Shown: piece by piece, positions 1 through 64,000 of the stretch | Layout of the letters: each line of letters begins with the position of its first letter | Numbering within the stretch: position 1 is the first letter of the stretch | Virus record (IMG/VR): IMGVR_UViG_2778261638_000005 | Location: 6,684-70,683 of that record | From: a virus | Taxonomy: Duplodnaviria; Heunggongvirae; Uroviricota; Caudoviricetes | Direction: 5' to 3' (one strand) | Length of the DNA: 64,000 nucleotides | Notes under the pieces: generated by a model | The model's database searches: none | What the model saw: only the letters and a program-made list of their open reading frames with translations | What the model was told of the DNA's origin: nothing | Program-made: the position numbers and the translations under genes

Positions 1-492
1 CTAATCCCGCTTCCTGCGCCGTCCTGAAATCAACACCCTGTGCTGTCAGCCGTTCAAACTCAGAAAAACCCTGTAGAGAAGTTACCGCCGCAGCACCTCC
101 GACCGGACCACCGAGCGTTGTACCGACAACAGCCTGCCCGCCCATATCGAACAACCCATAAAGAACCTGCCCGGCGGTTCCGGTTGTCGCGGCATCAGGC
201 GTCAGCCGCTTAACCTGCTGCTCTGCTAGTTTTCTCTGCTCAGCAATGTATGAAACTGAAGTGTCATTGAGCGAGGTGTTTTCGTTAACAAACTGAGCAA
301 TCGGGGATACGATTTTATCCATCCCTGCCCATAGCAACTGATCTGGCTTTGCCACCAGCCCGGAGTACAAACCAGACAATGCCGCTCCTACAGCGTTGTC
401 GAAAAAACCAACATCGCTGTTAAAGCCAGCTGGATTTGATGCTGCTTCGTCAAGCTGCTGATTCTGGTTTACTGGATTAAGGCCAAAGTAAC
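1..492 (-). CDS. phage virion protein, N-terminal part (gene runs off the window start)
   Basis: ATG at 492 on minus strand, open to position 1; absent from ORF track because there is no in-window stop; Gly/Ala-rich; immediately follows the 837-aa virion protein. Confidence 0.4.
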
Positions 493-3006
493 TCATTGCG
501 GAATATCTCCGGAGAATCTCTGACGCTTCTGTGTCAGATTAAGAACAACGGGAGAACCATCATCTTTCAGCAGATAACCAGTACCAAGTTTCACCAGGTA
601 CTGACTATCGCCGTAACTTTGCAAACCATACTGACCAGGCGGTGTTTTTATCCCGGTGCCGACAACTTGTTCATTCCAAGCCTGATTAACCTGCTTATCG
701 AATTGCTCTGCAGACATTCCCCACGGCAAAAGGACATTCCCCATTCCGTTATAGTCATGCACGCCACCTGTAGCTACGTTAACAGCCTGTTTCCAGATAT
801 CAGTGTCAATTTCGCCTGATATCACGCCTTTTTTCGCCATCACACCAGCGTAATAGTCCTTTGCGATCTCGTATGCCATTGATGCCCCCTGAGCATCACC
901 AGCAAATGCATCCTTCACCATGTCAGAAAACTCAAGGCGAAGATCAGCATCTTTAGGCATCGGAATACCTTTCGCATCATCAGTACCTTTACGAGCCGCC
1001 GCGCCAGCAAGAATTGTCTGCGCAGCGGTTTCAGGAGACACGGAAACATCCGGATTAAACCAGTTTGTTTCTGCCAAAATACCACCAGGCTTGTCCATCA
1101 GTATCCCGGCAACGGCAGCAGATGGAGCGTTGGCACTGATCTGCTGTAGTGCTGACATATACACCTGCCCACCACCAGTGCTCTGCCTGATGGTATCGAG
1201 ATATGCTGCCTGTTGGGAAACTGGAGCATCACGAAAGAAAACACCGATCTGATTGGCCTCGTCTTTGGAAAAGAACGTCAGTGGAGTGCCATATGACTTA
1301 GCAAGGTCACTGATCTGAGCGGCACGCAAGGCAACGCTCTGTCCAAAGTTATCCTTATTGCTCATGTCGATAGGCTTTGCCTGTCCGGAGGCAAGAGAGA
1401 ACTGCACAGGATCCGACTGCCGCTGCTTTATCACCTGATTTGCAGCCGAAACAACGTTGTCATAAAGAGCTGCGCGAGACGCATAACCCTCTCCTGTCTC
1501 ACCAGTATCCGGGCGTAATTGCTCAACATATGCGGTAATGCTGCTTGTCGGCATGTTGCGGAAAGAGCCTATATACTGTCCGGCGATCTGCGTATTTCTG
1601 AACTCGGTATATCGCAGGTTTCCTTCTCTGACGCCATAAGCTGCAATAAAATCATCCTCACCAGGTGGGTTAGGAAATTCAACGCCACGCATATACGCAG
1701 CCGTCGCATCGCGAACCTTGCTGTCAATTATCGTTTTATATTCAGCCTGCTGCTGCCGACGCAGTTGATCCGCCTGTCGCATAAAACTTGCCTGAGCCTC
1801 AGGAGATGCCGCATCGAATGCTGCATTACCGGTATAGCGTTTGGTGTTGGTTGGAATTGTTGATAAACCAAGTGCTGCACTGACACCAGCAGTTAACTGC
1901 TGATCACTGTATGGCTGGCTACCGTTCTCATGATGGATAATGGCTGCACAAAGCGCCTTCAGGGTATCAGGATTAGATGCATCGAGAGGATCATCAGCAG
2001 AAACGCCAAGTTGTTCGCACACTGCTTTGATATACGACATAGTATCATTTTTATCAGTAGGCGGTGCCCAGCGATTAATTATCTCGCTGACGGTATCAAT
2101 ACCCTGCCTCTGATACGACATCAGGTTTCGCCCTAATGCACGAATCCCGTGTTCAGGTGTTTCGAATTTAGCAAATCGACCATCATCACCGGTCTGGCCT
2201 ACCCACGGATTAGTTTTGCTGTATTCGAGATTTCCTGGGTTATTGTTGCGTATGCCACGGGCACGCTCGGAAGAGTCACTATCTGCTACAGCACGGCGAG
2301 CTCCAGCAGCAGTATCACTTAACTCGCCATTATTTTGGATGAATGCGGTCGCATTGTTTGCCGACCACTGGGACAATGCGGCATCAGCAACCTTCTCTTT
2401 AAACTCGATTTTCTTGGCCTGGATTTGCTCGTCGCTCCAGCCATGCGCAATGCCGTAATCCTCAATTTGCTGGAAAGTTTGCTTATTAGCCAATACATAT
2501 GCGGCATTGTCGCCATACAATGCTGCGGCATTTTTACCATTATTCAGCAGCGTCGCCTGAAACTGACCTTCTTCGTAGGCATTAATTTGCCCTATCTCGT
2601 GCCGCCCGGCCTGCGTAGTGAACTGAATGCGCTGCTGCTGCGCCTGCTGCATGAAAGCATTACGAGTCTGTTCATCCGGCAGCGACATAGCCAGTTGCTC
2701 GACCTGGGCATCAAACTGCTGCGTATACTCCTGACCTTTTCCAATAGCATTTTTCCCTTTCAGGTTAAGCAAACCTGTTTCAGGGTTATTCAGCAGATCG
2801 CTGCTTATCTGGCTTAAGCTAAGAGAAGCATCCTGAGCCATAGCAACATTCGCACGCTGTTTTGCCTGCGCAATAATACCTGCATATTGCTCTGCAACAT
2901 CGCCAAGTACATCACCGACATTTGGTGTCTGAAACGATGAGAATCCCTGCGTCGAAATCCCTCTGCTCTGAACCTGACGGCCCGATGTTGTTGGTACAAC
3001 TGGCAT
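493..3006 (-). CDS. large internal virion / ejection-type protein with possible muralytic motif
   Basis: 837 aa, Gln/Ala-rich; central NNNPGNLEY...GIRALG motif; distal position in a podovirus-like structural module. Confidence 0.45.
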   Translation of the reverse strand: MPVVPTTSGRQVQSRGISTQGFSSFQTPNVGDVLGDVAEQYAGIIAQAKQRANVAMAQDASLSLSQISSDLLNNPETGLLNLKGKNAIGKGQEYTQQFDAQVEQLAMSLPDEQTRNAFMQQAQQQRIQFTTQAGRHEIGQINAYEEGQFQATLLNNGKNAAALYGDNAAYVLANKQTFQQIEDYGIAHGWSDEQIQAKKIEFKEKVADAALSQWSANNATAFIQNNGELSDTAAGARRAVADSDSSERARGIRNNNPGNLEYSKTNPWVGQTGDDGRFAKFETPEHGIRALGRNLMSYQRQGIDTVSEIINRWAPPTDKNDTMSYIKAVCEQLGVSADDPLDASNPDTLKALCAAIIHHENGSQPYSDQQLTAGVSAALGLSTIPTNTKRYTGNAAFDAASPEAQASFMRQADQLRRQQQAEYKTIIDSKVRDATAAYMRGVEFPNPPGEDDFIAAYGVREGNLRYTEFRNTQIAGQYIGSFRNMPTSSITAYVEQLRPDTGETGEGYASRAALYDNVVSAANQVIKQRQSDPVQFSLASGQAKPIDMSNKDNFGQSVALRAAQISDLAKSYGTPLTFFSKDEANQIGVFFRDAPVSQQAAYLDTIRQSTGGGQVYMSALQQISANAPSAAVAGILMDKPGGILAETNWFNPDVSVSPETAAQTILAGAAARKGTDDAKGIPMPKDADLRLEFSDMVKDAFAGDAQGASMAYEIAKDYYAGVMAKKGVISGEIDTDIWKQAVNVATGGVHDYNGMGNVLLPWGMSAEQFDKQVNQAWNEQVVGTGIKTPPGQYGLQSYGDSQYLVKLGTGYLLKDDGSPVVLNLTQKRQRFSGDIPQ

Positions 3007-3018
3007 CTTATTATCCCC

Positions 3019-3558
3019 TTATCGACCGGTTGGAGTGCCAACAGCAGCAGAAATCGGCGCAGCCTTCTGAGAGAATGGGCTCCACGTTCCTCCGCCCATC
3101 TGGTATGCACCGTATGCTTTTAGTGGTGCCGTTAACAAAGTGCTGGTCATCGATGATTTAGCAGCCGACTGAGCAGCAGCCCCCTGTGCCTGAGCATTCA
3201 TTCCCTGAACCTGATACCCATATGCCTCACGCTGAGCATTATTCACTGTCGTTAACGCATCAAGAGTGCCGAACTGAGCATTATCCGCAAAAACGTCAAG
3301 AGCTGTTCCGCTACTTAATTCCGCACCGGTAGCCCCCATAGTGGCCGCCGCAGTGCCTGAGCGTTGACGCATTTCACGACGACGCTGATCCGCTTCAATA
3401 TTCCCACGATTGATTGAATCCTGTGCCTGAGCTTCAGCAATTTCAGTATTCCGATCAGCTATGGCTGACTGGTATTTTGCCTGCTTGCTCTGGCTGTACA
3501 TTGACGCGGCTGTGGATGCCACTGTGACGGCAACCAAAGCGATGGCTGGGTTACACAT
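3019..3558 (-). CDS. putative internal virion protein
   Basis: 179 aa, N-terminal hydrophobic segment then Ala/Gln-rich region; structural-module position. Confidence 0.35.
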   Translation of the reverse strand: MCNPAIALVAVTVASTAASMYSQSKQAKYQSAIADRNTEIAEAQAQDSINRGNIEADQRRREMRQRSGTAAATMGATGAELSSGTALDVFADNAQFGTLDALTTVNNAQREAYGYQVQGMNAQAQGAAAQSAAKSSMTSTLLTAPLKAYGAYQMGGGTWSPFSQKAAPISAAVGTPTGR

Positions 3559-4022
3559 TATTTTCTCTCCATGTGAAATCTGTGGAAATTAAGACCAAGA
3601 GCACCATAAGGCGCGGCTTCTTCAAGCCTGAATCCAAGCCAGTGCAGCCATGCTTTGGCAACATGGTTTCGCTCGTCGACGTAGTTTTCCAGGCGCGGAT
3701 AAACTGCCAGCATCTGCTGCAATACAGGGCGGCAGTGGCGAAGAAATGTCTTCTGATATTTTTCAATACGGCTGGTTCCGACCAGCCAGGGCGTACCATT
3801 GCCACCAATCATTGACGCCGGAGATACACCAAACATGGTTACCAGTTCTCCGTTTGCAAATCCTGACCAGGCCATGGTCGCAGTGCGCAGACCAACACGC
3901 AGCGCATCTTCGGTAGTCATCAGCGATACAGCATACAGTTCGTCAATATCAGCCTGACGAACATCCGGCAAAATCATCTGAAGATGCTCTTCGGTTGCGG
4001 GAATAATTTGAACATCGATCAT
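3558..4022 (-). CDS. hypothetical protein, structural module
   Basis: 154 aa ORF, translationally coupled to neighbours. Confidence 0.35.
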   Translation of the reverse strand: MIDVQIIPATEEHLQMILPDVRQADIDELYAVSLMTTEDALRVGLRTATMAWSGFANGELVTMFGVSPASMIGGNGTPWLVGTSRIEKYQKTFLRHCRPVLQQMLAVYPRLENYVDERNHVAKAWLHWLGFRLEEAAPYGALGLNFHRFHMERK

Positions 4023-6493
4023 CAGAATCCCCCAACAGTAAGGCGAGGAATAACGGCAAGAACAGACAGCGGCAACGGATCAAGCTGACGGATTTTTACA
4101 CGTCCGTTTTTGCCCCAGTTACTGTCCAGTTTCACTTCTACTTTTCCGGTAGCGTCATCAACAGGATCATCGTAGAACTCGAATTCACGCTGTGGATATT
4201 CGTACCATTTACCGCCGGGAGTAGTCGCCCAGATGCCGCGACTGGCATTCACAACCAGAGTAACGGACGGGATCACCTGTTTTTTGTCCAGCAGCGTTTC
4301 CTGTCCGTTAATGTTGATATCCAGTGTTTCGAATTCAGCAGTTATTGGCAGGCCGATGTGCACTACAGCCCCTGGTGATTCAAGCGTGACGGCACCTCCG
4401 GAAACTACTTTCTGTGGTTCCACGTTCGCATCAGAGAGGATGTTTACGGTCTGACCTTCAAGATGAGACAAGCCGCCAAATGCCCGGCGCGCCATCTGCC
4501 AGTTCGTGGTGGCCACATTCCTGAGGGATGGCGGGACGTTCCTGTTAGCACGAACCACTACAGCGGTGTTGCTGGTTACAGAAATAATGTCGCAACGTAA
4601 TTCTTTTGACACTTCATCGCCAGTATCAGGATCAGTTCCGGTATAAGGGAACTGTAGTTGCGCACCGACATCACTACTGGTGAAGTACGCACCACCAGAA
4701 ATACTGATTGTATATTCCGCGCGGTAATCCCATTCGCCAGAACCACCAGTGATGGTCATCGTTCTGTCAGACGTATTTCTTCCATCATAGCTAAGGCCAG
4801 AATCAACAAAGAAAGCATCTTCATCGCTGGTAAATAAACGGCTGGACAGCCGCTCGATGTATCTCACTGTTTGCCCGTTAACGGTTCGGTTAACGACGAA
4901 ATACACCGCATCTTCATTGCCTTCGCTGATACTGCATGTGCTTTCATATTTTCCGGTACTGGATTGTGGTGCCCATGCAAAAACCTGCTGATCACGCAAA
5001 TAGGTCATCACCAGTAATTTACCGTCATCACGAATGCAGAAGGCGCTGGAGTAAGGGACAATAGAGAAGCACCAGTCAACAATGCTGTGCTTCTGAAAAA
5101 GATGATTGGCAAGGATGGTCAGGTCGTTCCCCTGATAGCCGTCAACATCGAATGAGTAGGCCAAATCACGGACAACACTGCCTTTCTCCTGGACGAACAG
5201 AGCAATATTCGCCACGGCAATTGGTGGGACATTGCTCGAGCCATTTGATCCCTGAGAGCTGAATGCAAATGATGATGGGGTTAACACTTTGTTCTGGTCG
5301 CCGGTGATGACGTACTCACCTCCGGAAGTCAGTGCCACCAGCGAACCGACATCAATCAGGTGGCGGATCTCATTAACCTGACGCCCGGCATAGGTGTAGA
5401 TAATTCTGTCGTCATCCTGCGTAGGATTGCTTTTGCCAAAATCCTTATAATCCCCGGTACGGCTGGCCCAGATAGTCTGAGGGAACGCAGTCGATGCGGC
5501 GAAGTAAAGACGTTGTTGATAATAAACAACAGTGCCAGGATAACCATTAACACTGTTCCAGGTATATTTAGCCCATTTATAGCTGGCATTATCCTCGCCA
5601 ACTACCTGCGAAGGGATATAGGAAATCACCTCGGCAGTTGCAGTAGTTCCATTTGCAGCAGTGATACGGGCAATGCCAAAACCACTGTGCAGATATTCCC
5701 ACTCAATGCCAGTATCATCATCACCGGATCCGCCCCAGCCATCCCATGATGTGCCTTCTGTATGCGAAGGGCGCAAAGTACCTGTTTTGCCTGCTGTAAC
5801 GGCGCGATAGTAGTTACTGTCTGCACGGCGAATATCGCCAATCGACGTACTCTTACTGGTTTCCCATACCGGCACTGAATCCACTGCAGGCTGTTCCAGA
5901 TAGAACAATTTTCCTACCTGCTCCGCGCCAAAAATAGAGGCGCTTGCCGTTAACGTAATTGTCCCGGTGCTGGCGCTGGCATAAACCGTCACTGACTCGT
6001 CAATATTGATATCTTCAAATGGCCCGTTCTTCGTTACCACATCAACCAGTTGCCAGTTGTCATGAGCATATCGGCGCAACTCTTTCGGCGGGTATGCCGG
6101 GTGAACCAGCGTAAGCACGTCGGCGCTTTGCGTGAATTTAATTCGGAACAGATCGGCTTCAGTATATGGCGTGGCAATTTCATAAATAACATTGCTGCTG
6201 TTCAGCACCAACGCACCATCTTTGATAACGCGCATGTACTGGTGTCCGAACTCCAGAGCATAGGTCTGAACCGTCGAGAACTGGAACGGGATCAGGCGGC
6301 ATTTCCGATTTGGGTATTTGGCGGCACCGACAAAACGCGTACCAGGTCGATTCTCAACGCCGCCATACTGCCGCACGATAAAGTTATCGCACTTGCGCAA
6401 TGCCACCTGGTACTTCGCCATGTCAATACGCCCGTACAACGACGGTCCAATCTCACCACCGGCAAAGCTGGGCTGGATCCAACTGATAGCCAT
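4022..6493 (-). CDS. tail tubular protein B-like (nozzle) protein
   Basis: 823 aa, directly after a tail tubular A-like gene; size and order as in T7-like gp11-gp12. Confidence 0.45.
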   Translation of the reverse strand: MAISWIQPSFAGGEIGPSLYGRIDMAKYQVALRKCDNFIVRQYGGVENRPGTRFVGAAKYPNRKCRLIPFQFSTVQTYALEFGHQYMRVIKDGALVLNSSNVIYEIATPYTEADLFRIKFTQSADVLTLVHPAYPPKELRRYAHDNWQLVDVVTKNGPFEDINIDESVTVYASASTGTITLTASASIFGAEQVGKLFYLEQPAVDSVPVWETSKSTSIGDIRRADSNYYRAVTAGKTGTLRPSHTEGTSWDGWGGSGDDDTGIEWEYLHSGFGIARITAANGTTATAEVISYIPSQVVGEDNASYKWAKYTWNSVNGYPGTVVYYQQRLYFAASTAFPQTIWASRTGDYKDFGKSNPTQDDDRIIYTYAGRQVNEIRHLIDVGSLVALTSGGEYVITGDQNKVLTPSSFAFSSQGSNGSSNVPPIAVANIALFVQEKGSVVRDLAYSFDVDGYQGNDLTILANHLFQKHSIVDWCFSIVPYSSAFCIRDDGKLLVMTYLRDQQVFAWAPQSSTGKYESTCSISEGNEDAVYFVVNRTVNGQTVRYIERLSSRLFTSDEDAFFVDSGLSYDGRNTSDRTMTITGGSGEWDYRAEYTISISGGAYFTSSDVGAQLQFPYTGTDPDTGDEVSKELRCDIISVTSNTAVVVRANRNVPPSLRNVATTNWQMARRAFGGLSHLEGQTVNILSDANVEPQKVVSGGAVTLESPGAVVHIGLPITAEFETLDININGQETLLDKKQVIPSVTLVVNASRGIWATTPGGKWYEYPQREFEFYDDPVDDATGKVEVKLDSNWGKNGRVKIRQLDPLPLSVLAVIPRLTVGGF

Positions 6494-7098
6494 CAGGACA
6501 ACCTCGCAATGGTAAACTCATCAACCGGTGGCTGTGGTTCCTGTGATTCATTCTGGCTATGCGAGCCAGCACTAAGAATCACGCGATTGTACATATTGAG
6601 GGCAAACGTACCGAGGTCTGCATTCCCAGTCAGCGCCATGTTAATAGCTGCCGCAAGACGCCAGGCCAACGCCTCCATAAAAATGGCATCAAACATGTTC
6701 ACATCTGTAACGCGAGAGACATACTTGAGCCATGCCTGAGGCTGGTCTGTGTAGATCAACTTTCCTGTTCCGTTGGTGTCTGCACCAACTTCGTACTGAA
6801 CGCGCATTGCTGCTGTTGGATTGCGTACACCAGGAAGCATAATTTCAGTAATGCGCAGACAATCGGACGGGTACTGATACGCATATTCCCAGTCAGGCGG
6901 TGGATTGCTCGTATCTGCAAGCGACACGCGTTTGGTAGCAAAGTTCCAGTCAAAATCAGAAAGCACAGCATCACGGCAGGCCTCAAAGTGCAGCGAACAT
7001 TCCCCCGCTTCCTTGCTGGCTTCCGTCAGGCTGTTAATGCTGCGGCTATTGCCAATATTGGACAGCGCACGATTGCAGATCTCTACTACAGAGGCCAT
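6493..7098 (-). CDS. tail tubular protein A-like (adaptor) protein
   Basis: 201 aa; N-terminal LSNIG...SL pattern recalls T7 gp11; follows the capsid genes. Confidence 0.4.
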   Translation of the reverse strand: MASVVEICNRALSNIGNSRSINSLTEASKEAGECSLHFEACRDAVLSDFDWNFATKRVSLADTSNPPPDWEYAYQYPSDCLRITEIMLPGVRNPTAAMRVQYEVGADTNGTGKLIYTDQPQAWLKYVSRVTDVNMFDAIFMEALAWRLAAAINMALTGNADLGTFALNMYNRVILSAGSHSQNESQEPQPPVDEFTIARLS

Positions 7099-7427
7099 TA
7101 CTCACCCCCATTGCCGTACAGGGTTTCAGCCGCTGATTTTTCTACATCCCCGGAAACAGGAGCGATCGCCATATCAGTGATCTGCAGATCGGCGCTGCGA
7201 TTAACACCATCGTCAGTTTCTCTGGCAGACAGGCCTCGAATAACAGCCTTTGCAGTTATCATCACTTCTGTTCCGACGCCCTGAGGTTGCGCCTTCAGCT
7301 TATTCAATGTGTCGTTATTAAGAGTGATGCACAGCCCCCACGGGTATTCATCGCGAGTTCTGGTTTCTCCGCTCTCATCCTGGTAGCTGTCAGTGCCGGT
7401 TTTGAGGTTTACGAGTTCCATATACAC
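7098..7427 (-). CDS. hypothetical protein
   Basis: 109 aa ORF in structural module. Confidence 0.35.
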   Translation of the reverse strand: MYMELVNLKTGTDSYQDESGETRTRDEYPWGLCITLNNDTLNKLKAQPQGVGTEVMITAKAVIRGLSARETDDGVNRSADLQITDMAIAPVSGDVEKSAAETLYGNGGE

Positions 7428-7436
7428 TCCTGCAAT

Positions 7437-7455
7437 AAAGGGGCCGAAGCCCCTT
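7437..7455 (-). terminator. candidate stem-loop terminator after capsid-proximal genes
   Basis: GGGGC-N4-GCCCC hairpin followed by TTTATT on the minus strand, intergenic between two minus-strand genes. Confidence 0.3.
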
Positions 7456-7471
7456 ATCTGATTCGCGAGGC

Positions 7472-7816
7472 TTACACGCCCAGTTCTTTACGCTTATCTG
7501 CGATCTTCTCGCGGAGCGTTTCGGCTTTGGCGTTATGGTGTGGCTTCTCGTTAAAGAGCAATTCGTACTCTTCACGGAGCTTATCCAGTTCACCATCATC
7601 TGACACATCGTTGATGATTTTGGTGCTGGTTGCTGCCATAGACACCTTTCCTGCTACCTTTGCTTTTGCCTGTCTGGCTGCATCGTTAACAGGTTCCAGT
7701 GCGCTACCAGGCTCACCTTCGTATTCGATTTCTGCCCCCTCCGGCCACAGTGTGTTATGGATATGAGAGAGGCGCAGAACGCGGTATCTTGGTTTCTCAC
7801 CTGACATCGATATCAC
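7472..7816 (-). CDS. hypothetical protein
   Basis: 114 aa ORF, charged C-terminus. Confidence 0.35.
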   Translation of the reverse strand: MISMSGEKPRYRVLRLSHIHNTLWPEGAEIEYEGEPGSALEPVNDAARQAKAKVAGKVSMAATSTKIINDVSDDGELDKLREEYELLFNEKPHHNAKAETLREKIADKRKELGV

Positions 7817-7817
7817 C

Positions 7818-8255
7818 TTAACCAGTTACTTTTGAGCGGATCGGATACGGCGTATTGGCATCAACATCAAGACTGATACCAGCAGTGAATTCGCCAGCCG
7901 TTAGTGGGCCAGTTGCGACGGAGTAGTTAACACGCAGATATCGCTTAACACCGGCAGGCACCTTTGCAGAAACAATTCGTTTACCTGCTGTCAGGGCGGT
8001 CTTTGCCAGTGCGCCACTATCATAAATAGTGGTCCATGAGCTGTTATTCTCACTCGTCTGCAACTGGATGTTTACAGTTGCATCACCGCTTGCCGCGGCG
8101 GCTGTGTTAACCAGCGCCCAAAACTCAAGCGGGTAACCCACGCCGATATCACGATGTTTTCCGTCAATTGGACCGAGATCGATTACGTCAGTAGAAGCCG
8201 CGGTATTCGTAACCGCCTGAGCTTCGGAGAACATCAACAGTTTGTCGGTGATCAT
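7818..8255 (-). CDS. putative head decoration / accessory capsid protein
   Basis: 145 aa, Thr/Ala/Ser-rich beta-type composition, immediately downstream of major capsid gene. Confidence 0.3.
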   Translation of the reverse strand: MITDKLLMFSEAQAVTNTAASTDVIDLGPIDGKHRDIGVGYPLEFWALVNTAAAASGDATVNIQLQTSENNSSWTTIYDSGALAKTALTAGKRIVSAKVPAGVKRYLRVNYSVATGPLTAGEFTAGISLDVDANTPYPIRSKVTG

Positions 8256-8306
8256 CTTCTTTCTCCATTAGTGGGTCTGTTACGACCCACAGGTTAATAA
8301 CAGGCG

Positions 8307-9299
8307 TTACACCACGCGGGCTTCTGTTTCCAGAAGCGCATCAGTTTCACGGATTGGTACACCACGGAATGAAGTCCACCACTCGCCTTCTGTCTCTTTT
8401 ACGCTGATCGCCAGAGATGTTTTCTCCAGAGATTGCAGATCAAGAGCCTGGCCTACAGTGCGGTTCATGTAGAACACTGGGCGCCCCATGCCACGGTTTG
8501 GAATGCGATGCAGTGCTTTAACCATCAACTTCGCAATATTTGCGGCAGAGGAAGGTTCTGAAAGATTGCTGACATCGATGTTTGCAATGCGAACGACATA
8601 ACGCCAGTCACGCAGAGCAAGTCCGTTATCCCATTTGTAATGGGTACGGTAGCCTTCGTACTTGCCGCCATTAGCATCTTCCAGTGTCACTTGGCCTTTA
8701 TCTTCCATCTGAATGCCAGCCTTCTGCCCTTTCGGGAAGATGCCATGCACGGTGTTTTCGCCCCACACCACTAACCAGATTGAGGTGTTATCTGTACCCG
8801 TGCCACCAGCATCAATGATGTTCTGAGCATTACCCGCAGACAGGCTGGAATAGCGGGAGGACAGTCCCATAAACTGCTGAGGGTTAACGCTGGAATCACC
8901 ATAAAACAGCGTCTGCGCCATCTGCTGATTCATCGCTTCAATAAATGCTCGGTCTTCAGACAGGCGGAATTCGGCGGTATTGCCGTTCAGATCAGCCAGT
9001 GACTTATCGACCTCAGCATAGGTTTCCAGCATGCCAACGGAATCGGTGACCTGCACTGTGGTTGATTTGCTTGGCTGTACGCCATAGTTCAGCAAACGCC
9101 AGGTAGCTGAAGGTAAACCAGAACGAATGGTGGTTCGGTGTCCGGTAGGAAGGTTCCCTTCGACAAAAGGCATATCCTGAAGGATCGGGTTAGTTTGACC
9201 GAGAAGCTCGATAATCTTATCGACTTTCCCGTTTGGATCGACGCGCTTACCCCAGTCAGCCAGCGTTAGCGCAGTTAAGCCTTTAACAGCCATTGTCAT
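8307..9299 (-). CDS. major capsid protein
   Basis: 330 aa ORF between scaffold and tail genes; typical size and position. Confidence 0.65.
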   Translation of the reverse strand: MTMAVKGLTALTLADWGKRVDPNGKVDKIIELLGQTNPILQDMPFVEGNLPTGHRTTIRSGLPSATWRLLNYGVQPSKSTTVQVTDSVGMLETYAEVDKSLADLNGNTAEFRLSEDRAFIEAMNQQMAQTLFYGDSSVNPQQFMGLSSRYSSLSAGNAQNIIDAGGTGTDNTSIWLVVWGENTVHGIFPKGQKAGIQMEDKGQVTLEDANGGKYEGYRTHYKWDNGLALRDWRYVVRIANIDVSNLSEPSSAANIAKLMVKALHRIPNRGMGRPVFYMNRTVGQALDLQSLEKTSLAISVKETEGEWWTSFRGVPIRETDALLETEARVV

Positions 9300-9307
9300 T
9301 TCCTCTC

Positions 9308-10009
9308 TTATTTGCCATAGAGCACTTCGGCCGCACTACGCTGGCCTTCATTACCACCGGTGACCATGCCATCTTCAGACATCGCCTTTCCGATTTTCAC
9401 GAACGTTTTGACCAGATCAGGGTGATTACCCAGCCCGGTGGCGTTCAGATACTCTTTGAGTTCAGGTGTCCCGAACTGGTCAAGCGCACGCTGTGCGGCG
9501 CTAAGGTTAGAAATCAACTTGTCGCCACCGATTTCTTTGTCAGCTTTTACATCCGCAGCCCACTGCTCGGTTGTTTTCTGCCAGGCTTCTGCCTGGCGCT
9601 GCTGAACACCTGCCAGAATCTTCGGATAAGCATCAACCAGCTTTTGCGCTTGCTCGTTGGTCAGGTTAAGTTCTCGCGCCACCGGCTCGAATTCCTTCAA
9701 CGCTTCTGTATCCAGCTCTACGCCTTCGGCAGCCTGAAACTCGTACTTCTCAGGCGCACCCTCCGGTTTATCGCCGTCCTTTTTTTCACCCTGCTTATCG
9801 CTTTCAGGCTTTTTGTCATCAGCAGGTTTATCGCCATCAGCAACAGGTTGTGTCTTATCACCTTCCTGTTGTGATGGATCACCAACTGGAGCAGGGTTAT
9901 CACCTGCAGGCGCTGACGGTTCTGACGCAGCCGGAGCTGCTCCACCATCGACTGGTTGCTCATTGCAAAGACGGCGATACAGCAAACGCTCAAATAAATT
10001 CATGATCAC
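9308..10009 (-). CDS. scaffolding protein
   Basis: 233 aa, highly acidic low-complexity N-terminal half (D/E/K/P-rich), between portal and capsid. Confidence 0.55.
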   Translation of the reverse strand: MIMNLFERLLYRRLCNEQPVDGGAAPAASEPSAPAGDNPAPVGDPSQQEGDKTQPVADGDKPADDKKPESDKQGEKKDGDKPEGAPEKYEFQAAEGVELDTEALKEFEPVARELNLTNEQAQKLVDAYPKILAGVQQRQAEAWQKTTEQWAADVKADKEIGGDKLISNLSAAQRALDQFGTPELKEYLNATGLGNHPDLVKTFVKIGKAMSEDGMVTGGNEGQRSAAEVLYGK

Positions 10010-10302
10010 TCCTGTTCACTGGCCTCTTTGGCCATCTTCAAATACTGTTCAGGGCAATGCGCCATAACGCGCTGAAACAGTTCCAGCGCCAGATTGCGTT
10101 GCCCCTCATTAAATGCCATTGCCATAGCGTCCATCGGTGAGATAGCGGAAAACACACGGCCTTTCTCCAGCACCGACCAGACAACGCGACGCCCCTGTTC
10201 ACTGCTCATGACAAAGCGAATGTCATCAATTTCACGCTGCGCCATGTCACGTTGCTTACGGGCGTTTTCTTCTTTCAGTTGATCGTCTTCGTAATCTGTC
10301 AT
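10006..10302 (-). CDS. hypothetical head-module protein
   Basis: 98 aa ORF overlapping portal stop and scaffold start. Confidence 0.4.
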   Translation of the reverse strand: MTDYEDDQLKEENARKQRDMAQREIDDIRFVMSSEQGRRVVWSVLEKGRVFSAISPMDAMAMAFNEGQRNLALELFQRVMAHCPEQYLKMAKEASEQE

Positions 10303-11978
10303 TGTGATTGCCCACCCTGACCACTAACTGCATTCGCCATAGCTGACAAAACACTCGGATCCGAAGTTTTAGCTTCGCTTAGCGTCTTGGCACCCTGTGC
10401 CGCCGCCATCCCCATCGCCATCATTTGTTGCTGCTGTTGTTGCTGTGCCCGTTGCTGGCGAGTCTGCTCAACCTGTTCCTGCGGAACAATGACGGTTGGA
10501 GACACTCCGGACATATCAGCGAATGCATCGATCGCCTGATCAACGTTGAGTTTGTCGAGAGCTTCTGGTTTCGCTTGCGCAAGTTGACCAATGAAGTTGA
10601 CCGTAGACGCCAGACTGGACAGGCCGATAGACTTCTGCGCCTGAGCCATGACGGAAATGTATTCGACCTTCAGGGGCATACCTTCCATCGCGTCAGGCGG
10701 TGGCGGCAGCATTTTTTTACGCACCATCATCGAGAAAGCGCGGTCAATGAGAGGATTAAGACATTCGTCGTTCAGACGCTCCAGAACCGGCCCCAACATC
10801 AGAAGTTTTTCTTCTTTCATTTCGATCACCGCTTCAACAGGCATCGAGCGGGTATTGATGTTCTGCAACATCATGAACAGATCGACAAAGTAGGCGCTGT
10901 TAATGATTTGGCGAGTGTCCTGAATGTCTGCTACCAGATCTGCTGTACTGGGGTTAACCAGATAAGCAGGCCTGAAACCATCCTGACCAGTAATCTGATC
11001 GATATACGTGATGTCGCCAGGAAGAAGGGAGGCGCGCTGATTCTTGAGGGAAGTCGGAGCAACCATCGGCGGATTGGTGGCTTTATCAATCAACTGCGAC
11101 TTGCGCTTCTGGAGAAGCTGCAATGCCTTAACAGGTCCAAGCGCCAGCATACCCGGGCATGATGATCCATAAACATCTTCGCCGTTAACTTCCCAGCGCG
11201 GAGCCATAATTGGAAACTCATCGAATCCGGACTCACGCAACAACTTGTCGTTATCGCCACCAACCTCGTAATAAACCGATTTGAATGGCTTGTTCTTGCT
11301 ATCCAGCTTCGATGTATCGCGGTCAATGTTCGGGTAAACCGAATGCATCACTTCAATCCACTTCTCGTAGGTGCCGCTTTCCCACATGCTTTTTACGGAT
11401 TCGCTGACGTTATTTAGCCCGAACTCCTGAACAAGCTGACGAACAGTCATAGAGAACTTGCGAAAACAGGTGTCCACACTGCCACGAGGTGAGTTAGCCA
11501 GGTAGTAACTGCCTATCGGGAATGGCATTGTGCGAATGATGTCCTCGTCATCCTCCAGCACTGCCATTGCACCAGTGCTGTATGTGCCGAGGCTTCCGTA
11601 TAACTGCGGCAGAGACTGATAGAGATTCGACTTATTGAACATATCGTTCATGCGGTTCTGCACCGCCTCAAGCCACAACTTAACAGGGCCATAATCCATC
11701 ATTTCAGGATCTGGCGTAGCCAGGCGAAACCACGGACGCGCGGGGCTTGTGATGCCTGACATCATGCCGCTGGCGAGAGTGCGCGCCGCCATAGTCCCGG
11801 TCGAATCAATAATGCGTGTATTGCGTCGATCGTTACGGTTGACCTCAGAAGTCAGAAAGCGGGAACCACGCGGGTTGATGTAATCACTCAACTCGCGCCA
11901 GTGCGGCTCGAACGACTGACGCTCGCTTTCAAGTTGTGCGAACTGTTTGTTCAATCGCTCTTTAGTTGTTTCCGCCAT
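10299..11978 (-). CDS. portal (head-to-tail connector) protein, podovirus/T7-like
   Basis: 559 aa; Gln/Ala/Met-rich C-terminal tail (QQRAQQQQQQQMMAMGMAAAQG...) like the T7 gp8 C-terminus as recalled; sits between terminase and scaffold. Confidence 0.8.
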   Translation of the reverse strand: MAETTKERLNKQFAQLESERQSFEPHWRELSDYINPRGSRFLTSEVNRNDRRNTRIIDSTGTMAARTLASGMMSGITSPARPWFRLATPDPEMMDYGPVKLWLEAVQNRMNDMFNKSNLYQSLPQLYGSLGTYSTGAMAVLEDDEDIIRTMPFPIGSYYLANSPRGSVDTCFRKFSMTVRQLVQEFGLNNVSESVKSMWESGTYEKWIEVMHSVYPNIDRDTSKLDSKNKPFKSVYYEVGGDNDKLLRESGFDEFPIMAPRWEVNGEDVYGSSCPGMLALGPVKALQLLQKRKSQLIDKATNPPMVAPTSLKNQRASLLPGDITYIDQITGQDGFRPAYLVNPSTADLVADIQDTRQIINSAYFVDLFMMLQNINTRSMPVEAVIEMKEEKLLMLGPVLERLNDECLNPLIDRAFSMMVRKKMLPPPPDAMEGMPLKVEYISVMAQAQKSIGLSSLASTVNFIGQLAQAKPEALDKLNVDQAIDAFADMSGVSPTVIVPQEQVEQTRQQRAQQQQQQQMMAMGMAAAQGAKTLSEAKTSDPSVLSAMANAVSGQGGQSQ

Positions 11979-11992
11979 TTCAATGACTCCGG

Positions 11993-12199
11993 TTACTGAC
12001 CAAGTAGCGTTTTACCGCTGGTATTAGCGGTTGATGTGTCGCCCTGAGAACCGGTAAGCAGCGTAGAACTACGACCAGCAGCAGCGCGACGGCGACGAGT
12101 TTCTTCGTCGCGGGCATCAACAACGGCGGCATCCTGCTCCTGTGGTGCTGCCTGAACTTCTGGTGTTGCAGGCACTGATGGTGAGCTACCCATGCACAT
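11993..12199 (-). CDS. small Ser/Thr/Ala-rich protein (putative)
   Basis: 68 aa ORF with GGAG RBS 8 nt upstream, just upstream of portal. Confidence 0.25.
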   Translation of the reverse strand: MCMGSSPSVPATPEVQAAPQEQDAAVVDARDEETRRRRAAAGRSSTLLTGSQGDTSTANTSGKTLLGQ

Positions 12200-12626
12200 A
12201 TCAATGACTCCGTACGCAATTAAATTATTACCAATTTAACCACATATGATTTATTTATCGTAGTCGGTTGACATTTAACGCACGAATTATTACCTTTCAG
12301 GTAACCAAAAAGTTCATTCCGGTTACTAACCTGACTGGCTTGTCGTTAAATTGAACAGGTGGAGTGAGCTTTTATTTTGAGCAGTACGGCGTATGGCACA
12401 TGCGCCGATAGCGGCCTGGATACGTTTAAGGGGCACCCTCCCTTGCTCGGGCAAACGAACCAGGTAGCCGGAATGTGCAAGTCGAGCGGTTTTATTCCGC
12501 GCACGGGGATTCACCATCCCGGCGATTCGGTGTGACGCCTCGGAAGAGACGAGGGTACAACGATGAGAGCATTTATGGAGCCGCGACAAAGTGTGGTGCC
12601 TTAACAGGCTAAGTGCTCTCAGCGTT

Positions 12627-12703
12627 GTGGCATTAGCTCAGTCGGACAGAGCAACCGCCTTCTAAGCGGTTGGTCGCAGGTTCGAATCCTGCATGCCACG
12701 CCA
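12627..12703 (+). tRNA. tRNA-Arg (anticodon TCT)
   Basis: Cloverleaf read from sequence: acceptor GTGGCAT/ATGCCAC, D-arm GCTC-AGTCGGACA-GAGC, anticodon stem ACCGC/GCGGT with loop CTTCTAA, T-arm GCAGG-TTCGAAT-CCTGC, discriminator G, CCA. Confidence 0.85.
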
Positions 12704-12864
12704 GAATCACGCCTAAGGACCGTGATGCCAGAAGTTCCAGTGCTTGGCGGTGATGGTTTCCCTTGAAGGACTATCACCGCACTTTTTACAGCAGGACGCC
12801 ATTGCGATGACTTCATGCTGTAAACCCGTACAGCCACGGAAGGAAGAACTCATTGCTTCCAGTT

Positions 12865-12889
12865 CGCCCGGTTCGCCGGGCATTTTTTT
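12865..12889 (+). terminator. rho-independent terminator-like hairpin
   Basis: GCCCGG-ttcg-CCGGGC stem followed by ATTTTTTT, downstream of the tRNA. Confidence 0.5.
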
Positions 12890-12900
12890 AAGGTGAGATT

Positions 12901-13257
12901 ATGAACGACCAGCAAATCGAAAAAGAAATCGTTGAGAAAGGCAAAACGGCACCGCGAGTTACGCCTCAATATATCGAAAGCATCATTCTTGAAGAGCATT
13001 TCTTTACTGCTTATGACGGCATTCGTGCCGCCAATATGGGCGTTGGCGATTCATGGACAGCGCATAACTCTACAGACCTCCTGACTTTCTGCGTACTGGT
13101 GCTGAAGAATGGCTTCACCGTCACCGGAGAGAGTGCCTGTGCAAGCCAGGAAAACTTTGATGCAGAAATTGGTCGGAAGATTGCCCGGCAGAATGCTGTA
13201 AACAAAATCTGGATGCTCGAAGGTTACTTGCTGAAGCAGAAGCTAAGCGAGCAATAA
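12901..13257 (+). CDS. hypothetical protein (opposite-strand moron-like gene)
   Basis: 118 aa ORF with AAGGTGAG RBS; only plus-strand gene in an otherwise minus-strand morphogenesis block. Confidence 0.5.
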   Translation: MNDQQIEKEIVEKGKTAPRVTPQYIESIILEEHFFTAYDGIRAANMGVGDSWTAHNSTDLLTFCVLVLKNGFTVTGESACASQENFDAEIGRKIARQNAVNKIWMLEGYLLKQKLSEQ

Positions 13258-13347
13258 CACCGTGACATGTCACAAACAGCCAGCCGATGAGCTGGCTTTG
13301 TTTTATCCTCACCAGAGGATATCAGCAGCATTATCCCCTCCAACGGA

Positions 13348-14823
13348 TTAAGCATAGGGATCGTAATCTGTGATGGCCTTGCCTTGCTGGTTCTGCTGCC
13401 CGGGAATTCGCAGACGCTTCGACACAGGGAACGCAAACGTCAGCAGTAGCGCATCGCCTTTACCCGGCGAACGCCCAAGCCGCTCCTTGATATCTTCCTT
13501 CGGTTCGATAACGATTTTACCGTCCACTCGAACTTTGTACTCAGCCGCCGACAGGTCGTCCGCTGTTTCCTGGTCATCAAGCATGCCACCCAGCCTCAGC
13601 CATGTCTTGCATGAGTTGAACATCTCCCCACGCTTGTTGAGCATCTGCGGGTCAGTAGACGCGCCACCGAACGGAACAAGTTGCCATGTACGACCCCAGC
13701 CGTCACCGATTGACTTCAGACCAGTTCCGTAACCGAAGTCGATGAACACTGCGTCAGCCTGGTACTGGTCTTCAAAGTCAGCGATACGCTTCGCCATAAT
13801 CAGATCGTCAGTGGTCTTGTTGCCAGTCCACAGCACCTTACTGTGCAGCCCCTGCCGCAGGTATATCACAGCGTCATCAACGCCGGAGTATGCCGGGTCA
13901 ACGCCGATTATCACCGGAGCATGTGCAACCTGCGCAGCGGTTACCACCCGTTTCATTGCCTCGTCAGTAAGGCCAGTAGGGATAAACTGCAATTCAGATG
14001 CATCCGGGAATATGCCGCGCACACGGATTTTAACGAAGTCGCTGTCTTCCCCGTAGTCATCAACCCATTTCTGCAACTGCTGTTTGTTAGTGCCTTCCAC
14101 CGTCCGGCTGTCAATCTGCGCACACTTCCAGCGGTGTTTGTACTTGCGGAAACATTCACGGAAACGCCCGGTGTTACGCGTCGGGTTTCCGAACGCCACC
14201 CAGATAATCTCAGTGTCTTCGTCCGTTAGCGCACCCTCGGCAACTTCCCACACCAGATCCGCAATGTTCGACGCTTCATCGAATACCACGATGATGCGTT
14301 TGCGCTCGTTGTGTAGTCCGGCGAATGCCTCAGTGTTGTGCTCAGACCAGGGGATTGCGTCAGCTCGCCACCGCTTGTCGTGCCCAGGGTCATTGCTGTA
14401 CATCGCGGTAGCGGTACAGGTAAACCAGTCTTTCGTGATAGCAAGGTTCGACCACTTGATAATTTCCGGCCAAGTCTTCGTTCGTAGCTGGTTGTCGGTG
14501 TTGGCGGTCACCACGACCTTACAATCCTCGCAAGTGGACATGCCCCAGTTGATCAGCATTGAGATGAATGCGGATTTACCAATACCGTGACCCGAAGCAC
14601 GTGCCAGCATAAGCGGCTGATAGCGCGTCTCTGGATTCTGCAGGTGATCACGTATCTCTCGGAACGCATCAGCCTGCCACTGACGTGGACCGGTGGCATG
14701 TGCTAATTCAGTCCCCTCTTCCCCCCACGGGAACGCATAGAGGGCATAGCCAAGCGGATCGTGAGTGAACCCTGCAATATCCTCGATCAACTGCTCTTCA
14801 GGAGATAACGCTGTATCTGTCAC
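13348..14823 (-). CDS. terminase large subunit
   Basis: 491 aa; Walker A-like SGHGIGKS and Walker B-like IIVVFDEAS; nuclease-type C-terminal half. Confidence 0.85.
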   Translation of the reverse strand: MTDTALSPEEQLIEDIAGFTHDPLGYALYAFPWGEEGTELAHATGPRQWQADAFREIRDHLQNPETRYQPLMLARASGHGIGKSAFISMLINWGMSTCEDCKVVVTANTDNQLRTKTWPEIIKWSNLAITKDWFTCTATAMYSNDPGHDKRWRADAIPWSEHNTEAFAGLHNERKRIIVVFDEASNIADLVWEVAEGALTDEDTEIIWVAFGNPTRNTGRFRECFRKYKHRWKCAQIDSRTVEGTNKQQLQKWVDDYGEDSDFVKIRVRGIFPDASELQFIPTGLTDEAMKRVVTAAQVAHAPVIIGVDPAYSGVDDAVIYLRQGLHSKVLWTGNKTTDDLIMAKRIADFEDQYQADAVFIDFGYGTGLKSIGDGWGRTWQLVPFGGASTDPQMLNKRGEMFNSCKTWLRLGGMLDDQETADDLSAAEYKVRVDGKIVIEPKEDIKERLGRSPGKGDALLLTFAFPVSKRLRIPGQQNQQGKAITDYDPYA

Positions 14824-15494
14824 TGATTACCATCCTGACGTTCTTTGAGTCGCTTCCTGGCTGCTGCTATGCGATCAGCAATTGTCACATTCACATTAAC
14901 ATCCAGACGTTCTTTGAACGCGTTGACATCAACATGCTTACCAATCAGCTCAAGGTTCTTCACCTTGTCAGGCCATTTAATTTTTTTGAGGATTGTCTCT
15001 ATCGAATCCTCGTTCATGTTCATGATGGTCGATGACAGATCAAAGCCACTAAGCGTAGTGCGCCAAATTTTCGGCCACTCACGGATTGGTTTAAGGCTCC
15101 CATCGTCGTTGAGGATGTCGATCACGTCCATCTGGTCGATCTCCACCAGGCGCATGAGAACGTAATCAGCACTGACGCGCATTCGTTTGTTGCGCTCCTC
15201 CATCAACTCGGCAATCCGTTTTTGAATGCGTTCATCGCGCATCATGACACTGGCTTTAACTGCCGCTGTATTTGGGGAGAATCCTGCGTTAATCGCTGCC
15301 TGAGTCTGGTTTTCAGGCGTTTTGATGTATGACTGGCAATAAGCCTCCTGCATTGCTGTTAGTGGCTTAAATTGCGTTGATTTGCGTTTATAGGTTTTAG
15401 GTTCAGCAGGCATCATAACCACCGTGGTAATAGTTACCGTTGTGGTAATAGTATCATGCAAAATAAAGCCGCCATAGTTGGCGGCAGTATTCAA
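14820..15494 (-). CDS. terminase small subunit
   Basis: TPENQTQAAINAGFS HTH motif typical of terminase small subunits; probable true start at MMPAEP (15416); coupled to large subunit. Confidence 0.7.
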   Translation of the reverse strand: MNTAANYGGFILHDTITTTVTITTVVMMPAEPKTYKRKSTQFKPLTAMQEAYCQSYIKTPENQTQAAINAGFSPNTAAVKASVMMRDERIQKRIAELMEERNKRMRVSADYVLMRLVEIDQMDVIDILNDDGSLKPIREWPKIWRTTLSGFDLSSTIMNMNEDSIETILKKIKWPDKVKNLELIGKHVDVNAFKERLDVNVNVTIADRIAAARKRLKERQDGNQ

Positions 15495-15534
15495 AACCCA
15501 TCAAATTCATCATGCATAATCTACTCGTGACATG

Positions 15535-15873
15535 TCACACTATTAATTTCGTTTCATGCCAGCCTTTAGTCACCCAGCATTGCGAGTCACCATTACACGG
15601 GCATGAATTAACTGGAACTCTCTCGCCGCACTTACCGCAACGTTTTCTGCTGATCGATTTTATACGCCCGCGCACGCGTGCATCATCCTGGCGGATCAGT
15701 AACGCTATATACTCACCAAATTCGTAAGGCGCACGCCCGGGGCGACGCGTGGCACAGTTACGCTCCAGCATTTCAATTTCCTGAGCATCAAGCACAATTT
15801 CCAGCTTACGCACACCAGATGCAGCTTGTCTGGCTCTCTGAGCGGCTTTGCGCTCTGCTGATGATTTAGCCAT
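15535..15873 (-). CDS. hypothetical protein, Cys-rich C-terminus
   Basis: 112 aa, CGKCG...CPC motif. Confidence 0.4.
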   Translation of the reverse strand: MAKSSAERKAAQRARQAASGVRKLEIVLDAQEIEMLERNCATRRPGRAPYEFGEYIALLIRQDDARVRGRIKSISRKRCGKCGERVPVNSCPCNGDSQCWVTKGWHETKLIV

Positions 15874-16288
15874 TCTGATTTTCCTGCATCATGAGAAATA
15901 CAATCATGGCGGCGCGGAGTGGGTTGTTGTCTATGGTAATAAATTCACAAAATCTATCCGCCTCCCACCAATATTCATTCTTCATTCCAGGATTATTTCT
16001 TTCGTATGCACATATGCTGATCTGATGTTTTGCGATTACAGGCCATGAGGCGCTCGGATCATTGCAGTAGTCAGGTAAAGGGTTTAATGGCTCAAAAGTT
16101 GTATCAGCATTTCCGTAATACCATTTGTTGGTGTTATTCCCTGATGTTTCCGGTTTACATGCCCAAAGGCCTTTAAAAATTATGTCTCCTACCATTCTGT
16201 TAATTTCAAAATCACTTAACTGTGAATAGTCCATTACTTCACCTCCTGCGGCGGTTCTGGTAGCGGCATCCAATTGATTACATCGCAT
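15866..16288 (-). CDS. hypothetical prophage protein
   Basis: 140 aa ORF, probable start at internal MDYSQL. Confidence 0.4.
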   Translation of the reverse strand: MRCNQLDAATRTAAGGEVMDYSQLSDFEINRMVGDIIFKGLWACKPETSGNNTNKWYYGNADTTFEPLNPLPDYCNDPSASWPVIAKHQISICAYERNNPGMKNEYWWEADRFCEFITIDNNPLRAAMIVFLMMQENQNG

Positions 16289-16617
16289 TCAGGGATGCTG
16301 ATATCATCACCAAGCCACCCTTGACCTTCAGACCAGCATTGCACGTAATACCCGTATTCTGTGTTCACTACGCACCACTGCGCGTCGTCCGGCATTTGCT
16401 CACTACAGCTTATCCAATCATCCGGAGTTACCGGAGAGTTGCCCGATAGCTGGTTCAACTTGTAAGTTTGGCTTACAGGTTCTGCTTCCAGCGATGCCAG
16501 TGCAATTCGTGCCAGCTCTTCCGCTTCTTCTGCTGGCAGTACAACGTTGCTACCAGGTCCGTATGTTTCGCGCCACTGCTTGATTGTCAGCAGTCGCTCT
16601 TTGGTTATAGTGGTCAT
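16234..16617 (-). CDS. DUF551-like prophage protein
   Basis: 127 aa, acidic Trp/Cys-containing C-terminal half typical of DUF551 proteins in enterobacterial prophages. Confidence 0.45.
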   Translation of the reverse strand: MTTITKERLLTIKQWRETYGPGSNVVLPAEEAEELARIALASLEAEPVSQTYKLNQLSGNSPVTPDDWISCSEQMPDDAQWCVVNTEYGYYVQCWSEGQGWLGDDISIPECDVINWMPLPEPPQEVK

Positions 16618-16874
16618 TTGTTAATCCTCAAAACTTTATGCCCGGGCGCAAAAGCACGCGTTTTGTCTTTGCTTATTCGCCAGCCATCCTTGCGCGCCTC
16701 TTTTGCACAGCCAGCCCATGACGTACCTATATACTCACCGAAGTCTGGCGACTTATATTTGCCATCTGTACATTGGAGGCAATCACAATAGAGATGCATG
16801 GTGTAACTTGCAGCGATAGCCATATCACTCTCCTTTAGTGCGCAAGTGGTTTTTCCAGCGGTTTTGCGCCGCAC
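16614..16874 (-). CDS. hypothetical protein
   Basis: 86 aa ORF, Cys-rich. Confidence 0.3.
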   Translation of the reverse strand: MRRKTAGKTTCALKESDMAIAASYTMHLYCDCLQCTDGKYKSPDFGEYIGTSWAGCAKEARKDGWRISKDKTRAFAPGHKVLRINK

Positions 16875-17182
16875 TGGGCTTTTTGCAACAGCTGTGACCC
16901 ATCACCCCGCAACACCCCGTCAACCTCACTCGTCTGTTACTAATCCTCAACCATCGCCAGACCCCAACACCGTTTCTGCTAGCTAACAGAATTTTTGCCT
17001 TACGGTTTTTCATCGTTTTGTTCTCCTGCGTTTCCTTGCTGCTCGTTTCGCCGCTGCAACGCCTGTACGGCGTTTCGGTGCCGGAATGATGCTGTCAGCC
17101 ATCAGGACATACGGCTTTGCAATTAGCGCAGAAGCCCAAAAACGAGTCGGGTACGGTAACAAGCCGATACATGCCACACGCA

Positions 17183-17854
17183 TTACTCACCTCCTTTGAT
17201 GCGAATGCCTGCGGCGCGTGGCACATTAACTTCCACGATGCGCACTGTTGGTTTGTACATCTCAATCGCTGTCAGCCAGTCAGCTCCTGTCATGCGCTTT
17301 TCCGCATCGCCATTAGTCCACTGAACCGGTACACCAATAGCCTTCATCGCAATTTCTATTTCCCCGGCAATGGCGCTTTTCCCGCAACCAGTAAAACCAG
17401 ATACAACGACAAGAACTTCGCCTTTGGCTGGTTTTATTTCCCGAGCTTCCAGTTCTGCTATGCGCTTACTTCCATCCGCGATTACTCCCTCGTAATACTC
17501 ACGCTGCTCGTTGAGTTTTGATTTTGCTTCCTCAAGCTCAACACGCAGTTCCCTTACCGTTAGCGCAATTTCCTCGTTCTCCTGGTCACGGCTTTTGATG
17601 TATTGCTGGTTTCTTTCCCGTTCATCCAGCAGCGCCTGCACTACTTCAGGGTTGAAATCTGCGATATAACGAGCGTTGTTCTCTGCGTTTTTCTGCCCAT
17701 CAAAGCCGGGCCATTTGATAACGTCTTCACATCGTTTATCACCAGGTGTATGCACCGCATATGTACCAGTACCAGACGAAATAAATGCGACCCATTCACC
17801 CTGTGTTGCCAGTTGCGCCGCTTCACGCAGTGCCTGATAGTCAATCTTGCTCAC
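17183..17854 (-). CDS. Ead/Ea22-like protein
   Basis: 223 aa; N-terminal MSKIDYQALREAAQLATQGEW and central coiled coil typical of the Ea22-like family. Confidence 0.5.
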   Translation of the reverse strand: MSKIDYQALREAAQLATQGEWVAFISSGTGTYAVHTPGDKRCEDVIKWPGFDGQKNAENNARYIADFNPEVVQALLDERERNQQYIKSRDQENEEIALTVRELRVELEEAKSKLNEQREYYEGVIADGSKRIAELEAREIKPAKGEVLVVVSGFTGCGKSAIAGEIEIAMKAIGVPVQWTNGDAEKRMTGADWLTAIEMYKPTVRIVEVNVPRAAGIRIKGGE

Positions 17855-18471
17855 TGGTTGCCTCCTTTGCGAAGCTGGGCGGCGATATCTTCGAGAACGC
17901 CATCAGAGAATGAACGGTCAAAATCGCCTTCCGGCGCATTAGCCATAAACTCAGTAGAGGTAAGAATCATCCGGGCAATATCAGCGGCGTTCTTCGCAGT
18001 ATCATCAATAAAACCAGCTTCCCAGGCAGCCAGCATTCTGTTCGCCACAAAGTAAGCGCCCTCCTTGCGTGCTTCAGTCTTCACTTCAGCCAAGAAAGCG
18101 TCGGTGGCTGGGGTTTTTATTTCGTTAAGTGCATCACTGAATCCACCTCTCTCCATACCTAGCTCTGCTTCGTAATCGGCATCGAATGCAGCGTCTTTGC
18201 AGAACTTCTTCAGCTTTGCATTCTCCGCTGCCAGCGCCGAAAACTTCTCGTGTGCCAACTTAACAGCTGCATCAGCCTGCTTAATTGACTCAATCGCTCT
18301 CTGGTGGTCTTCGGCCAGCGCATTAGCACGCACCAGTTGCACTTCCAATTGCGTTGCCAAATTGCTGATCAGCTTTGCCACACTACGCATATCAACGGCC
18401 CCACATTCTGCTTTCAGTTCCGAAGCCATCTCATGCCCGGCGGAAACTAACCCTTTGATATTACTTTCCAT
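17851..18471 (-). CDS. hypothetical protein
   Basis: 206 aa helical protein, overlaps neighbour by 4 nt. Confidence 0.4.
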   Translation of the reverse strand: MESNIKGLVSAGHEMASELKAECGAVDMRSVAKLISNLATQLEVQLVRANALAEDHQRAIESIKQADAAVKLAHEKFSALAAENAKLKKFCKDAAFDADYEAELGMERGGFSDALNEIKTPATDAFLAEVKTEARKEGAYFVANRMLAAWEAGFIDDTAKNAADIARMILTSTEFMANAPEGDFDRSFSDGVLEDIAAQLRKGGNQ

Positions 18472-18532
18472 CTTTACCCTCGCTTATCCACATAACTTAT
18501 TGATTACATTGATAACTAAAAAGATCGTCGAT

Positions 18533-18877
18533 TCAGAACTCTTCGATATTCCAGCCGCCACCTGCTTTCTTTGGCTTAACCGTTACCCCGATGATTCGGA
18601 ACGGATACTGATCTGCGGCGACTTTGGTTTTCACCCTGGCGTCGTCGGTCCAGAAACCTTTCACTTCATGCAGTTCCATCTCACCAGTGGCGAGCATCAC
18701 AGCGAAATCTGGCGTATAGAACGTGTTGTCAGCCAGCCGCAGCTTGATACCCTCGAACCGATACCAGGCGATTTCCCCTGCACGTTTACGCTGCTCAAGG
18801 TGCTGGCAATACGCAGATTCTGTTTTGTTCATCTGGCCTGTTTTGAGTCGACCAAGAGCCTGTATCTGCTTTCTCAT
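18533..18877 (-). CDS. putative PD-(D/E)XK-type nuclease family protein
   Basis: 114 aa; TPDF...GEMELHEVKG resembles a PD..ExK motif; first gene downstream of P in the resident phage. Confidence 0.4.
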   Translation of the reverse strand: MRKQIQALGRLKTGQMNKTESAYCQHLEQRKRAGEIAWYRFEGIKLRLADNTFYTPDFAVMLATGEMELHEVKGFWTDDARVKTKVAADQYPFRIIGVTVKPKKAGGGWNIEEF

Positions 18878-18880
18878 GAT

Positions 18881-18957
18881 TTACCCCTGAGGTAATTAAA
18901 AACCACATAAGACACGAAATCAATAGATTTTAGAATATTTCATTACCCAGAAGGTAA
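18881..18957. promoter_or_regulatory. two TTACC-N5-GGTAA palindromic operator-like sites
   Basis: Perfect copies at 18881-18895 and 18943-18957, same motif as at 58187-58201 and 58899-58913 in the immunity region. Confidence 0.45.
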
Positions 18958-18994
18958 TTATTGAGGCGTAAAAAAATGCGCTATCGCGCTGGTA

Positions 18995-19091
18995 TTACTT
19001 GATAAATCCTGCCGCCTTTCCCCGCCTGTATTCCTCCATCAGCCACTGCGCCGGTGTTATTCCCCCCAGGGTGGCGGCGTTAGGCATGCAC
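18995..19091 (-). pseudogene. displaced 3' end of replication gene P (separated from its 5' part by the Mu-like insertion)
   Basis: Joining host sequence at 56001-56004 to 19091 downwards with one GCAC copy gives an in-frame continuation of P for about 30 codons ending at TAA 18995-18997. Confidence 0.35.
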
Positions 19092-19100
19092 TAAAGCGCG

Positions 19101-19175
19101 CAAAATCATTTGATACCGTTTTGAATTTTTTTTGATACCACCCAAAACGGCACAACGAAAAATTATTTGATACTA
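19101..19175. repeat. right-end transposase-binding repeats (three TTTGATAC cores, attR-like)
   Basis: Cores at 19109-19116, 19131-19138, 19166-19173; 22-bp spacing of the first two as for Mu R1-R2. Confidence 0.6.
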
Positions 19176-19910
19176 ATCGGGAGTGCTTTTAGGGTATGGC
19201 TGAACCCTGAATAGCTTAGTATTTAGCCGCTTCCTTGCTCGCTTGTTCAGGAACCTGATGTAGCGATACTGATTAAATTTGTGCACCACGGCACGCTCTT
19301 TATTAGCCCGTAAATACACGCCTCGTTGTCCACCGCGCTTAATTGCGTTCATCGTTATCTCGTGATACCACTCACCATCCAGCTCGTAGAACGTGCTTTC
19401 ATGGCTGCCAATAAAATCAAAATTCGACGCCTGATACACAACGCCTGCGCGTCCGCAGCGTTCGTCAGCAAAGGACTGAACCCACTCCACTGACGGATAC
19501 AGTAATCTGATAACTTTCAGCGCGTAGCTGATGGCCCGTGATTCAGAGTTGCGGGGCATGTCGTCGTGTAGCCACATGCGATTCAACTCCATATAGCCCC
19601 GGTTATCCGTTTCAAGCACGACACGACGACCTGAGTTGGGGTTAAGGGCATATCCCCACTGGAGAACGCCAACCAGATCGCGTCCGCTGAATACTCCCAG
19701 GTGGAGGTAAGAGTTATTCACAAAACGGCGGGAATAGTGCTTTGTCTGAATAATTGTGCGGGCCAGCCAGCAGGATATGGTTTCAACGCGCAGCTCCTTT
19801 GAACCATAGCCAACAATCTGGCCTTCATACTCAATAACGCACGGTTTCGTCAGAATGCGTGATTTTTTCTCTTTTCCCACAATGTTTCTCCGTGGGATGC
19901 TCGCAGGCAT
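19173..19910 (-). CDS. mom: Mom DNA-modification protein
   Basis: Last gene before the right end, overlapping com as in Mu; start codon uncertain (ATG at 19910 or GTG near 19880). Confidence 0.7.
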
Positions 19911-20019
19911 TCAGCATTATGATGTGACGTTTGCAACGCGGACACCTGATTTCAATGTGATCAAAGGAATCCGCCTTAAATAACAGTTTGTTGCAGTTTT
20001 TACAGCGAATTGATTTCAT
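19831..20019 (-). CDS. com: Com zinc-finger translational activator of mom
   Basis: 62 aa with Cys at 6, 9, 26 and 29; directly upstream of and overlapping mom. Confidence 0.8.
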
Positions 20020-20130
20020 CTCACCTCCTTTGCATCAATTCGCCACTATCTTAAAAAACATCATGGGTTGAGTGTGGTTATTGGGGCATAATCGATCTGT
20101 ATTACCGATCGATTTAATTGATTCGATCGT
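20020..20130 (-). promoter_or_regulatory. mom operon regulatory region with three clustered GATC sites
   Basis: GATC at 20094-20097, 20107-20110, 20125-20128 within about 35 bp between gin and com, as in the Dam/OxyR-controlled Mu Pmom region. Confidence 0.55.
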
Positions 20131-20695
20131 CGTTTTCTATATGCGCTCGTTTCGCGGGGTGTTTTTTATACAGAGTTGACAGGGCCACATCGTAGATCAA
20201 TGCAACCTGCTTGCGGGGGATTCCTTGTGCTAATAAACGCCCGGCCTGCTCCCATTCCGCTTTGGTTAGTTTAGGTGGTCGCCCACCAATACGGCCTTTA
20301 TTTCTGGCGGCAGCAAGTCCAGCCATCGTTCGCTCGATGATTAGTTCTCGTTCCATTTCAGCCAGGGCACCCATAACGTGGAAGAAAAAACGCCCCATTG
20401 GAGAAGATGTGTCTATGCTGTCGGTCAGACTGCGAAAATTAATCCCTCGCTCCCGTAGTTCCCCGACGAGAGAAATCAGATGTTTCATGCTTCGCCCGAG
20501 GCGATCCAGTTTCCAGACAACCAGCGTGTCACCTTTTTGAAGGCGCTTTAAAGCGCGTTTTAATCCCGGTCGGTCTGTCTTTGTCCCGCTTAATTTATCT
20601 TCAAATATTTGTTCACATCCTGCACAAACAAGAGCGTTTCGTTGCAGGTCTGTATTCTGGTCATTTGTTGATACCCTTACATAGCCAATCAGCAC
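20114..20695 (-). CDS. gin: Gin-type serine DNA invertase
   Basis: 193 aa; N-terminal YVRVSTNDQ catalytic serine motif of resolvase/invertase family; C-terminal HTH; adjacent to invertible segment. Confidence 0.9.
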   Translation of the reverse strand: MLIGYVRVSTNDQNTDLQRNALVCAGCEQIFEDKLSGTKTDRPGLKRALKRLQKGDTLVVWKLDRLGRSMKHLISLVGELRERGINFRSLTDSIDTSSPMGRFFFHVMGALAEMERELIIERTMAGLAAARNKGRIGGRPPKLTKAEWEQAGRLLAQGIPRKQVALIYDVALSTLYKKHPAKRAHIENDDRIN

Positions 20696-20749
20696 TCTGG
20701 ATCTCCCGTTTAAAAGCGCAAATCATGCCATGCAGGCCGGAAACAACCA

Positions 20750-20777
20750 TTATCTAAAACCTCGGTTTACAGGAAAC
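20750..20777. repeat. gix recombination site (gin-proximal copy)
   Basis: TTATCTAAAACCTCGGTTTACAGGAAAC; inverted copy at 23813-23840 with 2 mismatches; matches the Mu gix sequence as recalled. Confidence 0.8.
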
Positions 20778-20931
20778 GGTAAACAGGGCTGGTAACGCCG
20801 TTCAAAAGACAGGCGATACCTTATCCGGTGGGCTTACTTTTGAAAACGACTCAATCCTTGCCTGGATTCGAAATACTGACTGGGCAAAGATTGGATTTAA
20901 AAATGATGCCGACAGCGACACAGATTCATAC

Positions 20932-21780
20932 ATGTGGTTTGAAACAGGCGACAACGGCAATGAATATTTCAAATGGAGAAGCAAACAAAGCACCACAACA
21001 AAAGACCTGATGAATCTTAAATGGGATGCTTTGTCTGTTCTTGTTAAAGCCCTTTTCAGCAGTGAAGTAAAAATATCGACAGTCAATGCACTGAGGATAT
21101 TTAATTCATCTTTTGGTGCCATTTTTCGCCGTTCTGAAGAATGCCTGCATATCATCCCTACACGAGAGAATGAGGGGGAAAATGGTGATATAGGGCCACT
21201 ACGTCCCTTTACGCTTAATCTCAGAACTGGCCGCATAACTATGGGGCATGGTCTGGATGTTACAGGAGATATAACAACTAACGCCTGGGTGTATGCAAAC
21301 AGGTTTGCTATTAATAGTGGCTCAACCTCATGGATTGATATGCGAAACCAGAATGTCATTTTTGGTAGAAACGCAGTATCAACAAGTTCTGCGCAGGCTT
21401 TGTTAAGACAAGACCATGCAGAACGCAAATTTTTTGTCGGTGGACTTGGTAACTACCAGTTTGGTTTTTACATGATTAATAACTCAAGGACAGCCAATGG
21501 CACCGATGGTCAGGCGTACATGGATAATAACGGTAACTGGCTTTGTGGCTCGCAAGTTATTCCTGGCAACTATGGCAATTTTGATTCCAGATATGTGAGA
21601 GATGTTCGCCTGGGTACGCGAGTTGTTCAATTGATGGCGCGTGGTGGTCGTTATGAAAAAGCCGGACACGCAATTACCGGATTAAGAATCATTGGTGAAG
21701 TAGATGGCGATGATGAAGCCATCTTCAGGCCAATACAAAAATACATCAATGGCACATGGTATAACGTCGCACAGGTGTAA
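20932..21780 (+). CDS. alternative tail-fibre variable domain Sv' (silent orientation)
   Basis: Open frame continues upstream to the gix site at about 20779; C-terminus INGTWYNVAQV parallels the S C-terminus INGTWYNAGSI; would fuse to the constant S part after inversion. Confidence 0.7.
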   Translation: MWFETGDNGNEYFKWRSKQSTTTKDLMNLKWDALSVLVKALFSSEVKISTVNALRIFNSSFGAIFRRSEECLHIIPTRENEGENGDIGPLRPFTLNLRTGRITMGHGLDVTGDITTNAWVYANRFAINSGSTSWIDMRNQNVIFGRNAVSTSSAQALLRQDHAERKFFVGGLGNYQFGFYMINNSRTANGTDGQAYMDNNGNWLCGSQVIPGNYGNFDSRYVRDVRLGTRVVQLMARGGRYEKAGHAITGLRIIGEVDGDDEAIFRPIQKYINGTWYNVAQV

Positions 21781-22311
21781 ATGATGCAGCATTTAAAAAA
21801 TATTAAGTCTGGAAATCCTAAAACGAAAGAACAATATCAGCTAACAAAGAATTTTGATGTTATCTGGTTATGGTCCGAAGACGATAAAAACTGGTATGAG
21901 GAAGTGAAAAACTTTCAGCCAGACACAATAAAGATTGTTTACGATGCAAATAATATTATTGTCGCCATCACTAAAGATGCCTCCACGCTTAACCCTGAAG
22001 GTTTTAGCGTCGTTGAGGTTCCTGATATTACAGCCAACCGCCGCGCTGATGATTCAGGAAAGTGGATGTTTAAGGATGGAGCTGTAGTTAAACGGATTTA
22101 TACGGCAGACGAACAGCAACAACAGGCCGAATCACAAAAGGCCGCATTGCTTTCCGAAGCTGAATCAGTCATCCAGCCGCTGGAACGCGCTGTCAGGCTG
22201 AATATGGCAACAGACGAGGAACGCACACGACTGGAAGCATGGGAACGCTACAGTGTTCTGGTCAGCCGTGTGGATACGGCAAATCCTGAATGGCCACAAA
22301 AGCCTGAATAA
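21781..22311 (+). CDS. alternative tail-fibre assembly protein U'
   Basis: 176 aa; N-terminus near-identical in pattern to U ([18 protein letters not shown]); convergent with U. Confidence 0.75.
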
Positions 22312-22316
22312 AAATT

Positions 22317-22338
22317 AAGGCCCGCTATCGGGCCTTGT
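22317..22338. terminator. bidirectional stem-loop between convergent U and U'
   Basis: GGCCCG-ctat-CGGGCC hairpin between the two stop codons at 22309-22311 and 22340-22342. Confidence 0.5.
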
Positions 22339-22339
22339 C

Positions 22340-22873
22340 TCATTCAGGTTGTTCGGGAAATGTTACTGGCAGGCTGGAGGTGTCTGTAGATTCGACTTTC
22401 TGCGCATAGAGCATCCACTCAGTTAATTTTTGTTTATTCTCGTCGGAAATGATGCCCAGCCGTAGCTGTGAGTCCCATAGCTGGGTTTTATCCCTGACAA
22501 GTTGCAACAGGCTTTGTTTTTCATTCTCTGCCTGCTGCCTTTGTTCCTCCTCGGTATAAGTTCGCTTTATCACTACGCCATCTTTGAACATCCATTTACC
22601 CGAAATATCAGCCCGGCGATTTGCTGTAATATCAGGAACCTCAACGACGCTTGCGCCTTCTGGATTAATTGCTGAAACATCCTTTTCAATACAAATAATA
22701 ACGTCGTTGTGGTCATAGACCATTTTCAACGTATCAGGCTGAAAGTTCTTTTGTTCCTCATACCAGTTTTTCCCATCCTCTGTATAAAGCCATTTGATGT
22801 TAAATTGTTTCGTTAGCTGGTATTGCTCTTTTGTTTTAGGGTTGCCAGCAGTAATGTTTTTTAAGTGCATCAT
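22340..22873 (-). CDS. tail-fibre assembly protein U
   Basis: 177 aa, paralogue of U', immediately after S. Confidence 0.8.
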   Translation of the reverse strand: MMHLKNITAGNPKTKEQYQLTKQFNIKWLYTEDGKNWYEEQKNFQPDTLKMVYDHNDVIICIEKDVSAINPEGASVVEVPDITANRRADISGKWMFKDGVVIKRTYTEEEQRQQAENEKQSLLQLVRDKTQLWDSQLRLGIISDENKQKLTEWMLYAQKVESTDTSSLPVTFPEQPE

Positions 22874-22875
22874 CG

Positions 22876-24336
22876 TTAAATACTCCCCGCGTTATACCAC
22901 GTCCCATTAATGCAATACTGAATTGGCCTTGCCTGAGTTGTATCAATTAATTCATCACGGTTTCCGTTAACTGAACCTGTAACGACATAACCTGACCTGT
23001 CAGACCAGCCGGGACCATTCCATGTCTGAACAGATGACAGACCGCCCAGGCGAATACCTGTAATAAACCTTGAGTTACATTCTGCCTGCGTATATGCACC
23101 AACATCCCCCGCAGAGGGTTTGCGGGTTGTGGTGTAAAACTCTGACCAGTTAGCTTCAAAGCCATAACCATCACGCGCTGAACGATAAAAGATACCGCCG
23201 TTCTTATAATTCACGCGGAACTGTACAGCAGGGCAACTCCCCGCATTCATATTGAAGTGGAGGATTAATGTCGATGCGCCACTGATATCTGCATCATAAA
23301 CGCCGCTATTCCAGTTCCAGCCAACAGCTTTATCATTTGCAACCCTGCTTCCTGTTTGCCCTAAAGCAAATGCAGGCTGCTGGTTTTTCGTGTTGTAGTC
23401 TCTTCGCCAGCCAGGAGCATAAGCATCACCATGATTAATATAAGTGAATTGAGCGTTAGTAATTCCGCCACCGCTGGACGTGCTCGGGGTGGTTACACGG
23501 ATGGTCATGGCTCCTTTATTACCCATAACCTCAATAACGCAACCTGCAAGATGAATAGTTCCACAGCCAGTATCGGTAATAATTTTATTATTGCCGTATG
23601 ACCATGAACATTTGCACATCCAGTATGGGTGATTGAATGCCCCTTGAGAATCCAGCCATTCAATCAATTGTGCCGTCGTCCAGTTTCCTGCACCTGTGCT
23701 AATAGCACTGTGAAAAGCGCGACATGCACCAATATTTTTTGTGAAAGTATCTTTTCCTGGAATATCTGCGCCGTTCTGGTTTTTCTGTAATGCGCCAGAA
23801 GCCTGATTTACCGTTTCCTGTAAACCGACGTTTTGGATAAACAGCGGCTTATTGGGAATATCTGCTCCGTTCCGGTCTTTTGCCAGACGGGCATTGGCAT
23901 TATCCATCGCAATTTTCACCGCTTTTGCGGTGGCTGCCAGCGTTTCACTGGGGCTGTCAGTGGCACTGGTTAGCTGAACGAGTCCTTTTTTGTTCAGGCT
24001 GGCATCATAGATATCCAGATTTTCACGTGCTGTACGCTGTGCTGATGCCCCGGCAGTTTTAATTTCACTGAGGTTATTTTTTATCAGCAGCGCGTTATTG
24101 CTCATAATGGCTTTAATGGACAGTGCAAGCTGGTTTAATTTTGTTTTATCCGGTTGAATACCGGCTTCTTCCAGCGTGTTTAATAACTCCGCCTGCACAA
24201 TATTAAACCAGTCCATGCCGGGCCATGTGATAACATTATTCCCGTCACCTTCTGAAAACCAGCGAACGATAGCACTACGCTGGGCGGATACGGGCGGCAT
24301 GACGGTTACGCCGCTGTCGTTATCAATATAAAACAT
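22876..24336 (-). CDS. tail-fibre protein S (constant N-terminal part plus variable Sv part inside the invertible segment)
   Basis: 486 aa; gix site lies inside the gene at 23813-23840; internal NGADIP repeat. Confidence 0.8.
   Translation of the reverse strand: MFYIDNDSGVTVMPPVSAQRSAIVRWFSEGDGNNVITWPGMDWFNIVQAELLNTLEEAGIQPDKTKLNQLALSIKAIMSNNALLIKNNLSEIKTAGASAQRTARENLDIYDASLNKKGLVQLTSATDSPSETLAATAKAVKIAMDNANARLAKDRNGADIPNKPLFIQNVGLQETVNQASGALQKNQNGADIPGKDTFTKNIGACRAFHSAISTGAGNWTTAQLIEWLDSQGAFNHPYWMCKCSWSYGNNKIITDTGCGTIHLAGCVIEVMGNKGAMTIRVTTPSTSSGGGITNAQFTYINHGDAYAPGWRRDYNTKNQQPAFALGQTGSRVANDKAVGWNWNSGVYDADISGASTLILHFNMNAGSCPAVQFRVNYKNGGIFYRSARDGYGFEANWSEFYTTTRKPSAGDVGAYTQAECNSRFITGIRLGGLSSVQTWNGPGWSDRSGYVVTGSVNGNRDELIDTTQARPIQYCINGTWYNAGSI
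23813..23840. repeat. gix recombination site (copy inside S gene)
   Basis: GTTTCCTGTAAACCGACGTTTTGGATAA, reverse complement of the 20750-20777 site with 2 mismatches. Confidence 0.8.
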
Positions 24337-24878
24337 TAGTTATCTCCGTCATGGTAAACAAATTTATAAATCTGATGTGCGGGTTTATATTTCTCCAGTA
24401 AACATTCCAGCGCACCCGATTCATAAACACGTAACGGCGTCAGAACATTATCCAGCACCGTTGCGTTGCGATAATTTTTAATACCGTAAATATTGACCTG
24501 CGTAACCCACTGGCCTTCTGTGGAATCCGTCAGCCTGACGGTAAAACCGTACTGTGCAGCCAGCCATTCATAAAAGCGCCGACTCAGATTGCCGGTCATA
24601 CGCATTTTATTCGCGGCAGCCCGCTGGCGTTCGGACAAGGTGCCGTTTTCGCTGGTACAGTCCGGCAACCCCAGAAATGATTCCCACTCCCCCAGATACC
24701 AGCGGGATGTGGACGGGAAACGCTCCCGCAGCATTTGCCGCGCATCATCCGCCGCAGTGGCAATCACGTCGCTGATGGCCTGCGCCAGCGCAGATAATTT
24801 GCTGTCGGGGCTTTTATTCCAGGCAAGCCCTGACGGCAGTAATTGCAGAAAGGCCGTCTGATAGGGTGTTACAGCCAT
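24336..24878 (-). CDS. baseplate/tail protein (Mu gp48 position)
   Basis: 180 aa; position and size in conserved Mu tail order. Confidence 0.6.
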   Translation of the reverse strand: MAVTPYQTAFLQLLPSGLAWNKSPDSKLSALAQAISDVIATAADDARQMLRERFPSTSRWYLGEWESFLGLPDCTSENGTLSERQRAAANKMRMTGNLSRRFYEWLAAQYGFTVRLTDSTEGQWVTQVNIYGIKNYRNATVLDNVLTPLRVYESGALECLLEKYKPAHQIYKFVYHDGDN

Positions 24879-25951
24879 TCAATTGTCCCCGGTGTTAACA
24901 GTTCCGTATTCTCCGAACGCTGGATCTCTGTCGGGAAACGCACTTCAAAATCATCCAGACCGGTAACACCTGCCACCGCACGGATAATACGGGAGGGGGC
25001 AAGTGCGCCGCCCGGCGTCACCTCATTAAAAAACATGGTATTAATGGCGTGGGTAATAGCCTGTTTCAGTTCGGCTGTCTTCGGTGATATATAAATCCGT
25101 GGATTTACCGGCTTTGCCTTTGGCGCAAATACAGTGACATTTACACCGTCAGGCTGTCCGACAATCAGACCGGTGATCGGGTCAGTATGACCGGCGATAT
25201 AATCTGCCACGCGTTCCACGTCTGCCGGTTGTGGAAAAATATTGCTCCGGTTATCCATAACAAACGTCACCCCGACTGTGCCACCGCCTTTCCATGTCGG
25301 AAAACACCAGGCACGGGTAACGCCGCTGACTTCACGTGCCCAGCGGACGTAATCAAACTGATTACCGCCGAACGGAGGATACTGGACACGATATTCCAGC
25401 CGTGACAGCAGCTCCGCTGCACTCTCAATATCAGCCCCACCGGAAAACCCTTTTACAGTGATGGCATCGGAAACAACACAGGCAACCGGGGTGATCAACG
25501 TTAAAAGGGTATTCTCACCGGTATTTCCTGCTTCACCGGCAGCCAGTGCGGTAACGGTAATTTCCGTCGTTCCTGCACGGTCAATCACAATGGCATCAGC
25601 CAGGCTGTAAACCACACCATCAGCACGCTGCCAGCGTGTACCGGCAGGAATGGTGGTCGCTGCCGATGTGGTGACAGTCAGCGGGCCGCTGGCGGCTGTC
25701 GCCTGTTTGCGGCGCACGCCCCAGAACCGGCAGTGCTCCAGCAACTCATCTTCATCTGCTGTCGACGGGATAATCTGCCGTCCAACCCATGAAATATGCT
25801 CGTGACAACCGGCAGCAAGGCCCGCCTGAGCATAAGCAATGGCACTCAGCGTTTTTTCACGGGCCTGAGGCCAGCTACCCGGCAGGCGCTGTTCAATATT
25901 CTGTTCTGTACGGGCAATCAGCGATGATAATGTCGGTGGTGAATAAGCCAT
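24869..25951 (-). CDS. baseplate J-like protein (Mu gp47 position)
   Basis: 360 aa; baseplate wedge position. Confidence 0.65.
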   Translation of the reverse strand: MAYSPPTLSSLIARTEQNIEQRLPGSWPQAREKTLSAIAYAQAGLAAGCHEHISWVGRQIIPSTADEDELLEHCRFWGVRRKQATAASGPLTVTTSAATTIPAGTRWQRADGVVYSLADAIVIDRAGTTEITVTALAAGEAGNTGENTLLTLITPVACVVSDAITVKGFSGGADIESAAELLSRLEYRVQYPPFGGNQFDYVRWAREVSGVTRAWCFPTWKGGGTVGVTFVMDNRSNIFPQPADVERVADYIAGHTDPITGLIVGQPDGVNVTVFAPKAKPVNPRIYISPKTAELKQAITHAINTMFFNEVTPGGALAPSRIIRAVAGVTGLDDFEVRFPTEIQRSENTELLTPGTIEWL

Positions 25952-26389
25952 TTAAACCCCGTTAAATGCTGCTTTAAACTCATAAGGAATAACGGAACCA
26001 TCCGGTAATGTCAGTGCAATGTAGAGGTATAACCAGCCCTGATGTAACTGTTCCGCTCTGATGTTAATCGCACTTACCCGGCCCGCTGTTTTCAGCCATT
26101 CCAGCGCCTCTTCGGCATACCCTCTGGCGCGTTCCAGCGTATCCGGTGTGGCTTTTTCACGTGATAACAGCCATAACCGCGAACCGATGGGGCGGTCGCG
26201 GTAACTGTCACCCCACCATCCACGGCGATCATCTGAACCATCCGGCAGCGTGTCAGAATCCAGCGCGCGCCGGTCTGTAAACAGGGAGATTGTCACATCG
26301 GTTGTCAGGCTGTCGTCGGTCAGCATATCAATGCCATCCTGTGCAATATCGCCGCGTCCGTTCGTCCAGATAATGGCTAAATCGGTCAT
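25952..26389 (-). CDS. baseplate wedge protein, GPW/gp25-like (Mu gp46 position)
   Basis: 145 aa, conserved order. Confidence 0.6.
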   Translation of the reverse strand: MTDLAIIWTNGRGDIAQDGIDMLTDDSLTTDVTISLFTDRRALDSDTLPDGSDDRRGWWGDSYRDRPIGSRLWLLSREKATPDTLERARGYAEEALEWLKTAGRVSAINIRAEQLHQGWLYLYIALTLPDGSVIPYEFKAAFNGV

Positions 26390-26979
26390 TGCATTGGCCC
26401 CGTGGTTCCGCCGCTGTCGCCACGGTGGATATGCTTATCCGTCGATTTGCCATTGATGATGGCATCCGGGGCAGTAATATTGCTGTCGAACTGGCTTTTA
26501 CCTTTAACGCCCAGACCTTTCTGGATCTCAACGTCGCCGGTAAACGTGGTTCTGGGTGTGTCAACGGTCATACTTTCATCAGCGTAAACCTCAACCGTTT
26601 TACAGGTAATGATGCAGCGTCCGTCCTTTGTCAGCCTGATACGATGCCCCTCGTGGTGGTAAATGCCTGCATCACCCGGTTCAAGATTTGTCGGGCGGTA
26701 GCGGCGGTCTTCCACCACAACGGCAATCCCCTGATCACGTTGTGCGCCTACACAGGCAATCAGCGCCTCTGCGCCCGGCAGGGGAACGCTGAAATGCCCG
26801 TAATTTTGCAGGCGCTCCACTTCATCAGATTCCTCATCATCCAGCAGGCCGACCTGCAGGTTCTGAACCTTTCGCCCGTCGTTAATCACGTTAACAACAG
26901 CGCGCGCAAGCATCAGGCGCACACGACGCATCAGCGGCGTCAGCAGGCGGTTCAGGGCGGAATCATTTACTCTTTCCAC
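26386..26979 (-). CDS. baseplate spike/assembly protein V-like (Mu gp45 position)
   Basis: 197 aa, conserved order. Confidence 0.6.
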   Translation of the reverse strand: MERVNDSALNRLLTPLMRRVRLMLARAVVNVINDGRKVQNLQVGLLDDEESDEVERLQNYGHFSVPLPGAEALIACVGAQRDQGIAVVVEDRRYRPTNLEPGDAGIYHHEGHRIRLTKDGRCIITCKTVEVYADESMTVDTPRTTFTGDVEIQKGLGVKGKSQFDSNITAPDAIINGKSTDKHIHRGDSGGTTGPMQ

Positions 26980-28106
26980 GGCGGCGTTTTCTCCGGGTGT
27001 CTGCGATAATAATCTTCAACCAGCGCATCAATACCGCCGTTACTGTCGCCGCCTTTCCTGTTTTTACGGTCGCTTTCAACCGGCACCAGAAAGCCTTCGC
27101 GTGGTGCAAGGCTGACGCGGGTTTTCAGCCCGTCCTGGTCATTCAGTATCAGGGTGACTTTGCTGACCAGTAATTCCGTGGTTTTGATGGCATATTTCGA
27201 GGCATCAATAGTGACCAGCAGGTTCGGCATCCAGAGTTGCCCGTCCTTGCGAGTCCATCCGTCAATTTCAGCCTCAAAGGTGATGGATTTTGCCAGTCTG
27301 CGGCGTTGCTCACGCAGGGCGCGGGCCTGTGCATCCTTCGCCGTAATTTTGCTGTCAGCAATGATGATCATCGGTCTGTAACGGGTTACATCACTGTCAG
27401 TGGCGGTCCCTTTCCGGGAGACGATACTTTTCGCATCAATATCATCACCCTCAGCACCGTTTGCGCGGGCATACCCCTTGACGGTGTATTCGCTGAACCG
27501 GTCGCGGAAGTCTTCCTCAAAATCCAGTGTCAGCAGATTTTCTCCGAGAACCAGCTCATCAGTGGCTGTGCTGGCAGCCCGGCTGAATACCAGCTCTCCT
27601 GCGGCATTGCTGGTCATCAGTACACCGCGTGCGCGGGAGGCACGCACCAGCGCCTCATAAACGGTTTCTGAATGGTCCAGCGTGAAGCCGGGAAAAGCTG
27701 CCGAACTTTCCTTATCGGAAAGCTCCCAGCGAACGGTAACGCCATAAGGAGCGCACAGGTCACGCGCAATCTGCTCCAGTGTGCGGTTTTTCCACTGTCC
27801 GCCACTGTAAACGGCAGCACAGTCAATCAGGTCAGCCGTTTTGTCACGTCCGGCGATAGTGATTTTCATGCTGTCAGCGGTCATCTGGCGTCGCCGCGAA
27901 TCGATATAACCGGTGCAGACAATCTGCCCGTCGATTTCCAGCGTGAACGCCTTCCCCGGTGCCAGCCCGGATAAATCTGTACCCGGTGGCACATTCACCC
28001 CCAGCTCAAAATATCCGGCTACGGATTCAATGGAGCGGGTGACAGAGACTGACGTCCAGCCGGTAAAAAGCCTGCCATCCGTTCGCAGCGTGACGGTATT
28101 ACTCAT
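26967..28106 (-). CDS. baseplate hub protein (Mu P position)
   Basis: 379 aa, matches Mu P size and order. Confidence 0.65.
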
Positions 28107-29586
28107 TAATCACCTCAATACTGACACCACCGGGAACAAACAACGGGTTGCTGATACCGTTCCTGCGGGCCAGCCGTTGCCAGTTCCGGCTGTTTCCTGT
28201 GTAACGGTACAGAGCCACCATTGCAGGCATCGTCTCCGGCAGGCGGTGCGTTTCACTGCCCGCCAGTTGCAGCCCGCGTTTTTCCAGGTCGGCAACAACC
28301 AGCAGACGCAGTTGCGTAAGCTGAACGCTGTCTGTCGAAAAGCCCTGCTCAGATGCCGTCAGAATGACGGTATCCAGCGCTGCCCCCAGCATGGTGGCTG
28401 TTTTTCCGATATCGGACACACTTTCAAATACCGGGGGCGTGGCTGTACCACTGTCTGAAAAGGATACCTGTGAAAAGCCGCCGTCCGGGGTTATGGCAGT
28501 TAACTGTAACTGTCCCTGTGTGACGGTAGCAGATGTGCTGCTGGCCCCGCTGGCTGTGCCGGTTGTGGTGGACGGAGCATCCAGTACAGGTGCACGGGCG
28601 GCATTATCCATCCGGCGACTGAAATCCAGTGCCGCAGTCAGTGCCTGGCTTGCTGCCTCCGCCCGGTATGTCTGCGCCGCTGCCAGCATGACGTAGTTCA
28701 GTGTGGCAATATTTTTTTCTGCAACCGGACTGTTGTACGAGGTTGTGATTGTCCCCTGTCTGCCTGTGGTGGCGGCATGGCGACGTTCGAATCGCTGCGC
28801 CAGACGGTTCCAGGTGGAAAATGCTGTCCGGGTATCGCATAACGATGAAACGCCGGACAGCGCCCCCATCAGCGAGGAGGCCAGCATGGCAGGCTGGTTA
28901 ATCAGGCTGGTCACAGAGCCTTTCATCGCAGAAAGCGATCCCATCAGACCGCTGACAGTCTGCGTAACCCCCAGATTGTCCACCGCATCACTGATATCAT
29001 CGATGACACCGGTTACAGCTTCCATCACGGCGGTTGCCGCCGCAGTGCCATCTTTTACGGTCTGCCAGACAGAGGACAGCGTATCTCCCAGAGAACCGGT
29101 TACAGCAACGGCCTGTGCCGGTACGGCTGCACTGGTGTCTGTCTCTGAGTCCGGGGCAGTATCCTGCAACGACGGATAAACGGTAACGGTGAACGCGTAA
29201 TAATTCAGTTCATCCGCTTTAGTGCGGCATTCCCATGAATCCACCATGACGTCCACAGTGCCGAAATCAGGATGTACCAGCTCACCGCTACCCGGAGCAT
29301 CAAGAGCATCCATCAGCGCACCCGCTTCATCTCTGGCTGTTTCTGCGTTGCTGTTCAGAATGCAGGCGCTGAATGTACGGGAGCGAAGCTTTTTCCCCAG
29401 GTCATTGACGCCGCCGGTATCACGTAACGGGTACTCGCGTTTAACCAGGCGACGTCCGCCAGCCTGTTTTTGCTCCTCGATGACGAGAAACGGCACGTTA
29501 CGAAACGTGCCTTTGCCGGTTGTTTTCTTACCACCGCTGATTTTATCCCGGACAGCATTAACGGCATTTAAAGCATCTTCAAACAT
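28099..29586 (-). CDS. DNA circularisation protein N-like
   Basis: 495 aa directly after tape measure, as Mu N. Confidence 0.65.
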
Positions 29587-29590
29587 GGTT

Positions 29591-31663
29591 TTACCAGCCT
29601 GTAATGTAGTTATCGCCCGCGTAAATATTCAGCCCCATACCGTCCTCGGTGACGCGGGAACTGGTCAGACGTAACCCCTCGCCAAGTTCGACGCGCAGCG
29701 AGGCTTCCGCATTCACTTTTTGTTCCTGCGGTTCCTTATCCGGGGCCGTCCATTTCTGATACAGGTCGGTTACAAAACCGCCCAGATACTCCCCGGCGAC
29801 ACTGCCCAGCGTGGCACCGGCAACCGTACCCAGCGGTCCGGCAAGGCTGCCAACGGCACCGCCGAGCCATGCACCGGCTGTACTGCCAATTGCGCCTGCT
29901 TTTTCATGGGTTGACGCCTGCTCATCCATCAGGACGGGGGCAAGCTGGAGTGCCCCCATTACCGGGCCACCCAGACGTGACAACGCACGACCGGCACCTT
30001 TCCCCATCCAGCCCAGCGCCCCGGCACCTTTTGTCACAACCCGACCGATCGCACTGCCTGCAAGTTTGTTTCCGATACCGGAAAACCACCCGCCAACAGC
30101 ACGCCCGGCATCAGCCAGCTTTCCGACCGTTCCCGTAACCAGTTGCCCGGCAGCACTGCCTGCAAGCCTGCTCAGAAGACCGGATTTACCGGGTAAAGGT
30201 AATGGTGCAGGCCGTGCTGTTACCGGTACGCCGGGTGGGGGTAATGCCAGTACAGGGCGTGGTGCAGGTAATGCCAGCGGCTGTGGCCCGGACAGCAATA
30301 ACGGCTGGCGGGGTAACAGCGGGGCCATTCTTCCGCCGCTCCGTCCGCGACGACCGCCGCCACTCCCGTAGCCACCAAATCCACGGGGCCAGTTGATGAC
30401 AAACACACGCTGAATGCCAATACCCTGCAACAGCGTCTCAGACGTCATGGCATCCGGGACCGGCAGACCTGCCTGCCCACGTTTGCGGTTTCGCATCCAG
30501 CGCCACATACGACGCCCGGTTTTAAACGGATAACTGGCAACCTGCCATGAGGGTTTTGCCACGGCCCAGCCTGCTCTCAGGGCTTTATTGGCAAGCCAGA
30601 CAGACACCAGAACAGCAGCCAGTTTTTTCAGGCTGACAATATTCTGGTCAACCCATGCCAGCGCATCTTTACCCGGTTTCAGCCAGCGCCATAATTCCTG
30701 CGCCGCGATTTTTACCGTTCTGAACGTGGTCAGAAATTTCTGACCAATGTTTTCTGCCAGTGCATCAAGTTCCCCGGATTTATCCGCCATGTCGTGCCAG
30801 TTAAGCACCCGGCGCATCTCGTTCTTGATTTCTTCAAAGGGGCCGCTGTTTGCCACCTTTATGCGAAATTCAAGCAGGTTGGCTTCCATCTGGGCGAACA
30901 TCCCGTCCCAGGAGTTCATCGCACTGGCCTGTGCACCTTTTGACTGTTCTGACAGCGTACTGAATACCGTCAGAATGGATTTCATGCCCAGCTTGCCCTT
31001 TGTACCCAGATCACGGATTTTTTTAACGTCCGTTCCCGTTGCATCCGCCAGCGCCTGATAAACGTTGATACCGTAACCGGTCAGCAGGTTGGCATCCGCC
31101 GCTGTGATTTGCTGGCGGGCAAACATCTGTTTCAGTTGCAGTGAGGCACCCTGTGCAGTGGGTAAATCCCAGCCGTGCATGGCCCCCTGATCCTGCAACA
31201 TGGTGATGAACTGTTTCGTCTGTTCATCCGTCATGCCGAAGCCTTTCGACGAACGGATCTCATCAAGAACACCACTCAGCCCCCACGTGGTGTCCTTCGC
31301 GTTCTGCTTCGCCCAGGCCATCATGGCCTGCGCTCTGACCTTATCGCCGTGATACAGCGAGTTCATGGCGATGATCTGCTGCTCACGCTGGGCGGCTGCA
31401 CCAATAAACAGTTTATTGGCGGTGTAACCCACGCCAGCGATACCCAGCGCCCCGGCTGACAGCATTCGGAATGTACGGGTTGACAGTGAACCCATTCTGT
31501 CAATGGCACCAGAAACGCGCACAACCTCCATACGCAGGGCACGAAGGGAACTTTGCCCGCTACGGGACAGGGCGTTTATCTGGTTCGAATACTGGCGGGA
31601 ACGCCGGGAAAGATTGCCATTAAGATCAATAATGACAGACGCCTTTAAGCGTTTCCCGGTCAT
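29591..31663 (-). CDS. tail tape measure protein
   Basis: 690 aa, long helical N-terminal part, Pro/Gly-rich repetitive C-terminal part. Confidence 0.8.
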
Positions 31664-31807
31664 AGAGATTTCCTGATTTAACGGTGATATTGAGAGAGGG
31701 TTTTAGCCTGCTGGCAGTGCCGGAAAAAGCGGGACAGCGGGAGAGACAAGGCCCATTCCGGGCCACTTTTCAGAATAACGCCAATCGCTGTCGCCGCTTT
31801 CTCAATA

Positions 31808-32242
31808 TCATTCCGGCACCGCAGCCACTCGCCCCCGTTCTTGTGTCAGCGATGCTGCCACAGCCATGTCGTACATTTCTGTAGCCAGCGACAGACGCTG
31901 GAAGTCATCAACAGACAGCTTGCGCATCAGCGCCAGCGATAACGGGCCTTTGATGCAACCCACGCTGGCAATCTGTCGGCGCAGCATTTCCAGTCCCATC
32001 CGGGACGGGGAACTGACCAGCACCGGGCCTTCCTTGCTCATTACCAGCTTTTCAGCAGCCGCCTGGGCATCAATCAGATCGCCTGCGGTCAGTTCACGCA
32101 GCGTCACGTCATACTGCATTTCAGTCTCGTCACCGGTGCCGAACGGCAGGCCGTCTTTCAGTTTCAGCACGCCGGACTGAATTTCTGCCACAATGCTGTC
32201 ATGCAGTTCCTGTGCTTCAGGACCTAAATTCATTTCGTCCAT
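31808..32242 (-). CDS. tail assembly chaperone (Mu gp41 position)
   Basis: 144 aa between tube and tape measure. Confidence 0.55.
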   Translation of the reverse strand: MDEMNLGPEAQELHDSIVAEIQSGVLKLKDGLPFGTGDETEMQYDVTLRELTAGDLIDAQAAAEKLVMSKEGPVLVSSPSRMGLEMLRRQIASVGCIKGPLSLALMRKLSVDDFQRLSLATEMYDMAVAASLTQERGRVAAVPE

Positions 32243-32251
32243 TGTTTCCCC

Positions 32252-32608
32252 TTATGCAATGCGTTTGCTTTGTTTTGCCATCAGTACCAGCGAAATTTCG
32301 CCGCCGTCGTTTTTCGGTTCATCTGCCTGCCAGGCATTCGCCATCATCCAGGTTTCACCGGTGTCTGCCTGAAACTCTGCCGTGATGTTTTCCCAGCCGA
32401 TGATTTCATCCAGACCGATATCACCACCGCCCGGAATTTTGCATTCCAGCTTTGCGGCACGTGGTTTACCTTTCCAGCCATAAACCCGCGAGCCGGTCAC
32501 TTCTTCACGGGTGATACCGGAAGGCGTGAAGGAGGCACCTTCCATCGTTTCAAGCTCCATGCCATTGACACGGATGAACGCCACCCCCTGACGCTGATTT
32601 CCAGCCAT
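32252..32608 (-). CDS. tail tube protein (Mu M position)
   Basis: 118 aa directly after sheath. Confidence 0.7.
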   Translation of the reverse strand: MAGNQRQGVAFIRVNGMELETMEGASFTPSGITREEVTGSRVYGWKGKPRAAKLECKIPGGGDIGLDEIIGWENITAEFQADTGETWMMANAWQADEPKNDGGEISLVLMAKQSKRIA

Positions 32609-32617
32609 AAATGCTCC

Positions 32618-34105
32618 TTACAGAATGAACTGAACTTGTGCCGCGAAAATGCGGAACTGGTTAATCAGATTCGGGCCGCACAGCACATCAAGACGGTCTT
32701 TGTCGTCCTTGTTACGTGCCACATACAGCTCCTCTTTGAACGTGTCGAAATCCTCGACCAGTCCGGCGTTTTCCCATTCTTCAAACAGTGCCAGCAGCTC
32801 CGTTTTGATCACGGATGGCGTCACCACGGCCTGACCGGTGGCAAAGCGGGTGCCATCACTTGCCAGCTTGTAGTTCGGGAATTTCTGCGTGATGCGGGTT
32901 CGCAGTGAATAACGCAGATAACTCAGCGTGGCGATGGTATTCACGTTCAGATAAGACGGATCACTGTCACCGTACTTGTTTGTGCGGTACATCGTGATCA
33001 TGCGTTCAATCTGCATTTCACCACCATCATTCACGTTAAACGTGGAGATGCCGTCAAACAGCAGCGCATTACGTTCTGACCAGGTGAAACGATCCCCCAC
33101 CGCAGGCGGCATTCTTCCGGGCAACGTCAGCGTCTGGAGAGGACGCGCCGGGTCGATGGAAAGCGCCTGGCTGGCAACGGCACACAGTGTGGCGGCGTAC
33201 AGATATGACGGTTCCGGTGCACCGGCAATCCCCATACAGGAGATCAGATGATCATTACGACTGACACCAAACGTGGAAATATCCCCATACGTGCCGGACA
33301 GCACTGTCACGGCAAAGCCATCAGCCTGATTGACCGGTCCCCAGCGTTCCTGCAATTCAGTGCGTAACAGATTCAGGTTCGGTTCATCGGTATAGGGCAT
33401 CACAATATATTTGTATTGCAGATCGCCCATTCCCGCGATACTTGCGCTGATATCCGGGTTGCCATTTTTCCCGGAGGCGGCTTTGAATGCCGTGATAATC
33501 CCGTAAGGGGTGGTTTCACCCGCGTAATAGTTCCAGCGCACATCCACGGCAGATAATGCACCCGTAAATTTTGCACTCAGAACCACATCTGCATGGGTGT
33601 CATCATCCCCGCTGTCTGCGCGAACTTCTGCCGTCACCGGTAAATCCGGCTGGCCTTTGATTCGGGCAACCAGCAGGTCAGCCAGCGCCGCTCCCGTTGC
33701 ACCTGCTGCGACAGATACCGCCAGTCGCTGACCGGCAATGTAAGTCACAAGCGAGCCGTTTTCGCCTGCCGTTCCTGACAGTGAAATTTCACCGACAGCA
33801 GCATTACCGGTGCCGTTCCCCTGCGGAATACACCACAGCTCCGCCACGCGGTTAGCGTTCAGGAATGCATCTGCCATCAGTGCCAGCATGGAACCCTGAC
33901 CAAACGCCGCACTGGCCTGTGAGCCGGAACGGATACGGACAGGCACGTCTGGTGCCGCACTGGCTTTACTTCCGCTTTGCCCGAACATCAGCACGCGCTG
34001 ACGGGGTGCCGGTGTTCCGCTGACGGCATTACTGTTATCAAATTCGATATACGTCAGAGGAACGCGAACATCTGACGGGATCGCGTTAAATGAAATATCG
34101 CTCAT
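32618..34105 (-). CDS. contractile tail sheath protein (Mu L position)
   Basis: 495 aa, size and order. Confidence 0.8.
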
Positions 34106-34308
34106 TTCGATTTACTCCGTTTTTTCGGCGCAGCGTCGGTATCATCCGCCGTGTTTTCGGTGCTCCCGACTTCAACCACATCACCGGCTGCAAGGCGACG
34201 TATCCAGAAACTGTTACGGGGCTTTTCTTCTCCCTCCGGAGCCAGTAATTTCATCGTGAGCGGGTCACGGATGGCTTTTCCCGCTGCGGGTTTAATTTTC
34301 AGCATCAT
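34102..34308 (-). CDS. small Mu-type tail/head completion protein (gp38 position)
   Basis: 68 aa coupled ORF. Confidence 0.5.
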
Positions 34309-34840
34309 GATCCTTTTCCTGATTCACATTGATATGTGCGGCAAATTCCGGGGTTTCGTCCGGGAATTTCCAGGTCTGCCAGTGACGCTCGTAATCATCC
34401 AGCGAATCCATGTCCACCACGGACGGCAGCGGGGTAGTGCCACTGAACAGAACGCCGTAAAGCACCACACCGGCATTGATACGGTTGTCGTCACAAAGAT
34501 TTCTGACCTGCGTCAGGCTCATCCCGGTGGTCGGGCCAAACGTCTGACCGTTAACGCCGGCAATCAGTCGCTCCACAATCTGATAAATACCGGGCCGGTT
34601 TACCGGTTCCCCGTTCAGCAACTCCGCCACGACAAAAAATGCCCAGCGACTTTCAACTTCCCGACGCGTACGCCCCTCACCACAGCCCATCCATGCCAGA
34701 AATACCGATGGCGGGGCCAGAAAGAGACGGTGCACATCCTCGTTAGTCCATGTGCCGGTAAGGGGTTCCACCTGCCGCAGGGTTGCCCCAAACGACTCAC
34801 GAACGCGCGCCAGCAGTGCGGCTTCGGTTTCTTCCAGCAT
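34292..34840 (-). CDS. Mu gp37-like virion protein
   Basis: 182 aa, conserved order. Confidence 0.55.
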   Translation of the reverse strand: MLEETEAALLARVRESFGATLRQVEPLTGTWTNEDVHRLFLAPPSVFLAWMGCGEGRTRREVESRWAFFVVAELLNGEPVNRPGIYQIVERLIAGVNGQTFGPTTGMSLTQVRNLCDDNRINAGVVLYGVLFSGTTPLPSVVDMDSLDDYERHWQTWKFPDETPEFAAHINVNQEKDHDAEN

Positions 34841-35265
34841 CAGATAAACCCCTTCTGTTTTCGTGAAAAAACAGGCGGATCAGACTGAACCTGCACAAGA
34901 TCCTCTCCCTCCGGCGACGCTGCCGTTCTGCTTTCCACGCCGGGATCTGTTTTGCCATCGCGCACCTGTTCCAGCCAGCGCACCGTGTCCCTGTAAGTTG
35001 CGGTGATCTGCTCGGTGGGTTGTGATTCATTCAGATAAAACCAGGCCACCACGCAACACTGCCGTTTCAGCAGTGAGGGGACGACGGTAAGCGGCAGAAC
35101 AAAGCGCGCGGCGAGATAGCCATCAATAAAAGCCGAAGCATCTGCCAGTGCCTGTTCTGCCACGGCATCATCCGGCTGCCCGTCCGCTGTTTTAGGGCGG
35201 GTGAGAATATCCAGCCGCGTACGTGTATAGCGGGCGCACAGGTCATTTACCGTCGCGTAATTCAT
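34840..35265 (-). CDS. Mu gp36-like head-tail joining protein
   Basis: 141 aa, conserved order. Confidence 0.55.
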   Translation of the reverse strand: MNYATVNDLCARYTRTRLDILTRPKTADGQPDDAVAEQALADASAFIDGYLAARFVLPLTVVPSLLKRQCCVVAWFYLNESQPTEQITATYRDTVRWLEQVRDGKTDPGVESRTAASPEGEDLVQVQSDPPVFSRKQKGFI

Positions 35266-35672
35266 GCATCCGCCTCAGCCAGCGCCGCTTTGATTTGCGC
35301 ACTGCTCACCGGTTCCCCCAGCGCCGCACTGACGGCTTTCACTTTGGGTTCTCCCCCTGCGGTAAAGTGCTCCGGGTTTGCCTTATCCAGACCGGCAACG
35401 GTCGCACGGATACGGGTATTCAGATCGCCCACACCCAGAACGTCCAGCCCCCCAGCCTCAGCGAGCGTTTCTGCTGACGATGCAGATACCACAGACAGCA
35501 CGCTGTCGGCACGAATGATCGCCAGTTGTTCTTCGGTGACTTCCACGGTGTTTTCGCCACGCGTAAAGGCGATTCCGGCGCGGCGGTAGACCGGACGAAG
35601 GCATTTAATAATCGCCGTGCAAGTGATGCGAGAAGTGTCCAGCCGTTGTGAATTAAGCGAAGTGCCTGACAT
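35262..35672 (-). CDS. Mu gp35-like protein
   Basis: 136 aa, downstream of major head gene. Confidence 0.5.
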   Translation of the reverse strand: MSGTSLNSQRLDTSRITCTAIIKCLRPVYRRAGIAFTRGENTVEVTEEQLAIIRADSVLSVVSASSAETLAEAGGLDVLGVGDLNTRIRATVAGLDKANPEHFTAGGEPKVKAVSAALGEPVSSAQIKAALAEADA

Positions 35673-35738
35673 AACACATGCTCCTCCTTTTCCTTTAAAT
35701 CAGGTTAAAAGGCGGTCTGAACCGCCTTTTAATGACGG

Positions 35739-36656
35739 TTACAGGTAGTCAGCGACAACCAGTTGCAGCTTGCCCTTCATCTCGTTGGAGACGGTGGTAT
35801 TGCCATCCGCGAACAGTTCACGGTTAAGCAGTTGCTCTGCGGCTTTTTCCAGCCCGACCGGTACAACGATATGCGTCGGCTTCAGGCCCAGCTTCTTACC
35901 GCCATCACCTTCAAAAGATCGCATCAGTTGCCAGCCCTTCCAGAGGTTATCCAGCGTCAGATCGCCTTTTACCGCGACAGCCATCTGCCAGAAGCCGTAA
36001 CCGGCAGCACGGCGGGCGCTGGCACCAAACAGGAACTCGTTATCCATAAAAACGTGGTCGTCATCGATACGGGTACGTGCGACCAGCTCCGGTTTGCGGC
36101 GCTCCTGGAAAATCAGCGGTTTGACTGCGCGGGAGCAGTCCAGCAGATAGAACGGCAGACCGCTGAAGCTGTCCTGCTCAACGATGTTGGAGGTATTAAC
36201 CGCGCTGCCCGTGCCGTCCACATTCGGATATACCGGATGCTCCTTGTCGAAGAAGTTCTGACCGTCATAGCACGGCTGGGTAAAGCCATCTTTCAGAAGT
36301 TTAAAAATCAGCTCATCCGGCTGAACTGCCGCAGAACGGCCCATCTCCTGAAAAATCGGCGCATAAATACCCAAATTGTCATCGTCAAAGTCATCGCGGG
36401 AAATACCCACGGTGCCTTCAAACGTTTTATTGGCGATGGAGTAGCCATGCGCTTCCATTTGCTGAATGGTTCGCTTACCCACCCATTCTTTCAGGGTCGG
36501 GAATTTACCCAGCCAGCCATAGGTATTACTGCGGGTGGAAGAGTTCACCACCATTGCAATTTTGCTGTACTGCGACGGGGCGTCTTCAAGACCGCCCTGA
36601 AAATCCTTACGCCAGGAGGTCATCAGGGCTTTAATGGATGCCGGGGTGACAATCAT
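35739..36656 (-). CDS. Mu-type major head subunit (T)
   Basis: 305 aa after protease/scaffold gene; matches Mu T size. Confidence 0.8.
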   Translation of the reverse strand: MIVTPASIKALMTSWRKDFQGGLEDAPSQYSKIAMVVNSSTRSNTYGWLGKFPTLKEWVGKRTIQQMEAHGYSIANKTFEGTVGISRDDFDDDNLGIYAPIFQEMGRSAAVQPDELIFKLLKDGFTQPCYDGQNFFDKEHPVYPNVDGTGSAVNTSNIVEQDSFSGLPFYLLDCSRAVKPLIFQERRKPELVARTRIDDDHVFMDNEFLFGASARRAAGYGFWQMAVAVKGDLTLDNLWKGWQLMRSFEGDGGKKLGLKPTHIVVPVGLEKAAEQLLNRELFADGNTTVSNEMKGKLQLVVADYL

Positions 36657-37738
36657 TTTTCTTGTTCCTGTTTCATTTTCAGATACTCAGCCTCAGTAAT
36701 GCCGAGCGCCTTCACTGCTGCCTGTTCATCAGCAGACAGCACCGCCACCGCCGGTTTTTCCTGCGACGGGATTTTCGCTGTGGTGGTCTGCATGGCAGAT
36801 AACGCAGCGATGGGCTGTTTTTTCTCAAGCTGTGCCGACAGTGCCGCCACGCCAATCTGACCGCCAAGCTGTTCCAGATAGGTACGTTCGCTTTTGAAAA
36901 TGCGGCCTTCCTGTTCCGCCTTGTCCAGAACGGCGCTCAGGCTGGCTGTGGCGCTTTGTGCAGTCGCCTGTGCCAGTTCATCACGCAGGGCGTTGTAGCT
37001 TTCCACAGGGACGTATTTCGTCAGGTCAACGGCGGCTTTCTGTGCCTTTTCCAGTTCGGCGGATAACGACGCCACTTTTCCGGCATCTGTTTCGAGCGCA
37101 TCAAGCGCACTCAGGGCCGCGCTGGCCTGTTCATCGGTGATGTCTGCATTTTCGGGGACAGTCACCCCAAGACGCGCAAGCAGCTTGCGCAGCGTTTCAT
37201 TCATGGGTTTGTTCTCCTGTTGAAGGATGTCGGGAAGGTCTGCCGCCAGTGCGGTCAGCTTTTTCATGCCGGTGGCACCGGGGTCATTGGTCAGCGCAGC
37301 AAGGCGGATTTGCAGCACCGCACCGGAGGCGGTGTCATACGGAAAAACAGCAGAGAGATAACCAAATTCGCCGTCATCGATGCGCTGCTGGGCCGCCGCC
37401 GTCCAGCGTGGGTGGATAAATAACCCTTCACCTTCACGCCACTGCATTTCATCGGCGTTAAACCAGCCAGCCGCGACGAGTTGTTCCGGGGGTAATCCTT
37501 TGTCCTTACGTAGCTGGTTATGCTCGTAATCAATCAGCACGTCCTGGTTGAGCGCGCGAACGCCTTCAACCAGACGCCCGGCAATCTCACCGTCGATGAA
37601 CCACCCCTGACCACCTGTCACATCAAACGGGCGACCATCACGGGCACTGAAATGACCGGCAGGCAATAGCTGGCACCAGCCGTCATCGTCAATGGACAGC
37701 GCATTCAGTGCGGCAATGCCAATCGCGTGTTTTTTCAT
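36653..37738 (-). CDS. Mu I-like head protease/scaffold
   Basis: 361 aa; N-terminal protease-like domain and Ala-rich coiled-coil C-terminal scaffold domain. Confidence 0.75.
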   Translation of the reverse strand: MKKHAIGIAALNALSIDDDGWCQLLPAGHFSARDGRPFDVTGGQGWFIDGEIAGRLVEGVRALNQDVLIDYEHNQLRKDKGLPPEQLVAAGWFNADEMQWREGEGLFIHPRWTAAAQQRIDDGEFGYLSAVFPYDTASGAVLQIRLAALTNDPGATGMKKLTALAADLPDILQQENKPMNETLRKLLARLGVTVPENADITDEQASAALSALDALETDAGKVASLSAELEKAQKAAVDLTKYVPVESYNALRDELAQATAQSATASLSAVLDKAEQEGRIFKSERTYLEQLGGQIGVAALSAQLEKKQPIAALSAMQTTTAKIPSQEKPAVAVLSADEQAAVKALGITEAEYLKMKQEQEK

Positions 37739-37934
37739 GTCCTGCTGCTCATCATGGTTTGTGAGCAGTCAGTTTGCGGGAGGTGCGGGAAAATCTGGGG
37801 TTATGCTATTTGAGTACTGGAGAAAGAAAGTGGAAGGAAGATAAAACGGGATTCATACACCGTTAAATACCGGTTTAAAAATCCCGTGGCGCGTTTTAAA
37901 AAATCTGTGCGGCTGATTTCATGTCTGATTCCGT
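37739..37934 (-). promoter_or_regulatory. central intergenic region between G and I: candidate strong gyrase site and/or C-dependent late promoter
   Basis: 196-bp non-coding gap about 18.1 kb from the left end, the position where Mu carries its SGS. Confidence 0.4.
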
Positions 37935-38405
37935 TTATTGCCTCAGAGCGGCGCTGACGCGTTTTCTGATGGCATCAAAAATTTCCTGTTCCCCGGTCTT
38001 ATCCAGCCCCATATAAGGACGCGCAGGAACGCCTGCCGGGCGGGGTGCCATATCGGGTGTACCGCCCCACTGATGAATGGCAGCATAAATTTTTGGCGAA
38101 CCAATCAGGGCATAATCCTGTCCATAATCGGTGGTAATGCTGCGCGCCAGATCGCCATGCAGGGTAAGAATACTGCCCGGAACAAATCCATGATCCTGAC
38201 GCCATGCCTGCCACGAATCGCTCCATGCTTCCCAGCCTTTCCCTGTATCCGGGTCTGCCTGCCGTTCAAATGCCTGTTCCGTGGATGACAGCAGCGCCGC
38301 AGCCATCACACGGGGAATGGCGCGGTCACGTGTAACGGTTCCCAGTTCATCCAGTGCAAGCTGAATACGTCGCACATCCACGGCAACGTTCATATCAAGA
38401 CTCAC
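37935..38405 (-). CDS. Mu G-like virion morphogenesis protein
   Basis: 156 aa, between F and I. Confidence 0.7.
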   Translation of the reverse strand: MSLDMNVAVDVRRIQLALDELGTVTRDRAIPRVMAAALLSSTEQAFERQADPDTGKGWEAWSDSWQAWRQDHGFVPGSILTLHGDLARSITTDYGQDYALIGSPKIYAAIHQWGGTPDMAPRPAGVPARPYMGLDKTGEQEIFDAIRKRVSAALRQ

Positions 38406-39757
38406 TTATTCACCTCCACATGCCCCTCCAGTACGTCAATCATCCCGTCAGCAATCGCGGCTTCAAGCGACTGTGCAGATACGCGGCTGATACTGACCAG
38501 CACATCCGCACGGTCATTCTGCCTGCCGACTGTCTGTGATGTTCTGACCACAATCCGGGCCATGCCGTCACGGGTTGCCACAACATACAGCAACTGGTGG
38601 TTCTCCCTGTCCCACAATACCGCCTGTGGTTTTGCCATCAACGACGGCAGACGCTGTAAATCCTCCGGTTTCAGGGCGGCATCAGCAGTGGTCGCCAGAC
38701 TTTTTCCATTCATTACAAGCAGACGGGCGGGCATATTCCCGGTGCGCTGATATACGGCCTTCGCCACGGATCCCGTCATAAACCCCAGCGCCCGGATTTC
38801 ATGTCCGGCCCGGCGTGATTTCGCCAGACGTTTAAGCCAGAGGGAAAAAGCAAGCTGACGCTCCCGGCTGTTATTCAGTGTCTGCACAACCTGCTCACGC
38901 AGCTGCGCGTCGTGAATTTCCACCAGTTTTCGAATCAGTGCCTGATCCGTACCAAACGCCGCCGAACCCGGGTTATATGACCAGCCCACATCCGGCGTCA
39001 TTTTTACCCGACCGTTGTCAAACGTGGTTGACGATGTGCGGAAAATCTCTCCGGTGCTTTCATCCGTACCGGCATCCACTTCGCGGGTATTCATGAATGA
39101 TGCACCATAACTGACCTGTAGCCCTGGTTCTTTCATGCGGGCCGCAGACAGCGCCCGGACGCGACAGCGGCAGTTCCAGCCATTGGGCGGGTAATGCGTC
39201 TGCCAGAAAATGTCGTCATACCGGAAAACCATATTGTGCAGCCGCGCATGTTCCGGGCGTGTTCTGCCATCCATAACGGCAACGTACTGCCAGTACGGAT
39301 ACAAATCTGCGGTATTCATCATCTGTGCATAACGTCCCGCCCCGTACGCTGTACGGGTATTGACGTTATAAATGGTTGCCAGACGACGCGGACTGCCCAG
39401 TTCGATTTCCTTCGCGTTTCCCTCTGCATCCACGATGATTTGTTTTCCCCACCATCCGAGTTTTTGCAGCCGGGGGGCCAGTGTGCGGGTAAATTCCTCA
39501 CGGGTGATGCCTTCACTGACAGCCCGCTCCACTTCCTCACGGATTGTGGTCAGGACATCCATCCGGGTGGCTTTGGCAACGGTAAAGGCGCGGGCGTGCG
39601 CGTCTGCCAGTTGTTCGTACCAGTTCCAGGTGATGTTGTAGCCTTTGGCGCGGAAATACGCGACAGCCTCCTTTGGCGGGAGGCGTGCGGCATACGCCAG
39701 ATCAATGGTCTGCTGCGGCATCCAGACGCCCCCATATATCGGCAACAAAAATGGCAC
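38402..39757 (-). CDS. Mu F-like head morphogenesis protein
   Basis: 451 aa, follows portal. Confidence 0.75.
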   Translation of the reverse strand: MPFLLPIYGGVWMPQQTIDLAYAARLPPKEAVAYFRAKGYNITWNWYEQLADAHARAFTVAKATRMDVLTTIREEVERAVSEGITREEFTRTLAPRLQKLGWWGKQIIVDAEGNAKEIELGSPRRLATIYNVNTRTAYGAGRYAQMMNTADLYPYWQYVAVMDGRTRPEHARLHNMVFRYDDIFWQTHYPPNGWNCRCRVRALSAARMKEPGLQVSYGASFMNTREVDAGTDESTGEIFRTSSTTFDNGRVKMTPDVGWSYNPGSAAFGTDQALIRKLVEIHDAQLREQVVQTLNNSRERQLAFSLWLKRLAKSRRAGHEIRALGFMTGSVAKAVYQRTGNMPARLLVMNGKSLATTADAALKPEDLQRLPSLMAKPQAVLWDRENHQLLYVVATRDGMARIVVRTSQTVGRQNDRADVLVSISRVSAQSLEAAIADGMIDVLEGHVEVNK

Positions 39758-41240
39758 GGGTCAGCATGTCGATAAGTTCTGCATCATCCATCTGCGGATA
39801 TAATGAAGCGGCTTTGTTCATGGCGGCTTCCGGGCCATCTTTCAGCACAGAAAAAATGACGGGTTTCAGCAGGGGATCAACCGAACGCTGCCAGTCTTCC
39901 GGTGAGACGCCCATCCGGTCGATATCATCCTCCTGCGGGATATCTTCAGCGGATAATGCGGCCTCTTTCTGCGGACCGTTATCCATGACGACCGGTTGAG
40001 CAGTAAACACGGCTTCATCACCGACCGGTTGTGGAATATGGAGTTTTTCCTGTATCCAGGAGACCGGAATACGCATTCCCGCCGCCAGTTTCGGAATGGC
40101 GTCAGACAGTGCCGTAATATCACCCGCTTCACTGGTATCAAATACAATGCCCGGCAGGCGGTTAATATCAATGGTGCTGTCACTGTTCAGTGCCAGCAGG
40201 GGATAAATCAGGTCACGGTTAATACTGCGGGCAAGCTGGCCCACATCCGCATTACGGATTTCCCGGCGAACCTCATCATGCACTTCACCCAGCGACCGCG
40301 CACCTTTATCGCCAGCCTCTGTGGTCAGGGTGCCGCCCAGAATGGCTTTTGAAATCGCTTTTTCTGCCCAGCCAATCATCGCCATAAAAGGGTCTGACTG
40401 ACCATCTGCGGCGCTCTGAAAATCCAGCGTCATCCCCATCGGAATAATGCCACCGGCACGTCGCCCGATATCCATCACGGCCTGCATCAGCGTGGCTTTC
40501 TCGCGGTTCGTTGAGCCGGTCGGATATTTACCGACGCGCATGGGGAGTCCGTAAATTTCCAGAAACTCTGCAAAATCACGCACGGAATAGTTTTTAAAAA
40601 TAAAAGGCCAGATAAGCGTGCGCACAAGGCCATTGGTGCCGACATACCCGGTGCGGGATTTGGCCCGGTGCATAAACCAGCCGAACGGTTGCAGCTCCAG
40701 CCCGTGATAAGACGCATCACGCAGGCGTAATTCGTTCAGATTGTCGGGGTTCGCGCAGAACAGCGCCGGATCGCGATGATGCAGCGCCACCGGCACGCGC
40801 ATTTTCCCCAGCCAGCCCCATTCAATCTCCTGCATGGAATAGCCCTTGAGAATGGCATCACCGGCATCAAACAGGGCATCTTCAAACCACGCCGCATCAT
40901 GCAGATATTCATTCAGCATGTCGGCGTCTTTTTTCTCCTGTGCGCTGGCATCACGTGCCGGAGCGATGCGCCATTCCAGCGCCTGAATGGCAAGGCGGCG
41001 TTTGCTCAGTTCGGAAAAAAGGTGGGTGTCCTTTTCTTCCATATCAAAGGCCAGGTCAGCCTGTGCTGTCAGATCACCGCGTTCGGCATCACGCAGCATC
41101 TGCGCGGCCCGGTTCGGCGTCACACCACTGGAAGGATGCTCCTGCGTACGCTTCATGACCATTGCCAGCTCATCGCTGCGGGTCTGCATTTCATCGTCAA
41201 AATCAAACGGCTGCCCGGAAATATCCAGAATACGGCCCAT
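39702..41240 (-). CDS. Mu-type portal protein (gp29-like)
   Basis: 512 aa immediately after terminase large subunit. Confidence 0.8.
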   Translation of the reverse strand: MGRILDISGQPFDFDDEMQTRSDELAMVMKRTQEHPSSGVTPNRAAQMLRDAERGDLTAQADLAFDMEEKDTHLFSELSKRRLAIQALEWRIAPARDASAQEKKDADMLNEYLHDAAWFEDALFDAGDAILKGYSMQEIEWGWLGKMRVPVALHHRDPALFCANPDNLNELRLRDASYHGLELQPFGWFMHRAKSRTGYVGTNGLVRTLIWPFIFKNYSVRDFAEFLEIYGLPMRVGKYPTGSTNREKATLMQAVMDIGRRAGGIIPMGMTLDFQSAADGQSDPFMAMIGWAEKAISKAILGGTLTTEAGDKGARSLGEVHDEVRREIRNADVGQLARSINRDLIYPLLALNSDSTIDINRLPGIVFDTSEAGDITALSDAIPKLAAGMRIPVSWIQEKLHIPQPVGDEAVFTAQPVVMDNGPQKEAALSAEDIPQEDDIDRMGVSPEDWQRSVDPLLKPVIFSVLKDGPEAAMNKAASLYPQMDDAELIDMLTRAIFVADIWGRLDAAADH

Positions 41241-42895
41241 TACCAGCCCCCTCGTTCAAACTGGTGATAATCATCAAAATCATCGTTATCAACATCATCA
41301 CCACGGTGGCGTGGTGGCAGCGCCTGTATGCTGTCCTCGTCGATAACAAAACCATTCATATAAGACGCTCTGACAGCCATACAGAGCGCCACGGCAAAGT
41401 CGCCATGTCGTCGGCCTTTACCGCCTTCATCTTTTGTGCGCCCCTTATCAATCTGCGGAATACCTTTGTCCACCTTGATATGAAGCAGGTCATCAAGTGT
41501 GGTCTGGTGCCGGGCAATCGTGATGTTCTGCGCTTCAAACTCGCCTTTCAGTTTTGGCATCCACTCCTGATACCAGGATGCGGTCAGATTCACACAGTCG
41601 ATCATCTCCGGGCCATAAATCAGACGGGCGGCTTCTGCCAGATAACCGCCGTTACCGGTGGCATCAAATGCAGCGCCGGTAAAACGGGGCAAACGGGACA
41701 GAATGAATAAAAGGATTTGTCGCTGCTGGTCATAGGTCACATTACGCAGCTCCACGCGGAAACATTCGCGTTTGCGTAAGTCAGGCGTGATGGCAAGTGG
41801 CACAAACACCGTCAGGTCGCCACGGCGTGCAAAGTCTTCGCCCAGTACGTGTTTATTGAGCGGCGACAGCGCATCGAGCAACGGGAGCAGCTCCTGTTCA
41901 CACCAGTCCTGAACGATGCCGTGGCGCATTTGTGGTGTCAGCGATTCAAAATCGTCCGGTGCTTCAAAACGCAGAATCGGGATATCCCGCGCTGGCGTCA
42001 TGGCGGCTTCAATCAGCACGCGTGACAGATAAGCGCCCCCGGATTTTTTAGGAATGCAGCCGTATTCCTCGTCGGCACTCTCTTTATTCGGCGCATTCCG
42101 GTACAGGCCATCACGCCAGGCTTTTTCCGCTTCCGGCGACCACGGCTGATTCGTGACGTAACAGATACGTCGGTACAACCCGTCAGCGATGGCATCATCC
42201 AGCGTGATGCGGTGAACGCTGTAATCCTTGCGCCCCTCGCGCGCATCCTGAATGTACTGATTAAACAGATTATCGACGCCGTTATGTGTCGATATGATCC
42301 GCACGCGGGCACCCCACATGGTGAGAGCAAAAGCCGCTTTCAGGAGTTCGTCCAGGGCTTCATGAAATGCCGCCTCATCAATCACCACGTCCCCCTGCAA
42401 ACCACGCAGGTTAGACGGACGGCTTGACAGCGCCTGCACCTTAAATCCGCTGTTAGGGAAACGGATCATATAAGTGAGGATTTCTTCTTTTTTGTCGCTG
42501 TCCCAGAAGGTCTGCTCCCATACGTCAGCCTTTGCCAGTTGGTTAAAGGCGCGGGCAAACAGGGCACAGGCGGCAATGTATTCCAGCGCCATTTCCTGAC
42601 GGGACCCCACATAAAAGACGTTGCGACCACCGCGACGCCTCGGCTTTGCGGCCGTCATGACATTGCGGCCCGCTTCGGCCCATGTCAGACCGGTACGACG
42701 GGATTTTTCAGCAATACAAATCTGGCTTTCATCCTCAAACCAGCGGCGCTGATAACCCAGAAAAACCGGTTCATTGCGAGGCTGTGCTTCCCCGATATCG
42801 GTAACGATATTCACGCCCAGCAGTTCGGCTTCCTCACGCAGGTCGATTTTTCGGGGGGCATGAAGGGCTTTAAGATTGTTTTCTCTGGTGTTCAT
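41240..42895 (-). CDS. Mu-type terminase large subunit (gp28-like)
   Basis: Track ORF extends to 43087 but probable start is MNTREN at 42895; about 551 aa. Confidence 0.8.
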   Translation of the reverse strand: MNTRENNLKALHAPRKIDLREEAELLGVNIVTDIGEAQPRNEPVFLGYQRRWFEDESQICIAEKSRRTGLTWAEAGRNVMTAAKPRRRGGRNVFYVGSRQEMALEYIAACALFARAFNQLAKADVWEQTFWDSDKKEEILTYMIRFPNSGFKVQALSSRPSNLRGLQGDVVIDEAAFHEALDELLKAAFALTMWGARVRIISTHNGVDNLFNQYIQDAREGRKDYSVHRITLDDAIADGLYRRICYVTNQPWSPEAEKAWRDGLYRNAPNKESADEEYGCIPKKSGGAYLSRVLIEAAMTPARDIPILRFEAPDDFESLTPQMRHGIVQDWCEQELLPLLDALSPLNKHVLGEDFARRGDLTVFVPLAITPDLRKRECFRVELRNVTYDQQRQILLFILSRLPRFTGAAFDATGNGGYLAEAARLIYGPEMIDCVNLTASWYQEWMPKLKGEFEAQNITIARHQTTLDDLLHIKVDKGIPQIDKGRTKDEGGKGRRHGDFAVALCMAVRASYMNGFVIDEDSIQALPPRHRGDDVDNDDFDDYHQFERGGW

Positions 42896-42902
42896 AACCC
42901 TC

Positions 42903-43493
42903 TCATGCCTTACCCAGCAGCACATCACGGATACGCTGCTCCAGCTCTTCGCTGATGCCATCCTGCCCGCGCAGTTCTTCACTGACGGCGTTTGCCGCTT
43001 CTTCTGCGAATGCCTGGCGGATTTCTTTCTCGCGCCGGTGGCTGGACATTGCCGTGGATTCCAGACGCTGTGCCGCCAGCATGGCATTTTTCAGCAGGTC
43101 AATATCCACGTCAGATTCCGGGTTTTCGATTTGCCGCATCATGGCCTTAAAAAGCTGGCTGCGGGCCATTTCCAGAATCAGCTTTGTGGTTTCTCCCATT
43201 GGCTTGTCACCAAGTTCTGCGGTCAGTGCTGACGTCATTTCACGCATCTGTCGCAGGTTATGGCCTACCTGCTCGACGTTCGTCGCGTAACGGTTCAGAC
43301 CGGAACGGGAGAGTTTCATCTCATCCGGCAGGCCAGCGTCTTCAATCAGTACGTTAATTTCTTCCAGAATGCGGGCCTGTGGGATCGCTTTATCACGCAG
43401 CATTTCATGCAGCGTTTTACGTACGTTTTCCGGCAGTAAATCCACTTTTGAAGCCCGGCCCCGTGTTTTCCTGTCCATCACGCCTCCTGTCAT
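42903..43493 (-). CDS. Mu gp27-like protein (putative terminase small subunit)
   Basis: 196 aa directly upstream of the large terminase. Confidence 0.6.
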   Translation of the reverse strand: MTGGVMDRKTRGRASKVDLLPENVRKTLHEMLRDKAIPQARILEEINVLIEDAGLPDEMKLSRSGLNRYATNVEQVGHNLRQMREMTSALTAELGDKPMGETTKLILEMARSQLFKAMMRQIENPESDVDIDLLKNAMLAAQRLESTAMSSHRREKEIRQAFAEEAANAVSEELRGQDGISEELEQRIRDVLLGKA

Positions 43494-43780
43494 GCACGGG
43501 GACGAGGACGCTTGACACCGGCAACGCGGGCACGACCTTCCGCCACATCCTGACCTCGGGAGGTCAGCGTTACGACATAAAAGCCGCGCAGGTTTTCCAC
43601 GGTGACCAGTTGCTGCTCTGCCAGCCAGTCAATCTGGCCGCGAACCACATCGCGGGAAACGTTGTGTCCGTATGCATCCAGACAGTCCTGAAGGATGGAT
43701 TCGTTTGCTTCGTTATTGCAGTCCATCAGGGAACGCAGGATGACCAGACGACGGTCTTCGGTCAGAATATCGTTAATCAT
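43490..43780 (-). CDS. Mu gp26-like protein
   Basis: 96 aa, conserved position. Confidence 0.45.
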   Translation of the reverse strand: MINDILTEDRRLVILRSLMDCNNEANESILQDCLDAYGHNVSRDVVRGQIDWLAEQQLVTVENLRGFYVVTLTSRGQDVAEGRARVAGVKRPRPRA

Positions 43781-44094
43781 GAATTACTCCGGTTTACTGC
43801 GTTTTCAAGCAGCAGCTCCAGTTGATGGGAAAATGACTGCACCCGCTGGGACAGCACCCGGATATCGCCGGACAGCTCTGCAATTCGCAGGCGCATTTCG
43901 TGTACATCTTCTGTGCCAGGGATGCTGGCGTAGCGGGTTTCCATTTCGGTCATCCGGTTTTCAAGACGCTCCACACGCTCAGTGCTGGCAAAACTACGAC
44001 GCATTGCCCAGACGGCCCCACCGGCCACAACAGGCAACAGGTAAGGCCATAACGCTAAAACTGAAATCAAATCCATTATTCTGCTCCACGGCAC
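43777..44094 (-). CDS. membrane/coiled-coil protein (lysis-region)
   Basis: 105 aa with N-terminal hydrophobic helix then coiled coil. Confidence 0.4.
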   Translation of the reverse strand: MPWSRIMDLISVLALWPYLLPVVAGGAVWAMRRSFASTERVERLENRMTEMETRYASIPGTEDVHEMRLRIAELSGDIRVLSQRVQSFSHQLELLLENAVNRSNS

Positions 44095-44270
44095 CAGTGG
44101 CAGTAGTTCGCCATCGGCTGCTGTCTCAGCACATCAGGCCGCAGCTCACGACCGCAACCGGCACACAATACAGGCGGGTCATACGCCGCCGGGCGGGGAA
44201 TATCACGGGTATCCCCCTGCCAGAGTTCAGCGAGCAGCAGCGCCACCGCCCGGTTCTGGTCTTCGTTCAT
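44076..44270 (-). CDS. small Cys-pair protein (lysis-region)
   Basis: 64 aa with CAGCG...CHWC. Confidence 0.4.
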   Translation of the reverse strand: MNEDQNRAVALLLAELWQGDTRDIPRPAAYDPPVLCAGCGRELRPDVLRQQPMANYCHWCRGAE

Positions 44271-44568
44271 AAATTTCTTTCCTTCGGGTCTCCTGTTCCC
44301 GGACTGATGCCTTGTCGCGGTTGCACTGCCCGAGCGCCATCAACAGGTCAGCATTCCAGAGAAGGGATGCTCCCCACGTCAGGGGCTGTGGCATGGGCGG
44401 AACGGGCGTTGCTTCCGTCAGTTCTGCATCAGTTTCGGGCAGGATCACCACCGATGGCACGGGTGCGTTTTTCGAGTTCCCGCAACCTGTCAGCAGCAAC
44501 GGCAGGCACAGGACGAGTGCTGCAATTGTCACCGGTAATGGCGGTTGTAATTTTTTGTTTTGCATCAT
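44227..44568 (-). CDS. o-spanin (outer-membrane lipoprotein)
   Basis: Probable start MMQNKK at 44568; signal peptide with lipobox LLLTGC; partly embedded in the i-spanin gene in another frame. Confidence 0.6.
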   Translation of the reverse strand: MMQNKKLQPPLPVTIAALVLCLPLLLTGCGNSKNAPVPSVVILPETDAELTEATPVPPMPQPLTWGASLLWNADLLMALGQCNRDKASVREQETRRKEIYERRPEPGGGAAAR

Positions 44569-44815
44569 GATGTTCTGTCTCGTCTGCCAGCCGCGCGGCA
44601 CGATTTGCGGCACGGATAGCGGAAAATACCTGCATCGTCTGTTCCTGACCGTGTAACAACCATTCAGCCGTGTTGCGGGCCTGTTGCTCCGTCTGTAATT
44701 CACGGCGCAGCGTCTGGTTATCGTGGCGGGTGCTGTCCAGCCTGTGCCACAACACCCCGGACAGAACGGCGGCAAACACGGCTGCCAGCAGTAAACTTTT
44801 ACTGGCGAAGGTCAT
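44429..44815 (-). CDS. i-spanin (inner-membrane spanin subunit)
   Basis: 128 aa, N-terminal transmembrane helix and coiled-coil periplasmic domain; overlaps o-spanin and endolysin. Confidence 0.6.
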   Translation of the reverse strand: MTFASKSLLLAAVFAAVLSGVLWHRLDSTRHDNQTLRRELQTEQQARNTAEWLLHGQEQTMQVFSAIRAANRAARLADETEHHDAKQKITTAITGDNCSTRPVPAVAADRLRELEKRTRAIGGDPARN

Positions 44816-45317
44816 CCGCCCCCCTGATATTCCAGATAGCCATTTCCACTTCGCGACGGTTCATCAGTCCTTTCCATTTATGGCCTGCGGCAAACACCCA
44901 GCGGGCCATCTGGTCACGCGCTCCGGCGTAATCACCGGCATTGAGTTTTTTCAGCAGCGTTGATTTACTGAATGCGGTAACACCGGTGTTGAAAATAAAC
45001 GTTGCCAGCGCCGTTTTCTGATATGGCGTCAGCGGCACCCTGACAAGACGATCGATTGCCGCATAAACCGGTTTTAAATCACTGTCGAGAAGAGCCATAC
45101 ACTCCGCATGGCTGTAACGGCGCATTTCGATATCCGGCCCGGTATGTCCCACACAGACCGTAAGCACACCGGCAATATCGCGGTAAGGCATATAAGCGAT
45201 ATTTTCCAGATGGATCAGAGACTGACGGGTCATTTCCTGATAACCACCCACACCGCCACCGGCAATCGTTGCCGCCAGCAGTGCGGCTTTCAGTTTTTTT
45301 GGTATCCCCGCCATCAT
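44799..45317 (-). CDS. SAR endolysin, T4-lysozyme-like (Mu lys position)
   Basis: 172 aa; N-terminal signal-anchor-release type hydrophobic segment (LKAALLAATIAGGGVGG) followed by lysozyme-like domain; downstream of C. Confidence 0.75.
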   Translation of the reverse strand: MMAGIPKKLKAALLAATIAGGGVGGYQEMTRQSLIHLENIAYMPYRDIAGVLTVCVGHTGPDIEMRRYSHAECMALLDSDLKPVYAAIDRLVRVPLTPYQKTALATFIFNTGVTAFSKSTLLKKLNAGDYAGARDQMARWVFAAGHKWKGLMNRREVEMAIWNIRGADDLRQ

Positions 45318-45408
45318 GCTTCCCTGAAAAAATGCGCTGATGGCAGTCTAAAAAATCAGATGGCAGGTGCGGGATTATGGTGACAGGAAATAACCGGCAG
45401 GATGCCGG

Positions 45409-45831
45409 TTATTTTGGGCTTTCAGGTGAGAACAGATCAGGCTGATGACGTCGTGTATGCAGCTTTCTCTGGCGGGCAATAATCTGGTAGATCTGCGGCT
45501 GGGACAGGCGGTACTGGCGACGCAGTTCTTCCATGTTACGACCATTAAACTGGCAGTAAAGCAAATCGTCACGTAACGCGGTCAGGATCGTATCGCCGCA
45601 GGGGATGTAAAACTGCCGTCCGCCCAGAAAACAGGACAGGGCAACGGCCTGTTTACGGGCAAGCTCACGGGGATTGCTGACGTTCTGGCGTTTCAGTTCG
45701 TTTTCCAGAACATCAATCAGATCAACCACCGAACGGGGCCAGCGTGATTCCAGTTCCGGGGCCGGGATGTTATCAATATGTCCGATTAACTGGCGAATTG
45801 CCGGATCGTGTTCAAATAAATCATGCTGCAT
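45409..45831 (-). CDS. late transcription activator C (Mor/C family)
   Basis: 140 aa; paralogue of mor product at 46810-47199 with shared C-terminal HTH pattern (FNGRN...ELRRQY). Confidence 0.8.
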   Translation of the reverse strand: MQHDLFEHDPAIRQLIGHIDNIPAPELESRWPRSVVDLIDVLENELKRQNVSNPRELARKQAVALSCFLGGRQFYIPCGDTILTALRDDLLYCQFNGRNMEELRRQYRLSQPQIYQIIARQRKLHTRRHQPDLFSPESPK

Positions 45832-45843
45832 ATTTTCCCCCGG

Positions 45844-45963
45844 TTAACAGACAGAAAGATACACCACGGCACTGATGGTTATCAGAACCACAAGGGCAAT
45901 CACTTTTATCGCACTCATCAGCGTGGACGGCCCGAAACATTCATCACTGAATTTTCTGTACAT
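45844..45963 (-). CDS. small single-pass membrane peptide (not in ORF track)
   Basis: 39 aa MYRKFSDECFGPSTLMSAIKVIALVVLITISAVVYLSVC; sits between 76-aa gene and C. Confidence 0.35.
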   Translation of the reverse strand: MYRKFSDECFGPSTLMSAIKVIALVVLITISAVVYLSVC

Positions 45964-46174
45964 GGTATTTTTCTCTGTAGCGCCGGCAATGGTGGATAAT
46001 TTCTGGCATATCAACGGACTGCCAGCCTTTCATGTAATAGCTCCCGTGGGTGCCATCGTGCCCTGTGTAATCCATTGGCTTTGGTGGCGGGCCTCCGGCC
46101 TCCCGATGTAATACCTCCTGTTGTAAACGTTCGCGCCTGCCGAACTGAAAGGACGCATCCCACCCTTTACCCAT
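45944..46174 (-). CDS. hypothetical small protein
   Basis: Probable start MGKGWD at 46174, ATG overlapping upstream stop (ATGGGTAA). Confidence 0.4.
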   Translation of the reverse strand: MGKGWDASFQFGRRERLQQEVLHREAGGPPPKPMDYTGHDGTHGSYYMKGWQSVDMPEIIHHCRRYREKYHVQKIQ

Positions 46175-46727
46175 GCAGAACCTCCCGACAGGCGCTGGCG
46201 AGCAGATCCAGACGGTTAAACCAGCCATTCAGATATTTCCCCTGCGAGGCACTGGATTTGATAATCCCTGCGTAATAGCGGGAACGACGCAGGAAGCACT
46301 GCAACAGCAGCCAGTCAGTATCGGCACGCAGAACGGCTGCGCGTGTGTTTTTACCGACGATGCCATCATCATCAACACCTGCTGCCGCCTGGAGGATCTG
46401 AATCGCGCGTTTAACACCGAGCTGAACGGCAGCATCAAAAACGAATAAGGAAACGCCATCAGGCCATTCGTTACACTTTGCCGCCAGCCAGTAATCACGC
46501 CAGTAGATCTGCGCCGCCTGCTCGCGGGTTAAATCCTTAATGCGGGTATCAGGTTTTCCGTCACCGTTAACATCGGTTTTGCCATCAATAACGCCGTCGC
46601 GACGGTCAGAGATACCGTATTTCGTTTCGCCGCCACGGTCAGTGGGATCATCAACATATCCACCTTCAACATCAGGTCGTATAACGAAATTCAGCGAATG
46701 AAGGAATGCAGGGGAAAACTCAGGCAT
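46167..46727 (-). CDS. GH108-type muramidase with peptidoglycan-binding domain
   Basis: 186 aa; GYVDDPTDRGGETKYGIS motif characteristic of glycoside hydrolase family 108; C-terminal PG-binding-like region. Confidence 0.65.
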   Translation of the reverse strand: MPEFSPAFLHSLNFVIRPDVEGGYVDDPTDRGGETKYGISDRRDGVIDGKTDVNGDGKPDTRIKDLTREQAAQIYWRDYWLAAKCNEWPDGVSLFVFDAAVQLGVKRAIQILQAAAGVDDDGIVGKNTRAAVLRADTDWLLLQCFLRRSRYYAGIIKSSASQGKYLNGWFNRLDLLASACREVLHG

Positions 46728-46809
46728 GTTGCCCTCCAGTCATGAACGTTTTGTCGTCACAACAGAATATTGAGGGCGTAAAAAAAGCCGGATTAACCGG
46801 CTTTACTGT

Positions 46810-47199
46810 TTACAGAAGTGAAGGCTGGTACTGGCGGTATTTCAGCCGTCGCATCCGGCGAATGGCCTTGTAAACCGTATTGAAAGTGACACCATAACGG
46901 GTGGTCAGTTCGCTGACGTTGCGACCGTTAAAATCATTCCAGATACGCAAATCCCGAATCAGCGAGTCCAGAACCTGACCGCGCGGAATGTAGACCTGAC
47001 CGCCCCCCAGATGCTTACAGATAGCCACAACAATCTCCAGTGAATGAGCAGGATCAACACCCAGCCGGGACAATTCCCCGCGCAGTAAATCGTTCAGCTC
47101 CGCCAGCAGTGCCGGAAAGCGTGACGTATCCTCTGCGGGATTGTCAAGATGTGCCAGGATGGTGTCATCCTGCAAATCACCAAATAAATCTTCCGTCAT
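46810..47199 (-). CDS. mor: middle operon regulator Mor
   Basis: 129 aa Mor/C family; upstream of C and lysis genes. Confidence 0.8.
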   Translation of the reverse strand: MTEDLFGDLQDDTILAHLDNPAEDTSRFPALLAELNDLLRGELSRLGVDPAHSLEIVVAICKHLGGGQVYIPRGQVLDSLIRDLRIWNDFNGRNVSELTTRYGVTFNTVYKAIRRMRRLKYRQYQPSLL

Positions 47200-47747
47200 T
47201 GTGCCATCCTCCGCGTCTTTCTGGCATGGGCATAAGCCGCCGTCATGGCATCATAGCCGCGCAGTTCACGACCGGACGGACTGACCGGCAATGGAAGCCC
47301 GTGACGGGAAAAGGCTTCACGAATACAGCGGATGTGCCACTGCTTGAGTGTTTCGAGGACTGTCAGCAGCGTGTCGCCATGACACCACGCCAGTGTGGAA
47401 ACGCCCTGTCCGCCGTTGCGTTTCGCGGTCAGGCGTTGAACATATCTGTCCAGCGCCACATCACCGCCATCGGTAATAAAACCGTCTTCTGCCATCTGCT
47501 GCCAGATTTTATACACCTTCTCGCGGGGTGTGACATGCCCCTTAAACCGACGGCGTGGGTGTTTATTCTGCTTCTTAAAGCCGCGTTCTTTCATGGCATC
47601 GAGCACCTGTTTCAGTTGCGTAACCGTAAGCTCGCGGCAACTGATTTTGCCCGTTTTCTGCATCAGAAAAGCGCGGTAAGTGTCGTCGTCGAGTTGTAGA
47701 TCACGACGGGCGACATGAATTAATTTAATCAGGGATGTGCGACTCAT
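47196..47747 (-). CDS. Mu gp16-like protein (DUF1018-type)
   Basis: Probable start MSRTSLIKLIHVARRDL at 47747 with GGAGG RBS; track ORF extends further upstream. Confidence 0.65.
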   Translation of the reverse strand: MSRTSLIKLIHVARRDLQLDDDTYRAFLMQKTGKISCRELTVTQLKQVLDAMKERGFKKQNKHPRRRFKGHVTPREKVYKIWQQMAEDGFITDGGDVALDRYVQRLTAKRNGGQGVSTLAWCHGDTLLTVLETLKQWHIRCIREAFSRHGLPLPVSPSGRELRGYDAMTAAYAHARKTRRMAQ

Positions 47748-47820
47748 GATCGTACCTCCGGAAAGGGGGCGGTGCTGCAACACCGCCTGTACTATTGATA
47801 ACACTGAAAATGGAGACAAC

Positions 47821-48060
47821 ATGTCTGTAGAAAACAATGCGTCAATCACTTTTAACCTGGTTTCAGGTCTGATGGTGAAACTTGTTCGTAACAAGATTCT
47901 GACAAAGTGGGAAGCTCAATCCATACTGGCCTCTGCAATTCTTGAAAACGTTCAGAACCAGGAGGGGGTTACTGATTCGGATCTTGATGCACTTCGTCTG
48001 AAACTTGCTATGTCGGATTTCAGCGTTGAAAAAGAGCCTCCACAAGACGATCAGGCGTAA
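47821..48060 (+). CDS. hypothetical protein, opposite-strand gene inside Mu early region
   Basis: 79 aa from ATG 47821 with GGAG RBS 5 nt upstream; fills the only gap in the minus-strand early gene array. Confidence 0.4.
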   Translation: MSVENNASITFNLVSGLMVKLVRNKILTKWEAQSILASAILENVQNQEGVTDSDLDALRLKLAMSDFSVEKEPPQDDQA

Positions 48061-48316
48061 TCACGTCTGATGGTTTAAGTCCCAGCCTGCGGCGAATAAA
48101 TGCGTCGCGGGCTTTTTTGTTATCCAGTGAAACTTCATCTGCAATAATATTAATTTCATGCTGGATAATATTCACAGTAACACGAGCAGAAAGCCCTTCA
48201 CGGATAGCAATATCAATAATATCGCGCATACGCTCAAGCATTTTAGCTTTCACCAGTTCTTCATCCAGGTCTTTAGGCGTAAATTTAGTTTCATTATTCA
48301 TATTATTCACCTTCAC
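48020..48316 (-). CDS. hypothetical early protein
   Basis: 98 aa ORF. Confidence 0.45.
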   Translation of the reverse strand: MKVNNMNNETKFTPKDLDEELVKAKMLERMRDIIDIAIREGLSARVTVNIIQHEINIIADEVSLDNKKARDAFIRRRLGLKPSDVITPDRLVEALFQR

Positions 48317-48485
48317 AATTCATGCACGCCGTGTCATCGCCCATATCGCAGTGGTTGCATTTCAGCCCGCCACAATGAGGGCACTCTTTCAGATATTCAG
48401 GGGCTTCATTACCGCAGGTCGGACATGCCTGTTTCACCGTGGTAAATTTCCCCAGCCACGAATACGATGTTTCATTGTTTTCCAT
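48303..48485 (-). CDS. small zinc-ribbon protein
   Basis: 60 aa with CPTCG...CPHCG...CNHC...CMNC. Confidence 0.45.
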   Translation of the reverse strand: MENNETSYSWLGKFTTVKQACPTCGNEAPEYLKECPHCGGLKCNHCDMGDDTACMNCEGE

Positions 48486-49023
48486 TGTTTACCCCCGCCT
48501 GTTCCAGTGCCATAACTGGTGCGTCAGAACAGTCAAGAATGAGATAGCGCAGTACATGGTCGGTGATATTCCATGCGTTTGAGCTGCAAATAAAACGCCC
48601 TGGCCGGATATCAATATAAGCCATCACAAAACGGGGCATTCCCTGTTCGCACATCCTGTTATCCACTTCTGCAACGATGTGAACGGATTCACAGGTCAGC
48701 ACGCCCGTTGCAAACTCTTTTGCCAGCGCGGGGATGGTATTACCTTCCACCCAGGGTAATGAGCGACGCCAGTTGCACCACACCGCATCATCAACAGCAG
48801 GCTGCTCAGTTGCGTTTCGTCTTACAGGCGGCGTCGGACGTGGGCGCGGAACGTCATAAAATCCGTTGCATTCGGTGAGAACACCGGCATCAACCGCATC
48901 ACGCAGGAAATACACCATTGACGAGGGCAGCATATTCATTTTTTCAGCCAGAACCCCGCAGGTCAGACGCCCGTAAGCCCGTAATAATGTGCTGACACCA
49001 TTCAGAACTTTTGCATCAATCAC
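48472..49023 (-). CDS. hypothetical early protein
   Basis: 183 aa ORF. Confidence 0.45.
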   Translation of the reverse strand: MIDAKVLNGVSTLLRAYGRLTCGVLAEKMNMLPSSMVYFLRDAVDAGVLTECNGFYDVPRPRPTPPVRRNATEQPAVDDAVWCNWRRSLPWVEGNTIPALAKEFATGVLTCESVHIVAEVDNRMCEQGMPRFVMAYIDIRPGRFICSSNAWNITDHVLRYLILDCSDAPVMALEQAGVNNGKQ

Positions 49024-49026
49024 CGG

Positions 49027-49581
49027 TTATTCCTCCGTCAGCGCCACAAATTCAGAATGTTTAATGCGCTGGCATTCGGCGGGAACCGGTCCCTTCACTT
49101 CGCCAGCCAGAAGGTACACCGCAAACAAAATGCTGAATCCGTCACGGCTGTGGTGCATTTTCCACACGGACCTGATGTCAAACAGGTCAACGTCGGTAGC
49201 CACGTTAAGTTCATTGCACAGCCAGCGCGGAAAATCCGGGTTTTTTTCGAGCTGATTTTCACAGTCCCGGATGAGCTTCCCGTACTCACGGCCTGCCGGT
49301 ATTGTCATATCCGGCATTGCGCCCCATAACTGAATATCACCAATGAAAAGTGTCCTTGATTTAATCTCCCATCCTTCCGGTGGTAAGTAGCTAAACCAGA
49401 CATGCGTAACCCTCTCAGGCCCTTTGTCACCAGACAAAGACACACCGATTGCTTTCACTGATTGCTGTAATGACTCAATAATCTCACCACGCTTAACAGA
49501 AACCTCTTTCAGCCAGCGAATCGTATAACCGTTAGCGGCTGTGTCACTCAGTTTAAAATAAGCACATGCTTTCATTTTCAT
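49027..49581 (-). CDS. hypothetical early protein
   Basis: 184 aa ORF. Confidence 0.45.
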   Translation of the reverse strand: MKMKACAYFKLSDTAANGYTIRWLKEVSVKRGEIIESLQQSVKAIGVSLSGDKGPERVTHVWFSYLPPEGWEIKSRTLFIGDIQLWGAMPDMTIPAGREYGKLIRDCENQLEKNPDFPRWLCNELNVATDVDLFDIRSVWKMHHSRDGFSILFAVYLLAGEVKGPVPAECQRIKHSEFVALTEE

Positions 49582-49672
49582 TCTCTCCGGTTCTGATTAA
49601 GGCGCGAGTAGTCCTCTGACGCATCGCGCCATAATTAAACGAATGTGAATTAATTAAATATTAATGGTGGTA

Positions 49673-50197
49673 TTAAATACCGGCTTCCTGTTCAAACGGA
49701 ATAATGGAAAAATCTTCAATTCCCGATTTAACCGTAATTCCGGCAACACCTGCGACGGCTTTTGGTTCCAGTAAAATCGCCTCCTTGTTGATTTCCTGCT
49801 TCGTGCGAATAAAGCGTTGCAGGCCAAGACGCTCCAGCGTTTCCATCACTGCATCCATACCACGAATACTTACTGATGGTGGACGGACCCGCCACGATAC
49901 ATCACCGGTGACAAGATTCGCCGTCTTCACTTTGCCGCCGTTCGTCAGTTCGTCGCGGTTCGCTTCACACCATCCCTGAACGCCTTTTGAAAGGGTTTCA
50001 ATATCGGTTTTAATCGGTGCAATTCGGGCCGCAAATTTCTCCGTAATTTCCGCGATGGCATCATTCATTTCCGTTTCCAGACGTGATGCTTCGCGCTGTA
50101 AATCCCCGATGCGTTTAATATCGGTAATCACCGCATCGCGGTTTTGTGGCACATAAGCCGCTGCGGCACTCTTGATACGTTTTGCTGGTTTAGCCAT
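49673..50197 (-). CDS. gam: Gam, Ku-like DNA-end-binding host-nuclease inhibitor
   Basis: 174 aa; N-terminus MAKPAKRIKSAAAAYVPQNRDAV matches Mu Gam as recalled. Confidence 0.8.
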   Translation of the reverse strand: MAKPAKRIKSAAAAYVPQNRDAVITDIKRIGDLQREASRLETEMNDAIAEITEKFAARIAPIKTDIETLSKGVQGWCEANRDELTNGGKVKTANLVTGDVSWRVRPPSVSIRGMDAVMETLERLGLQRFIRTKQEINKEAILLEPKAVAGVAGITVKSGIEDFSIIPFEQEAGI

Positions 50198-50216
50198 AAA
50201 TTAAAGCTCCTGTTAA

Positions 50217-50516
50217 TTAATATCCGCTGTATACAATGCTGGATACAGCTCGATTGCTTAATTCCATCTTTCGGGCAATGACATGAATATCCAGTCCTTC
50301 TTTATAAAGTTCACGACATAAATATTTGTCGTGTTCACTGATTCGGTATACACACAATGATATTCCGTGCCTTCTGGCATGTGCCCGGAGGGCGGTTGTG
50401 GCGACTTTCAGTTTTTCCGCCATTTCTTCAACGGTCATTTTCCCGACGTTGGCTTCGATAAATTCCCGGTCTTCGCGTGACCAGCGCTTACGATTATACT
50501 TCATGTCAGCCACCAT
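50217..50516 (-). CDS. putative DNA-binding early protein
   Basis: 99 aa, HTH-like MTVEEMAEKLKVATTALRAHARRHG. Confidence 0.4.
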   Translation of the reverse strand: MVADMKYNRKRWSREDREFIEANVGKMTVEEMAEKLKVATTALRAHARRHGISLCVYRISEHDKYLCRELYKEGLDIHVIARKMELSNRAVSSIVYSGY

Positions 50517-50936
50517 TCAGTACAGCAGAGGCTCGCGCAGTGATGCCGGAATATGCCGCAGCGATAACTGAACCGCTTTCAGGGCAAGCGAGGAATAACA
50601 GCAGCGCGCCCAGCCTTTTGCCATTAACCGGTAATCGCGCCAGATACGCTGCCACATTTCACGGGCTTCAGGGTCTGATGCGCAGATGTATTCCCGGTCC
50701 ATGACGTACTCCCATAAATCCACGTTGAACGCACCGCCAAATGCAATGGCGCGGGATATGCTTTCGCCGCAATAACGCGCACAGATGCTGTAATGGTCGA
50801 AAGCAATCAGGTAAGTCTTTTCACCACAATCATCAACTTTTCGGGCGCAAATAAACTCGCGTAATTCACCACCGTTGTTATTGCGTTCCTGAATTCGGAT
50901 TAATGCCTGAATTTCATTTCGGATTTTGACGTTCAT
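50517..50936 (-). CDS. hypothetical early protein
   Basis: 139 aa, Cys-containing. Confidence 0.4.
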   Translation of the reverse strand: MNVKIRNEIQALIRIQERNNNGGELREFICARKVDDCGEKTYLIAFDHYSICARYCGESISRAIAFGGAFNVDLWEYVMDREYICASDPEAREMWQRIWRDYRLMAKGWARCCYSSLALKAVQLSLRHIPASLREPLLY

Positions 50937-50956
50937 TGTCAGCGTTCCTTTGCGAA

Positions 50957-51226
50957 TTAATGTTTAACCACATTCACCGGACGTGGTACTAAATCACATT
51001 CAGCTTCCATACCCACTTTCTTCATAGTGGTCAGCATCTCATCTTTGGCCTTTTTAATAATTTCAGGAGCCATAGTCAGGACTATATTTGCCAGTAAATC
51101 ATGAGGCCCGGTATTTTCCGTTGGCGAGATATCTGCAAGACATGCTTTTGCATCCAGAACTTCTCTGCGCCCATTGCAACTGTCACTACTTTCCAGCCAT
51201 GTAAACTCAAAGATAACCTTTGCCAT
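50957..51226 (-). CDS. hypothetical early protein
   Basis: 89 aa ORF. Confidence 0.4.
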   Translation of the reverse strand: MAKVIFEFTWLESSDSCNGRREVLDAKACLADISPTENTGPHDLLANIVLTMAPEIIKKAKDEMLTTMKKVGMEAECDLVPRPVNVVKH

Positions 51227-51246
51227 TTTTCTTCTCCTTATTGATT

Positions 51247-51492
51247 CTAAATAACTGCGCTGGCTTTTACCTTCGCGCCTTTTACCTGCTTAAAGAAAAC
51301 TGCGCTGCACCACGGACAACATGTCAGGGAATCCCGAATTTCCTTTTCGGGTGAGCATTGCGTCATAATCTGTTCACCGCATCCTGGGCATTTATATGTC
51401 GTCAGCGGCACCCCGTGGCACTGACAGTGTTTAACCCATTCAATATATTTTTCAGCTTTAATACACATCGTTATCTCCAGATAATCTGGCAA
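51247..51492 (-). CDS. small zinc-ribbon protein
   Basis: 81 aa, CQCH...CPGCG...CCPWC. Confidence 0.4.
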
Positions 51493-51698
51493 CCATTAAG
51501 ACGGGCCGTCCATACAGAACGGGCCACCCCGGACTTATGCTCCATAATTCTGACCGCGTTTTTTACCAGTTCCACCGGTGGGTAAGTGATTTCAAGAATC
51601 GGACGCGCCACGCCGAGATATGATTCATTTACATGACTCCCGCGCGCCTGTAACCAGTTCTGCGCATCCGTTGCCATTTTTATATTTCGTGACATCAT
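51471..51698 (-). CDS. small early protein at the Mu kil position
   Basis: 75 aa, first gene downstream of B. Confidence 0.4.
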
Positions 51699-51709
51699 TA
51701 TTTATCCCC

Positions 51710-52642
51710 TTACCACCAGTTCAGTAATTTCGGGTTGCTGTAAACCTCTTTAAAAGCTGCTTTAATGTAGCCTTTGGATAGAGGAACGCCTTTCCCGCTG
51801 GCAGCCAGCCACGCCTGATTCAGCGTATGAGTTAATACACGTAATGCACCTGGTTTTTCCGCGATGCTCTGCATGAGTGATAATTCATCTTCGCCCTCAA
51901 TGCCCCAGGCTTTCGCAATTGCCACCACGTCAGCCTTTTTGGCTTTACGTAGTTGCTTTGTTCTGGCGAAACGACTGAACAAACGTGCAAGGTCATCTGT
52001 TCCCCGGTGTGTGGCTTTGGCTAACTGGTGTGGGTTGCCAATCAATACCATCCCGACGCCGGTTGCATCCTGAATGGCGCGTAACTGCTCCAGCCCGTCC
52101 ATGCTCAGGTGGTCAGCTTCATCCACAATAACCAGACCGCGTGTGCCATTCAGTTTTTTGCGAATGGCGCGGGTCAATGCGCCTTTATTCCTTTGCGGAT
52201 TATCAATTCCCAGCGCGTCTGCCAGCTCCAGCAGACACTCAGTCACTGTTGAGTGTGCAGGGGAAAGGGTCACCATCCAGGTATTAGATACACGGTTACT
52301 GTATTCACGGGCCGCAACGGTTTTACCAACACCCGGCACACCAACCAGAACGCTGATACAGCCCATAACACGCACGGTCTGAAACAGCTCGCGCAAATCA
52401 CGGAGGGTTTGTGTTTCCACAAGTTGTGGTGCGCCAGGTAACTCCAGACTTTTTTGCCAGCTCTGATGCCACATCAGTAATTTGTCATGCATCCCTTCGG
52501 TATCACCTTTGTAACGGCCTTTGCGAAGTTCAGAAAGAGTGGCCTCCGACACCCCCGCTTCTTTAGCAATAGCGCTTTGTGTTTTTACGCCGTCAGTAAT
52601 AAGTGTGTTAATCGTGTTGAAAACATCATTAATATCGGTCAT
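51710..52642 (-). CDS. B: transposition ATPase B (target DNA activator)
   Basis: 310 aa; Walker A GVPGVGKT, Walker B LVIVDEADHL; N-terminal HTH; downstream of transposase. Confidence 0.9.
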   Translation of the reverse strand: MTDINDVFNTINTLITDGVKTQSAIAKEAGVSEATLSELRKGRYKGDTEGMHDKLLMWHQSWQKSLELPGAPQLVETQTLRDLRELFQTVRVMGCISVLVGVPGVGKTVAAREYSNRVSNTWMVTLSPAHSTVTECLLELADALGIDNPQRNKGALTRAIRKKLNGTRGLVIVDEADHLSMDGLEQLRAIQDATGVGMVLIGNPHQLAKATHRGTDDLARLFSRFARTKQLRKAKKADVVAIAKAWGIEGEDELSLMQSIAEKPGALRVLTHTLNQAWLAASGKGVPLSKGYIKAAFKEVYSNPKLLNWW

Positions 52643-52715
52643 ATTATTCTCCGTTTATTCAAATCAGCTTTGTTTCCTTCGTTTAACAGTCCGTTCCCGC
52701 GGACTGTTTTTTTAT

Positions 52716-54803
52716 TCAGGCCAGCGGATCATCCTGTTCCTGTATGGCTACAAGCTTCTGCAAACCCAGCCTGAAATCGCGTTCATAATCTTCGTCGTAA
52801 TCCTCCTCATAATCCTGTTGCTGGATGGTTACCGTATTGCCAACCGGGCGATAAACATTATCCAGCCAGGGTTCAGCCTGTTTGTGCTCCAGTATCTGAA
52901 TGCCTTCATCCTCAGCATCACGAATTTTTTCCTCAGCACGTTTGCGCATTCCTTTAATACGCTGCTGTTGTTTGTGATATTCAGCACTGACAGCAAAGGC
53001 TGCGCGTTTATTGCCGTTCCATATCGCCTCACAGATAAAGCTGCCGTCCTTGCGACGTACCGTAATTCGCTCGGCGTCATGAATGTCATAACTGATAAGT
53101 ACTTTGCGACCGTGTTCGTCACGCAACTCCGGCGCGTAGTAAATATTGTTCAGCCACTGAATTTCGCACCGTCTTACCGGGCGTTCCACCATCGGGCGGA
53201 ACATGTCGCGCAGCTCAAGATCACTCAGCCACTCAATTTCGGTGCCTTCTTCTGCCAGGCGTTTTTTTCTGAACTCTGCCGGGCTGTAATGCCGCCCGTT
53301 CGGTTTCATTGGCAGCTCAGAATGCGGGCGGTTGTTGTACCATTCCACGCCTTCACGAATAGCCTCAATAAGCTCCGCCCACGATGGTAGCTCGCGCATT
53401 GCAGCTTTCTGGCGGTCGTTCAGAGGCTTGTCCTGTTGCATGGCGTTAAACGCTGAACGCAGATCACGGTTAAGTACACGCAACGATTCCCGGTCAGCAC
53501 CCTTGCCAAAATAGGTGCGATACCTCCTGGCTATACGCATCGGCAGTGTCCGGTTCAGGCGTTCAATAATGCCGCGCCCCTGTGGATTACCGGCAATACC
53601 GGTAGGGTGTTTAATCCCCAGGCGGGGCAGAATACCCACGATCTCTTTGTCCAGTATGTCAGCCGTTTCACCAGAACCATTATCCGAGTAATACAGAAAC
53701 GGTTTTCCGTGGTTGCGAATGCCGTGCTGTATCGCACCGGCAACGGCGAACACGTTCTCGGCAAGGTCAAGACTCCAGCCAACAACAAACCGGGTTCCAC
53801 CGTCGATCACAAATGTAACTTCCGGTGAGAATGGACGCCCGTGGATCGGATGTGCACATTTCAGCTTCATACCGTGACCGTCACCAATCCAGACATAATT
53901 CACCGGCATAGCTGTCCAGTCGCGGCGGGTGAATCCTTCAAGCTGACGGTATTCACTGCCGGTAACGCGCCCTTTTTGTTTCACCACTTCCGGCAGTTTT
54001 TTCATGGCATACCGGACAACATCATAGGAAGGCATCACCTCCAGCATGTATGGTTCGTCCGCATGGCGACGCTGCCAATCAGCGACAAAATCCTCATAGG
54101 CTTCAGACATAGGCCTGCCGTTAGCCTGACGATACTGCGCCAGAAATTCAGGCAGCCAGCTAATTTCTTCCGGTTTTATTTCGTCGCGCTTTCCTGGTGC
54201 CAGTAACAGCAGTCGTTCTGCGGCATTCTGTGCTTTGTTAAACGCAGCTATCCAACGTTTGAGCGTAATTGCGCTCAGAGTTCGCTCTTTTCCTTTACGG
54301 GCATTAGCAGTAATGACCAAAGATTCCAGGCGTTCTTCCAGGTTACCCTGCGCTAACCGCGACACAATAAAACGTATAGCGCTGGCACAACTGAATCCCG
54401 GCTCCTGGCTAATTCGTAGAACTTCACAGACAAGAGCAATGCGCGCTTCTGCAACTTTACGTTGATTTTCCGTAAGCGCATTCAGACGCTCTTCTACCAA
54501 TTGTGGCGAACCGCGATATGCCTCAACAGGCTGTACAACATTTTGTTTGCGTTCACGCTTTACAGGAGGCTGGGTAGTTATCTCCCGCGGGGCGCTTGCC
54601 ATCAGTTGAGCTACATGTCGCTCACGTAACGCCCGTTGTGTAACCGGAGGGAGGCAGTCGATGCTGTATTCAATGGTTTTTGAACCCGCACGTTTGCGCC
54701 TGAAATGCTCAGATGAGGCCAGTTTCCTTATGGAATACCGCACCCCTTGCGCAGTTCCCGGCATACCTGGTAACCCTACAAGCTCATTAACTGATACAAA
54801 CAT
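52716..54803 (-). CDS. A: DDE transposase A
   Basis: 695 aa; Mu-A-like catalytic core; N-terminal end-binding domain diverged from Mu A as recalled. Confidence 0.9.
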   Translation of the reverse strand: MFVSVNELVGLPGMPGTAQGVRYSIRKLASSEHFRRKRAGSKTIEYSIDCLPPVTQRALRERHVAQLMASAPREITTQPPVKRERKQNVVQPVEAYRGSPQLVEERLNALTENQRKVAEARIALVCEVLRISQEPGFSCASAIRFIVSRLAQGNLEERLESLVITANARKGKERTLSAITLKRWIAAFNKAQNAAERLLLLAPGKRDEIKPEEISWLPEFLAQYRQANGRPMSEAYEDFVADWQRRHADEPYMLEVMPSYDVVRYAMKKLPEVVKQKGRVTGSEYRQLEGFTRRDWTAMPVNYVWIGDGHGMKLKCAHPIHGRPFSPEVTFVIDGGTRFVVGWSLDLAENVFAVAGAIQHGIRNHGKPFLYYSDNGSGETADILDKEIVGILPRLGIKHPTGIAGNPQGRGIIERLNRTLPMRIARRYRTYFGKGADRESLRVLNRDLRSAFNAMQQDKPLNDRQKAAMRELPSWAELIEAIREGVEWYNNRPHSELPMKPNGRHYSPAEFRKKRLAEEGTEIEWLSDLELRDMFRPMVERPVRRCEIQWLNNIYYAPELRDEHGRKVLISYDIHDAERITVRRKDGSFICEAIWNGNKRAAFAVSAEYHKQQQRIKGMRKRAEEKIRDAEDEGIQILEHKQAEPWLDNVYRPVGNTVTIQQQDYEEDYDEDYERDFRLGLQKLVAIQEQDDPLA

Positions 54804-54805
54804 TT

Positions 54806-55042
54806 TTATGCCACCTTACGAGCGTAACGGCTGGGCCAGATCTCCTCCGGCGCAACACCAATAGCATCAGCAATAATGCGCTCATATTTTGGGCATTTGC
54901 GGTACAGGGCATTCTTTAAAGAATCCTGGTTTAAACCGGCTTCAATGGACAGAGAGCGTAAAGTAAAACCTTTTACATGCACCGCCGCGACAACATGCGC
55001 GGGGTGCCAGTCCTGTTTAACAACTTCATTTATAGACATCAT
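54806..55042 (-). CDS. ner: Ner-like DNA-binding regulator
   Basis: Probable start MMSINEV at 55042 with AAGGA RBS; C-terminal EEIWPSRY matches Ner family. Confidence 0.8.
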   Translation of the reverse strand: MMSINEVVKQDWHPAHVVAAVHVKGFTLRSLSIEAGLNQDSLKNALYRKCPKYERIIADAIGVAPEEIWPSRYARKVA

Positions 55043-55182
55043 TCGTTTATCCTTAAAAGTTATCTGCGCGGATAACACCGCCGGATAATCTCTACAGATA
55101 AATATTTGATCACTACAAAAGAAAAGTAAAGGTGTTTTATCTCTTTCTTTGGTTGTTTTTATCTACAAAAGGATATTTCTTT
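55043..55182. promoter_or_regulatory. divergent early promoter/operator region between ner and c
   Basis: 140-bp AT-rich intergenic region between divergent repressor and ner genes. Confidence 0.5.
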
Positions 55183-55767
55183 ATGAATCATATGGTTAAC
55201 AGAAAAGAAAGAAGCACTGAAAAAGAAAGTGATTTTTCTTTTCCTGTGTTTCAAAAAGAAAGCATTAAAGAGCGCCTAGCCATGCTAATGCGCGGGCGCT
55301 CCAAGACTGCCGTGGCGAAGGCGTGGGGGCTACCGTTCTCAACACTTAACAACTACTTTGAGAAAGATGCGACACCATCTCTACAAGTAGCTAGTCAGAT
55401 TGCTTTTGCAGAAGGGGTGAGCATTGATTGGCTTGTTTTTGGCAAGGAGGATATAGAACCAATATCACCTAAAATAGATGAAAACGTCCAATTGCCCCTA
55501 GATATAACGCTACAGCGCCTTCTTGCTATACTAAGTGCTTTAGAAGCATCAGAGGCAGAGCGATTATCAAAAATCCTCGCGCTAAATGGAGCTAAGTACT
55601 TGTCACGGTTACTTGAACCAGAGAATCAAGAACTAATCCAACTTGAAGGACGAAAACGTGCAGCAGCTCTACTTTTAGATCATTTATCGGATGAAAGAGT
55701 TAGAGAGATTTTGGCAGAAATTGAAAGCGATAAACTCTCAAGTAGTTTAGAATCGAAGGCGGGCTAA
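55183..55767 (+). CDS. Mu-type c repressor
   Basis: 194 aa from ATG 55183 (AAGGA RBS); divergent from ner, reads toward left end. Confidence 0.7.
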   Translation: MNHMVNRKERSTEKESDFSFPVFQKESIKERLAMLMRGRSKTAVAKAWGLPFSTLNNYFEKDATPSLQVASQIAFAEGVSIDWLVFGKEDIEPISPKIDENVQLPLDITLQRLLAILSALEASEAERLSKILALNGAKYLSRLLEPENQELIQLEGRKRAAALLLDHLSDERVREILAEIESDKLSSSLESKAG

Positions 55768-55794
55768 TTCCAATAGCCCGCGGCTGGTTTTTTA
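55760..55794 (+). terminator. terminator-like hairpin after repressor gene
   Basis: GCGGGCTA-N7-TAGCCCGC stem followed a few nt later by TTTTTT. Confidence 0.35.
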
Positions 55795-55829
55795 ACCTGT
55801 TTAAAACGTTAAAATCGCAGAAATCAGTA

Positions 55830-56000
55830 GTATCAAATATTTTTTCGTTTTTAGCTTTCTTTGCGACAGTAGTATCAAATCACATGTTGTGCGCATAACA
55901 CTGTTTTACGTCATAACTGTTTGTTTTATCCCATCAAATCCCGTTTGATCCACTTTCCTCCCGGATTTTTCAGCAGTATCAAATGATTTACCTCTCTATA
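55830..56000. repeat. left-end transposase-binding repeats (three GTATCAAA cores, attL-like)
   Basis: Cores at 55830-55837, 55872-55879, 55976-55983; spacing 42 and 104 bp mirrors Mu L3-L2-L1; adjacent sequence GAAAAATCCGGGAGG...GATGGGAT resembles the Mu left end. Confidence 0.6.
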
Positions 56001-56639
56001 GCACCCGAAACTTCGCCCTGGTGGATGGTAAACGTCTCTCCCTGTTTCCGGAGGCGTACTCATGGGTTCTGGCTTTGCCTGTATGCTGATCACCGGATCG
56101 GGTATCTGCTGTCCGGAAGCCACCTTTTTCGCCCAATCATCGAGCAGCCTGCGCGCGTGTTTCTCAACCTCAATCTCGCTAAGCTGGCGCTGATACATTG
56201 CACGGCGGGTATCACATACGACCCAGTACATAACCGGATGCCGCCACGGGAATCTTTCGGGACCACCAGGATATAAACTTTTTTCCTTGCTGTACCGGTG
56301 AAACTCCGTCATCACATCGTCAATGGTGACGCCAAGAACCATCTTGCTGTCTTTGCACCACTTGATGAATTGCCCTGGCGACGGCCAGAACGGAGAATCA
56401 CTGGCGCGGGCGTGGCGCATACCAGCAGAAACCTGTTCACGGGTTCGGATCCCCCCTTCAGCAAACGCAGCAATCCACTGCTGTTTTGCAGCAACTTCCT
56501 GCTCTGGCGTCTTCAGGTTGGTTACCACTGCCGCCGGAAACAGTTGTTTCAACTGTTTGAAAAGGGCATCAACAAGCCTCTCTGCTGACATGTTCACTAC
56601 GTTGTCATTGTTGGTGTACTGATGCTCATAACCTGACAT
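55926..56639 (-). CDS. lambda P-like replication protein, 3' end interrupted by Mu-like insertion
   Basis: FAEGGIRTREQVSAGMRHARASDSPFWPSPGQFIKWCKD matches lambda P core; the last 24 codons are encoded by the Mu-like left end. Confidence 0.75.
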   Translation of the reverse strand: MSGYEHQYTNNDNVVNMSAERLVDALFKQLKQLFPAAVVTNLKTPEQEVAAKQQWIAAFAEGGIRTREQVSAGMRHARASDSPFWPSPGQFIKWCKDSKMVLGVTIDDVMTEFHRYSKEKSLYPGGPERFPWRHPVMYWVVCDTRRAMYQRQLSEIEVEKHARRLLDDWAKKVASGQQIPDPVISIQAKPEPMSTPPETGRDVYHPPGRSFGCYREVNHLILLKNPGGKWIKRDLMG

Positions 56640-56689
56640 GCGAGAAAGGGCCTCTCCGTCACGGTTTTGTATTGCGGTAAAAACGTTGT

Positions 56690-57505
56690 TCACAAGAAAT
56701 CCTCCCATGCTTCAGGGCTGTTCCAGTGCGGAACGTTGTTATCAGGTAATGTTGATTGCTTCTGTCTGCTAATCTGCAGCCGCCTTGCCAGCTTCTGCTC
56801 CCACTGTGCCTGATGGTATGCCTTACCCTCAGCCATCCAGTAAATTCTGAACTCTGCAAGTTCCTGTGCCGTTGGCAGACTGTCCAGGTAGATCCCCTGC
56901 AATGAGCTTTTCCGAAGAAAGTCATCTGATGGCTGCCATTGTTCATGCATGACAAATTTGCCTAATTGCCCTGGCCCACCAGGAGGAACAAAGTTATTCA
57001 TCACGGCGTTGTTTGCGCCGGGGTCATGAGGCACAGAATTCCCGTTTTTTGTCCTGCTCTCCCTCTCTTGGTTAAATGACTGGTTATATGACTGGTTCTG
57101 GATCCCGTTTTTGGGATCATTCAACATCCCGTTTTTGGGATCATTCAACATCCCGTTTTTGGTTATATTACCGTTTTCGGGAACATTACCGTTTTCGGGT
57201 TCATTCCCCCCTTCCCGGTTGCCTTTAATGTTCCCGTTTTTGGTTATATTAAGAGAGAAAACCCGCACTCTTTTCGTCGCTCCCTTTCTCTCTTCGGTAT
57301 CTGAAATAAGCCCCATTTTCATGAGCGATATAAGCCCGGCCTGCACGGTTTTTTTATTCAGGCAAGTGTCTTTAACGAGGCGTTCTATGCTGGGGTAGCA
57401 GAGGTTATATTCATCGGCTCTGTCAGCCATCGAGAGCAGTATGAGCTTTAATGATGAGCTACCTGGATCTGTCTCCCAGGCCCAATCTGTTGCATGTCTG
57501 CTCAT
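56690..57505 (-). CDS. lambda O-like replication initiator
   Basis: 271 aa; repetitive Asn/Gly-rich central region encoded by DNA iterons; precedes P. Confidence 0.75.
   Translation of the reverse strand: MSRHATDWAWETDPGSSSLKLILLSMADRADEYNLCYPSIERLVKDTCLNKKTVQAGLISLMKMGLISDTEERKGATKRVRVFSLNITKNGNIKGNREGGNEPENGNVPENGNITKNGMLNDPKNGMLNDPKNGIQNQSYNQSFNQERESRTKNGNSVPHDPGANNAVMNNFVPPGGPGQLGKFVMHEQWQPSDDFLRKSSLQGIYLDSLPTAQELAEFRIYWMAEGKAYHQAQWEQKLARRLQISRQKQSTLPDNNVPHWNSPEAWEDFL
57120..57270. repeat. replication origin iterons inside the O-like gene
   Basis: Tandem repeats such as ATCCCGTTTTTGGGATCATTCAAC (x2), CCCGTTTTTGGTTATATT, ACCGTTTTCGGG (x2). Confidence 0.7.
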
Positions 57506-57520
57506 GATTAATCTCCGCTA

Positions 57521-57784
57521 TCAGCTTGAATGTTGTGGGGAGGAATTAATCATGATCTGCTTAATTTCTGCCCTGATGCGACGGTTTGATTCCATGGTGC
57601 ACTCAACACAGTGTCCGTTGTAAACCCAGCGTTCACTGTCATGTCCGTGCTTACATGGTTTTCCGGTGTAGTAGCGTTTAAGTCCGCGCTTTGCGGCATC
57701 AATACGTGTAATGATTTCCATGGTAAGCCCTGTTATTAGTATTGGGATTACGGTTATTTTGTGCTGACACAAAAAAAAGATCAA
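57521..57784 (-). CDS. small Cys/His-containing regulator (cII-position gene)
   Basis: Probable start MEIITRIDAAKRG; CKHGH...GHCVEC. Confidence 0.35.
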   Translation of the reverse strand: MIFFLCQHKITVIPILITGLTMEIITRIDAAKRGLKRYYTGKPCKHGHDSERWVYNGHCVECTMESNRRIRAEIKQIMINSSPQHSS

Positions 57785-57871
57785 CCAGATTTGGTTTTTT
57801 ATTACCTTTAAGGTGCGAATAGATATGAAAAGACCGCCGGATGGCGGTCTACAGAGGTTTGTGGCTGGATA

Positions 57872-58102
57872 TCATGAGTAGAAGAAGTATGCCAGTTCTG
57901 CTTTTGAGCGCAGCCATTGTCTTGTTTTACAGGCTTTAAAAAGCCCATTCATCAATACTTTACCTGGCATTTTGCGCTTACCTGTTAAGTGAGTCTGGAT
58001 ATAGTGACTCGTCGTTCCGGCTTCCTGTGCGAAGGCTTCACGCTCATCCGGAGTAAGTGCAAGCCAGTGCTTTTTGAAATCGAAATGTCCGTTATCGCTC
58101 AT
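57872..58102 (-). CDS. Cro/YdaS-like HTH regulator
   Basis: 76 aa, divergent from repressor gene, HTH-like TPDEREAFAQEAGTTSHYIQ. Confidence 0.5.
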   Translation of the reverse strand: MSDNGHFDFKKHWLALTPDEREAFAQEAGTTSHYIQTHLTGKRKMPGKVLMNGLFKACKTRQWLRSKAELAYFFYS

Positions 58103-58256
58103 AGCTATTGCCTGATATTTATTTCAGATAATAAATATTCACCCATAAGGTAACAAAAATCAAGGATAGTTACCTATGGGGTGCATTTACCTGTTGGGTA
58201 ATATTGCTTTAAATTGAATCATCTACTGATTCATATATGAGGCGATTTTCCAGAAA
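58103..58256. promoter_or_regulatory. immunity-region divergent promoter/operator
   Basis: Between divergent repressor and cro-like genes; TTACC-tgttg-GGTAA at 58187-58201 and GGTAAC...GTTACC inverted repeat at 58149-58174. Confidence 0.55.
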
Positions 58257-58841
58257 ATGAAAAATATCCAGGACGTCCGCAGGCAAAATCTCAACGACTT
58301 GATCGACCGTGAATTCAATGGTGTTCAGACGCGGATGGCAGAAAAACTTGGAACTCAGGCAAATCTGGTAAACCGCTGGGCTCTTGGCAAGAAGGTTATC
58401 GGCGACCAGGTTGCGCGAAAAATTGAAGCTGCCGCCAATAAACCACGTAACTGGCTTGATATCGATCGCTCGCTTTCTCAGGAGGGTTTTCAGCCTGTTG
58501 GACCAAGCGACATTGGTCAGCTGGCGGCTCACAACCTGGAACGCTGGATGAGTGAAAGCCGCGACCTTTCAACTCAGGGAAAACTTCACCGCGCATCCGG
58601 CGTCGCCCAGGTGACAATCAGCCGCCTGTTAAACAATGAGGTCAGCGTTTCCATTTCCACTCTGGAGAATGTTGCATCTGCATTCGGGCGTCACGGATAT
58701 GAACTACTGATTCACCCGCACGACCCTGCAACTATCAACTATGACCGCTCGCGCTACGCATTGTTACCTGAAACCGAGAAAGCAAAGATCGAAAGTTACA
58801 TTGAATTTGTCATCAACCAGAACGAAAAAAACAAACAATAA
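58257..58841 (+). CDS. putative prophage repressor (two HTH-like segments, no peptidase domain)
   Basis: 194 aa; position and orientation of cI relative to cro-like and O/P. Confidence 0.5.
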   Translation: MKNIQDVRRQNLNDLIDREFNGVQTRMAEKLGTQANLVNRWALGKKVIGDQVARKIEAAANKPRNWLDIDRSLSQEGFQPVGPSDIGQLAAHNLERWMSESRDLSTQGKLHRASGVAQVTISRLLNNEVSVSISTLENVASAFGRHGYELLIHPHDPATINYDRSRYALLPETEKAKIESYIEFVINQNEKNKQ

Positions 58842-58863
58842 AATCATATTTTTCAGTAAGTAA

Positions 58864-58886
58864 GCCGCCATTTGGCGGCTTTTTTA
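58864..58886 (+). terminator. rho-independent terminator after repressor gene
   Basis: GCCGCC-attt-GGCGGC followed by TTTTTTT. Confidence 0.6.
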
Positions 58887-58896
58887 TTGTCTATCT

Positions 58897-58915
58897 AATT
58901 ACCTTGCAGGTAATT
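58897..58915. promoter_or_regulatory. operator palindrome AATTACC-N5-GGTAATT at leftward-type promoter
   Basis: Perfect palindrome with core 58899-58913, followed by TTGACA at 58934. Confidence 0.5.
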
Positions 58916-58994
58916 TTTTTAACTCATATCTATTGACATCAAACCAAATACGCATAATTATTACCTCAACGGTAACAAGCCGAGGTGACAAGTT

Positions 58995-59147
58995 ATGCAG
59001 TGGAAAATTATCAACGGTTGGTACTGTGTTACTGCATGCGGATTCATGAGCTGGAAGTTCCGCACCTTACAGGAAGGCATTAAGTGGGCTTTCGTCAGCA
59101 AAGAAGCTCGCGATGTGGCCAACGATAACGAGATATGGGAGGGCTGA
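58995..59147 (+). CDS. small protein, first gene of the early-left-type operon (not in ORF track)
   Basis: 50 aa from ATG 58995 with GAGG RBS; stop 2 nt before next gene start. Confidence 0.3.
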   Translation: MQWKIINGWYCVTACGFMSWKFRTLQEGIKWAFVSKEARDVANDNEIWEG

Positions 59148-59149
59148 TA

Positions 59150-59449
59150 ATGAACGTTAATCAGCAGAAAAATCTTCAAAAAATCATGCTGGCGTTCGAC
59201 AAGGACTACCGCCTGTCAGAACAGCTATATGACCGACAAGTTGAACTGATTGAGAGCATCCGACTTCATCAACTGGCCTCAACTTTCGACGTTGTAACAG
59301 GCAAAGGCGTTCGCCAGGAAGTACTGGAGGCCGCTAAAGACAGCCCTGAGTTCGAAGAACTAATGGATGCCTACCGGCGAGAGGCAATGGCAATTATCGC
59401 CAGCTGGGATCTGGCAGATCAGCTTGATGGGCAGAGGGACGCGGCATGA
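59150..59449 (+). CDS. hypothetical early protein
   Basis: Probable start MNVNQQKN at 59150; overlaps exonuclease start. Confidence 0.45.
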   Translation: MNVNQQKNLQKIMLAFDKDYRLSEQLYDRQVELIESIRLHQLASTFDVVTGKGVRQEVLEAAKDSPEFEELMDAYRREAMAIIASWDLADQLDGQRDAA

Positions 59450-60267
59450 AACCGGGAATTTATTTCGACATCAGCAACGAAGACTACCACGCCGGTGACG
59501 GCGTGAGTAAGTCGCAACTGGACATGGTTGCCAAGAATCCGGCGCTTCTTAAATGGGTTCAGGCAGCACCAGAAGACGAAGAGAAAAAGTCTGCACTGGA
59601 TATGGGAACCGCATTGCACTGCCTGCTTCTGGAACCTGGAGAATTCGACAAACGCTTCATCGTTTCACCGAAATTCGATCGTCGGACAAAACAAGGTAAA
59701 GCTGACGAAGAAGCATTTCTTCGTGATGTGACGGATATGGGTATTGCGGTACTTGATGTCGAGCAGTGGCGAAAACTGGAGCTGATGCGTGATAGCGCAA
59801 TGGCTCATCCGGCGGCACGCTGGATGTTGGAAGCACCTGGTTACTGCGAAGCATCAATGTACTGGAACGATGAAGAAACGGGTGAGTTGTGCCGAATTCG
59901 TCCAGACAAATGGCTGAACGAGCACAACGTGATCGTCGACGTGAAAAAGGTTGCGGATATGGACCGTTTTGCACGCCACATCGAGGAATTCCGCTACCAC
60001 GTGCAGGACGCAATGTACCGCGAAGGCGCAATGAGGGTTACTGGTCAGCCGCATGGTTTTTTCTTTCTTGCCGTGAGCGAAAGCATTGATTGTGGTCGGT
60101 ATCCGGTACGCGTGTTCGAGCTGGATGCGCAGGATGTCGATGCCGGGCACACTCTGTTCCGCCGGGATCTGAATACCTATCACGAATGCCGCATCAATGA
60201 TGAATGGGGCGGTGTGGAAATCATTAAACGCCCTGAGTGGGCACGCAAACAGGATATGTACATATGA
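59446..60267 (+). CDS. PD-(D/E)XK recombination exonuclease (YqaJ/RecE-type)
   Basis: 273 aa, upstream partner of the annealase; acidic/Lys motif IVDVKK. Confidence 0.6.
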   Translation: MKPGIYFDISNEDYHAGDGVSKSQLDMVAKNPALLKWVQAAPEDEEKKSALDMGTALHCLLLEPGEFDKRFIVSPKFDRRTKQGKADEEAFLRDVTDMGIAVLDVEQWRKLELMRDSAMAHPAARWMLEAPGYCEASMYWNDEETGELCRIRPDKWLNEHNVIVDVKKVADMDRFARHIEEFRYHVQDAMYREGAMRVTGQPHGFFFLAVSESIDCGRYPVRVFELDAQDVDAGHTLFRRDLNTYHECRINDEWGGVEIIKRPEWARKQDMYI

Positions 60268-61205
60268 GCAACGACATCGCAAACATCAACGCACCAGTAG
60301 ACACAGCAATCGCTGGAACTGCTGCAACTATTTTCAGCCCAGACGGCTTGAACCAACTGATGAAATTCGCCGAGGTAATGGCGCAAAGCCGCGTAACGGT
60401 ACCGGCGCACCTCGCCGGGAAACCAGCTGATTGCATGGCCGTGGCAATGCAGGCTGCGCAGTGGGGAATGAACCCGTTTGCCGTGGCTCAGAAAACCCAT
60501 GTTGTGAACGGCACGCTAGGTTATGAAGCCCAATTAGTAAACGCAGTTATCTCAACAATGTCGCCAACAAAAGATCGCATCAACTACGAGTGGTTCGGGC
60601 CGTGGGAACGCGTGATCGGTAAGTTTGTTGAGAAAACATCCAAAAACGGCAATCCGTATATCGCACCAGGCTGGACTCTAAAAGACGAAGAAGGTTGCGG
60701 TGTTCGCGTATGGGCAACCATGAAGGGCGAGGATCAACCTCGAGTGCTTGAGTTAATGCTGTCTCAAGCACAGGTAAGAAACTCCACACTTTGGGCCAGT
60801 GATCCGAAACAACAACTCGCATACCTTGCGACAAAACGCTGGTCTCGCTTGCACTGTCCTGACGTAATCATGGGCGTCTACACACCAGACGAATTACAGG
60901 AAACGGCACCGCGCGTTGAGCGAGACATTACTCCGCAAACGATCACTGCTGCGGGAATGAACAGTCTGATCAACGCTAAACAAGTGAAAAAGCCTGATGA
61001 GCAAACGCGTAAAGCGGATAGCCGTGCTCCAGAAGAAATGCTAATGGCCTTTACCAGCGCAGCGATGAATTACAGCACTGTCTCCGAACTGGATAAGGCT
61101 TACAAATACATTGCACAAAAACTTTCAGATGATGACGAACTGCTGGCAAAAGCCACCGACGTTTACAGCGTTCGTCGGGAAGAATTAAACGAAACATCTA
61201 TGTAA
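60264..61205 (+). CDS. RecT/Red-beta family single-strand annealing protein
   Basis: Start ATG overlaps exonuclease stop (ATGA); ERDITPQTI resembles lambda Bet ERDITPVND. Confidence 0.6.
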   Translation: MSNDIANINAPVDTAIAGTAATIFSPDGLNQLMKFAEVMAQSRVTVPAHLAGKPADCMAVAMQAAQWGMNPFAVAQKTHVVNGTLGYEAQLVNAVISTMSPTKDRINYEWFGPWERVIGKFVEKTSKNGNPYIAPGWTLKDEEGCGVRVWATMKGEDQPRVLELMLSQAQVRNSTLWASDPKQQLAYLATKRWSRLHCPDVIMGVYTPDELQETAPRVERDITPQTITAAGMNSLINAKQVKKPDEQTRKADSRAPEEMLMAFTSAAMNYSTVSELDKAYKYIAQKLSDDDELLAKATDVYSVRREELNETSM

Positions 61206-61254
61206 CCACCACCGCGGCGCCATACGCGCCGCACTGCAACCAAGAGAGGTATTT

Positions 61255-61503
61255 ATGAAAGGTGCATTAGGTAAGAAGGAACTCCTGGCGGTGGTGCCAC
61301 TGTCATGGAGCACTATCGACCGTATGGAGCGCGCAGGGGAATTTCCTAAACGCTGGTATATCACCGATAAACGCTGCGCCTGGAACCGTGATGAAGTTGA
61401 GCGTTGGCTTGATGAACGTCAGGCAGCAAGCCCGGCAGAGTTCCAGGGTAAAAAACCTCCTGTTCAGCAACGTGTATATCGTCCCGTGAGCAACGCGGCA
61501 TGA
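61255..61503 (+). CDS. AlpA/excisionase-like DNA-binding protein
   Basis: 82 aa, winged-helix type motif LSWSTIDRMERAGEFPKRW. Confidence 0.5.
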   Translation: MKGALGKKELLAVVPLSWSTIDRMERAGEFPKRWYITDKRCAWNRDEVERWLDERQAASPAEFQGKKPPVQQRVYRPVSNAA

Positions 61504-61612
61504 GTGCGCTGCTAAGGCACTGGAGCAAATGGTCAGGATGGTACTTATTCCTGGCTTCTGTTTCAGCATGGCTTTATCTGCTGGCATTAATTTTCAGAGA
61601 GGGTTGGATTAA

Positions 61613-61912
61613 GTGAGAAAGTTAAGCCGACTTGAAAAATATCACATGAACAAGGTTTCAATGCGCAGTCCGTCAAAGATTGTCGCAGTTACTCCTGCGG
61701 CGATAGAGTTCGAAAAACGCGCAATTGAAAGAGAGAAAAAAGGACAGTTCCGCATTGCCGCTCACCTTTGGCTTCAGTGTATGGATGTTGCTTCTGGTGA
61801 TGTTGAGCGTGCAAGGATCGCGGTTCGCAGGGACCAATGTATCACAAAAGGTAACGGCCTTCGCCGTGGCGACTATAGCGGCATAGGATGTTGTGGGGTG
61901 GTTTATGACTAA
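61613..61912 (+). CDS. small regulator, possibly ANR-like
   Basis: Probable start MNKVS; FRIAAHLWLQCMDVASGDVERARIAVRRDQC pattern. Confidence 0.3.
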   Translation: MRKLSRLEKYHMNKVSMRSPSKIVAVTPAAIEFEKRAIEREKKGQFRIAAHLWLQCMDVASGDVERARIAVRRDQCITKGNGLRRGDYSGIGCCGVVYD

Positions 61913-62555
61913 GAAATACACACTAATCTATGCAGATCCACCCTGGGTATACCGGGACAAAGCCGCAGATGGTAATCGCGGTGCCGGTTTTAAATATCCG
62001 GTTATGAGTGTGCTGGATATCTGCCGCCTTCCTGTGTGGGATTTGGCCGATGAAAACTGTCTGTTGGCCATGTGGTGGGTGCCAACACAACCACTCGAAG
62101 CACTAAAAGTTGTTGAAGCCTGGGGATTCCGTCTGATGACCATGAAGGGATTCACGTGGATAAAATGTGGTAGTCGACAACCAGATAAACTGGTTATGGG
62201 TATGGGTCACATGACTCGCGCCAATAGTGAAGATTGCCTGTTTGCAGTAAAGGGAAAACTACCTCCGCGCATTAATGCAGGGATCGTTCAGTCATTTACC
62301 GCACCGCGGCTTGAGCATTCAAGAAAACCAGATGTCGTTCGTGAAAAACTTGTGCAATTGTTAGGCGATGTTTCTCGCATTGAACTGTTCGCCCGCCAGT
62401 CGTCTCATGGCTTCGATGTTTGGGGTAATCAGTGCGAAGACCCGGCAGTGCAACTACACCCTGGATACGCGTTGGATATTGCCAGATTAACAAATGCATT
62501 CAGCAATGCTCCGCTGTCACCAACAGACAACCAGGGGCGGGAGCGTGCAGCATGA
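61893..62555 (+). CDS. MT-A70 family N6-adenine DNA methyltransferase (orphan)
   Basis: LIYADPPW catalytic motif near N-terminus; no adjacent restriction gene. Confidence 0.8.
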   Translation: MGWFMTKKYTLIYADPPWVYRDKAADGNRGAGFKYPVMSVLDICRLPVWDLADENCLLAMWWVPTQPLEALKVVEAWGFRLMTMKGFTWIKCGSRQPDKLVMGMGHMTRANSEDCLFAVKGKLPPRINAGIVQSFTAPRLEHSRKPDVVREKLVQLLGDVSRIELFARQSSHGFDVWGNQCEDPAVQLHPGYALDIARLTNAFSNAPLSPTDNQGRERAA

Positions 62556-62746
62556 ACCGGGCATCACCAGCAGATTTAAGGAAATGCCTTGAAACTGCAA
62601 ACATGCTTGCACACAGCGGGATCAGGTTTGTTCCAATTCCCGCTGTCACTGATGCTGAATTTGCAACACTGTCAGCAATATTCGCAGATAAAATTGAATC
62701 ACTGGCAGCAGAAGCCGAGATGGAAGAAAATCAGCAGAATAATTAA
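62552..62746 (+). CDS. small hypothetical protein
   Basis: 64 aa, ATG overlapping methyltransferase stop (ATGA). Confidence 0.4.
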   Translation: MNRASPADLRKCLETANMLAHSGIRFVPIPAVTDAEFATLSAIFADKIESLAAEAEMEENQQNN

Positions 62747-62749
62747 ACG

Positions 62750-64000
62750 TTATTCCCCCGCCATCCACTTCTCAAACTTCGACGGGGAGAACGGAATCAG
62801 ATCCGTATGCTCCCCGTTAATCCAGGAATCAATCATATCGGCCCACTGCTGCAACATGTAGGCGCGCTGTCTGGCATATTCCGCTTTGTTATATACGGCG
62901 CGCACACCTTTCTGCTCATGTGCCAGAGCCTTTTCAATCCAGTCTGAAGGATAACCAGCCTCATGCAACAACGTACTGGCTGTACGGCGCATATCATGTA
63001 CAGTGAAGTCCTGAATATGCTCACCATCTTCATTTATTATTTTCACCGTTCTGTCGATCAGAGAGTTCAGCGCGGCATTAGATAATGGCTTCCGGAAGTT
63101 GTAACGACCAGGAACCAGATATTCACTTCCACCAGCGCACATCTGCAACCCTACCAATATATCCTGTGCCTGTTTAGGCAGGTAAATAACGTGCGCCCGG
63201 CTTCCCTTCATGCGGTCTGAAGGAATTGTCCATGTCCATTTTTTAAAATCTATTTCATCCCACGTTGCATTGGTGAACTCGCCTTTACGAACCATAGTGA
63301 TAAGCACCAGCTTTAAAGCCATTTTCATAGTGCCCATAGCACCAATGGCATCCAGCGTACGGAAGAACAGGCCAATTTCTTCTGGTGTCAGTGTTCGCTC
63401 TCGTGGTTTAAATATGGCGATAGACGAAGGTTTAATGTCAGCCGCAGGATTAAACAAACCATGACCACGGTCATTGGCGTGACGGTATACGCTGCTGATG
63501 ATCTCCCTGGCCTGTACTGCTGTTGCCCGGCCACCGCGTTCGACAATCCGGTCACACAAATCACGAACCATCGATGTGGTAATTTCAGCCATCATTTTGT
63601 TGCCAAGAACCGGAAGTATGTCACGGTCTATCACTGCCTGCTTCATTGCGCGGGTACTTTCAGCCAGGATGACGTGTTTCATATAACTGTCGGTATGTAC
63701 CGAAAACGTCTCGGCACCACGAATCTTTTTGATACCGTCACGTTTAGCCGTAGCCGGTGACTGGCCTGCTTTAAGCAGCTTCTTTGCAGCAATCAGTTCT
63801 TCTCGAGCTTCTGCCAGGCTGATACCGTCACGCCCATACTGCCCGATTACCAGTGTTTCGCGGCGACCGTTGATACGGTAGTCATAGCGAAACGAGACCG
63901 TACCTGACGTAAGTACAGCTACATACAGCCCGTCACGATCGGAGACTTTGTATAGTTTGTCCTGCGGCTTGAGGTTTTTTAATTTTGTATCGGTAAGCAC
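62750..64000 (-). CDS. tyrosine integrase (P4-type family), start at or just beyond window end
   Basis: 416 aa; N-terminal LTDTKLKNLKP; C-terminal catalytic region with R...HDMRRT...Y motif pattern. Confidence 0.85.
   Translation of the reverse strand: MLTDTKLKNLKPQDKLYKVSDRDGLYVAVLTSGTVSFRYDYRINGRRETLVIGQYGRDGISLAEAREELIAAKKLLKAGQSPATAKRDGIKKIRGAETFSVHTDSYMKHVILAESTRAMKQAVIDRDILPVLGNKMMAEITTSMVRDLCDRIVERGGRATAVQAREIISSVYRHANDRGHGLFNPAADIKPSSIAIFKPRERTLTPEEIGLFFRTLDAIGAMGTMKMALKLVLITMVRKGEFTNATWDEIDFKKWTWTIPSDRMKGSRAHVIYLPKQAQDILVGLQMCAGGSEYLVPGRYNFRKPLSNAALNSLIDRTVKIINEDGEHIQDFTVHDMRRTASTLLHEAGYPSDWIEKALAHEQKGVRAVYNKAEYARQRAYMLQQWADMIDSWINGEHTDLIPFSPSKFEKWMAGE

Follow-up and report, generated by a model that had tools for sequence, protein, structure and literature searches.

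The Uetakeviruses, such as epsilon15 and phiV10, are temperate phages that convert the serotype of their Salmonella and E. coli hosts. They join lambdoid early genes to a T7-type short-tail virion, a combination that is already known and is the standard architecture of the group. In the lambdoid layout, a Q antiterminator and a holin-endolysin-spanin cassette lie between the nin region and the terminase. The Autographiviridae (T7-like phages) have their own single-subunit RNA polymerase and T7-type replication genes and are obligately lytic. Among the described Uetakeviruses, ZX5 is a temperate phage with a short (15 nm) tail that integrates at guaA, and the morphology and attachment site are known for both ZX5 and phiV10 (short tail; 3' end of guaA; attP ATTGAGTGGGAATGATT) (PMC9782041). 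Epsilon15 is counted among the podoviruses whose ejection proteins resemble gp14/15/16 and whose core stack is T7-like (PMC8954989). The closest solved structures for the virion proteins considered here are the tail and portal of Carin-1 (PDB 8CK0/8CK1) and the tail of the Legionella phage LME-1 (PDB 9EFK); these phages have other hosts and an otherwise different genome, and they serve as structural references only.

The window analyzed here is a 64,000-nt stretch of DNA (Table 1). We are confident that the region carries the DNA-packaging and virion genes of a prophage of the phiV10 type, an epsilon15-like temperate podovirus in the genus Uetakevirus, that is split by a Mu-like phage in gene P. 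Positions 1-15534 are colinear with Escherichia phage phiV10 at ~96-98% identity, and in a megablast search 94% of 1-15494 is covered, at 97.9% identity, by phiV10, ZX5, and O157 typing phages 9 and 10. Positions 56001-64000 correspond to phiV10 26927-34939, the integrase-to-gene-P early region, at 97.9% identity. A BLAST map on the annotated record gives a gene order colinear with that of phiV10 (terS-terL-portal-capsid-adaptor-nozzle-internal proteins ... int-recET-repressor-rep-nin), in which the Mu-like insertion is the sole break. All structural ORFs of the podovirus module are full length.

phiV10 (NC_007804/DQ126339), vB_EcoP_ZX5, O157 typing phages 9 and 10, and phiv142-3 have ~98% nucleotide identity to the present prophage. 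This group has the same order in the terminase-to-internal-protein block, the same last gene before the terminase, the same int-to-P early region, and the same tRNA-Arg, integrase, and repressor. The present prophage diverges from phiV10 in mosaic patches at 2870-3553 (the gp14-like gene together with the N-terminal part of the 837-aa protein), at 12900-13080, and over most of the nin region from 15874 to 18313; its RecE-like protein and RecT are two ORFs, whereas phiV10 has one annotated fusion; and, unlike phiV10 and the near-identical phages, its gene P is interrupted by a Mu-like prophage. Salmonella phage epsilon15 (NC_004775), the founding member of the group, has the same module order, with 76% identity over 69% of the region, but it has another host and tailspike and its early genes are more diverged. 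The novelty that an earlier note, made from the sequence alone, had implied is not supported: the same combination defines the long-known epsilon15/phiV10 group. The attachment core was not found in the window, whose end falls at the integrase start codon.

Table 1. Features of the 64,000-nt window, by position
Feature	Position	Strand	Identification
Next internal virion protein gene (phiV10p19 homologue), 5' part	1..496	-	colinear with phiV10 15053-15548; runs past window start
837-aa internal virion (ejection) protein, lysozyme/transglycosylase-like domain at residues ~249-398, T7 gp15/gp16 position	493..3006	-	phrog_992
179-aa internal virion protein, T7 gp14 family	3019..3558	-	Pfam PF24072 T7_gp14, 33 bits (cutoff 27); phrog_418
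154-aa internal virion protein, T7 gp13 family	3558..4022	-	phrog_308, 9e-63; T7 gp13 on same PHROG, 1e-42
823-aa tail nozzle, T7 gp12/tail tubular protein B fold	4022..6493	-	PDB 8ck1_A 'Tail Nozzle', 1e-216
201-aa portal-tail adaptor, T7 gp11/tail tubular protein A fold	6493..7098	-	PDB 8ck1_E, 3e-26
109-aa epsilon15 gp10-like capsid decoration protein	7098..7427	-	Pfam PF21628 Gp10-like, 1e-51
114-aa conserved virion-module protein	7472..7816	-	phrog_590
145-aa Bbp16-like protein	7818..8255	-	Pfam PF21190, 3e-47
Major capsid protein, 330 aa, epsilon15 GP7 family	8307..9299	-	Pfam PF20911, 2e-149
233-aa acidic low-complexity protein, probable scaffold	9308..10009	-	position and composition; phrog_458, labelled 'protease'
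98-aa Bbp19-like protein	10006..10302	-	Pfam PF25181
Portal, 559 aa, T7 gp8 family	10299..11978	-	Pfam PF12236, 2.5e-187, 623 bits; phrog_332; PDB 8ck0_A, 1e-178
tRNA-Arg, anticodon UCU, antisense to late genes	12627..12703	+	ARAGORN; also annotated in O157 typing phages 9 and 10
118-aa Sf6 gp66/N4 gp49 family ORF, opposite strand	12901..13257	+	Pfam PF13876
Terminase large subunit	13348..14823	-	phrog_2, 9e-53; = phiV10p02
Terminase small subunit	14820..15494	-	Pfam PF03592
112-aa basic Cys-rich regulator (phiV10p55/epsilon15 gp49), just upstream of late operon	15535..15873	-	phrog_536 'transcriptional regulator'; 99% identical to phiV10
nin-like region: NinX, DUF551, Ead/Ea22, DUF1064 proteins and displaced gene P 3' end (19091-about 18997)	15866..19091	-	18314-19091 = phiV10 34936-35713
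Inserted Mu-like prophage, 36,909 bp: mom, com, gin, G segment, tail, head, lysis, B, A, ner, CI-type repressor	19092..56000	-	not podovirus; flanking duplication GCAC
Lambda-P-family replication protein	55926..56708	-	Pfam PF06992, 1.6e-56
Replication initiator, HTH_36 and DnaT domain	56690..57505	-	phrog_1032
Prophage repressor, HTH_3	58257..58841	+	= phiV10p40
PDDEXK (RecE-like) exonuclease and RecT annealing protein	59446..61205	+	Pfam PF12684, PF03837
P4-type tyrosine integrase, gene start = last window base	62750..64000	-	Pfam Arm-DNA-bind_3, Phage_int_M, Phage_integrase; = phiV10p31

The virion module is of the T7 type, as the earlier note had proposed. It encodes a gp8-family portal, a gp11-fold adaptor, a gp12-fold nozzle, gp13- and gp14-family proteins, and a large internal protein that carries a lysozyme-like domain, and the order is that of T7 (portal, scaffold-position gene, capsid, adaptor, nozzle, gp13-family, gp14-family, large internal proteins). 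The ORFs named in that note are all present on the minus strand with the sizes it gave. The portal Pfam family, the gp13 PHROG, the gp14 Pfam family, and the gp11 and gp12 folds are common to T7 and the present phage, which has extra capsid-associated genes (Bbp16-like, gp10-like, and Bbp19-like). Epsilon15 gives its name to the capsid GP7 and gp10-like Pfam families, and the phiV10/epsilon15 group has tailspikes where T7 has gp17 fibres. The Gln/Ala/Met-rich C-terminus reported for the portal (...RQQRAQQQQQQQMMAMGMAAAQGA...) is indeed there and resembles that of T7 gp8 (...EEQKQQKMAQQSMQMGMDNGAAALAQGMAAQ...), and the portal also cross-matches T7's phrog_449 (1.6e-23). Of the internal core, the gp13-like and gp14-like genes lie in the window and two further core genes lie outside it.

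However, "T7-like" is here a statement about fold, profile, and synteny, not about sequence: no pairwise similarity between these virion proteins and T7 proteins was detectable by BLASTP. The adaptor and nozzle match T7 at the fold level only, and their PHROGs differ from those of T7. The earlier note had expected the 823-aa, 201-aa, and 837-aa proteins to correspond to T7 gp12, gp11, and gp16, and Foldseek searches with AF2 models agree for the first two. The nozzle model (pLDDT 88.8) matches T7 gp12 (7boy_s, 1.8e-21, TM 0.53) and, more poorly, P22 gp10 (2e-8, TM 0.30); the adaptor model (pLDDT 85.6) matches T7 gp11 (7box_M, 1.8e-6, TM 0.57) and also KP32 tail tubular protein A (5mu4). For the pair, the TM is ~0.55 at 12% identity. 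The 837-aa protein has the lysozyme-like domain, with PDB matches over residues 249-398 to 9vvp_L Gp29 (7e-38) and the 7q47 endolysin (2e-17), but pairwise comparison found no similarity to T7 gp15 or gp16; it is tied to these only by its position and its peptidoglycan-hydrolase-like domain. The profile searches assigned these proteins to no siphovirus or myovirus tail family. Relative to the Carin-1 and LME-1 structures, the nozzle is 45% identical (E 1e-216) and the adaptor 32%, and the portal matches at E 1e-178.

The assignment of the 233-aa protein as scaffold is probable, given its position and composition (43 acidic residues, one His, and one Cys). This claim of the earlier note agrees with both features, but the PHROGs family is labelled 'protease', and no Pfam, NCBIfam, or PDB match was found.

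The early genes are lambdoid in style and the lifestyle is temperate, as had been claimed: the former is supported by the lambda P family, NinX, Ead/Ea22, DUF1064, and RecT/exonuclease, the latter by the P4-type tyrosine integrase and the HTH repressor. With a CI-type HTH repressor and an integrase at one prophage end, these genes are held in common with lambdoid phages (lambda, P22, Stx phages). The lambda-P-family protein, the initiator, the RecT-exonuclease pair, and the integrase, found by Pfam, are all part of one phiV10-type genome with the virion module; these genes occupy 55926-64000, at a distance of 40 kb from the terminase. Of the proposed lambda O/P-like pair, P is upheld, whereas the initiator has HTH_36 and DnaT domains rather than Pfam lambda-O; only secondary PHROG matches are to 'replication initiation O-like', and Pfam Phage_rep_O is absent from it. 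Unlike lambdoid phages, the present prophage lacks the Pfam lambda-O initiator, a Q antiterminator family member, and a lysis cassette between nin and terminase, and its virion module has no relationship to the heads and tails of lambda or P22. Unlike T7, it is temperate and carries neither a phage RNA polymerase nor T7 replication genes. Neither a single-subunit RNA polymerase nor T7-type replication genes are annotated among the phiV10 genes; what the window carries instead is an integrase and a repressor, with a loader of the lambda-P type and an initiator that has a DnaT domain.

Pfam and PHROG searches of the ORFs of 15535-19091 found no Q-family protein or lysis gene, in agreement with the reported absence of both before the terminase. 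In the phiV10 annotation the lysis genes follow the tail fibre and oac genes, at 24812-26609; their counterpart here, like the tailspike genes, is outside the window. A terminator-like hairpin (15485-15468) lies inside the annotated 5' end of terS, for which the in-frame ATG at 15416 is the probable true start. Two 11-bp repeats also precede terS, along with the terminator and the gene for the 112-aa Cys-rich protein. A weaker possibility is that this protein, the terminator, and the repeats make up a non-Q late switch for a T7-type module transcribed by host polymerase.

The Mu-like prophage in gene P separates the early and late halves of the podovirus, 40 kb apart; the earlier note is silent on it. 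The note had stated that no tape measure or sheath in the window belongs to the podovirus, and this is correct. A sheath ORF (32618-34105) and a tape-measure ORF (29591-31663) are present, but because they lie inside the Mu-like element, which has its own ends and a flanking target duplication, they are not part of the podovirus. Comparison with the C-terminus of phiV10 P shows that the podovirus gene has lost its last 30 codons, in whose place the Mu-like end supplies 24. Pfam matches in the element (Mu-transpos_C, HTH_Tnp_Mu_1, Phage-MuB_C) identify a DDE transposase A and a MuB-type ATPase; with these, a Mu-type late gene set, and a length of 36,909 bp, within the 36-39 kb range, it has the features of the Mu-like transposable phages.

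The late and semi-essential region of the element is ~97% identical to Mu, D108, and SfMu. The whole element, including the early region, is matched only by Yersinia phages vB_YpM_5 and vB_YpM_6. The element departs from Mu in several respects. Its transposase shares 24% identity with MuA, and its B and Ner share 44% and 46% with those of Mu; it carries a CI-type repressor in place of Mu c; its ends read TA...TA where Mu has TG...CA; and it duplicates 4 bp of target instead of 5 bp. The A protein is 44% identical to that of Mannheimia phage 3927AP2. Four independent insertions have 4-bp duplications (GCAC, TTAA, GGCT, and TCAC); as a control for duplication length, the same method applied to the Mu prophage in E. 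coli W gave a 5-bp duplication, GCGGC. Tentatively, the element may be an undescribed transposition variant of the E. coli Mu group, with Mu-type late genes, an early module from another lineage, TA...TA ends, and a 4-bp stagger.

Could the lambdoid and T7-type parts have come together recently, or only by proximity? A new hybrid, formed by recent recombination of a lambdoid phage with a T7-like lytic podovirus, might be read from the lambda P family protein and nin-region families among the early genes and from virion genes that follow the T7 gp8-gp16 order with T7 folds. Such an origin is hardly credible, and the colinearity with phiV10 across the whole genome refutes it: both modules are ~98% colinear with phiV10, the same combination is common to epsilon15, Tyrion, and other named Uetakeviruses, and identity to T7 is only ~12% at the fold level and nil by BLASTP. 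Thus, the lambdoid/T7-type combination is ancient and already catalogued. It is likewise extremely unlikely that the virion block (1-19091) is what remains of one prophage and the lambdoid early block (56001-64000) of another, the two merely lying near each other. The blocks do lie 37 kb apart with a complete myovirus genome between them, but they abut at the same phiV10 coordinate (34936-34939), and the precise Mu-like ends are flanked by a 4-bp duplication. Moreover, an empty site with an unbroken P gene is present in many E. coli genomes (for example, NZ_AP022036.1), and the blocks neither differ in their best phiV10-group relative nor lack the shared target duplication.

Whether the single, interrupted phiV10-type prophage could still function is a separate matter. 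There is a small chance that it remains inducible, with a working P fusion and late genes expressed from their own promoter via the 112-aa regulator. Indeed, the structural ORFs are all intact, the Pfam P domain (residues 45-205) is untouched, and since the regulator and terminator lie directly before terS, late expression may not need read-through from PR. These features must be set against a composite of ~76 kb compared with the 39-kb phiV10 genome, the replacement of the last 30 residues of P, and a regulator gene now 37 kb downstream of PR. The insertion junction, moreover, is in 0 of 5426 complete E. coli genomes; therefore, it is private and probably reflects a recent event rather than a propagating phage form.

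Family knowledge suggests how the intact podovirus would work. TerS/TerL would package DNA through the gp8-family portal into an epsilon15-type, HK97-fold capsid with gp10-like decoration. The gp11-fold adaptor and gp12-fold nozzle would form a short tail hub bearing the tailspikes, and the gp13/gp14-family proteins and the 837-aa lysozyme-domain protein would be packed together in an internal core, to be ejected for passage across the cell envelope. Expression, unlike that of T7, would depend on host RNA polymerase and a lambda-style temperate circuit, the likely parts of which are the integrase, the HTH repressor, the initiator and lambda-P helicase loader, the nin-like region, the small Cys-rich regulator, and the terminator just before terS. 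The lysis cassette would follow the tailspike genes, as in phiV10, rather than precede the terminase. In the present prophage, transposition of the 36.9-kb Mu-like phage into gene P has replaced the C-terminal 30 residues and moved the nin/late genes 37 kb away from the early-right operon. Because the resulting ~76-kb composite presumably can no longer replicate or fit a ~39-kb headful, the podovirus prophage is probably defective as it stands.

The value of the analysis lies in a correct map, in which the window holds a single phiV10-type prophage interrupted by a single Mu-like prophage rather than three elements; its significance beyond annotation is small. With biochemical confirmation, the 4-bp duplication would hold modest interest for specialists in transposition. 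From the break in the replication gene it can be predicted that, of the two phages, probably only the Mu-like one can be induced.

The podovirus prophage is a typical representative of a well-established genus and ~98% identical to published genomes. When positions 1-15494 were compared by megablast with a database of 50,697 phage records, 94% of the stretch was covered at 97.9% identity, with matches to phiV10, vB_EcoP_ZX5, the O157 typing phages 9 and 10, and phiv142-3; Enterobacter phage Tyrion (82%) and Salmonella phage epsilon15 (76%) are more distant relatives. Phage ZX5, which is ~98% identical to the region, is a temperate, short-tailed Uetakevirus that integrates at guaA (PMC9782041). 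The att core through which phiV10-type phages integrate at the 3' end of guaA, ATTGAGTGGGAATGATT, is absent from the window. Direct BLAST of the window onto the annotated phiV10 record (table) shows that the two are colinear; thus, the virion block and the "lambdoid" early block, which the earlier note had described as a combination of modules, are portions of one phiV10-type genome. The virion module is intact, as all structural ORFs have their phiV10 lengths. It is only in 2870-3553, 12900-13080, and most of the nin-like region (15874-18313) that the sequence is mosaic relative to phiV10. In 2870-3553, divergent alleles replace the gene of the gp14 family and the 5' portion of the gene for the 837-aa protein, and the breakpoint at 3554 is common to TL-2011b and EC.W1-9; divergent alleles also make up most of 15874-18313. 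Megablast matches to 1-15494 were also present in 65 Synechococcus phage records, none of them among the top matches listed; the matching stretch is possibly the tRNA gene.

Features of the podovirus prophage and their correspondence with phiV10 (window positions)
Feature	Position	Strand	Type	phiV10 positions
TerS	14820-15494	-	ORF	
TerL	13348-14823	-	ORF	
Portal, 559 aa	10299-11978	-	ORF	
233-aa protein, scaffold position	9308-10009	-	ORF	
Capsid protein, 330 aa	8307-9299	-	ORF	
Three small capsid-associated genes	within 1-15494	-		
201-aa protein	6493-7098	-	ORF	
823-aa protein	4022-6493	-	ORF	
154-aa and 179-aa proteins	within 1-15494	-	ORFs	
837-aa protein	493-3006	-	ORF	
Virion and packaging module	1-15534			1-15548
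Last gene ahead of terS	15535-15873			38766-39104
Gene P 3' end and nin start	18314-19091			34936-35713
Integrase to gene P (97.9%)	56001-64000			26927-34939

Every virion ORF named in the earlier note was found, as was the Gln/Ala/Met-rich C-terminus of the portal, which is similar to that of T7 gp8. Searches of nine virion and regulator proteins against NCBIfam gave zero matches. Neither the 233-aa protein nor the 112-aa protein encoded directly upstream of terS matched any PDB sequence; consequently, we infer their roles as scaffold and regulator, respectively. Between terL and the portal gene, the plus strand carries a tRNA-Arg(UCU) and, beside it, an ORF of the Sf6 gp66/N4 gp49 family, both antisense to the late operon (12627-13257), with terminator-like hairpins nearby at 12747-12780 and 12866-12881. 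This region is a small moron-like insert that is present in phiV10 too.

Whether the virion module can be called T7-like depends on the level of comparison. At the sequence level the description was rejected: nine window proteins compared with T7 gp8-gp16 by BLASTP and phmmer gave nothing significant, and T7 gp11, gp12, gp15 and gp16 in particular had no significant similarity to the window proteins by either method. Fold and profile tests were therefore used, for which alignments and AlphaFold2 models were built, and at this level the description holds for the portal, the 154-aa and 179-aa proteins, the adaptor (the 201-aa protein, T7 gp11 fold), and the nozzle (the 823-aa protein, T7 gp12 fold). 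The portal belongs to Pfam PF12236, the T7 gp8 family (623 bits), and also matches the PHROG of T7's own portal. The 154-aa protein falls in phrog_308 in common with T7 gp13, and the 179-aa protein matches Pfam T7_gp14 (33 bits vs a cutoff of 27). In the solved tail of Carin-1 (PDB 8CK1), the "Tail Nozzle" is 45% identical to the 823-aa protein and the "Connector protein" is 32% identical to the 201-aa protein.

Since close homologues of the nozzle were all at least 82% identical, diversity for its model came from a search of representatives (18,270 clusters at E<=0.001). A nozzle profile of 34 sequences searched against PDB sequences matched other podovirus nozzles (23sh_T, "nozzle gp13", 5.6e-6) and did not reach T7 gp12; the adaptor profile matched only Carin-1 and LME-1. 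The AlphaFold2 models (nozzle, pLDDT 88.8 and pTM 0.85; adaptor, pLDDT 85.6) gave matches to both T7 proteins when compared with the PDB by Foldseek. For the nozzle, Carin-1 and LME-1 were followed by T7 gp12 (7boy_s, E 1.8e-21, TM 0.53; also 6r21 and 9jyz), other T7-type nozzles were also matched, and P22 gp10 was far behind (E 2e-8, TM 0.30). The adaptor matched T7 gp11 (7box_M, E 1.8e-6, TM 0.57) and the KP32 tail tubular protein A. The 837-aa protein, which occupies the T7 gp15/gp16 position and has no significant similarity to gp15 or gp16 by BLASTP or phmmer, contains a lysozyme/transglycosylase-like domain at residues ~249-398. Epsilon15 has been listed with the podoviruses that have gp14/15/16-like ejection proteins and a T7-like core stack (PMC8954989). 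No siphovirus or myovirus tail family was among the assignments, and the podovirus interpretation of the earlier note is supported.

The early block contains an HTH_3 repressor, a P4-type tyrosine integrase, a PDDEXK exonuclease together with RecT (the earlier note names both this pair and the integrase), and MT-A70 methylase, PerC-like and AlpA-like proteins. Replication was described as lambda O/P-like, which holds for the lambda-P-family protein (PF06992); the initiator, an HTH_36 plus DnaT-domain protein, is not a member of lambda-O in Pfam, and its "O-like" matches in PHROGs are secondary only. On the plus strand (59446-61205), two separate ORFs with a 31-nt overlap encode the RecE-like exonuclease (273 aa) and RecT (322 aa), whereas phiV10 is annotated with a single 586-aa RecE-RecT fusion; either the two genomes differ by a frameshift, or one of them has an annotation or sequencing problem. 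The nin-region families found are NinX, DUF551, Ead/Ea22 and DUF1064, and, as had been noted, neither a Q family member nor a lysis gene lies between the nin-like genes and terS. This absence is the normal Uetakevirus layout. In phiV10, the holin, endolysin and spanin genes follow the tail fibre and oac genes, next to attP, equivalent to a location beyond window position 1.

The 112-aa protein is basic and Cys-rich and matches phrog_536, "transcriptional regulator". A scan for promoters and terminators gave counts no higher than in shuffled sequence, and just one candidate, a strong hairpin downstream of the 112-aa gene, was kept. This terminator-like hairpin (15485-15468) plus a T-run, TTTATTTT, lies on the minus strand within 15411-15538 and is followed by two 11-bp direct repeats, ACTATTACCAC, at 15452-15442 and 15434-15424. 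The hairpin, the repeats and an in-frame ATG at 15416 suggest that terS starts downstream of its annotated TTG (15494). The stretch 15411-15538 may be a late-gene control region, and the arrangement suggests that an activator or a non-Q antiterminator switches on the late genes there.

The podovirus prophage is split into two halves by a 36,909-bp Mu-like prophage (19092-56000), which is co-oriented with the early-right operon and raises the G+C content from ~0.50 outside to ~0.55 inside. The sheath and tape-measure genes that the earlier note had excluded from the podovirus belong to this element. In its late and semi-essential parts the element is ~97% identical to Mu, D108 and SfMu; Yersinia phages vB_YpM_5 and vB_YpM_6 are the only matches to its early region (51704-56000). 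The tail-fibre region (20800-24340) is an invertible G/C-type segment beside a Gin/Hin-type invertase (20114-20695), and its 97% identity is to the S/U genes in the C segment of P7 and P1, not to Mu's own. The element entered the lambda-P-family gene 93 nt ahead of its stop codon; in place of its last 30 residues, P now has 24 that are encoded by the Mu-like end. The phiV10 sequence ...GGGTGC|ATGCC... is broken by the insert, and GCAC (window strand) is present on both sides. Neither junction was found in 5,426 complete E. coli genomes, in which the uninterrupted site is common, and an exact search for the junction found none among GTDB species representatives; the insertion is thus a private event.

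The element encodes a CI-type repressor, and identity to the Mu proteins is just 24% for A (MuA), 44% for B and 46% for Ner. Among phage transposases, that of Mannheimia phage 3927AP2 is closest (44%), and those of Pseudomonas D3112/B3-type phages come next (~31%). The termini read TAAAGCGCGC... and TATAGAGAGG... (within 19087-19116 and 55976-56005), and are thus TA...TA rather than the TG...CA of Mu. Known transposable-phage scars are 5 bp (Mu) and 6 bp (B3) [reviewed in PMC8705779]. All four informative independent insertions with identical ends have 4-bp duplications: GCAC in the window, TTAA in E. coli S6, GGCT in WS1933D, and TCAC in strain 1290. For the window insertion the length is exact, given the empty site in phiV10. 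A 5-bp duplication with shifted element boundaries was rejected, as it fits only one of the four, and a control Mu prophage of the canonical type, in E. coli W, gave a 5-bp duplication (GCGGC) by the same procedure, as expected. Neither ends nor duplications are discussed in the publication on vB_YpM_5 and vB_YpM_6. A fifth copy, in E. coli FDAARGOS_1059 (NZ_CP066032.1 4019150-4057400; A protein 97% identical), has no target duplication. Its flanks are fragments of two different genes, one for an SDR oxidoreductase and one for a sugar ABC permease next to ycjO; the copy is therefore rearranged and uninformative on duplication length, consistent with a Mu-mediated deletion or inversion.

Gene content and order, family and fold assignments, and the insertion are observed; the remaining steps of the podovirus cycle are read from the protein families. 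TerS/TerL would package DNA by a headful mechanism through a dodecameric gp8-type portal into an epsilon15-type capsid with decoration proteins. The adaptor ring and nozzle hexamer would form a short tail hub for tailspikes, and the internal core would be ejected, digesting peptidoglycan and bridging the envelope. Integrase and repressor would constitute the temperate circuit, and replication would depend on P-mediated recruitment of host DnaB. The lytic cycle has probably been lost, because P lacks its native C-terminus, because 37 kb now separates PR from the nin, regulator and late genes downstream of it, and because the composite would be ~76 kb vs a 39-kb genome. Judged from these sequence features, the podovirus prophage is quite likely defective; the Mu-like phage appears complete. 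Beyond routine annotation, the analysis adds only the nested Mu-like insertion and the 4-bp duplication that accompanies it.

Follow-up and report, generated by a model that had tools for sequence, protein, structure and literature searches.

Genomic setting of the 837-aa gene

The locus raises the question of what a large phage protein with a possible cell-wall-hydrolase motif does, and when during infection it would do it. The original prediction placed a Gln/Ala-rich protein distally in the structural module and suggested, with an uncertain motif assignment, that it is an ejected internal protein degrading peptidoglycan as T7 gp16-type proteins do. The window (the whole stretch of DNA analysed, 64,000 nucleotides) contains the gene near its start. 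The open reading frame and both motifs quoted for it were found at the coordinates listed here and in the next section. The genes at this end of the window are as follows:

2..496, (-) strand: next gene, first 165 codons, homolog of epsilon15 gp16 / phiV10 p19; start codon (ATG) overlapping the 837-aa gene's stop; truncated by the window start; phrog_1145, E=3.5e-86
493..3006, (-) strand: complete gene of the 837-aa protein, a predicted virion protein; ATG start, TGA stop (ORF list)
3019..3558, (-) strand: upstream gene, T7 gp14-like internal virion protein, 179 aa; Pfam PF24072 (T7_gp14), E=7.3e-8, 33 bits (cut-off 27); phrog_418, 'internal virion protein'
3558..4022, (-) strand: gene in the gp13 position, 154 aa; phrog_308, 'internal virion protein', E=9e-63
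4022-6493, (-) strand: gp12-like nozzle, 823 aa
6493-7098, (-) strand: gp11-like adaptor, 201 aa

The two tail genes (4022..7098) match phrog_376 and phrog_394 ('tail protein') and phrog_9239 ('tail tubular protein'). Pfam Phage_T7_Gp13 matches the 154-aa protein weakly (E=0.088). The 837-aa frame is a real gene and not a chance ORF, because a Shine-Dalgarno-like GGGGA lies 7 nt 5' of its ATG, its stop overlaps the start of the next gene as ATGA, phrog_992 matches it over aa 1-832 (E=0), and it has many relatives.

By its sequence, the gene belongs to an E. coli prophage of the genus Uetakevirus (epsilon15/phiV10-like). Its product falls into the gp15 orthologous group of Uetakevirus (phrog_992), which it resembles over the full length and in gene neighbourhood. 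The phiV10 ortholog is p18 (AAZ95911.1 / YP_512272.1), with ~97% nucleotide identity and identical gene order. The epsilon15 ortholog is gp15 (AAO06078.1), with ~75% nucleotide and 59% amino acid identity and again identical gene order; identity is very high over aa 1-540, and the C-terminal ~300 residues have diverged. The gene is thus a near-identical allele of an already known phiV10/epsilon15 virion gene, and in itself offers little that is new. Orthology to epsilon15 gp15 suggests that the protein is present in the virion.

The order of the genes (gp11-like, gp12-like, gp13-position, gp14-like, the 837-aa gene, two large proteins) is that of T7 genes 11-16. The record of epsilon15 gp11 cites T7 tail tubular protein A, and RefSeq labels phiV10 p16 and p17 'internal virion protein'. 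The 837-aa gene lies directly downstream of the gp14 homolog in this tail/internal-protein operon. Homologs of T7 gp11, gp12, gp13, and gp14 precede it, and it is therefore in the gp15 position. Its supposed distal location did not hold, as two further large virion genes and then the tailspike gene follow the ortholog in both phiV10 and epsilon15. The gene seems distal because the window begins 492 bases downstream of it.

Gly/Ala-rich hydrophobic stretches occur in phiV10 p19. The window is collinear with phiV10 across 1-15534 at 95.8%. Canonical Mu end sequences were searched for and none was found, apart from one chance-level match; a Mu-like insertion was located by comparing the window with phiV10.

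The predicted peptidoglycan-degrading domain

The centre of the protein holds a domain of ~130 residues of the Enc34/PHA02564 type, and the following features were assigned to it:

1813..2262, (-) strand: Enc34/PHA02564-type domain, predicted to degrade peptidoglycan, aa 249-398; folded core ~249-380
2221..2250, (-) strand: RNNNPGNLEY motif, aa 253-262; N254, N256, P257, G258, and N259 invariant in the family alignment
2122..2178, (-) strand: RFAKFETPEHGIRALGRNL motif, aa 277-295; end of a beta-hairpin and start of a helix; P284, G287, and A290 invariant
2068..2070, (-) strand: codon of Trp313 (RWAPP), equivalent to Enc34 Trp79 by alignment to 7q47; role from PMC8943055
2032..2034, (-) strand: codon of Tyr325 (MSYIK), equivalent to Enc34 Tyr95 by alignment to 7q47; Tyr in 19/20 relatives
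1927..1929, (-) strand: codon of Glu360 (HHENGS), aligned in 7q47 with Enc34 Glu131, the residue proposed as catalytic; Glu in 20/20 relatives; role from PMC8943055

[quoted passage not shown] The domain also matches 9vvp_L by sequence. The AF2 model (mean pLDDT 82.8) supports the same identity, and the domain has the all-helical fold of this type, which resembles the alpha-lobe of lysozyme. Equivalents of Enc34 Glu131, Trp79, and Tyr95 are all present, and position 313 is aromatic in every one of the 20 relatives (W 13, Y 5, F 2). The guess of a cell-wall hydrolase holds because this central domain is a close match to an enzyme proven to degrade cell walls; the hydrolase-like fold on which the prediction had been staked was detected, and the catalytic residues are conserved. 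A Pfam scan, suggested as a check, returned no match for the 837-aa protein, nor did NCBIfam; scans of 20 relatives against both libraries were likewise without a match, as the domain family is not modelled there.

The domain is named as muralytic by family likeness, on which its predicted activity rests. Enc34 ORF39 and M4Lys of phage BSPM4 break down peptidoglycan in vitro, and M4Lys frees GlcNAc (PMC8943055, PMC7143992). Characterized members of the PHA02564 family look like N-acetylglucosaminidases, and the M4Lys data also hinted at endopeptidase activity (PMC8943055, PMC7143992). Extrapolation from these enzymes, which are ~35-44% identical, suggests that the domain cuts the N-acetylglucosaminidase bond and does not carry out the lytic-transglycosylase reaction.

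Existing annotations of the orthologs conflict. They read 'putative lytic transglycosylase', 'hypothetical structural protein', or 'head protein', and none names an Enc34-type domain. The first of these is the GenBank description of epsilon15 gp15 and follows an HHpred hit to SltB. The practical gain is thus one of annotation: 'hypothetical protein' and 'head protein' are the names on most database copies, and a better name is internal-virion/ejection protein with an Enc34/PHA02564-type peptidoglycan hydrolase domain.

Ejection protein or tail component

The preferred reading, with a probability of roughly 75%, is that the 837-aa protein is ejected at infection and makes a local opening in the peptidoglycan, with an architecture of three parts plus a conserved C-terminal module. 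The regions outside the enzyme domain are as follows:

2272..3006, (-) strand: N-terminal region, aa 1-245; residues 1-42 disordered, a Gln/Ala-rich bundle of helices at 36-226, and a disordered linker at 232-245
2272..2313, (-) strand: flexible linker, aa 232-245; pLDDT <50; site of a 104-aa insertion in 935-aa alleles
496..1812, (-) strand: C-terminal module, aa 399-837; mainly helices, ending in a small beta-sheet (AF2); part conserved throughout the family

In the AF2 model, pLDDT is 80-92 at aa 50-226 and <50 at aa 1-42 and 232-245. The description of the protein as Gln/Ala-rich is borne out by its composition (Ala 12.5% and Gln 9.0% overall; 14.3% and 13.1% within aa 1-245). It has no transmembrane or signal segment, with a top 19-residue Kyte-Doolittle mean of 1.02. 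A family-profile search of PDB sequences gave no match for the N- and C-terminal regions, and the extra hits were only chance matches to apolipoprotein A-I (E ~0.14).

T7 gp15, which forms the periplasmic tunnel (PDB 7K5C, 6YT5), occupies the same slot after gp14. The top two non-enzyme fold matches found in the PDB by Foldseek are both T7 gp15, and both are weak (7k5c_A, E=1.6e-3, prob 0.95; 6yt5_A, E=6e-3). The 3Di alignments to T7 gp15 span the whole 837-aa protein, again as a weak fold similarity. Alignment of the family profile (A1) to T7 gp15 with hhalign gave no signal (probability 0.3%), and there was no PDB sequence match to it. Synteny and this weak fold similarity suggest that the 837-aa protein is an ejected internal protein.

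We infer ejection, its timing, and the specificity of the enzyme along these lines. The protein would be packaged in the virion along with the gp14-like product and those of the two large genes that follow, and after adsorption would exit through the portal-tail channel. Once in the periplasm, the enzyme domain would cut glycan strands locally, with Glu360 as the catalytic acid and the sugar held in position by Trp313 and Tyr325. A DNA conduit across the envelope would then be built from the protein's helical regions together with its partners.

The strongest competitor, though an unlikely one, makes the protein a permanent structural component of the hub or tube of the external tail, with the lytic domain at the tail tip; it would then be a tail-associated lysin and not an ejected protein. 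Genetic work led to such a proposal for epsilon15 gp15, and Guichard 2013 reportedly proposed gp15 and gp17 as the tail tube of epsilon15. The homologs of T7 tail tubular proteins A and B just upstream can, however, account for the hub, and the 837-aa gene directly follows a Pfam-confirmed T7 gp14 homolog. Both of the best non-enzyme fold matches are T7 gp15, and the AF2 model shows an elongated, flexible, helical protein whose ends are disordered, as in known ejection proteins. Against ejection stands the literature on epsilon15: PMC12391199, with reference to Guichard et al. 2013, counts gp15 as a component of the tail packaging/injection device, and in a review gp17 is the only protein assigned to the internal core (PMC5850374). 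The exchange of lytic domains described below suggests a second look at how epsilon15 proteins have been assigned (gp15 to the tail tube; gp11, gp12, and gp13 to the ejection proteins in a review table).

Exchange of lytic domains among relatives

An initial homolog search yielded nothing beyond near-identical copies from E. coli. More diverse relatives came from a search of cluster representatives, which returned 12,822 proteins at E<=1e-3; most distant relatives match aa ~395-830 only. The C-terminal module of ~440 residues is kept in syntenic relatives, and the lytic domain has been exchanged. Among relatives with the same C-terminal module and gene order, an SLT domain (P0135, L003) or a GH108 domain (P0166, L005) occupies the same central site. 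Domains borne by BFVD relatives are of the GH108, SLT, tail-lysozyme, NlpC/P60, or M23 type, at E-values as low as 8.5e-34. In the 935-aa alleles, the 104-aa insertion lies between aa 242 and 249 (BLASTP against P0003), and this insert has no significant match in Pfam or the PDB.

These data bear on the very improbable alternative that the central domain lacks catalysis, as a structural relic or a peptidoglycan-binding module, and that the protein is only a scaffold or conduit. The lytic activity of T7 gp16 is dispensable under many conditions, as cited in PMC8954989. Yet over relatives only 22-51% identical the catalytic Glu never varies and both aromatic residues are conserved, and relatives swap in other intact lytic domains rather than losing the domain.

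A broader model, more doubtful than the ejection reading and put here at somewhat less than even odds, is that gp15-type proteins of Uetakevirus are a T7-gp15-like tunnel scaffold fused with an exchangeable lytic cassette at one flexible linker. Some alleles would add the 104-residue module, and the enzyme in the present allele would be an N-acetylglucosaminidase rather than a lytic transglycosylase. If this is true, epsilon15 gp15 would be an ejected periplasmic-tunnel protein, as opposed to the tail-tube component of the current literature. A single conserved scaffold on which lytic domains are swapped illustrates modular evolution in the ejection proteins of podophages.

Comparison with known peptidoglycan-degrading phage proteins

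Enc34 ORF39 (PDB 7Q47) and M4Lys of Salmonella phage BSPM4 (PHA02564 'V virion protein' family) are ~26-kDa endolysins of the lysis cassette with a C-terminal transmembrane domain. Here, in contrast, the domain lies in the middle of an 837-aa virion protein that has no transmembrane segment. The whole-protein architecture of an Enc34-type endolysin is absent, given the lack of a hydrophobic segment, the location of the gene in a virion operon, and the separate lysis cassette of phiV10. That the protein is itself an endolysin, lysing the cell from within late in infection, is scarcely credible: the solved homolog Enc34 ORF39 is an endolysin and some matched PHROG families are labelled 'endolysin' (phrog_1044, phrog_873), but the gene sits within a virion operon and overlaps its neighbour, and the reading was rejected because phiV10 has its own holin-endolysin-Rz/Rz1 (spanin) cassette.

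The likeness to T7 gp16-type proteins proposed in the original prediction is apt, with corrections. T7 gp16 carries an N-terminal SLT lytic transglycosylase domain and has the same proposed job, local cleavage of peptidoglycan by a virion protein at the start of infection (PMC8954989). It differs in enzyme family, in the position of the domain within the protein, in gene slot, and in size. No Pfam SLT match at E<=0.1 was found in the 837-aa protein, so that the SLT/GH23 domain of the T7 gp16 family is missing; the lytic domain lies centrally and belongs to a different family. Alignment to T7 gp16 with hhalign gave no signal (probability 0.15%). The gene, moreover, is in the gp15 position.

The likeness is borne out by Gp29 of PDB 9VVP, an internal or ejectosome protein of a podophage with the same domain type, 55% identical. 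In Gp29, the domain is at the N-terminus of a 1295-aa gp16-type protein, whereas here it is central in a protein of the gp15 position. The K1E, K1-5, and SP6 gp15-like proteins, described as having lysozyme activity, likewise place the lytic function on the ejection protein in the gp15 position and not on gp16 (PMC8954989); these phages belong to another family, the Autographiviridae. The Gp29 sequence of 9VVP matches 'internal virion protein D' of Kayfunavirus (T7-like) phages at up to 99% (tblastn; e.g., LM33_P1, CLB_P1, and PE3-1).

Central lytic domain of the 837-aa protein

The 837-aa gene occupies 493..3006 on the minus strand, where the original prediction had placed it, and runs for 837 codons from an ATG start to a TGA stop. 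An SD-like GGGGA lies 7 nt 5' of the ATG, directly past the stop of the preceding gene, and the stop codon shares bases with the following gene's ATG (ATGA at 496..493). The ORF is therefore a real gene in a tightly packed operon. The two motifs quoted in the prediction are present at aa 253-262 and 277-295, and the protein is Gln/Ala-rich as described (12.5% Ala and 9.0% Gln overall; 14.3% Ala and 13.1% Gln in aa 1-245). No membrane-spanning hydrophobic segment is found in the protein (highest 19-residue Kyte-Doolittle mean 1.02).

Pfam and NCBIfam scans of the protein give no match. A PDB sequence search returns two strong matches, both limited to aa 249-398: 9vvp_L, named Gp29 (1295 aa; E=6.8e-38), and 7q47_A (E=2.3e-17), which is the endolysin catalytic domain of Hafnia phage Enc34. 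When the query is a family profile of 20 full-length but diverse relatives (22-51% identical), these values become 3.5e-54 and 8.8e-41, respectively. The Enc34 fold is related to the alpha-lobe of lysozyme-like enzymes (GH73 and GH23), with its helices in permuted order, and the proposed catalytic residue of Enc34 is Glu131, assisted by Trp79 and Tyr95 (PMC8943055). The counterparts of these three residues in the 837-aa protein, by HMMER alignment, are Glu360 (HHENGS), Trp313 (RWAPP), and Tyr325 (MSYIK). Glu360 is invariant across the 20 relatives, as is the NNPGN motif within the first quoted motif; position 313 is aromatic in all 20, and Tyr325 is kept in 19.

Two members of the family have shown activity: the Enc34 domain on permeabilised E. 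coli, P. aeruginosa, and H. alvei, which it lyses (PMC8943055), and M4Lys of phage BSPM4, probably an N-acetylglucosaminidase, which degrades purified peptidoglycan with release of GlcNAc (PMC7143992). The family is thus characterised, and the predicted cell-wall-hydrolase assignment is borne out by the matches to it and by the conserved active-site residues. By homology, the central domain is almost certainly a peptidoglycan hydrolase, and probably a glucosaminidase rather than an SLT-type transglycosylase.

The same module is found elsewhere in gp16-type proteins. By tblastn, the Gp29 N-terminal sequence is 98-99% identical to proteins of Kayfunavirus phages, including LM33_P1, CLB_P1, and PE3-1, labelled 'internal virion protein D', 'DNA ejectosome component', or 'internal virion protein with endolysin domain'. 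The matched protein is the gp16 equivalent in these T7-like phages. Its N-terminal domain in Gp29 is 55% identical to the central domain of the 837-aa protein; the lytic module is N-terminal in the gp16-type protein of Kayfunavirus, whereas in Uetakevirus it is central within the protein at the gp15 position. T7 gp16, in contrast, has an SLT domain unrelated by sequence to the Enc34-type domain. The Pfam scan gives no SLT match in the 837-aa protein, and hhalign of its family against T7 gp16 gives a probability of 0.15%.

Exchange of lytic domains on a conserved scaffold

In the predicted structure, aa 1-42 are disordered and aa 36-226 form a long helical bundle. A disordered linker (aa 232-245) leads into the enzyme domain, followed by a mostly helical C-terminal module (aa ~395-790) with a small beta-sheet at its end. 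A search of 1.84 billion cluster representatives finds 12,822 proteins at E<=1e-3, of which 329 also reach E<=1e-30. For the majority of distant relatives, the match is confined to aa ~395-830, and the C-terminal module is therefore the conserved core of the family.

Relatives that keep this module but differ in the middle carry either SLT (P0135, P0165, P0212, and P0214) or GH108 (P0166, P0169, and P0249) at about residues 250-450, with gene order unchanged. At locus L003, portal, capsid, 207-aa, 894-aa, 123-aa, and 206-aa proteins precede the SLT protein, which is followed by a 602-aa protein, an 824-aa protein, and the tailspike; locus L005 has the GH108 variant in the same arrangement. Against predicted viral structures, the whole 837-aa model aligns over 850-950 columns (E down to 8.5e-34) with matches annotated GH108, SLT, tail-lysozyme, LT_GEWL, NlpC/P60, or M23. 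These swaps of lytic enzymes at a fixed position on a conserved scaffold are strong comparative evidence that the central site is selected for cell-wall cleavage.

Nearly all near-identical E. coli copies among the homolog matches listed are 935 aa long. In these alleles, 104 extra residues are inserted precisely at the disordered linker (window 2272-2313, aa 232-245), before the enzyme domain. The insertion (aa 243-346 of the relative P0003; GNINLFNRP...EVLIPTVSDDG...) has no significant match in Pfam or PDB and matches phrog_19413 weakly. By eye, P0214 has a similar segment after its SLT domain.

Gene neighbourhood and proposed role at entry

Genes in minus-strand reading order
8307-9299, minus: major capsid protein (Pfam GP7, E=2e-149)
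After the major capsid gene, minus: three small ORFs
6493-7098, minus: gp11-like adaptor
4022-6493, minus: gp12-like nozzle
3558-4022, minus: gp13-position gene, 154-aa protein (PHROG label 'internal virion protein')
3019-3558, minus: gp14-like protein (Pfam T7_gp14, E=7e-8, above gathering score)
493..3006, minus: 837-aa gene, next after the gp14-like gene
2-496, minus: epsilon15 gp16 homolog, cut by the window start

For the first small ORF, the phiV10 counterpart is annotated as resembling Bbp16 of Bordetella phage BPP-1. The order around the 837-aa gene is that of T7 genes 11-16, so the protein occupies the gp15 slot. Its predicted place at the distal end of the structural module does not hold: in phiV10 and epsilon15, the ortholog is followed by two further large virion genes, with the tailspike after them, and the apparent end is thus an effect of the window cut.

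When the 837-aa model is compared by Foldseek with 350,542 PDB chains, the top two non-enzyme matches are both T7 gp15: 7k5c_A, the periplasmic tunnel (E=1.6e-3, prob 0.95), and 6yt5_A, the gp15-gp16 core (E=6e-3, prob 0.87). The alignments span the whole query, but at TM-scores of only 0.15-0.18, and profile comparison of the family with T7 gp15 gives a probability of just 0.3%. Homology to T7 gp15 is plausible but not established, and a gp15-like role rests mainly on gene order.

The favoured reading, at a probability of roughly 0.75, is that the 837-aa protein is carried in the virion and set free at infection, where Glu360 would cut the sacculus locally so that a trans-envelope conduit can form. 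Action of the lytic domain at entry is itself quite likely, and an internal, ejected protein is somewhat favoured over a part of the external tail. Published placement puts epsilon15 gp15 in a tail device or tube, an assignment reportedly made by Guichard 2013; this main rival is improbable, as the gp11- and gp12-like tail proteins present can account for the hub. An inactive central domain, against which the conserved active-site residues argue, is very unlikely. A role as lysis endolysin can for practical purposes be discounted: a separate holin-endolysin-spanin cassette exists in phiV10, and the 837-aa protein has no membrane or export signal.

In kind, and almost in its details, the finding was known before: the gene is a phiV10 p18 allele, its epsilon15 ortholog already bears the label of a putative lytic enzyme, and the Enc34-type family has a solved structure and activity assays. 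Ejection proteins of gp15 or gp16 type that bear lytic domains have also been reviewed (PMC8954989). The additions of this analysis are the exact domain family (Enc34/PHA02564), the residues of the active site, and the observation that lytic domains are exchanged like cassettes at one linker.

The 154-aa gp13-position protein matches Pfam T7 gp13 at E=0.088 only, and its epsilon15 homolog is labelled, by HHpred, a GNAT-fold acetyltransferase. The epsilon15 gp16 homolog in phiV10 is p19 (600 aa; L002 7202-9004), for which no Pfam family was found. Its first ~280 residues contain Gly/Ala-rich hydrophobic stretches (Kyte-Doolittle mean peaking at 1.74, aa 260-278), making p19 a candidate membrane-inserting partner. 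In Table 1 of PMC8954989, the epsilon15 ejection proteins resembling gp14, gp15, and gp16 are given as gp11 (229 aa), gp12 (499 aa), and gp13 (708 aa); GenBank sizes disagree (gp11 201 aa, tubular-A-like; gp12 825 aa; gp13 154 aa). Gene order and the Pfam T7_gp14 match point to gp14, gp15, gp16, and gp17 as candidates.

Source phage and nested Mu-like prophage

Over window 1-15534, the sequence is collinear with, and 95.8% identical to, that of Escherichia phage phiV10 (genus Uetakevirus). The 837-aa gene is about 97% identical in nucleotides to phiV10 p18 and about 75% to epsilon15 gp15 (59% aa). A cluster of 4,311 member sequences, 98% identical to the 837-aa protein, is found on a 5.26 Mb E. 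coli contig, and the phiV10-like element is therefore a prophage. Database labels for the orthologs conflict with one another: p18 is a 'hypothetical structural protein, similar to PM2 P5' in GenBank and a 'head protein' in RefSeq, and epsilon15 gp15 is a 'putative lytic transglycosylase; HHpred 4anr SltB'.

From the small terminase gene to the Mu-like insertion (window 15535-19091), the sequence is mosaic, aligning to phiV10 in patches only (92-99% identity; gaps at about 15874-16596 and 17642-18313). PHROG matches of its ORFs are only to families of unknown function.

Nested in the phiV10-like prophage is a transposable, Mu-like prophage, complete and about 36.9 kb long (window 19092-56000). 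It is 97-98% identical to Mu_3F6, SfMu, and D108.

Features of the Mu-like prophage
19173-19910: Mom-like gene
20114-20695: invertase
52716-54803: 695-aa ORF, taken from size and position only to be a MuA-like transposase

Canonical Mu end sequences were not found. Close to each end there is an inverted repeat, AAATCATTTGATAC (19103-19116 and 55977-55990). GCAC flanks both sides at the junctions (19088-19091 and 56001-56004), and the insertion, at phiV10 position ~34936-34939, splits the homolog of p44 ('replication protein P') of phiV10.

Follow-up and report, generated by a model that had tools for sequence, protein, structure and literature searches.

The DNA analyzed here (the window, 64,000 nucleotides in all) comes from an epsilon15-like prophage of E. 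coli in which a tRNA-Arg gene and a 118-aa open reading frame (ORF) stand on the plus strand between the terminase and portal genes (Table 1). As the first-pass annotation had stated, the morphogenesis genes around this block are on the minus strand, and this is true of portal, the gp3 homologue, TerL, and TerS alike. The block is best explained as a small accessory operon that runs opposite to the morphogenesis genes, with the order candidate early promoter with an operator over its −10 element, structured RNA, tRNA-Arg(UCU), two terminators, Acb4-family gene, and a last terminator.

Table 1. Features in and around the plus-strand block (window coordinates; a dot marks features given without a strand)
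Feature	Position	Strand	Evidence or detail
Portal	10299-11978	−
Epsilon15 gp3 homologue, 68 aa	11993-12199	−
AT-rich divergent control region, gp3/portal operon (−) versus accessory operon (+)	12200-12267	.	Alignment A3; GC 31%
Promoter-like site: −35 TTGACA (12268-12273), 17-nt spacer, −10 TACCTT (12291-12296)	12268-12296	+	Our own scan
Operator-like palindrome ATTACCTTTCAGGTAAC, overlaps −10	12289-12305	.	Motif count; epsilon15 annotation
Degenerate upstream module H copy (AAAGUUCAUUCC...GGAGUGAGCUUUUAUUUUG)	12308-12379	+	Alignment A3
Core of the structured RNA, about 170 nt, five helices and pseudoknots	12386-12554	+	Covariation; covariance model
P1	12387-91 / 12403-07	+
Pseudoknot PK1 (proposed)	12396-12401 / 12473-78	+	Invariant complementary hexamers
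Junction helix	12412-14 / 12468-70	+
P2	12415-19 / 12460-64	+
Invariant 19-mer GGTAGCCGGAATGTGCAAG	12463-12481	+
P3	12486-89 / 12497-12500	+	Single-sequence fold
P4	12506-09 / 12517-20	+
Pseudoknot PK2	12512-15 / 12529-32	+
P5	12538-42 / 12550-54	+
P6 (module H), long closing hairpin, UACAACGAUGAGAGCAUU ... AGUGCUCUCAGCGUUGUG	12556-12629	+	Covariation
tRNA-Arg, anticodon UCU (reads AGA), CCA end DNA-encoded	12627-12703	+	ARAGORN; RF00005; annotation in related phages
T1, terminator-like hairpin, 13-bp stem and T-run (ACTTTTT)	12747-12789 (hairpin 12747-12780)	+	dG −18.7 kcal/mol; our own scan
T2, terminator-like hairpin GCCCGG-TTCG-CCGGGC, then ATTTTTTT	12866-12889 (hairpin 12866-12881)	+
Ribosome-binding site AAGGTGAG, 4 nt upstream of ATG	12890-12897	+
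118-aa ORF, PF13876 (Phage_gp49_66)	12901-13257	+	Pfam E = 2.7e-34
T3, terminator-like hairpin, closes the plus-strand block, faces the terL end	13278-13305 (hairpin 13278-13297)	+
TerL	13348-14823	−
TerS	14820-15494	−

Control signals, tRNA, and cargo gene

The control region is nearly invariant across the epsilon15-like phages, with long unchanged runs (TTAAATTATTACCAATTTAACCACATATG) in alignment A3. Beside it, the TTGACA-17-TACCTT arrangement is retained in relatives from E. coli, Salmonella, Klebsiella, and Enterobacter. Since a stricter promoter scan did not list this site, it remains a candidate promoter. The motif of the palindrome over its −10 element, ATTACC-N5-GGTAAT, occurs at 8 sites in the window compared to 1.7 expected, a count reached by 0 of 100 shuffles. 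In the epsilon15 record, the homologous operator is annotated as a repressor binding site.

ARAGORN returned a single tRNA from the window, tRNA-Arg (tct), and the Rfam covariance model RF00005 scored it at 73.3 bits compared to a gathering threshold of 29. These results confirm the earlier call of a complete plus-strand tRNA-Arg for AGA; no tmRNA or further tRNA was found in the window. The adjacent late genes contain no AGA codons, and thus the tRNA does not serve them. A terminator hairpin does follow the tRNA, as first described, except that two are present (T1 and T2) rather than one. T2 directly abuts the ribosome-binding site of the ORF, and the promoter scan found no promoter-like site between T1/T2 and the ORF. 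The homologue of T3 is annotated as a rho-independent terminator in the phiV10 record.

The ORF itself stood as described, a 118-aa plus-strand gene with a strong ribosome-binding site, and its coordinates, this site, and a Pfam family all bear it out. The match to PF13876 scored 118 bits (cut-off, 27) and covered profile positions 1 to 82 of 82. This Pfam family has been equated with the Acb4 anti-CBASS family (bioRxiv 10.1101/2024.12.30.630793), and a weak direct match of the ORF to Acb4 (PDB 9e4w) was obtained (E = 0.0076). By family membership, the ORF would encode an Acb4-family anti-CBASS nucleotide sponge, predicted to sequester CBASS cyclic nucleotides.

The first-pass annotation took the block for an acquired moron. 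It is an accessory block with cargo of an anti-defence family, which fits that idea, and it has its own predicted promoter, its own terminator (T3), a site between essential genes, and a cargo that varies among relatives. Recent acquisition by this phage did not hold up; the accessory slot is conserved across the genus Uetakevirus, and the cargo ORF alone varies (Acb4-type, Tad2-like, HNH, DUF551, and others in related phages).

About 400 bp upstream of the tRNA had been described as non-coding, GC-rich, and rich in stem-loops. The region is non-coding throughout, while the GC-rich, structured part is confined to 12386-12626 (GC, 58 to 59%); GC content is 31 to 37% at 12200-12350, within an AT-rich part (12200-12385) that bears the candidate promoter and operator. 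Of the two earlier suggestions for this stretch, a structured RNA or a promoter/processing region, both found support, as the promoter-like site, a covarying RNA, and a candidate RNase III-type hairpin are all present.

Fold of the structured RNA

Together with its closing hairpin, the GC-rich structured RNA extends over 12386-12629. Within the core, 96.6% of cells were paired in a MAFFT alignment (A2) and 97.0% in a model-fitted alignment (A7), compared to 27 to 49% when the partners were slid. Pairs changed on both sides numbered 13 in A2 and 15 in A7, and 0 of 500 shuffles got there. The covariance model of the core family matched the window once, at 144 bits, and A7 has many G-U pairs that exist on the plus strand only. 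This comparative evidence establishes a real RNA that is read from the plus strand and has a conserved multi-helix fold. Roughly 50 bases of the core are invariant. Because the two hexamers of PK1 are among the unvarying positions, this pseudoknot is proposed from complementarity only; covariation support for the other pseudoknot is limited.

A small protein gene or a DNA site for protein binding, recombination, or packaging could also impose conservation. ORFs have been called across the core in phage records (mEp460 gp37 and mEp390 gp36), and one or more frames without a stop codon span it in 33 of 38 copies. However, the lengths of the copies vary by non-multiples of 3 and fall into all mod-3 classes (18/10/10), and variable columns are spread over the codon positions as 32/29/32, i.e., substitutions have no 3-periodicity. 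No ORF in 12200-12626 had a Pfam match, and we found no credible gene there. We therefore rejected a coding gene as the cause of conservation. The 15 base pairs with compensatory double changes argue against the DNA site as well, as does the tolerance of G-U pairs on the plus strand alone, a pattern not expected from a double-stranded DNA site. A gene or DNA site is thus very improbable, and the core family puts right ORFs that were wrongly called in reference phage genomes. We also rejected a MITE or other small mobile repeat, given a median of 1 copy per genome, a maximum of 4, and the single copy in the window.

The P6 hairpin that closes the RNA shares its final three bases with the first three bases of the tRNA. 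Its pairing held in 250 of 276 cells compared to 218.7 ± 4 in shuffles, with compensatory changes. P6 has the long stem, the basal CAAC/GUUG, and the GAGAGCA/UGCUCUC-type arms around a variable insert that define what we term module H. Hairpins of this type also occur singly; lambda has one immediately past tR' in its late leader (lambda 44787-44862), and we counted at least 63 further contexts. The consensus CAAC-(A)GGUAAGAGCAUU ... AGUGCUCUUUCC-GUUGUG is common to P6 and the lambda hairpin, and some P6 copies are exactly of the lambda subtype. They differ in setting, the lambda hairpin being alone in a late operon, whereas P6 belongs to an early operon, where it closes the core RNA and is joined to a tRNA. 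A 1988 study by Daniels et al. is said, going by its title, to concern RNase III processing sites in the lambda late leader. Upstream of the core, the module H copy that is degenerate in our prophage is intact in Klebsiella, Enterobacter, and epsilon15 relatives (AAAGCGCAC...GGAGUGCGCUUCCAGGUGUG), and the epsilon15 record labels this stretch “RNaseIII, mRNA processing.” From this label and the 1988 title, module H is a candidate RNase III site. A boxA reading of the P6 3' arm (UGCUCUUU...GUUGUGG, like rrn boxA/boxC) was discarded, since this arm takes part in pairing and its covariation leads away from the boxA consensus.

Rfam 15 gave no match in 12200-12626 at E ≤ 10 apart from the tRNA, which was also the sole match in a gathering-level search of the window. 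In the literature, including work on N-independent antitermination and surveys of new structured RNAs, we found no description of the core. With no annotation and no Rfam family either, the core is previously undescribed.

Distribution and genomic contexts

The RNA is not confined to this phage but belongs to a widespread mobile family. Copies of the core occur in 1,840 of 5,426 complete E. coli genomes (about one-third), at 1 to 4 copies each and never annotated, in more than 120 IMG/VR contigs, and in 88 phage records. Carriers include epsilon15-like phages, P1 and P1-type plasmid prophages, lambdoid phages, a Klebsiella siphovirus, and Shiga-toxin phages (Stx2c and some Stx2a). The exact 19-mer was found almost only in genomes of Enterobacterales species; the two exceptions are metagenome bins, one of them with a full copy. 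The family is thus large and so far restricted to phages and prophages of Enterobacterales.

Its flanks comprise 37 different upstream and 47 different downstream sequences, the latter with 26 protein clusters, and the core is present or absent among close relatives. The core moves as a cassette between unrelated phages. One prophage carries two copies in tandem.

In these settings, the core is found close to where repressor-controlled early transcripts begin. A perfect or near-perfect −35 element was found 30 to 130 nt upstream of the core RNA in most contexts, and in 67 of 140 copies, a cI-type HTH/S24 repressor gene is directly upstream on the same strand. In cdtI, the cI stop codon is followed by a terminator, a near-consensus promoter (11/12) flanked by operator-like repeats, some 45 nt, and then the core RNA. 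Phages of the cdtI type have a hairpin of about −20 kcal/mol with a T-run between the core RNA and the first gene, and in the cI-adjacent examples examined, the core follows the PL promoter and no N-like gene was found after it. The P1 copy is situated 2.3 kb inside the ban operon, immediately ahead of ban, and our scan found no terminator in the 700 nt after it. As judged from the sequences, an RNA-processing signal is present on at least one side of the core, in the form of a tRNA or of a hairpin like that in the lambda late leader.

Two phages do without the core. Epsilon15 has deleted both core and tRNA but retains T2 together with the acb4 homologue. In phage LLS, the terminator and genes downstream are shared with cdtI and mEp460, yet module H alone is present, following a different leader. 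Control by a put-like RNA had been suggested for LLS, an N-less lambdoid phage, by the authors describing it (PMC12315714); the core is absent from a phage suspected of such control.

Possible roles of the core RNA

T2 ends at the acb4 ribosome-binding site with no promoter found in between, a layout that would call for read-through. Our tentative first choice is that the core is a put-like leader RNA by virtue of which RNA polymerase reads through downstream terminators. The put RNAs are about 70 nt long, with two stem-loops and an RNA triplex, and in HK022, putL is found downstream of PL and ahead of the first gene, with terminators after it. HK022 put acts in cis on the zinc-binding domain of the RNA polymerase beta' subunit and suppresses pausing and termination; by analogy only, the same might apply to the core. 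The nascent core would fold and act on the polymerase that made it, and the modified polymerase would ignore downstream intrinsic terminators, namely, T1 and T2 in the prophage studied and, in N-less lambdoid prophages, the strong terminator that separates PL from the first of the early-left genes. No phage antiterminator protein would then be needed for early expression of the tRNA, the anti-defence cargo, and the early-left genes, and RNase III and RNase P would use the closing hairpin and the tRNA to detach the leader from the message.

The likeness to put is one of position. Both lie in a leader, shortly after a repressor-controlled early promoter of N-less lambdoid phages, with terminators after them; this is the position of the cI-adjacent copies, with a PL-like promoter mapped in cdtI, and not that of the epsilon15-like prophage's own copy. 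Both are confined to enterobacterial phages, and neither has a dedicated phage protein nearby. In contrast, the new RNA is about 170 to 245 nt, with five helices and pseudoknots plus a 75-nt hairpin. HK022 has two put copies, whereas one core per phage is the rule, and the core is in 88 phage records compared to 21 for put, including phages that are not lambdoid. A collinear likeness (ACGGCG...CAUGCGUCG-NN-AGCG...CGG-AAUG-UGC) was not significant compared to shuffles, of which 17 of 300 (putL) and 153 of 300 (putR) reached the local alignment score. The core covariance model found nothing in HK022. We therefore claim no homology to put.

Several observations weigh against the put-like reading. 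The core is dispensable, as epsilon15 lost it and keeps T2 and acb4. Processive antitermination would run polymerase antisense into terL. The P1 copy lies deep in an operon and has no terminator close behind it, and LLS has the terminator and genes of cdtI and mEp460 without the core. Terminators downstream of the core were no more numerous than in control stretches, although this count came from a finder too permissive for it to weigh either way.

It is also possible, and we hold it with some reserve, that the core is RNA cargo, cut from the early leader as a stable, trans-acting non-coding RNA. Such an RNA may target a conserved host component by binding or mimicry, with RNA polymerase, Rho, RNase E, the ribosome, and tRNA-handling enzymes as examples, or it may neutralize a host defence. 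Processing signals flank the core in every context examined: 28 contexts have tRNA-Arg next to the 3' hairpin, in 18 P1-type contexts the end of tRNA-Ile2 is 13 nt ahead of the core, and module H hairpins, the type annotated as an RNase III site in epsilon15, are on one or both sides. The cassette mobility, the patchy presence among close relatives, the tandem pair, and neighbors such as Acb4-family and Tad2-like sponge genes would suit a trans-acting RNA. So would a length of about 170 nt with pseudoknots and so many invariant bases, which is more than known cis antiterminator RNAs need. However, the core has no terminator of its own, and same-strand genes always follow it. Among lambdoid phages, copies were seen in the PL leader alone and never in the late leader, where module H also occurs. 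Furthermore, a decoy for a variable defence is not expected to hold an invariant 19-mer across one-third of E. coli genomes.

The leader position upstream of terminators, the complex conserved fold with invariant junction nucleotides, and, in P1, the place directly before the ban ribosome-binding site would also be compatible with a cis-regulatory sensor. In such a leader, of the riboswitch, protein-binding, or tRNA-binding kind, a ligand or the host state would decide termination at T1/T2, translation, or decay. We consider a sensor unlikely, as the downstream genes are unrelated (47 flank classes and 26 protein clusters) and the P6 hairpin and tRNA stand between fold and terminators. The terminators lie 120 to 240 nt past the fold and do not overlap it, so that no alternative-pairing expression platform is visible.

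Taken together, the core probably represents a new class of protein-independent regulatory RNA in a large share of enterobacterial temperate phages, one that would either reprogram RNA polymerase or be excised for action in trans. As an antiterminator, it would bring to just two the types of phage RNA known to reprogram RNA polymerase by themselves. Much commoner than the first and structurally unrelated to it, it would make the host enzyme ignore terminators and would explain the expression of early-left genes in many N-less lambdoid prophages. As a trans-acting RNA, it would be a previously unrecognized early effector of phages that might serve as decoy, sponge, or ribozyme against a conserved host machine during the opening minutes of infection, beside anti-CBASS and anti-Thoeris sponges. 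Either way, it would control or accompany anti-defence genes (Acb4 and Tad2-like) and rare-codon tRNAs, and its small size makes it directly amenable to structural and genetic work.

Two known arrangements resemble this locus in part. GOLLD and ROOL are large structured RNAs of phages and prophages, often beside tRNA genes. The core is likewise a complex structured phage RNA with frequent tRNA neighbors, but it is much smaller, has no Rfam match to either, and occurs in Enterobacterales in a leader position behind early promoters. In Stx phages such as 933W, the rare-codon tRNAs ileZ-argN-argO lie in the antiterminated late leader, between PR'/tR' and stx. In both that leader and our locus, a rare-codon tRNA stands between an antitermination-type signal and terminators, upstream of accessory cargo; the signal is the Q protein with a DNA site in the Stx phages and a candidate RNA in an early operon here.

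A structured RNA on the tRNA strand

A BLAST search with 12200-12640 matched 12386-12630 at about 80% identity in unrelated phages, each time in unannotated DNA. These were P1, P7, D6, SJ46, RCS47, the cdtI phage, mEp460, mEp390, Stx2c phages, some Stx2a phages, Klebsiella phage SopranoGao, and a Stenotrophomonas phage. When ten copies were aligned, invariant blocks alternated with hairpins that differ in length, and compensatory changes were evident. The 19-mer GGTAGCCGGAATGTGCAAG (12463-12481), invariant in that set, retrieved more than 120 contigs from IMG/VR as well as 24 species genomes: 22 from Enterobacterales and two metagenome bins (a full copy in one and a chance-level match only in the other).

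We modeled the core (12386-12554, plus strand) as four helices and two pseudoknots on a MAFFT alignment of 38 representatives with pairwise identity below 90%. Here, 96.6% of cells were paired, compared to 27 to 49% with slid partners, and 13 pairs changed on both sides, which none of 500 shuffles reached. In a second alignment of 66 sequences, fitted to a covariance model with a three-pair junction helix added and so biased toward the model by construction, 97.0% of cells were paired and 15 pairs changed on both sides. Pseudoknot PK2 changed from CACC/GGUG to AACC/GGUU in eight sequences, and the junction helix (CGG/CCG) had one compensatory case. Since PK1 (GCACAU/AUGUGC) never varies, its pairing is only proposed. 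Helices P1 to P6 are predicted to form unaided when the window copy is folded as a single sequence. G-U pairs are common when read on the plus strand; therefore, the transcribed strand is that of the tRNA. The core region is not coding: its copies have lengths in all modulo-3 classes and lack codon periodicity. Alternatives to an RNA, namely a protein-coding gene or a DNA-level site, are largely excluded. Rfam 15 had no match to this RNA, and we found no description of the family in Rfam, RefSeq annotation, or the searchable literature.

A pyrimidine motif conserved in the apical part of P2 (12440-12452; CUCCCUUG here, UUCCUUG elsewhere) is reminiscent of the anti-Shine-Dalgarno sequence, and a similar motif, UUUCCCUUGAAGG, lies in the loop of terminator-like hairpin T1 (12757-12770).

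The first-pass annotation described 12220-12626 as noncoding and GC rich. We found no credible gene in 12200-12626, but only 12386-12626 is GC rich (58 to 59%, versus 31 to 37% in 12200-12350). The AT-rich part contains a TTGACA-17-TACCTT arrangement that is retained in E. coli, Salmonella, Klebsiella, and Enterobacter relatives; a stricter promoter scan of the region did not report it. The palindrome over its -10 element follows the motif ATTACC-N5-GGTAAT, of which the window has eight copies (1.7 expected), and the homologous palindrome is annotated as a repressor site in the epsilon15 record. From its sequence, this would be a candidate early promoter, off in the lysogen. The seven other copies form three clusters (15415 and 15433, at the terS start; 18880 and 18942; 58186, 58898, and 58960). 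Such operator-like sites 40 kb apart in one window possibly reflect how the prophage is laid out or the presence of another, related element.

Features of the block and its surroundings (window coordinates unless a comparison stretch, L, or alignment, A, is named)
Feature	Position	Strand	Basis
Portal	10299-11978	-	Flanking gene
epsilon15 gp3 homologue, 68 aa	11993-12199	-	Flanking gene
Promoter-like site, TTGACA-17 nt-TACCTT	12268-12296	+	Scan and conservation
Operator-like palindrome ATTACCTTTCAGGTAAC	12289-12305	over -10	Motif ATTACC-N5-GGTAAT
Upstream P6-type copy, degenerate in window	12308-12379	+	Alignment
tRNA-Arg(TCT)	12627-12703	+	ARAGORN; Rfam tRNA model
Terminator-like hairpin T1	12747-12780	+	Hairpin scan
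Terminator-like hairpin T2	12866-12881	+	Hairpin scan
118-aa ORF (acb4)	12901-13257	+	PF13876; AAGGTGAG upstream of ATG
Terminator-like hairpin T3, 3' of ORF	13278-13297	+	Hairpin scan
TerL	13348-14823	-	Flanking gene
TerS	14820-15494	-	Flanking gene
Further stand-alone P6-type hairpins	L160 32150-32070 (-); L163, L176, L195		
GCATCRCCGGRCGACGGGCTCATAACCCAATCCAYCCGGGCG-type block	L006 ~2915-2960; L160 31900-31840 (-); A4 columns 655-698; hairpin inserts of L039, L068		

An accessory slot in Uetakevirus prophages

The gene order around the 1.1-kb block is that of epsilon15/phiV10-like podoviruses (genus Uetakevirus), with 96 to 97% identity between the block and phiV10 and its relatives. An E. 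coli chromosome matches the RNA part at 100% identity, which identifies the window as an E. coli prophage. This plus-strand block also lies between terL and gp3/portal in phiV10, TL-2011b, SPN9TCW, epsilon15, a Klebsiella prophage, and Enterobacter phage Tyrion. In other slot copies, or 3' of the RNA in other contexts, the leading ORF is instead Tad2-like (PF11195), an HNH endonuclease, DUF551, or a protein of no known type. Because the slot is kept while its cargo ORF changes, the block is an accessory slot, largely for anti-defense.

Neither the tRNA nor the Acb4-family gene is of a new kind. The complete tRNA-Arg(UCU) called at first pass was recovered by ARAGORN as the sole tRNA in 64 kb and scored 73.3 bits with the Rfam tRNA model (gathering score, 29). 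The terminator hairpin reported after it was recovered too, as two terminator-like hairpins (T1 and T2), not one. The 118-aa ORF with a strong ribosome-binding site was likewise borne out; it matches PF13876 (118 bits), the Acb4 anti-CBASS nucleotide-sponge family (2024 preprint, 10.1101/2024.12.30.630793), and a crystal structure of Acb4, 9e4w, gives a weak direct match consistent with this assignment. AGA codons are absent from the portal, major capsid, terL, terS, and acb4 genes, so the tRNA does not serve the neighboring late genes. Over all long ORFs of the window, AGA occurs at 5.1 per 1,000 codons, concentrated in a few other genes.

The phiV10 RefSeq record leaves the tRNA unannotated. 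Hypothetical proteins called over the tRNA (phiV10 p04) and over the structured RNA (mEp460 gp37 and mEp390 gp36) are probably spurious (overlapping calls at L001 3434-3685, minus strand; L161 1443-1811, minus strand; and L011 2511-2753). Elsewhere in the window, a long series of large minus-strand ORFs (22340-43087) suggests further phage-like or other mobile DNA outside the epsilon15-like genes.

Position, modules, and movement of the core

Across 151 occurrences of the core, we counted 37 distinct upstream flanks and 47 distinct downstream ones. Of 140 copies, 67 come directly after a cI-type repressor gene (HTH plus peptidase S24) in the same orientation, and most contexts have a good -35 hexamer 30 to 130 nt upstream. 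About 43 copies occupy the Uetakevirus slot, 28 have a tRNA-Arg immediately 3', and 18 are P1-type, with the core 13 nt after tRNA-Ile2 and ahead of the ban helicase gene. Complete E. coli genomes carry one to four copies in 1,840 of 5,426 cases, on chromosomes and P1-like plasmids, where the core is never annotated. The core is an RNA-level element of the plus strand. It lies near where repressor-controlled early transcripts begin, moves as a cassette, and is flanked on at least one side by a candidate processing signal, either a tRNA or a P6-type hairpin. It belongs among phage early-leader RNAs.

P6 (12556-12629), the closing hairpin between core and tRNA, shows good covariation, with 250 of 276 cells paired versus 218.7 ± 4 in shuffles, and its basal pairs include the first three bases of the tRNA. 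Hairpins of this type (CAAC-AGGUAAGAGCAUU ... AGUGCUCUUUCC-GUUGUG) stand alone widely in enterobacterial phage leaders, in at least 63 distinct contexts lacking the core, one being the lambda late leader directly 3' of tR' (lambda 44787-44862; L240 388-463). Phage P1 has the core without P6; conversely, the lambdoid phage LLS carries the hairpin but no core. P6 is a separate, older module. A second copy lies 5' of the core in Klebsiella, Enterobacter, and epsilon15 relatives, and the epsilon15 record annotates it "RNaseIII, mRNA processing." Daniels et al. (1988), going by the title, reportedly placed RNase III sites in the lambda late leader. We infer that P6 is an RNase III site. Shared P6-type copies may be recombination joints by which the core moves between phages.

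In epsilon15, a deletion removed most of the core, P6, and the tRNA but left T2 and the Acb4-family gene (L007 2806-2995 aligned with window 12380-12905 in A6); near-identical TTCCCTTGATGCT repeats in the P2 and T1 loops mark the deletion joints. Two diverged cores lie in tandem on the same strand of one IMG/VR prophage contig, about 800 nt apart, 3' of the repressor gene (L030 4959-4795 and 4154-3988, minus strand).

Possible action of the RNA

In the cdtI phage, the cI stop is followed in turn by a terminator, a near-consensus promoter that has operator-like repeats, a gap of about 45 nt, the core, P6, a strong terminator, and the first gene. The core thus occupies the PL leader, where lambda has nutL and N and HK022 has the antiterminator RNA putL, and no downstream class of the core contains an N-like ORF. 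We tentatively read the core as a put-like RNA that would act in cis on polymerase so that downstream terminators are read through. This reading draws on the put/nut position of the core in lambdoid prophages without N, on the terminators between core and genes, and on T2, which in the window abuts the ribosome-binding site of acb4, no promoter having been found in between. It draws as well on the restriction of an invariant core to a single host order, which suggests contact with a conserved host machine. However, the core has no significant similarity to put, no terminator was found within the next 700 nt in the P1 context, and read-through in the window's phage would run antisense into terL. 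The core is also dispensable, given its loss from epsilon15 and its absence from LLS, an N-less phage whose authors guessed at a put-like mechanism and named no element (PMC12315714).

The tRNA and hairpin signals on its flanks, its cassette behavior, its anti-defense neighbors, and the size of its fold would favor an early RNA that is processed and acts in trans, the main rival, which we rate only a little below the put-like reading. A riboswitch-like sensor is improbable, as the unrelated downstream genes fit it poorly. If either the antiterminator or the effector reading is true, the RNA is a new class in its own right.

In the LLS PL leader (L160 32260-32150, minus strand), the place of the core is taken by two hairpins, first ACCACCGCGCCUGAUGUGGUU and then a terminator-like one. 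The ACCACCGCGCCUGAUGUGGUU hairpin also lies 5' of the core in other prophages (L030 ~4250-4160, minus strand); thus, these leaders consist of several interchangeable RNA modules. The phages cdtI, mEp460, and LLS share a nearly invariant 40-nt block, GCATCRCCGGRCGACGGGCTCATAACCCAATCCAYCCGGGCG, after the strong terminator and ahead of the first early-left gene, and a related sequence, GGGCCCAUAACCCAAUCCA, recurs elsewhere. With GCUCAUAAC loosely boxA-like, the block could be a Nus-factor site.

Follow-up and report, generated by a model that had tools for sequence, protein, structure and literature searches.

Copies of one palindrome, TTACC-N5-GGTAA, stand on both sides of a Mu-like element in the 64-kb window analyzed here (the whole 64,000-nucleotide stretch), some near 18.9 kb and some near 58 kb. 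The question that this locus raises is which protein reads the palindrome, and what the same word does at transcription units that now lie so far apart. An earlier, sequence-only reading of this DNA had counted four copies and suggested that one repressor controls promoters in both the immunity region and a post-replication operon.

The resident prophage and its repeated palindrome

Prophage DNA flanking the insert shows 97–98% identity to phiV10, an Escherichia phage, and to phages related to it, and the resident prophage is, as judged from sequence, a phiV10/epsilon15-like member of Uetakevirus, the genus of which Salmonella phage epsilon15 is the type member. The immunity region of this prophage is present in 545 of 5426 complete E. 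coli genomes (~10%), and a sister prophage without the insertion adjoins guaA in strain WP3-S18-ESBL-09. The Mu insertion and the reconstructed P gene described in the earlier reading are borne out by the homology to phiV10, which stops at 19091 and restarts at 56001, inside a lambda-P-like replication gene and ~96 bp before its stop codon. Between these breakpoints lies a Mu-like prophage (19092-56000) that resembles Mu, D108 and Yersinia Mu-like phages (vB_YpM_5), carries a Mom gene (19173-19910) beside its 19.1-kb end, and is not part of the operator system. The insertion truncates P and cuts the early-right operon, and the resident prophage is therefore probably replication-deficient.

Several features of the insert itself are of note. 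Its left-end 6 kb are closer to Yersinia phages vB_YpM_5/6 than to Mu or D108. The two junctions (19080-19095 and 55995-56010) have in common only a 4-bp duplication, GCAC; when 5 bp are read, TGCAC on the left faces AGCAC on the right. Mu insertion normally makes a clean 5-bp duplication. With boundaries drawn instead at the customary TG...CA termini (19087-56003), the duplication disappears altogether. An inverted repeat of the ATTTGATAC type, such as AAATCATTTGATAC, occurs three times at each end of the element (19092-19175 and 55820-56000). These repeats do not resemble the canonical Mu L/R end sites and presumably serve as binding sites for the transposase of a divergent relative of Mu.

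A pattern search of the window found seven perfect copies of TTACC-N5-GGTAA, starting at 12290, 15434, 18881, 18943, 58187, 58899 and 58961. The four copies counted before (18881-18895, 18943-18957, 58187-58201 and 58899-58913) are perfect matches with exact coordinates, and the count was incomplete, because it missed 12290, 15434 and 58961 as well as the degenerate sites, which number at least four. One-mismatch copies add two sites, at 15416 and 58139, and two sites with two mismatches (58170 and 57802) are at places where relatives carry better copies. Only 0.02 perfect copies are expected by chance per 64 kb, and 0 of 100 dinucleotide-preserving shuffles of the window gave seven; a chance origin of the motif is thus excluded. 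Among 5-Nk-5 palindromes, TTACC-N5-GGTAA ranks first in the window by frequency, and its extended consensus is A-TTACC-W-rich N5-GGTAA-T.

Every copy of the motif falls within the resident prophage (1-19091 and 56001-64000; 27 kb). A motif search beyond the prophage, which the earlier reading had proposed as a check, found no copy at up to one mismatch in the 36.9-kb Mu-like insert. In a 115-kb chromosome sample from a closely related E. coli strain, the search found no perfect copy and three scattered one-mismatch copies. With no perfect site in these 152 kb of non-Uetakevirus DNA, the possibility that the motif is common genome-wide is excluded on this sample. Intergenic placement was found for 8 of the 10 sites in the sister prophage, where non-coding DNA makes up only 7.3% of the sequence (P = 3e-8). 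The same sequence is the top palindromic word in the relatives, with 8 perfect copies in phiV10, 11 in epsilon15, 10 in Salmonella phage SPC32H, 9 in Enterobacter phage Tyrion and 9 in Klebsiella phage BUCT711. Motif, positions and spacings recur in relatives from E. coli, Salmonella, Enterobacter and Klebsiella, in each case together with a Rep homologue that has an almost unchanging recognition helix.

The immunity region and two promoter cassettes

The 194-aa repressor gene, rep (58257-58841, plus strand), encodes an N-terminal helix-turn-helix (HTH) DNA-binding domain and an HTH-like C-terminal domain. Divergent from it lies the gene for a 76-aa Cro-like HTH protein (57872-58102, minus strand), a homologue of phiV10 gp41 and the first gene of the early-right (replication) operon. 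Three operators, with spacings of 31 and 17 bp, occupy the interval between the rep start (58257) and the cro-like start (58102). The perfect one, TTACCTGTTGGGTAA (58187-58201), lies 56 nt upstream of the rep ATG, and a site at this offset (-70 from rep) is present in all 62 loci picked by Rep homology alone. A degenerate site with two mismatches, TTACCTATGGGGTGC (58170-58184), lies 17 bp from it, and the same 17-bp tandem is found in epsilon15 (33341/33358), SPC32H and BUCT711. The third site, TCACCCATAAGGTAA (58139-58153), has one mismatch and overlaps the promoter of the cro-like gene, which reads leftward, at the -35 hexamer and the spacer; the promoter scan called this promoter as TTGTTA-17-TATTAT (58156 to 58128, minus strand). 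The offset of the site, -118 from rep, is occupied in 62/62 Rep-selected loci. Farther along the early-right operon, a degenerate operator with two mismatches (57802-57816; one mismatch in phiV10, at 33112) stands between the terminator that follows the cro-like gene (57850-57831) and the next gene (start 57784), and a site at this offset (-455 from rep) is seen in 41 of the 62 Rep-selected loci.

On the other side of rep, a terminator-like hairpin with a T run (58862-58881, plus strand), annotated as a terminator in phiV10, directly precedes a sigma-70-type promoter that is bracketed by two operators. This cassette A (58899-58975, plus strand) has the order operator-N19-(-35)-N17-(-10)-operator, with a distal operator at 58899-58913, a -35 element TTGACA at 58933-58938, a -10 element AATTAT at 58956-58961 and a proximal operator at 58961-58975 that begins on the last base of the -10. 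The promoter, TTGACA-17-AATTAT, scored 10/12 in the consensus promoter scan, and it is the early-left promoter, ahead of a 50-aa gene (58995) and the recE/recT operon. Of the two copies that the sequence-only reading had put in the repressor/cro-like region, the one at 58187 does lie in the rep/cro-like intergenic interval, but the one at 58899 lies past the rep terminator, as the early-left distal operator paired with 58961.

The copies near 18.9 kb form a cassette B (18881-18957, minus strand) which, as read from the sequence, has the same geometry: a distal operator at 18957-18943, a -35 element TTGATT at 18923-18918, a -10-like element TTTAAT at 18900-18895 and a proximal operator at 18895-18881. 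It follows the P stop, as had been proposed, and also a terminator annotated in phiV10. The proximal operator holds the Shine-Dalgarno sequence AGGGG and ends 3 nt ahead of the ATG at 18877. The earlier reading had both copies overlapping this ribosome-binding region, which is true of 18881; the copy at 18943 is its partner, 62 bp upstream and beyond the promoter. The consensus promoter scan made no call in cassette B because its -10, TTTAAT, has no A at position 2, and we infer a promoter there because the elements stand at exactly the same positions as in cassette A. The first gene behind it (18533-18877, minus strand) encodes a 114-aa protein that matches Pfam DUF1064 and PHROG 190 'Holliday junction resolvase' (E 6e-43), in agreement with its earlier description as nuclease-like.

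In both cassettes the operator centers are 62 bp apart, or 5.9 helical turns, and the paired operators would therefore be presented on the same face of the DNA. The geometry is the same in phiV10, Tyrion, epsilon15, SPC32H and BUCT711, where every one of the ten cassettes has a 62–63-bp spacing. What differs among these phages is the gene that follows cassette B: it encodes the DUF1064 nuclease in the window, phiV10, SPC32H and BUCT711, and a RuvC-type Holliday junction resolvase in epsilon15 (35987-36451) and Tyrion (37345-37809). By sequence comparison, one gene has been exchanged for a non-orthologous one behind a regulatory module that stayed fixed, the cassette and even its distance to the ATG being kept. 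Each operator pair forms a complete 77-bp cassette of its own, and the 37-kb split made by the Mu-like element is therefore irrelevant to repression. Thus, the resident prophage retains intact, separately repressible transcription units despite its broken P.

Each palindrome can fold as a hairpin of 5–8 bp, and the cassette B proximal site includes the Shine-Dalgarno sequence, which might suggest that the palindromes act in RNA, as terminators, RNase III sites or translational occluders, and not as DNA-binding sites. Such a role is very improbable. The folds are of low stability (-3.5 to -5.9 kcal/mol) and lack a T run; the distal operators, being upstream of the predicted promoters, would be left out of the transcripts that start there; variants with one mismatch disrupt the stem with no compensatory change; and the half-site letters are invariant across genera beyond what pairing involves. 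The RNA hairpin or terminator reading was rejected for these reasons, and we treat the palindromes as DNA-binding sites.

Late-gene sites, earlier annotation and the link to Rep

Sites also stand at the starts of late genes. An operator pair with an 18-bp spacing, one perfect (15448-15434) and one with a single mismatch (15430-15416), lies on the minus strand in the gap that separates a terminator (15485-15468) from the probable ATG (15416/15413) of the small-terminase gene, terS, and the second member includes a GGTGG Shine-Dalgarno sequence. This pair is also present in phiV10, Tyrion and epsilon15, where 12-27 is an annotated repressor site. A single perfect operator (12290-12304) lies ~90 nt upstream of a 68-aa gene (ATG 12199) that heads the portal/head operon, and it is syntenic with an epsilon15 repressor site (2931-2947) and with phiV10 3252. 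The prophage also carries a tRNA-Arg gene (anticodon TCT; 12627-12703, plus strand), situated where the terminase genes give way to the head operon and likewise annotated in the sister prophage and SPC32H.

The terS open reading frame (14820-15494, minus strand) has been called in two ways. In phiV10 and in the PGAP annotation of the sister prophage, the start is upstream, at a position that is TTG at 15494 in the window; this start places two operators and the terminator inside the coding sequence and makes the call ~26 codons longer than those in epsilon15, SPC32H and Tyrion. A start of the latter type would be the ATG at 15416/15413, giving 198 aa with the operators just upstream. The longer call in the phiV10 and PGAP annotation is probably wrong. 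The remaining 2 of the 10 sister-prophage sites fall in the first codons of this TTG-start call and so probably lie in its over-extended part. At the other end of the prophage, the last part of the window (62750-64000) stops exactly at the integrase start codon and so leaves just outside it an operator-like site with one mismatch that is conserved ahead of int (ATTACCYTAAAGGTATA in phiV10, epsilon15, SPC32H and Tyrion); in epsilon15 the stretch with this site is annotated as an integrase-binding site.

Prior annotation bears directly on these positions. The epsilon15 RefSeq record (NC_004775) labels ATTACC-N5-GGTAAT as a protein_bind feature, 'repressor/lysogeny', at seven places: before terS, before gp3, in the gap between gp19 and the tail-fibre gene, at three positions near the early-left promoter and before gp43. 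These annotated sites correspond to 15434, 12290, cassette A and cassette B of the window. The label may be a prediction and not a footprint; Kropinski et al. 2007 (Virology 369:234) may be where the operators were defined. Perfect epsilon15 sites that are not annotated in RefSeq lie at 24704, in the rep/gp39 intergenic interval (33341 and 33358) and at the proximal partner of cassette B (35969), and it is through these omissions that the paired, bracketing layout is missing from the epsilon15 record. The phiV10 record annotates terminators and no operator features.

It could be argued that the late-gene sites (12290 and 15416/15434) are targets of another phage regulator and merely resemble the Rep operator. 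A candidate late activator is available, since a 112-aa 'transcriptional regulator' (15535-15873; PHROG 536) is encoded just upstream of terS, and after it come the terminator and the terS sites with no gene in between. Promoter scans found no sigma-70 consensus promoter at the 12290 or 15434 sites, as is typical of activator-dependent late promoters. However, the half-sites at the late genes are identical to those of the immunity region, the epsilon15 record calls the same late-gene positions repressor sites, and the terS sites abut the start codon, which is not a place for an activator. One palindrome for two unrelated regulators would also be unparsimonious, and we consider this explanation quite unlikely for the late-gene sites, which we regard as operators of Rep.

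The repressor itself belongs to a characterized family. In a phmmer search against the PDB, the 194-aa protein matched the SPC32H repressor (5D50_A, E 1e-41), with its residues 1-190 paired with 2-197 of that protein. By tblastn, identity is 99.5% to both phiV10 gp40 and the ZX5 repressor, and ~42% and 41% to epsilon15 gp38 and SPC32H Rep, respectively. The Pfam matches of the 194-aa protein are HTH families only, with no S24 peptidase domain found in the Pfam search, which rules out a self-cleaving CI repressor of the lambda type. The operator is likewise not a LexA box, since the motif is TTACC-N5-GGTAA and not CTGT-N8-ACAG.

The association between palindrome and Rep holds well beyond the reference phages. 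An IMG/VR scan with the cassette pattern returned at least 119 loci, mostly contigs of ~40 kb, with at least 539 perfect sites in 1.04 Mb. Operator spacings among the IMG/VR matches listed were quantized at 17/18, 30, 48, 62/63 and 76 bp; the 62/63-bp class in this motif-selected set is biased by the search pattern, and the other classes are unbiased. For the 62-bp spacing, the unbiased samples are the five reference genomes and the Rep-selected loci. Among the matches listed, 37 motif-selected loci extend 4.5 kb or more to either side of the cassette, and all 37 encode a Rep homologue. Conversely, when Rep homology was the sole criterion, 62/62 full-length loci had at least four perfect sites at fixed offsets from rep, and the central N5 varied freely while the half-sites were constant. 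Across Rep alleles that are 41–64% identical overall, the recognition-helix residues N36, L37, R40 and W41 are invariant, which on sequence matches the invariant half-site. A Rep-based search of viral contigs for divergent repressors with a different operator returned, in the best 80 loci, only 99%-identical alleles, and the recognition helix is the same in every one of the diverse Reps that the motif scan brought up.

The window thus combines a full-length homologue of SPC32H Rep with the epsilon15 palindrome at syntenic positions, and these comparisons make it highly probable that TTACC-N5-GGTAA, which stands at almost all promoters of this phage, is the operator of Rep, the 194-aa repressor of this phiV10/epsilon15-type Uetakevirus prophage. 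The proposal that one repressor governs both the immunity region and the post-replication promoter is supported by the syntenic repressor annotation in epsilon15, the homology to SPC32H Rep and the presence of Rep in every one of the 37 motif-selected loci.

The most serious competitor to this assignment is the Cro-like protein. Lambda Cro shares operators with CI, and the palindromes here could be bound mainly or additionally by the 76-aa protein, with the dispersed sites serving a turn-down of expression in the lytic phase, in place of or besides repression in the lysogen. The protein matches PHROG 35 'transcriptional repressor' (E 5.6e-13), its HTH can be aligned to the N-terminal domain of Rep (a weak similarity, 27% over 41 aa, pairwise E 0.001), and its gene is divergent from rep across the three-site region. 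The motif co-occurred with the Cro-like protein in 88 loci and with Rep in 93, among the matches listed, and co-occurrence cannot separate the two because both are nearly equally consistent. On the other hand, the putative recognition helix of the Cro-like protein (TSHYIQTH) differs from that of Rep (QANLVNRW), the epsilon15 annotation gives the sites to the repressor, and Rep alone, when overexpressed, silences lytic genes (PMC9782041). We regard a main or additional role for the Cro-like protein as rather unlikely, and its binding would be compatible with binding by Rep.

Rep as a proposed dispersed silencer and its known counterparts

Work on related phages suggests how Rep might act at these sites. 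According to the description in PMC9638917, SPC32H Rep binds palindromic sites as a tetramer that is dissociated by the antirepressor Ant. The DNA-binding pairs are described as coming from N-terminal domains of different dimers, and Ant is described as binding the C-terminal domain of Rep and splitting the tetramer (PMC9638917, PMC9986798). Overexpression of the ZX5 repressor lowered holin and endolysin transcripts by >99.9% (PMC9782041). The ant region is outside the window, and the induction module is seen in phiV10-type phages: phiV10 gp24 is 88% identical to SPC32H Ant and has a perfect CTGT-N8-ACAG LexA box upstream. A comparison of the ant loci (phiV10 20543-20800, SPC32H 19676-19936) shows this 88% identity in Ant, whereas the cognate repressors are only 41% identical. 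A conserved Ant with divergent Reps is unexpected if Ant–Rep contacts set specificity.

By homology to SPC32H, Rep would be a non-cleavable repressor that sits as a tetramer on palindromic operators through pairs of N-terminal HTH domains and lets go once its C-terminal domain is bound by Ant, a small protein under LexA control. In the lysogen, Rep would directly silence every lytic transcription unit. At the cassettes, a proximal operator over the end of the -10 and the transcription start would probably occlude RNA polymerase, and in cassette B Rep at this site would also cover the site of ribosome binding. From the same helix face, 62 bp away, the distal operator could supply cooperative binding and possibly accommodate the second DNA-binding pair of the same tetramer. 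The operators at late-gene starts would block residual or read-through expression. With each cassette autonomous, the unit downstream of the Mu-like insertion in P would still be repressed.

We tentatively extend this model in two directions. It is possible, though we would not favor it outright, that one Rep tetramer clamps both operators of a cassette, holding a ~47-bp loop around the -35 and -10, and that Rep is a genus-wide silencer like P1 C1 and not a lambda-like switch. The clamp is suggested by the fixed 62-bp pairs and by the report that N-terminal domains pair in 'trans' within the Rep tetramer. The near-invariant half-site and recognition helix across four host genera, together with the operators at late-gene starts, suggest the global silencer. 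The one-tetramer clamp may already be covered by Kim et al. 2016. The strictly conserved 62-bp bracketing geometry offers a clean, testable case for a tetrameric repressor on short-range operator pairs.

The feature is already known in kind, as the operator set of a known family of temperate-phage repressors, and having re-found it from raw sequence changes little for the field. One gain is an operator map for phiV10-type genome records. Neither the epsilon15 nor the phiV10 record notes that operators bracket promoters at a strict spacing or that the half-site is constant throughout the genus, although both points may be covered in the primary papers. The primary epsilon15 and SPC32H papers aside, a search of the full-text literature found nothing relevant on phage TTACC/GGTAA or Uetakevirus operators, and the ZX5 paper mentions no operator sequence (PMC9782041).

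The closest counterparts are epsilon15 and SPC32H. Epsilon15, from the same genus, has the same palindrome at the same syntenic positions, but its repressor (gp38) is only ~42% identical to the protein encoded in the window, and it has a third cassette A site, 76 bp downstream, that is absent from the window. The Rep/Ant switch of Salmonella phage SPC32H is reportedly the subject of Kim & Ryu 2013 (J Virol 87:11775) and Kim et al. 2016 (PNAS 113:E2480; PDB 5D50, 5D4Z). SPC32H has a full-length homologous two-domain repressor without an autocleavage domain, and the same operator word is found at the same places in its genome; it differs in that its Rep is only 41% identical and in that the ant locus of the resident prophage would fall outside the window.

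Comparison with lambda CI/Cro gives a more mixed picture. As in lambda, the three-site region lies where the repressor and cro-like genes diverge, the other early promoter has an operator set of its own, and the palindromes overlap -35 and -10 elements. Unlike lambda CI, however, the repressor in the window has no S24 peptidase/RecA-cleavage domain, and induction would, by analogy, proceed through an antirepressor. Operators in the window are also found where late genes begin and at a third early unit, and their pairs bracket promoters at a fixed 62 bp, whereas lambda has adjacent 24-bp arrays. The half-site appears constant across Uetakevirus, whereas lambdoid immunity types vary.

Phage P1 offers the other point of reference. 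The operators of P1 C1 are dispersed over the genome before separate transcription units, and an antirepressor inactivates C1. The likeness to the system described here lies in a single repressor, many scattered operators and inactivation by an antirepressor. In contrast to the symmetric palindrome of the window, P1 operators are asymmetric and 17 bp long, C1 is unrelated to Rep, and P1 is a plasmid prophage.
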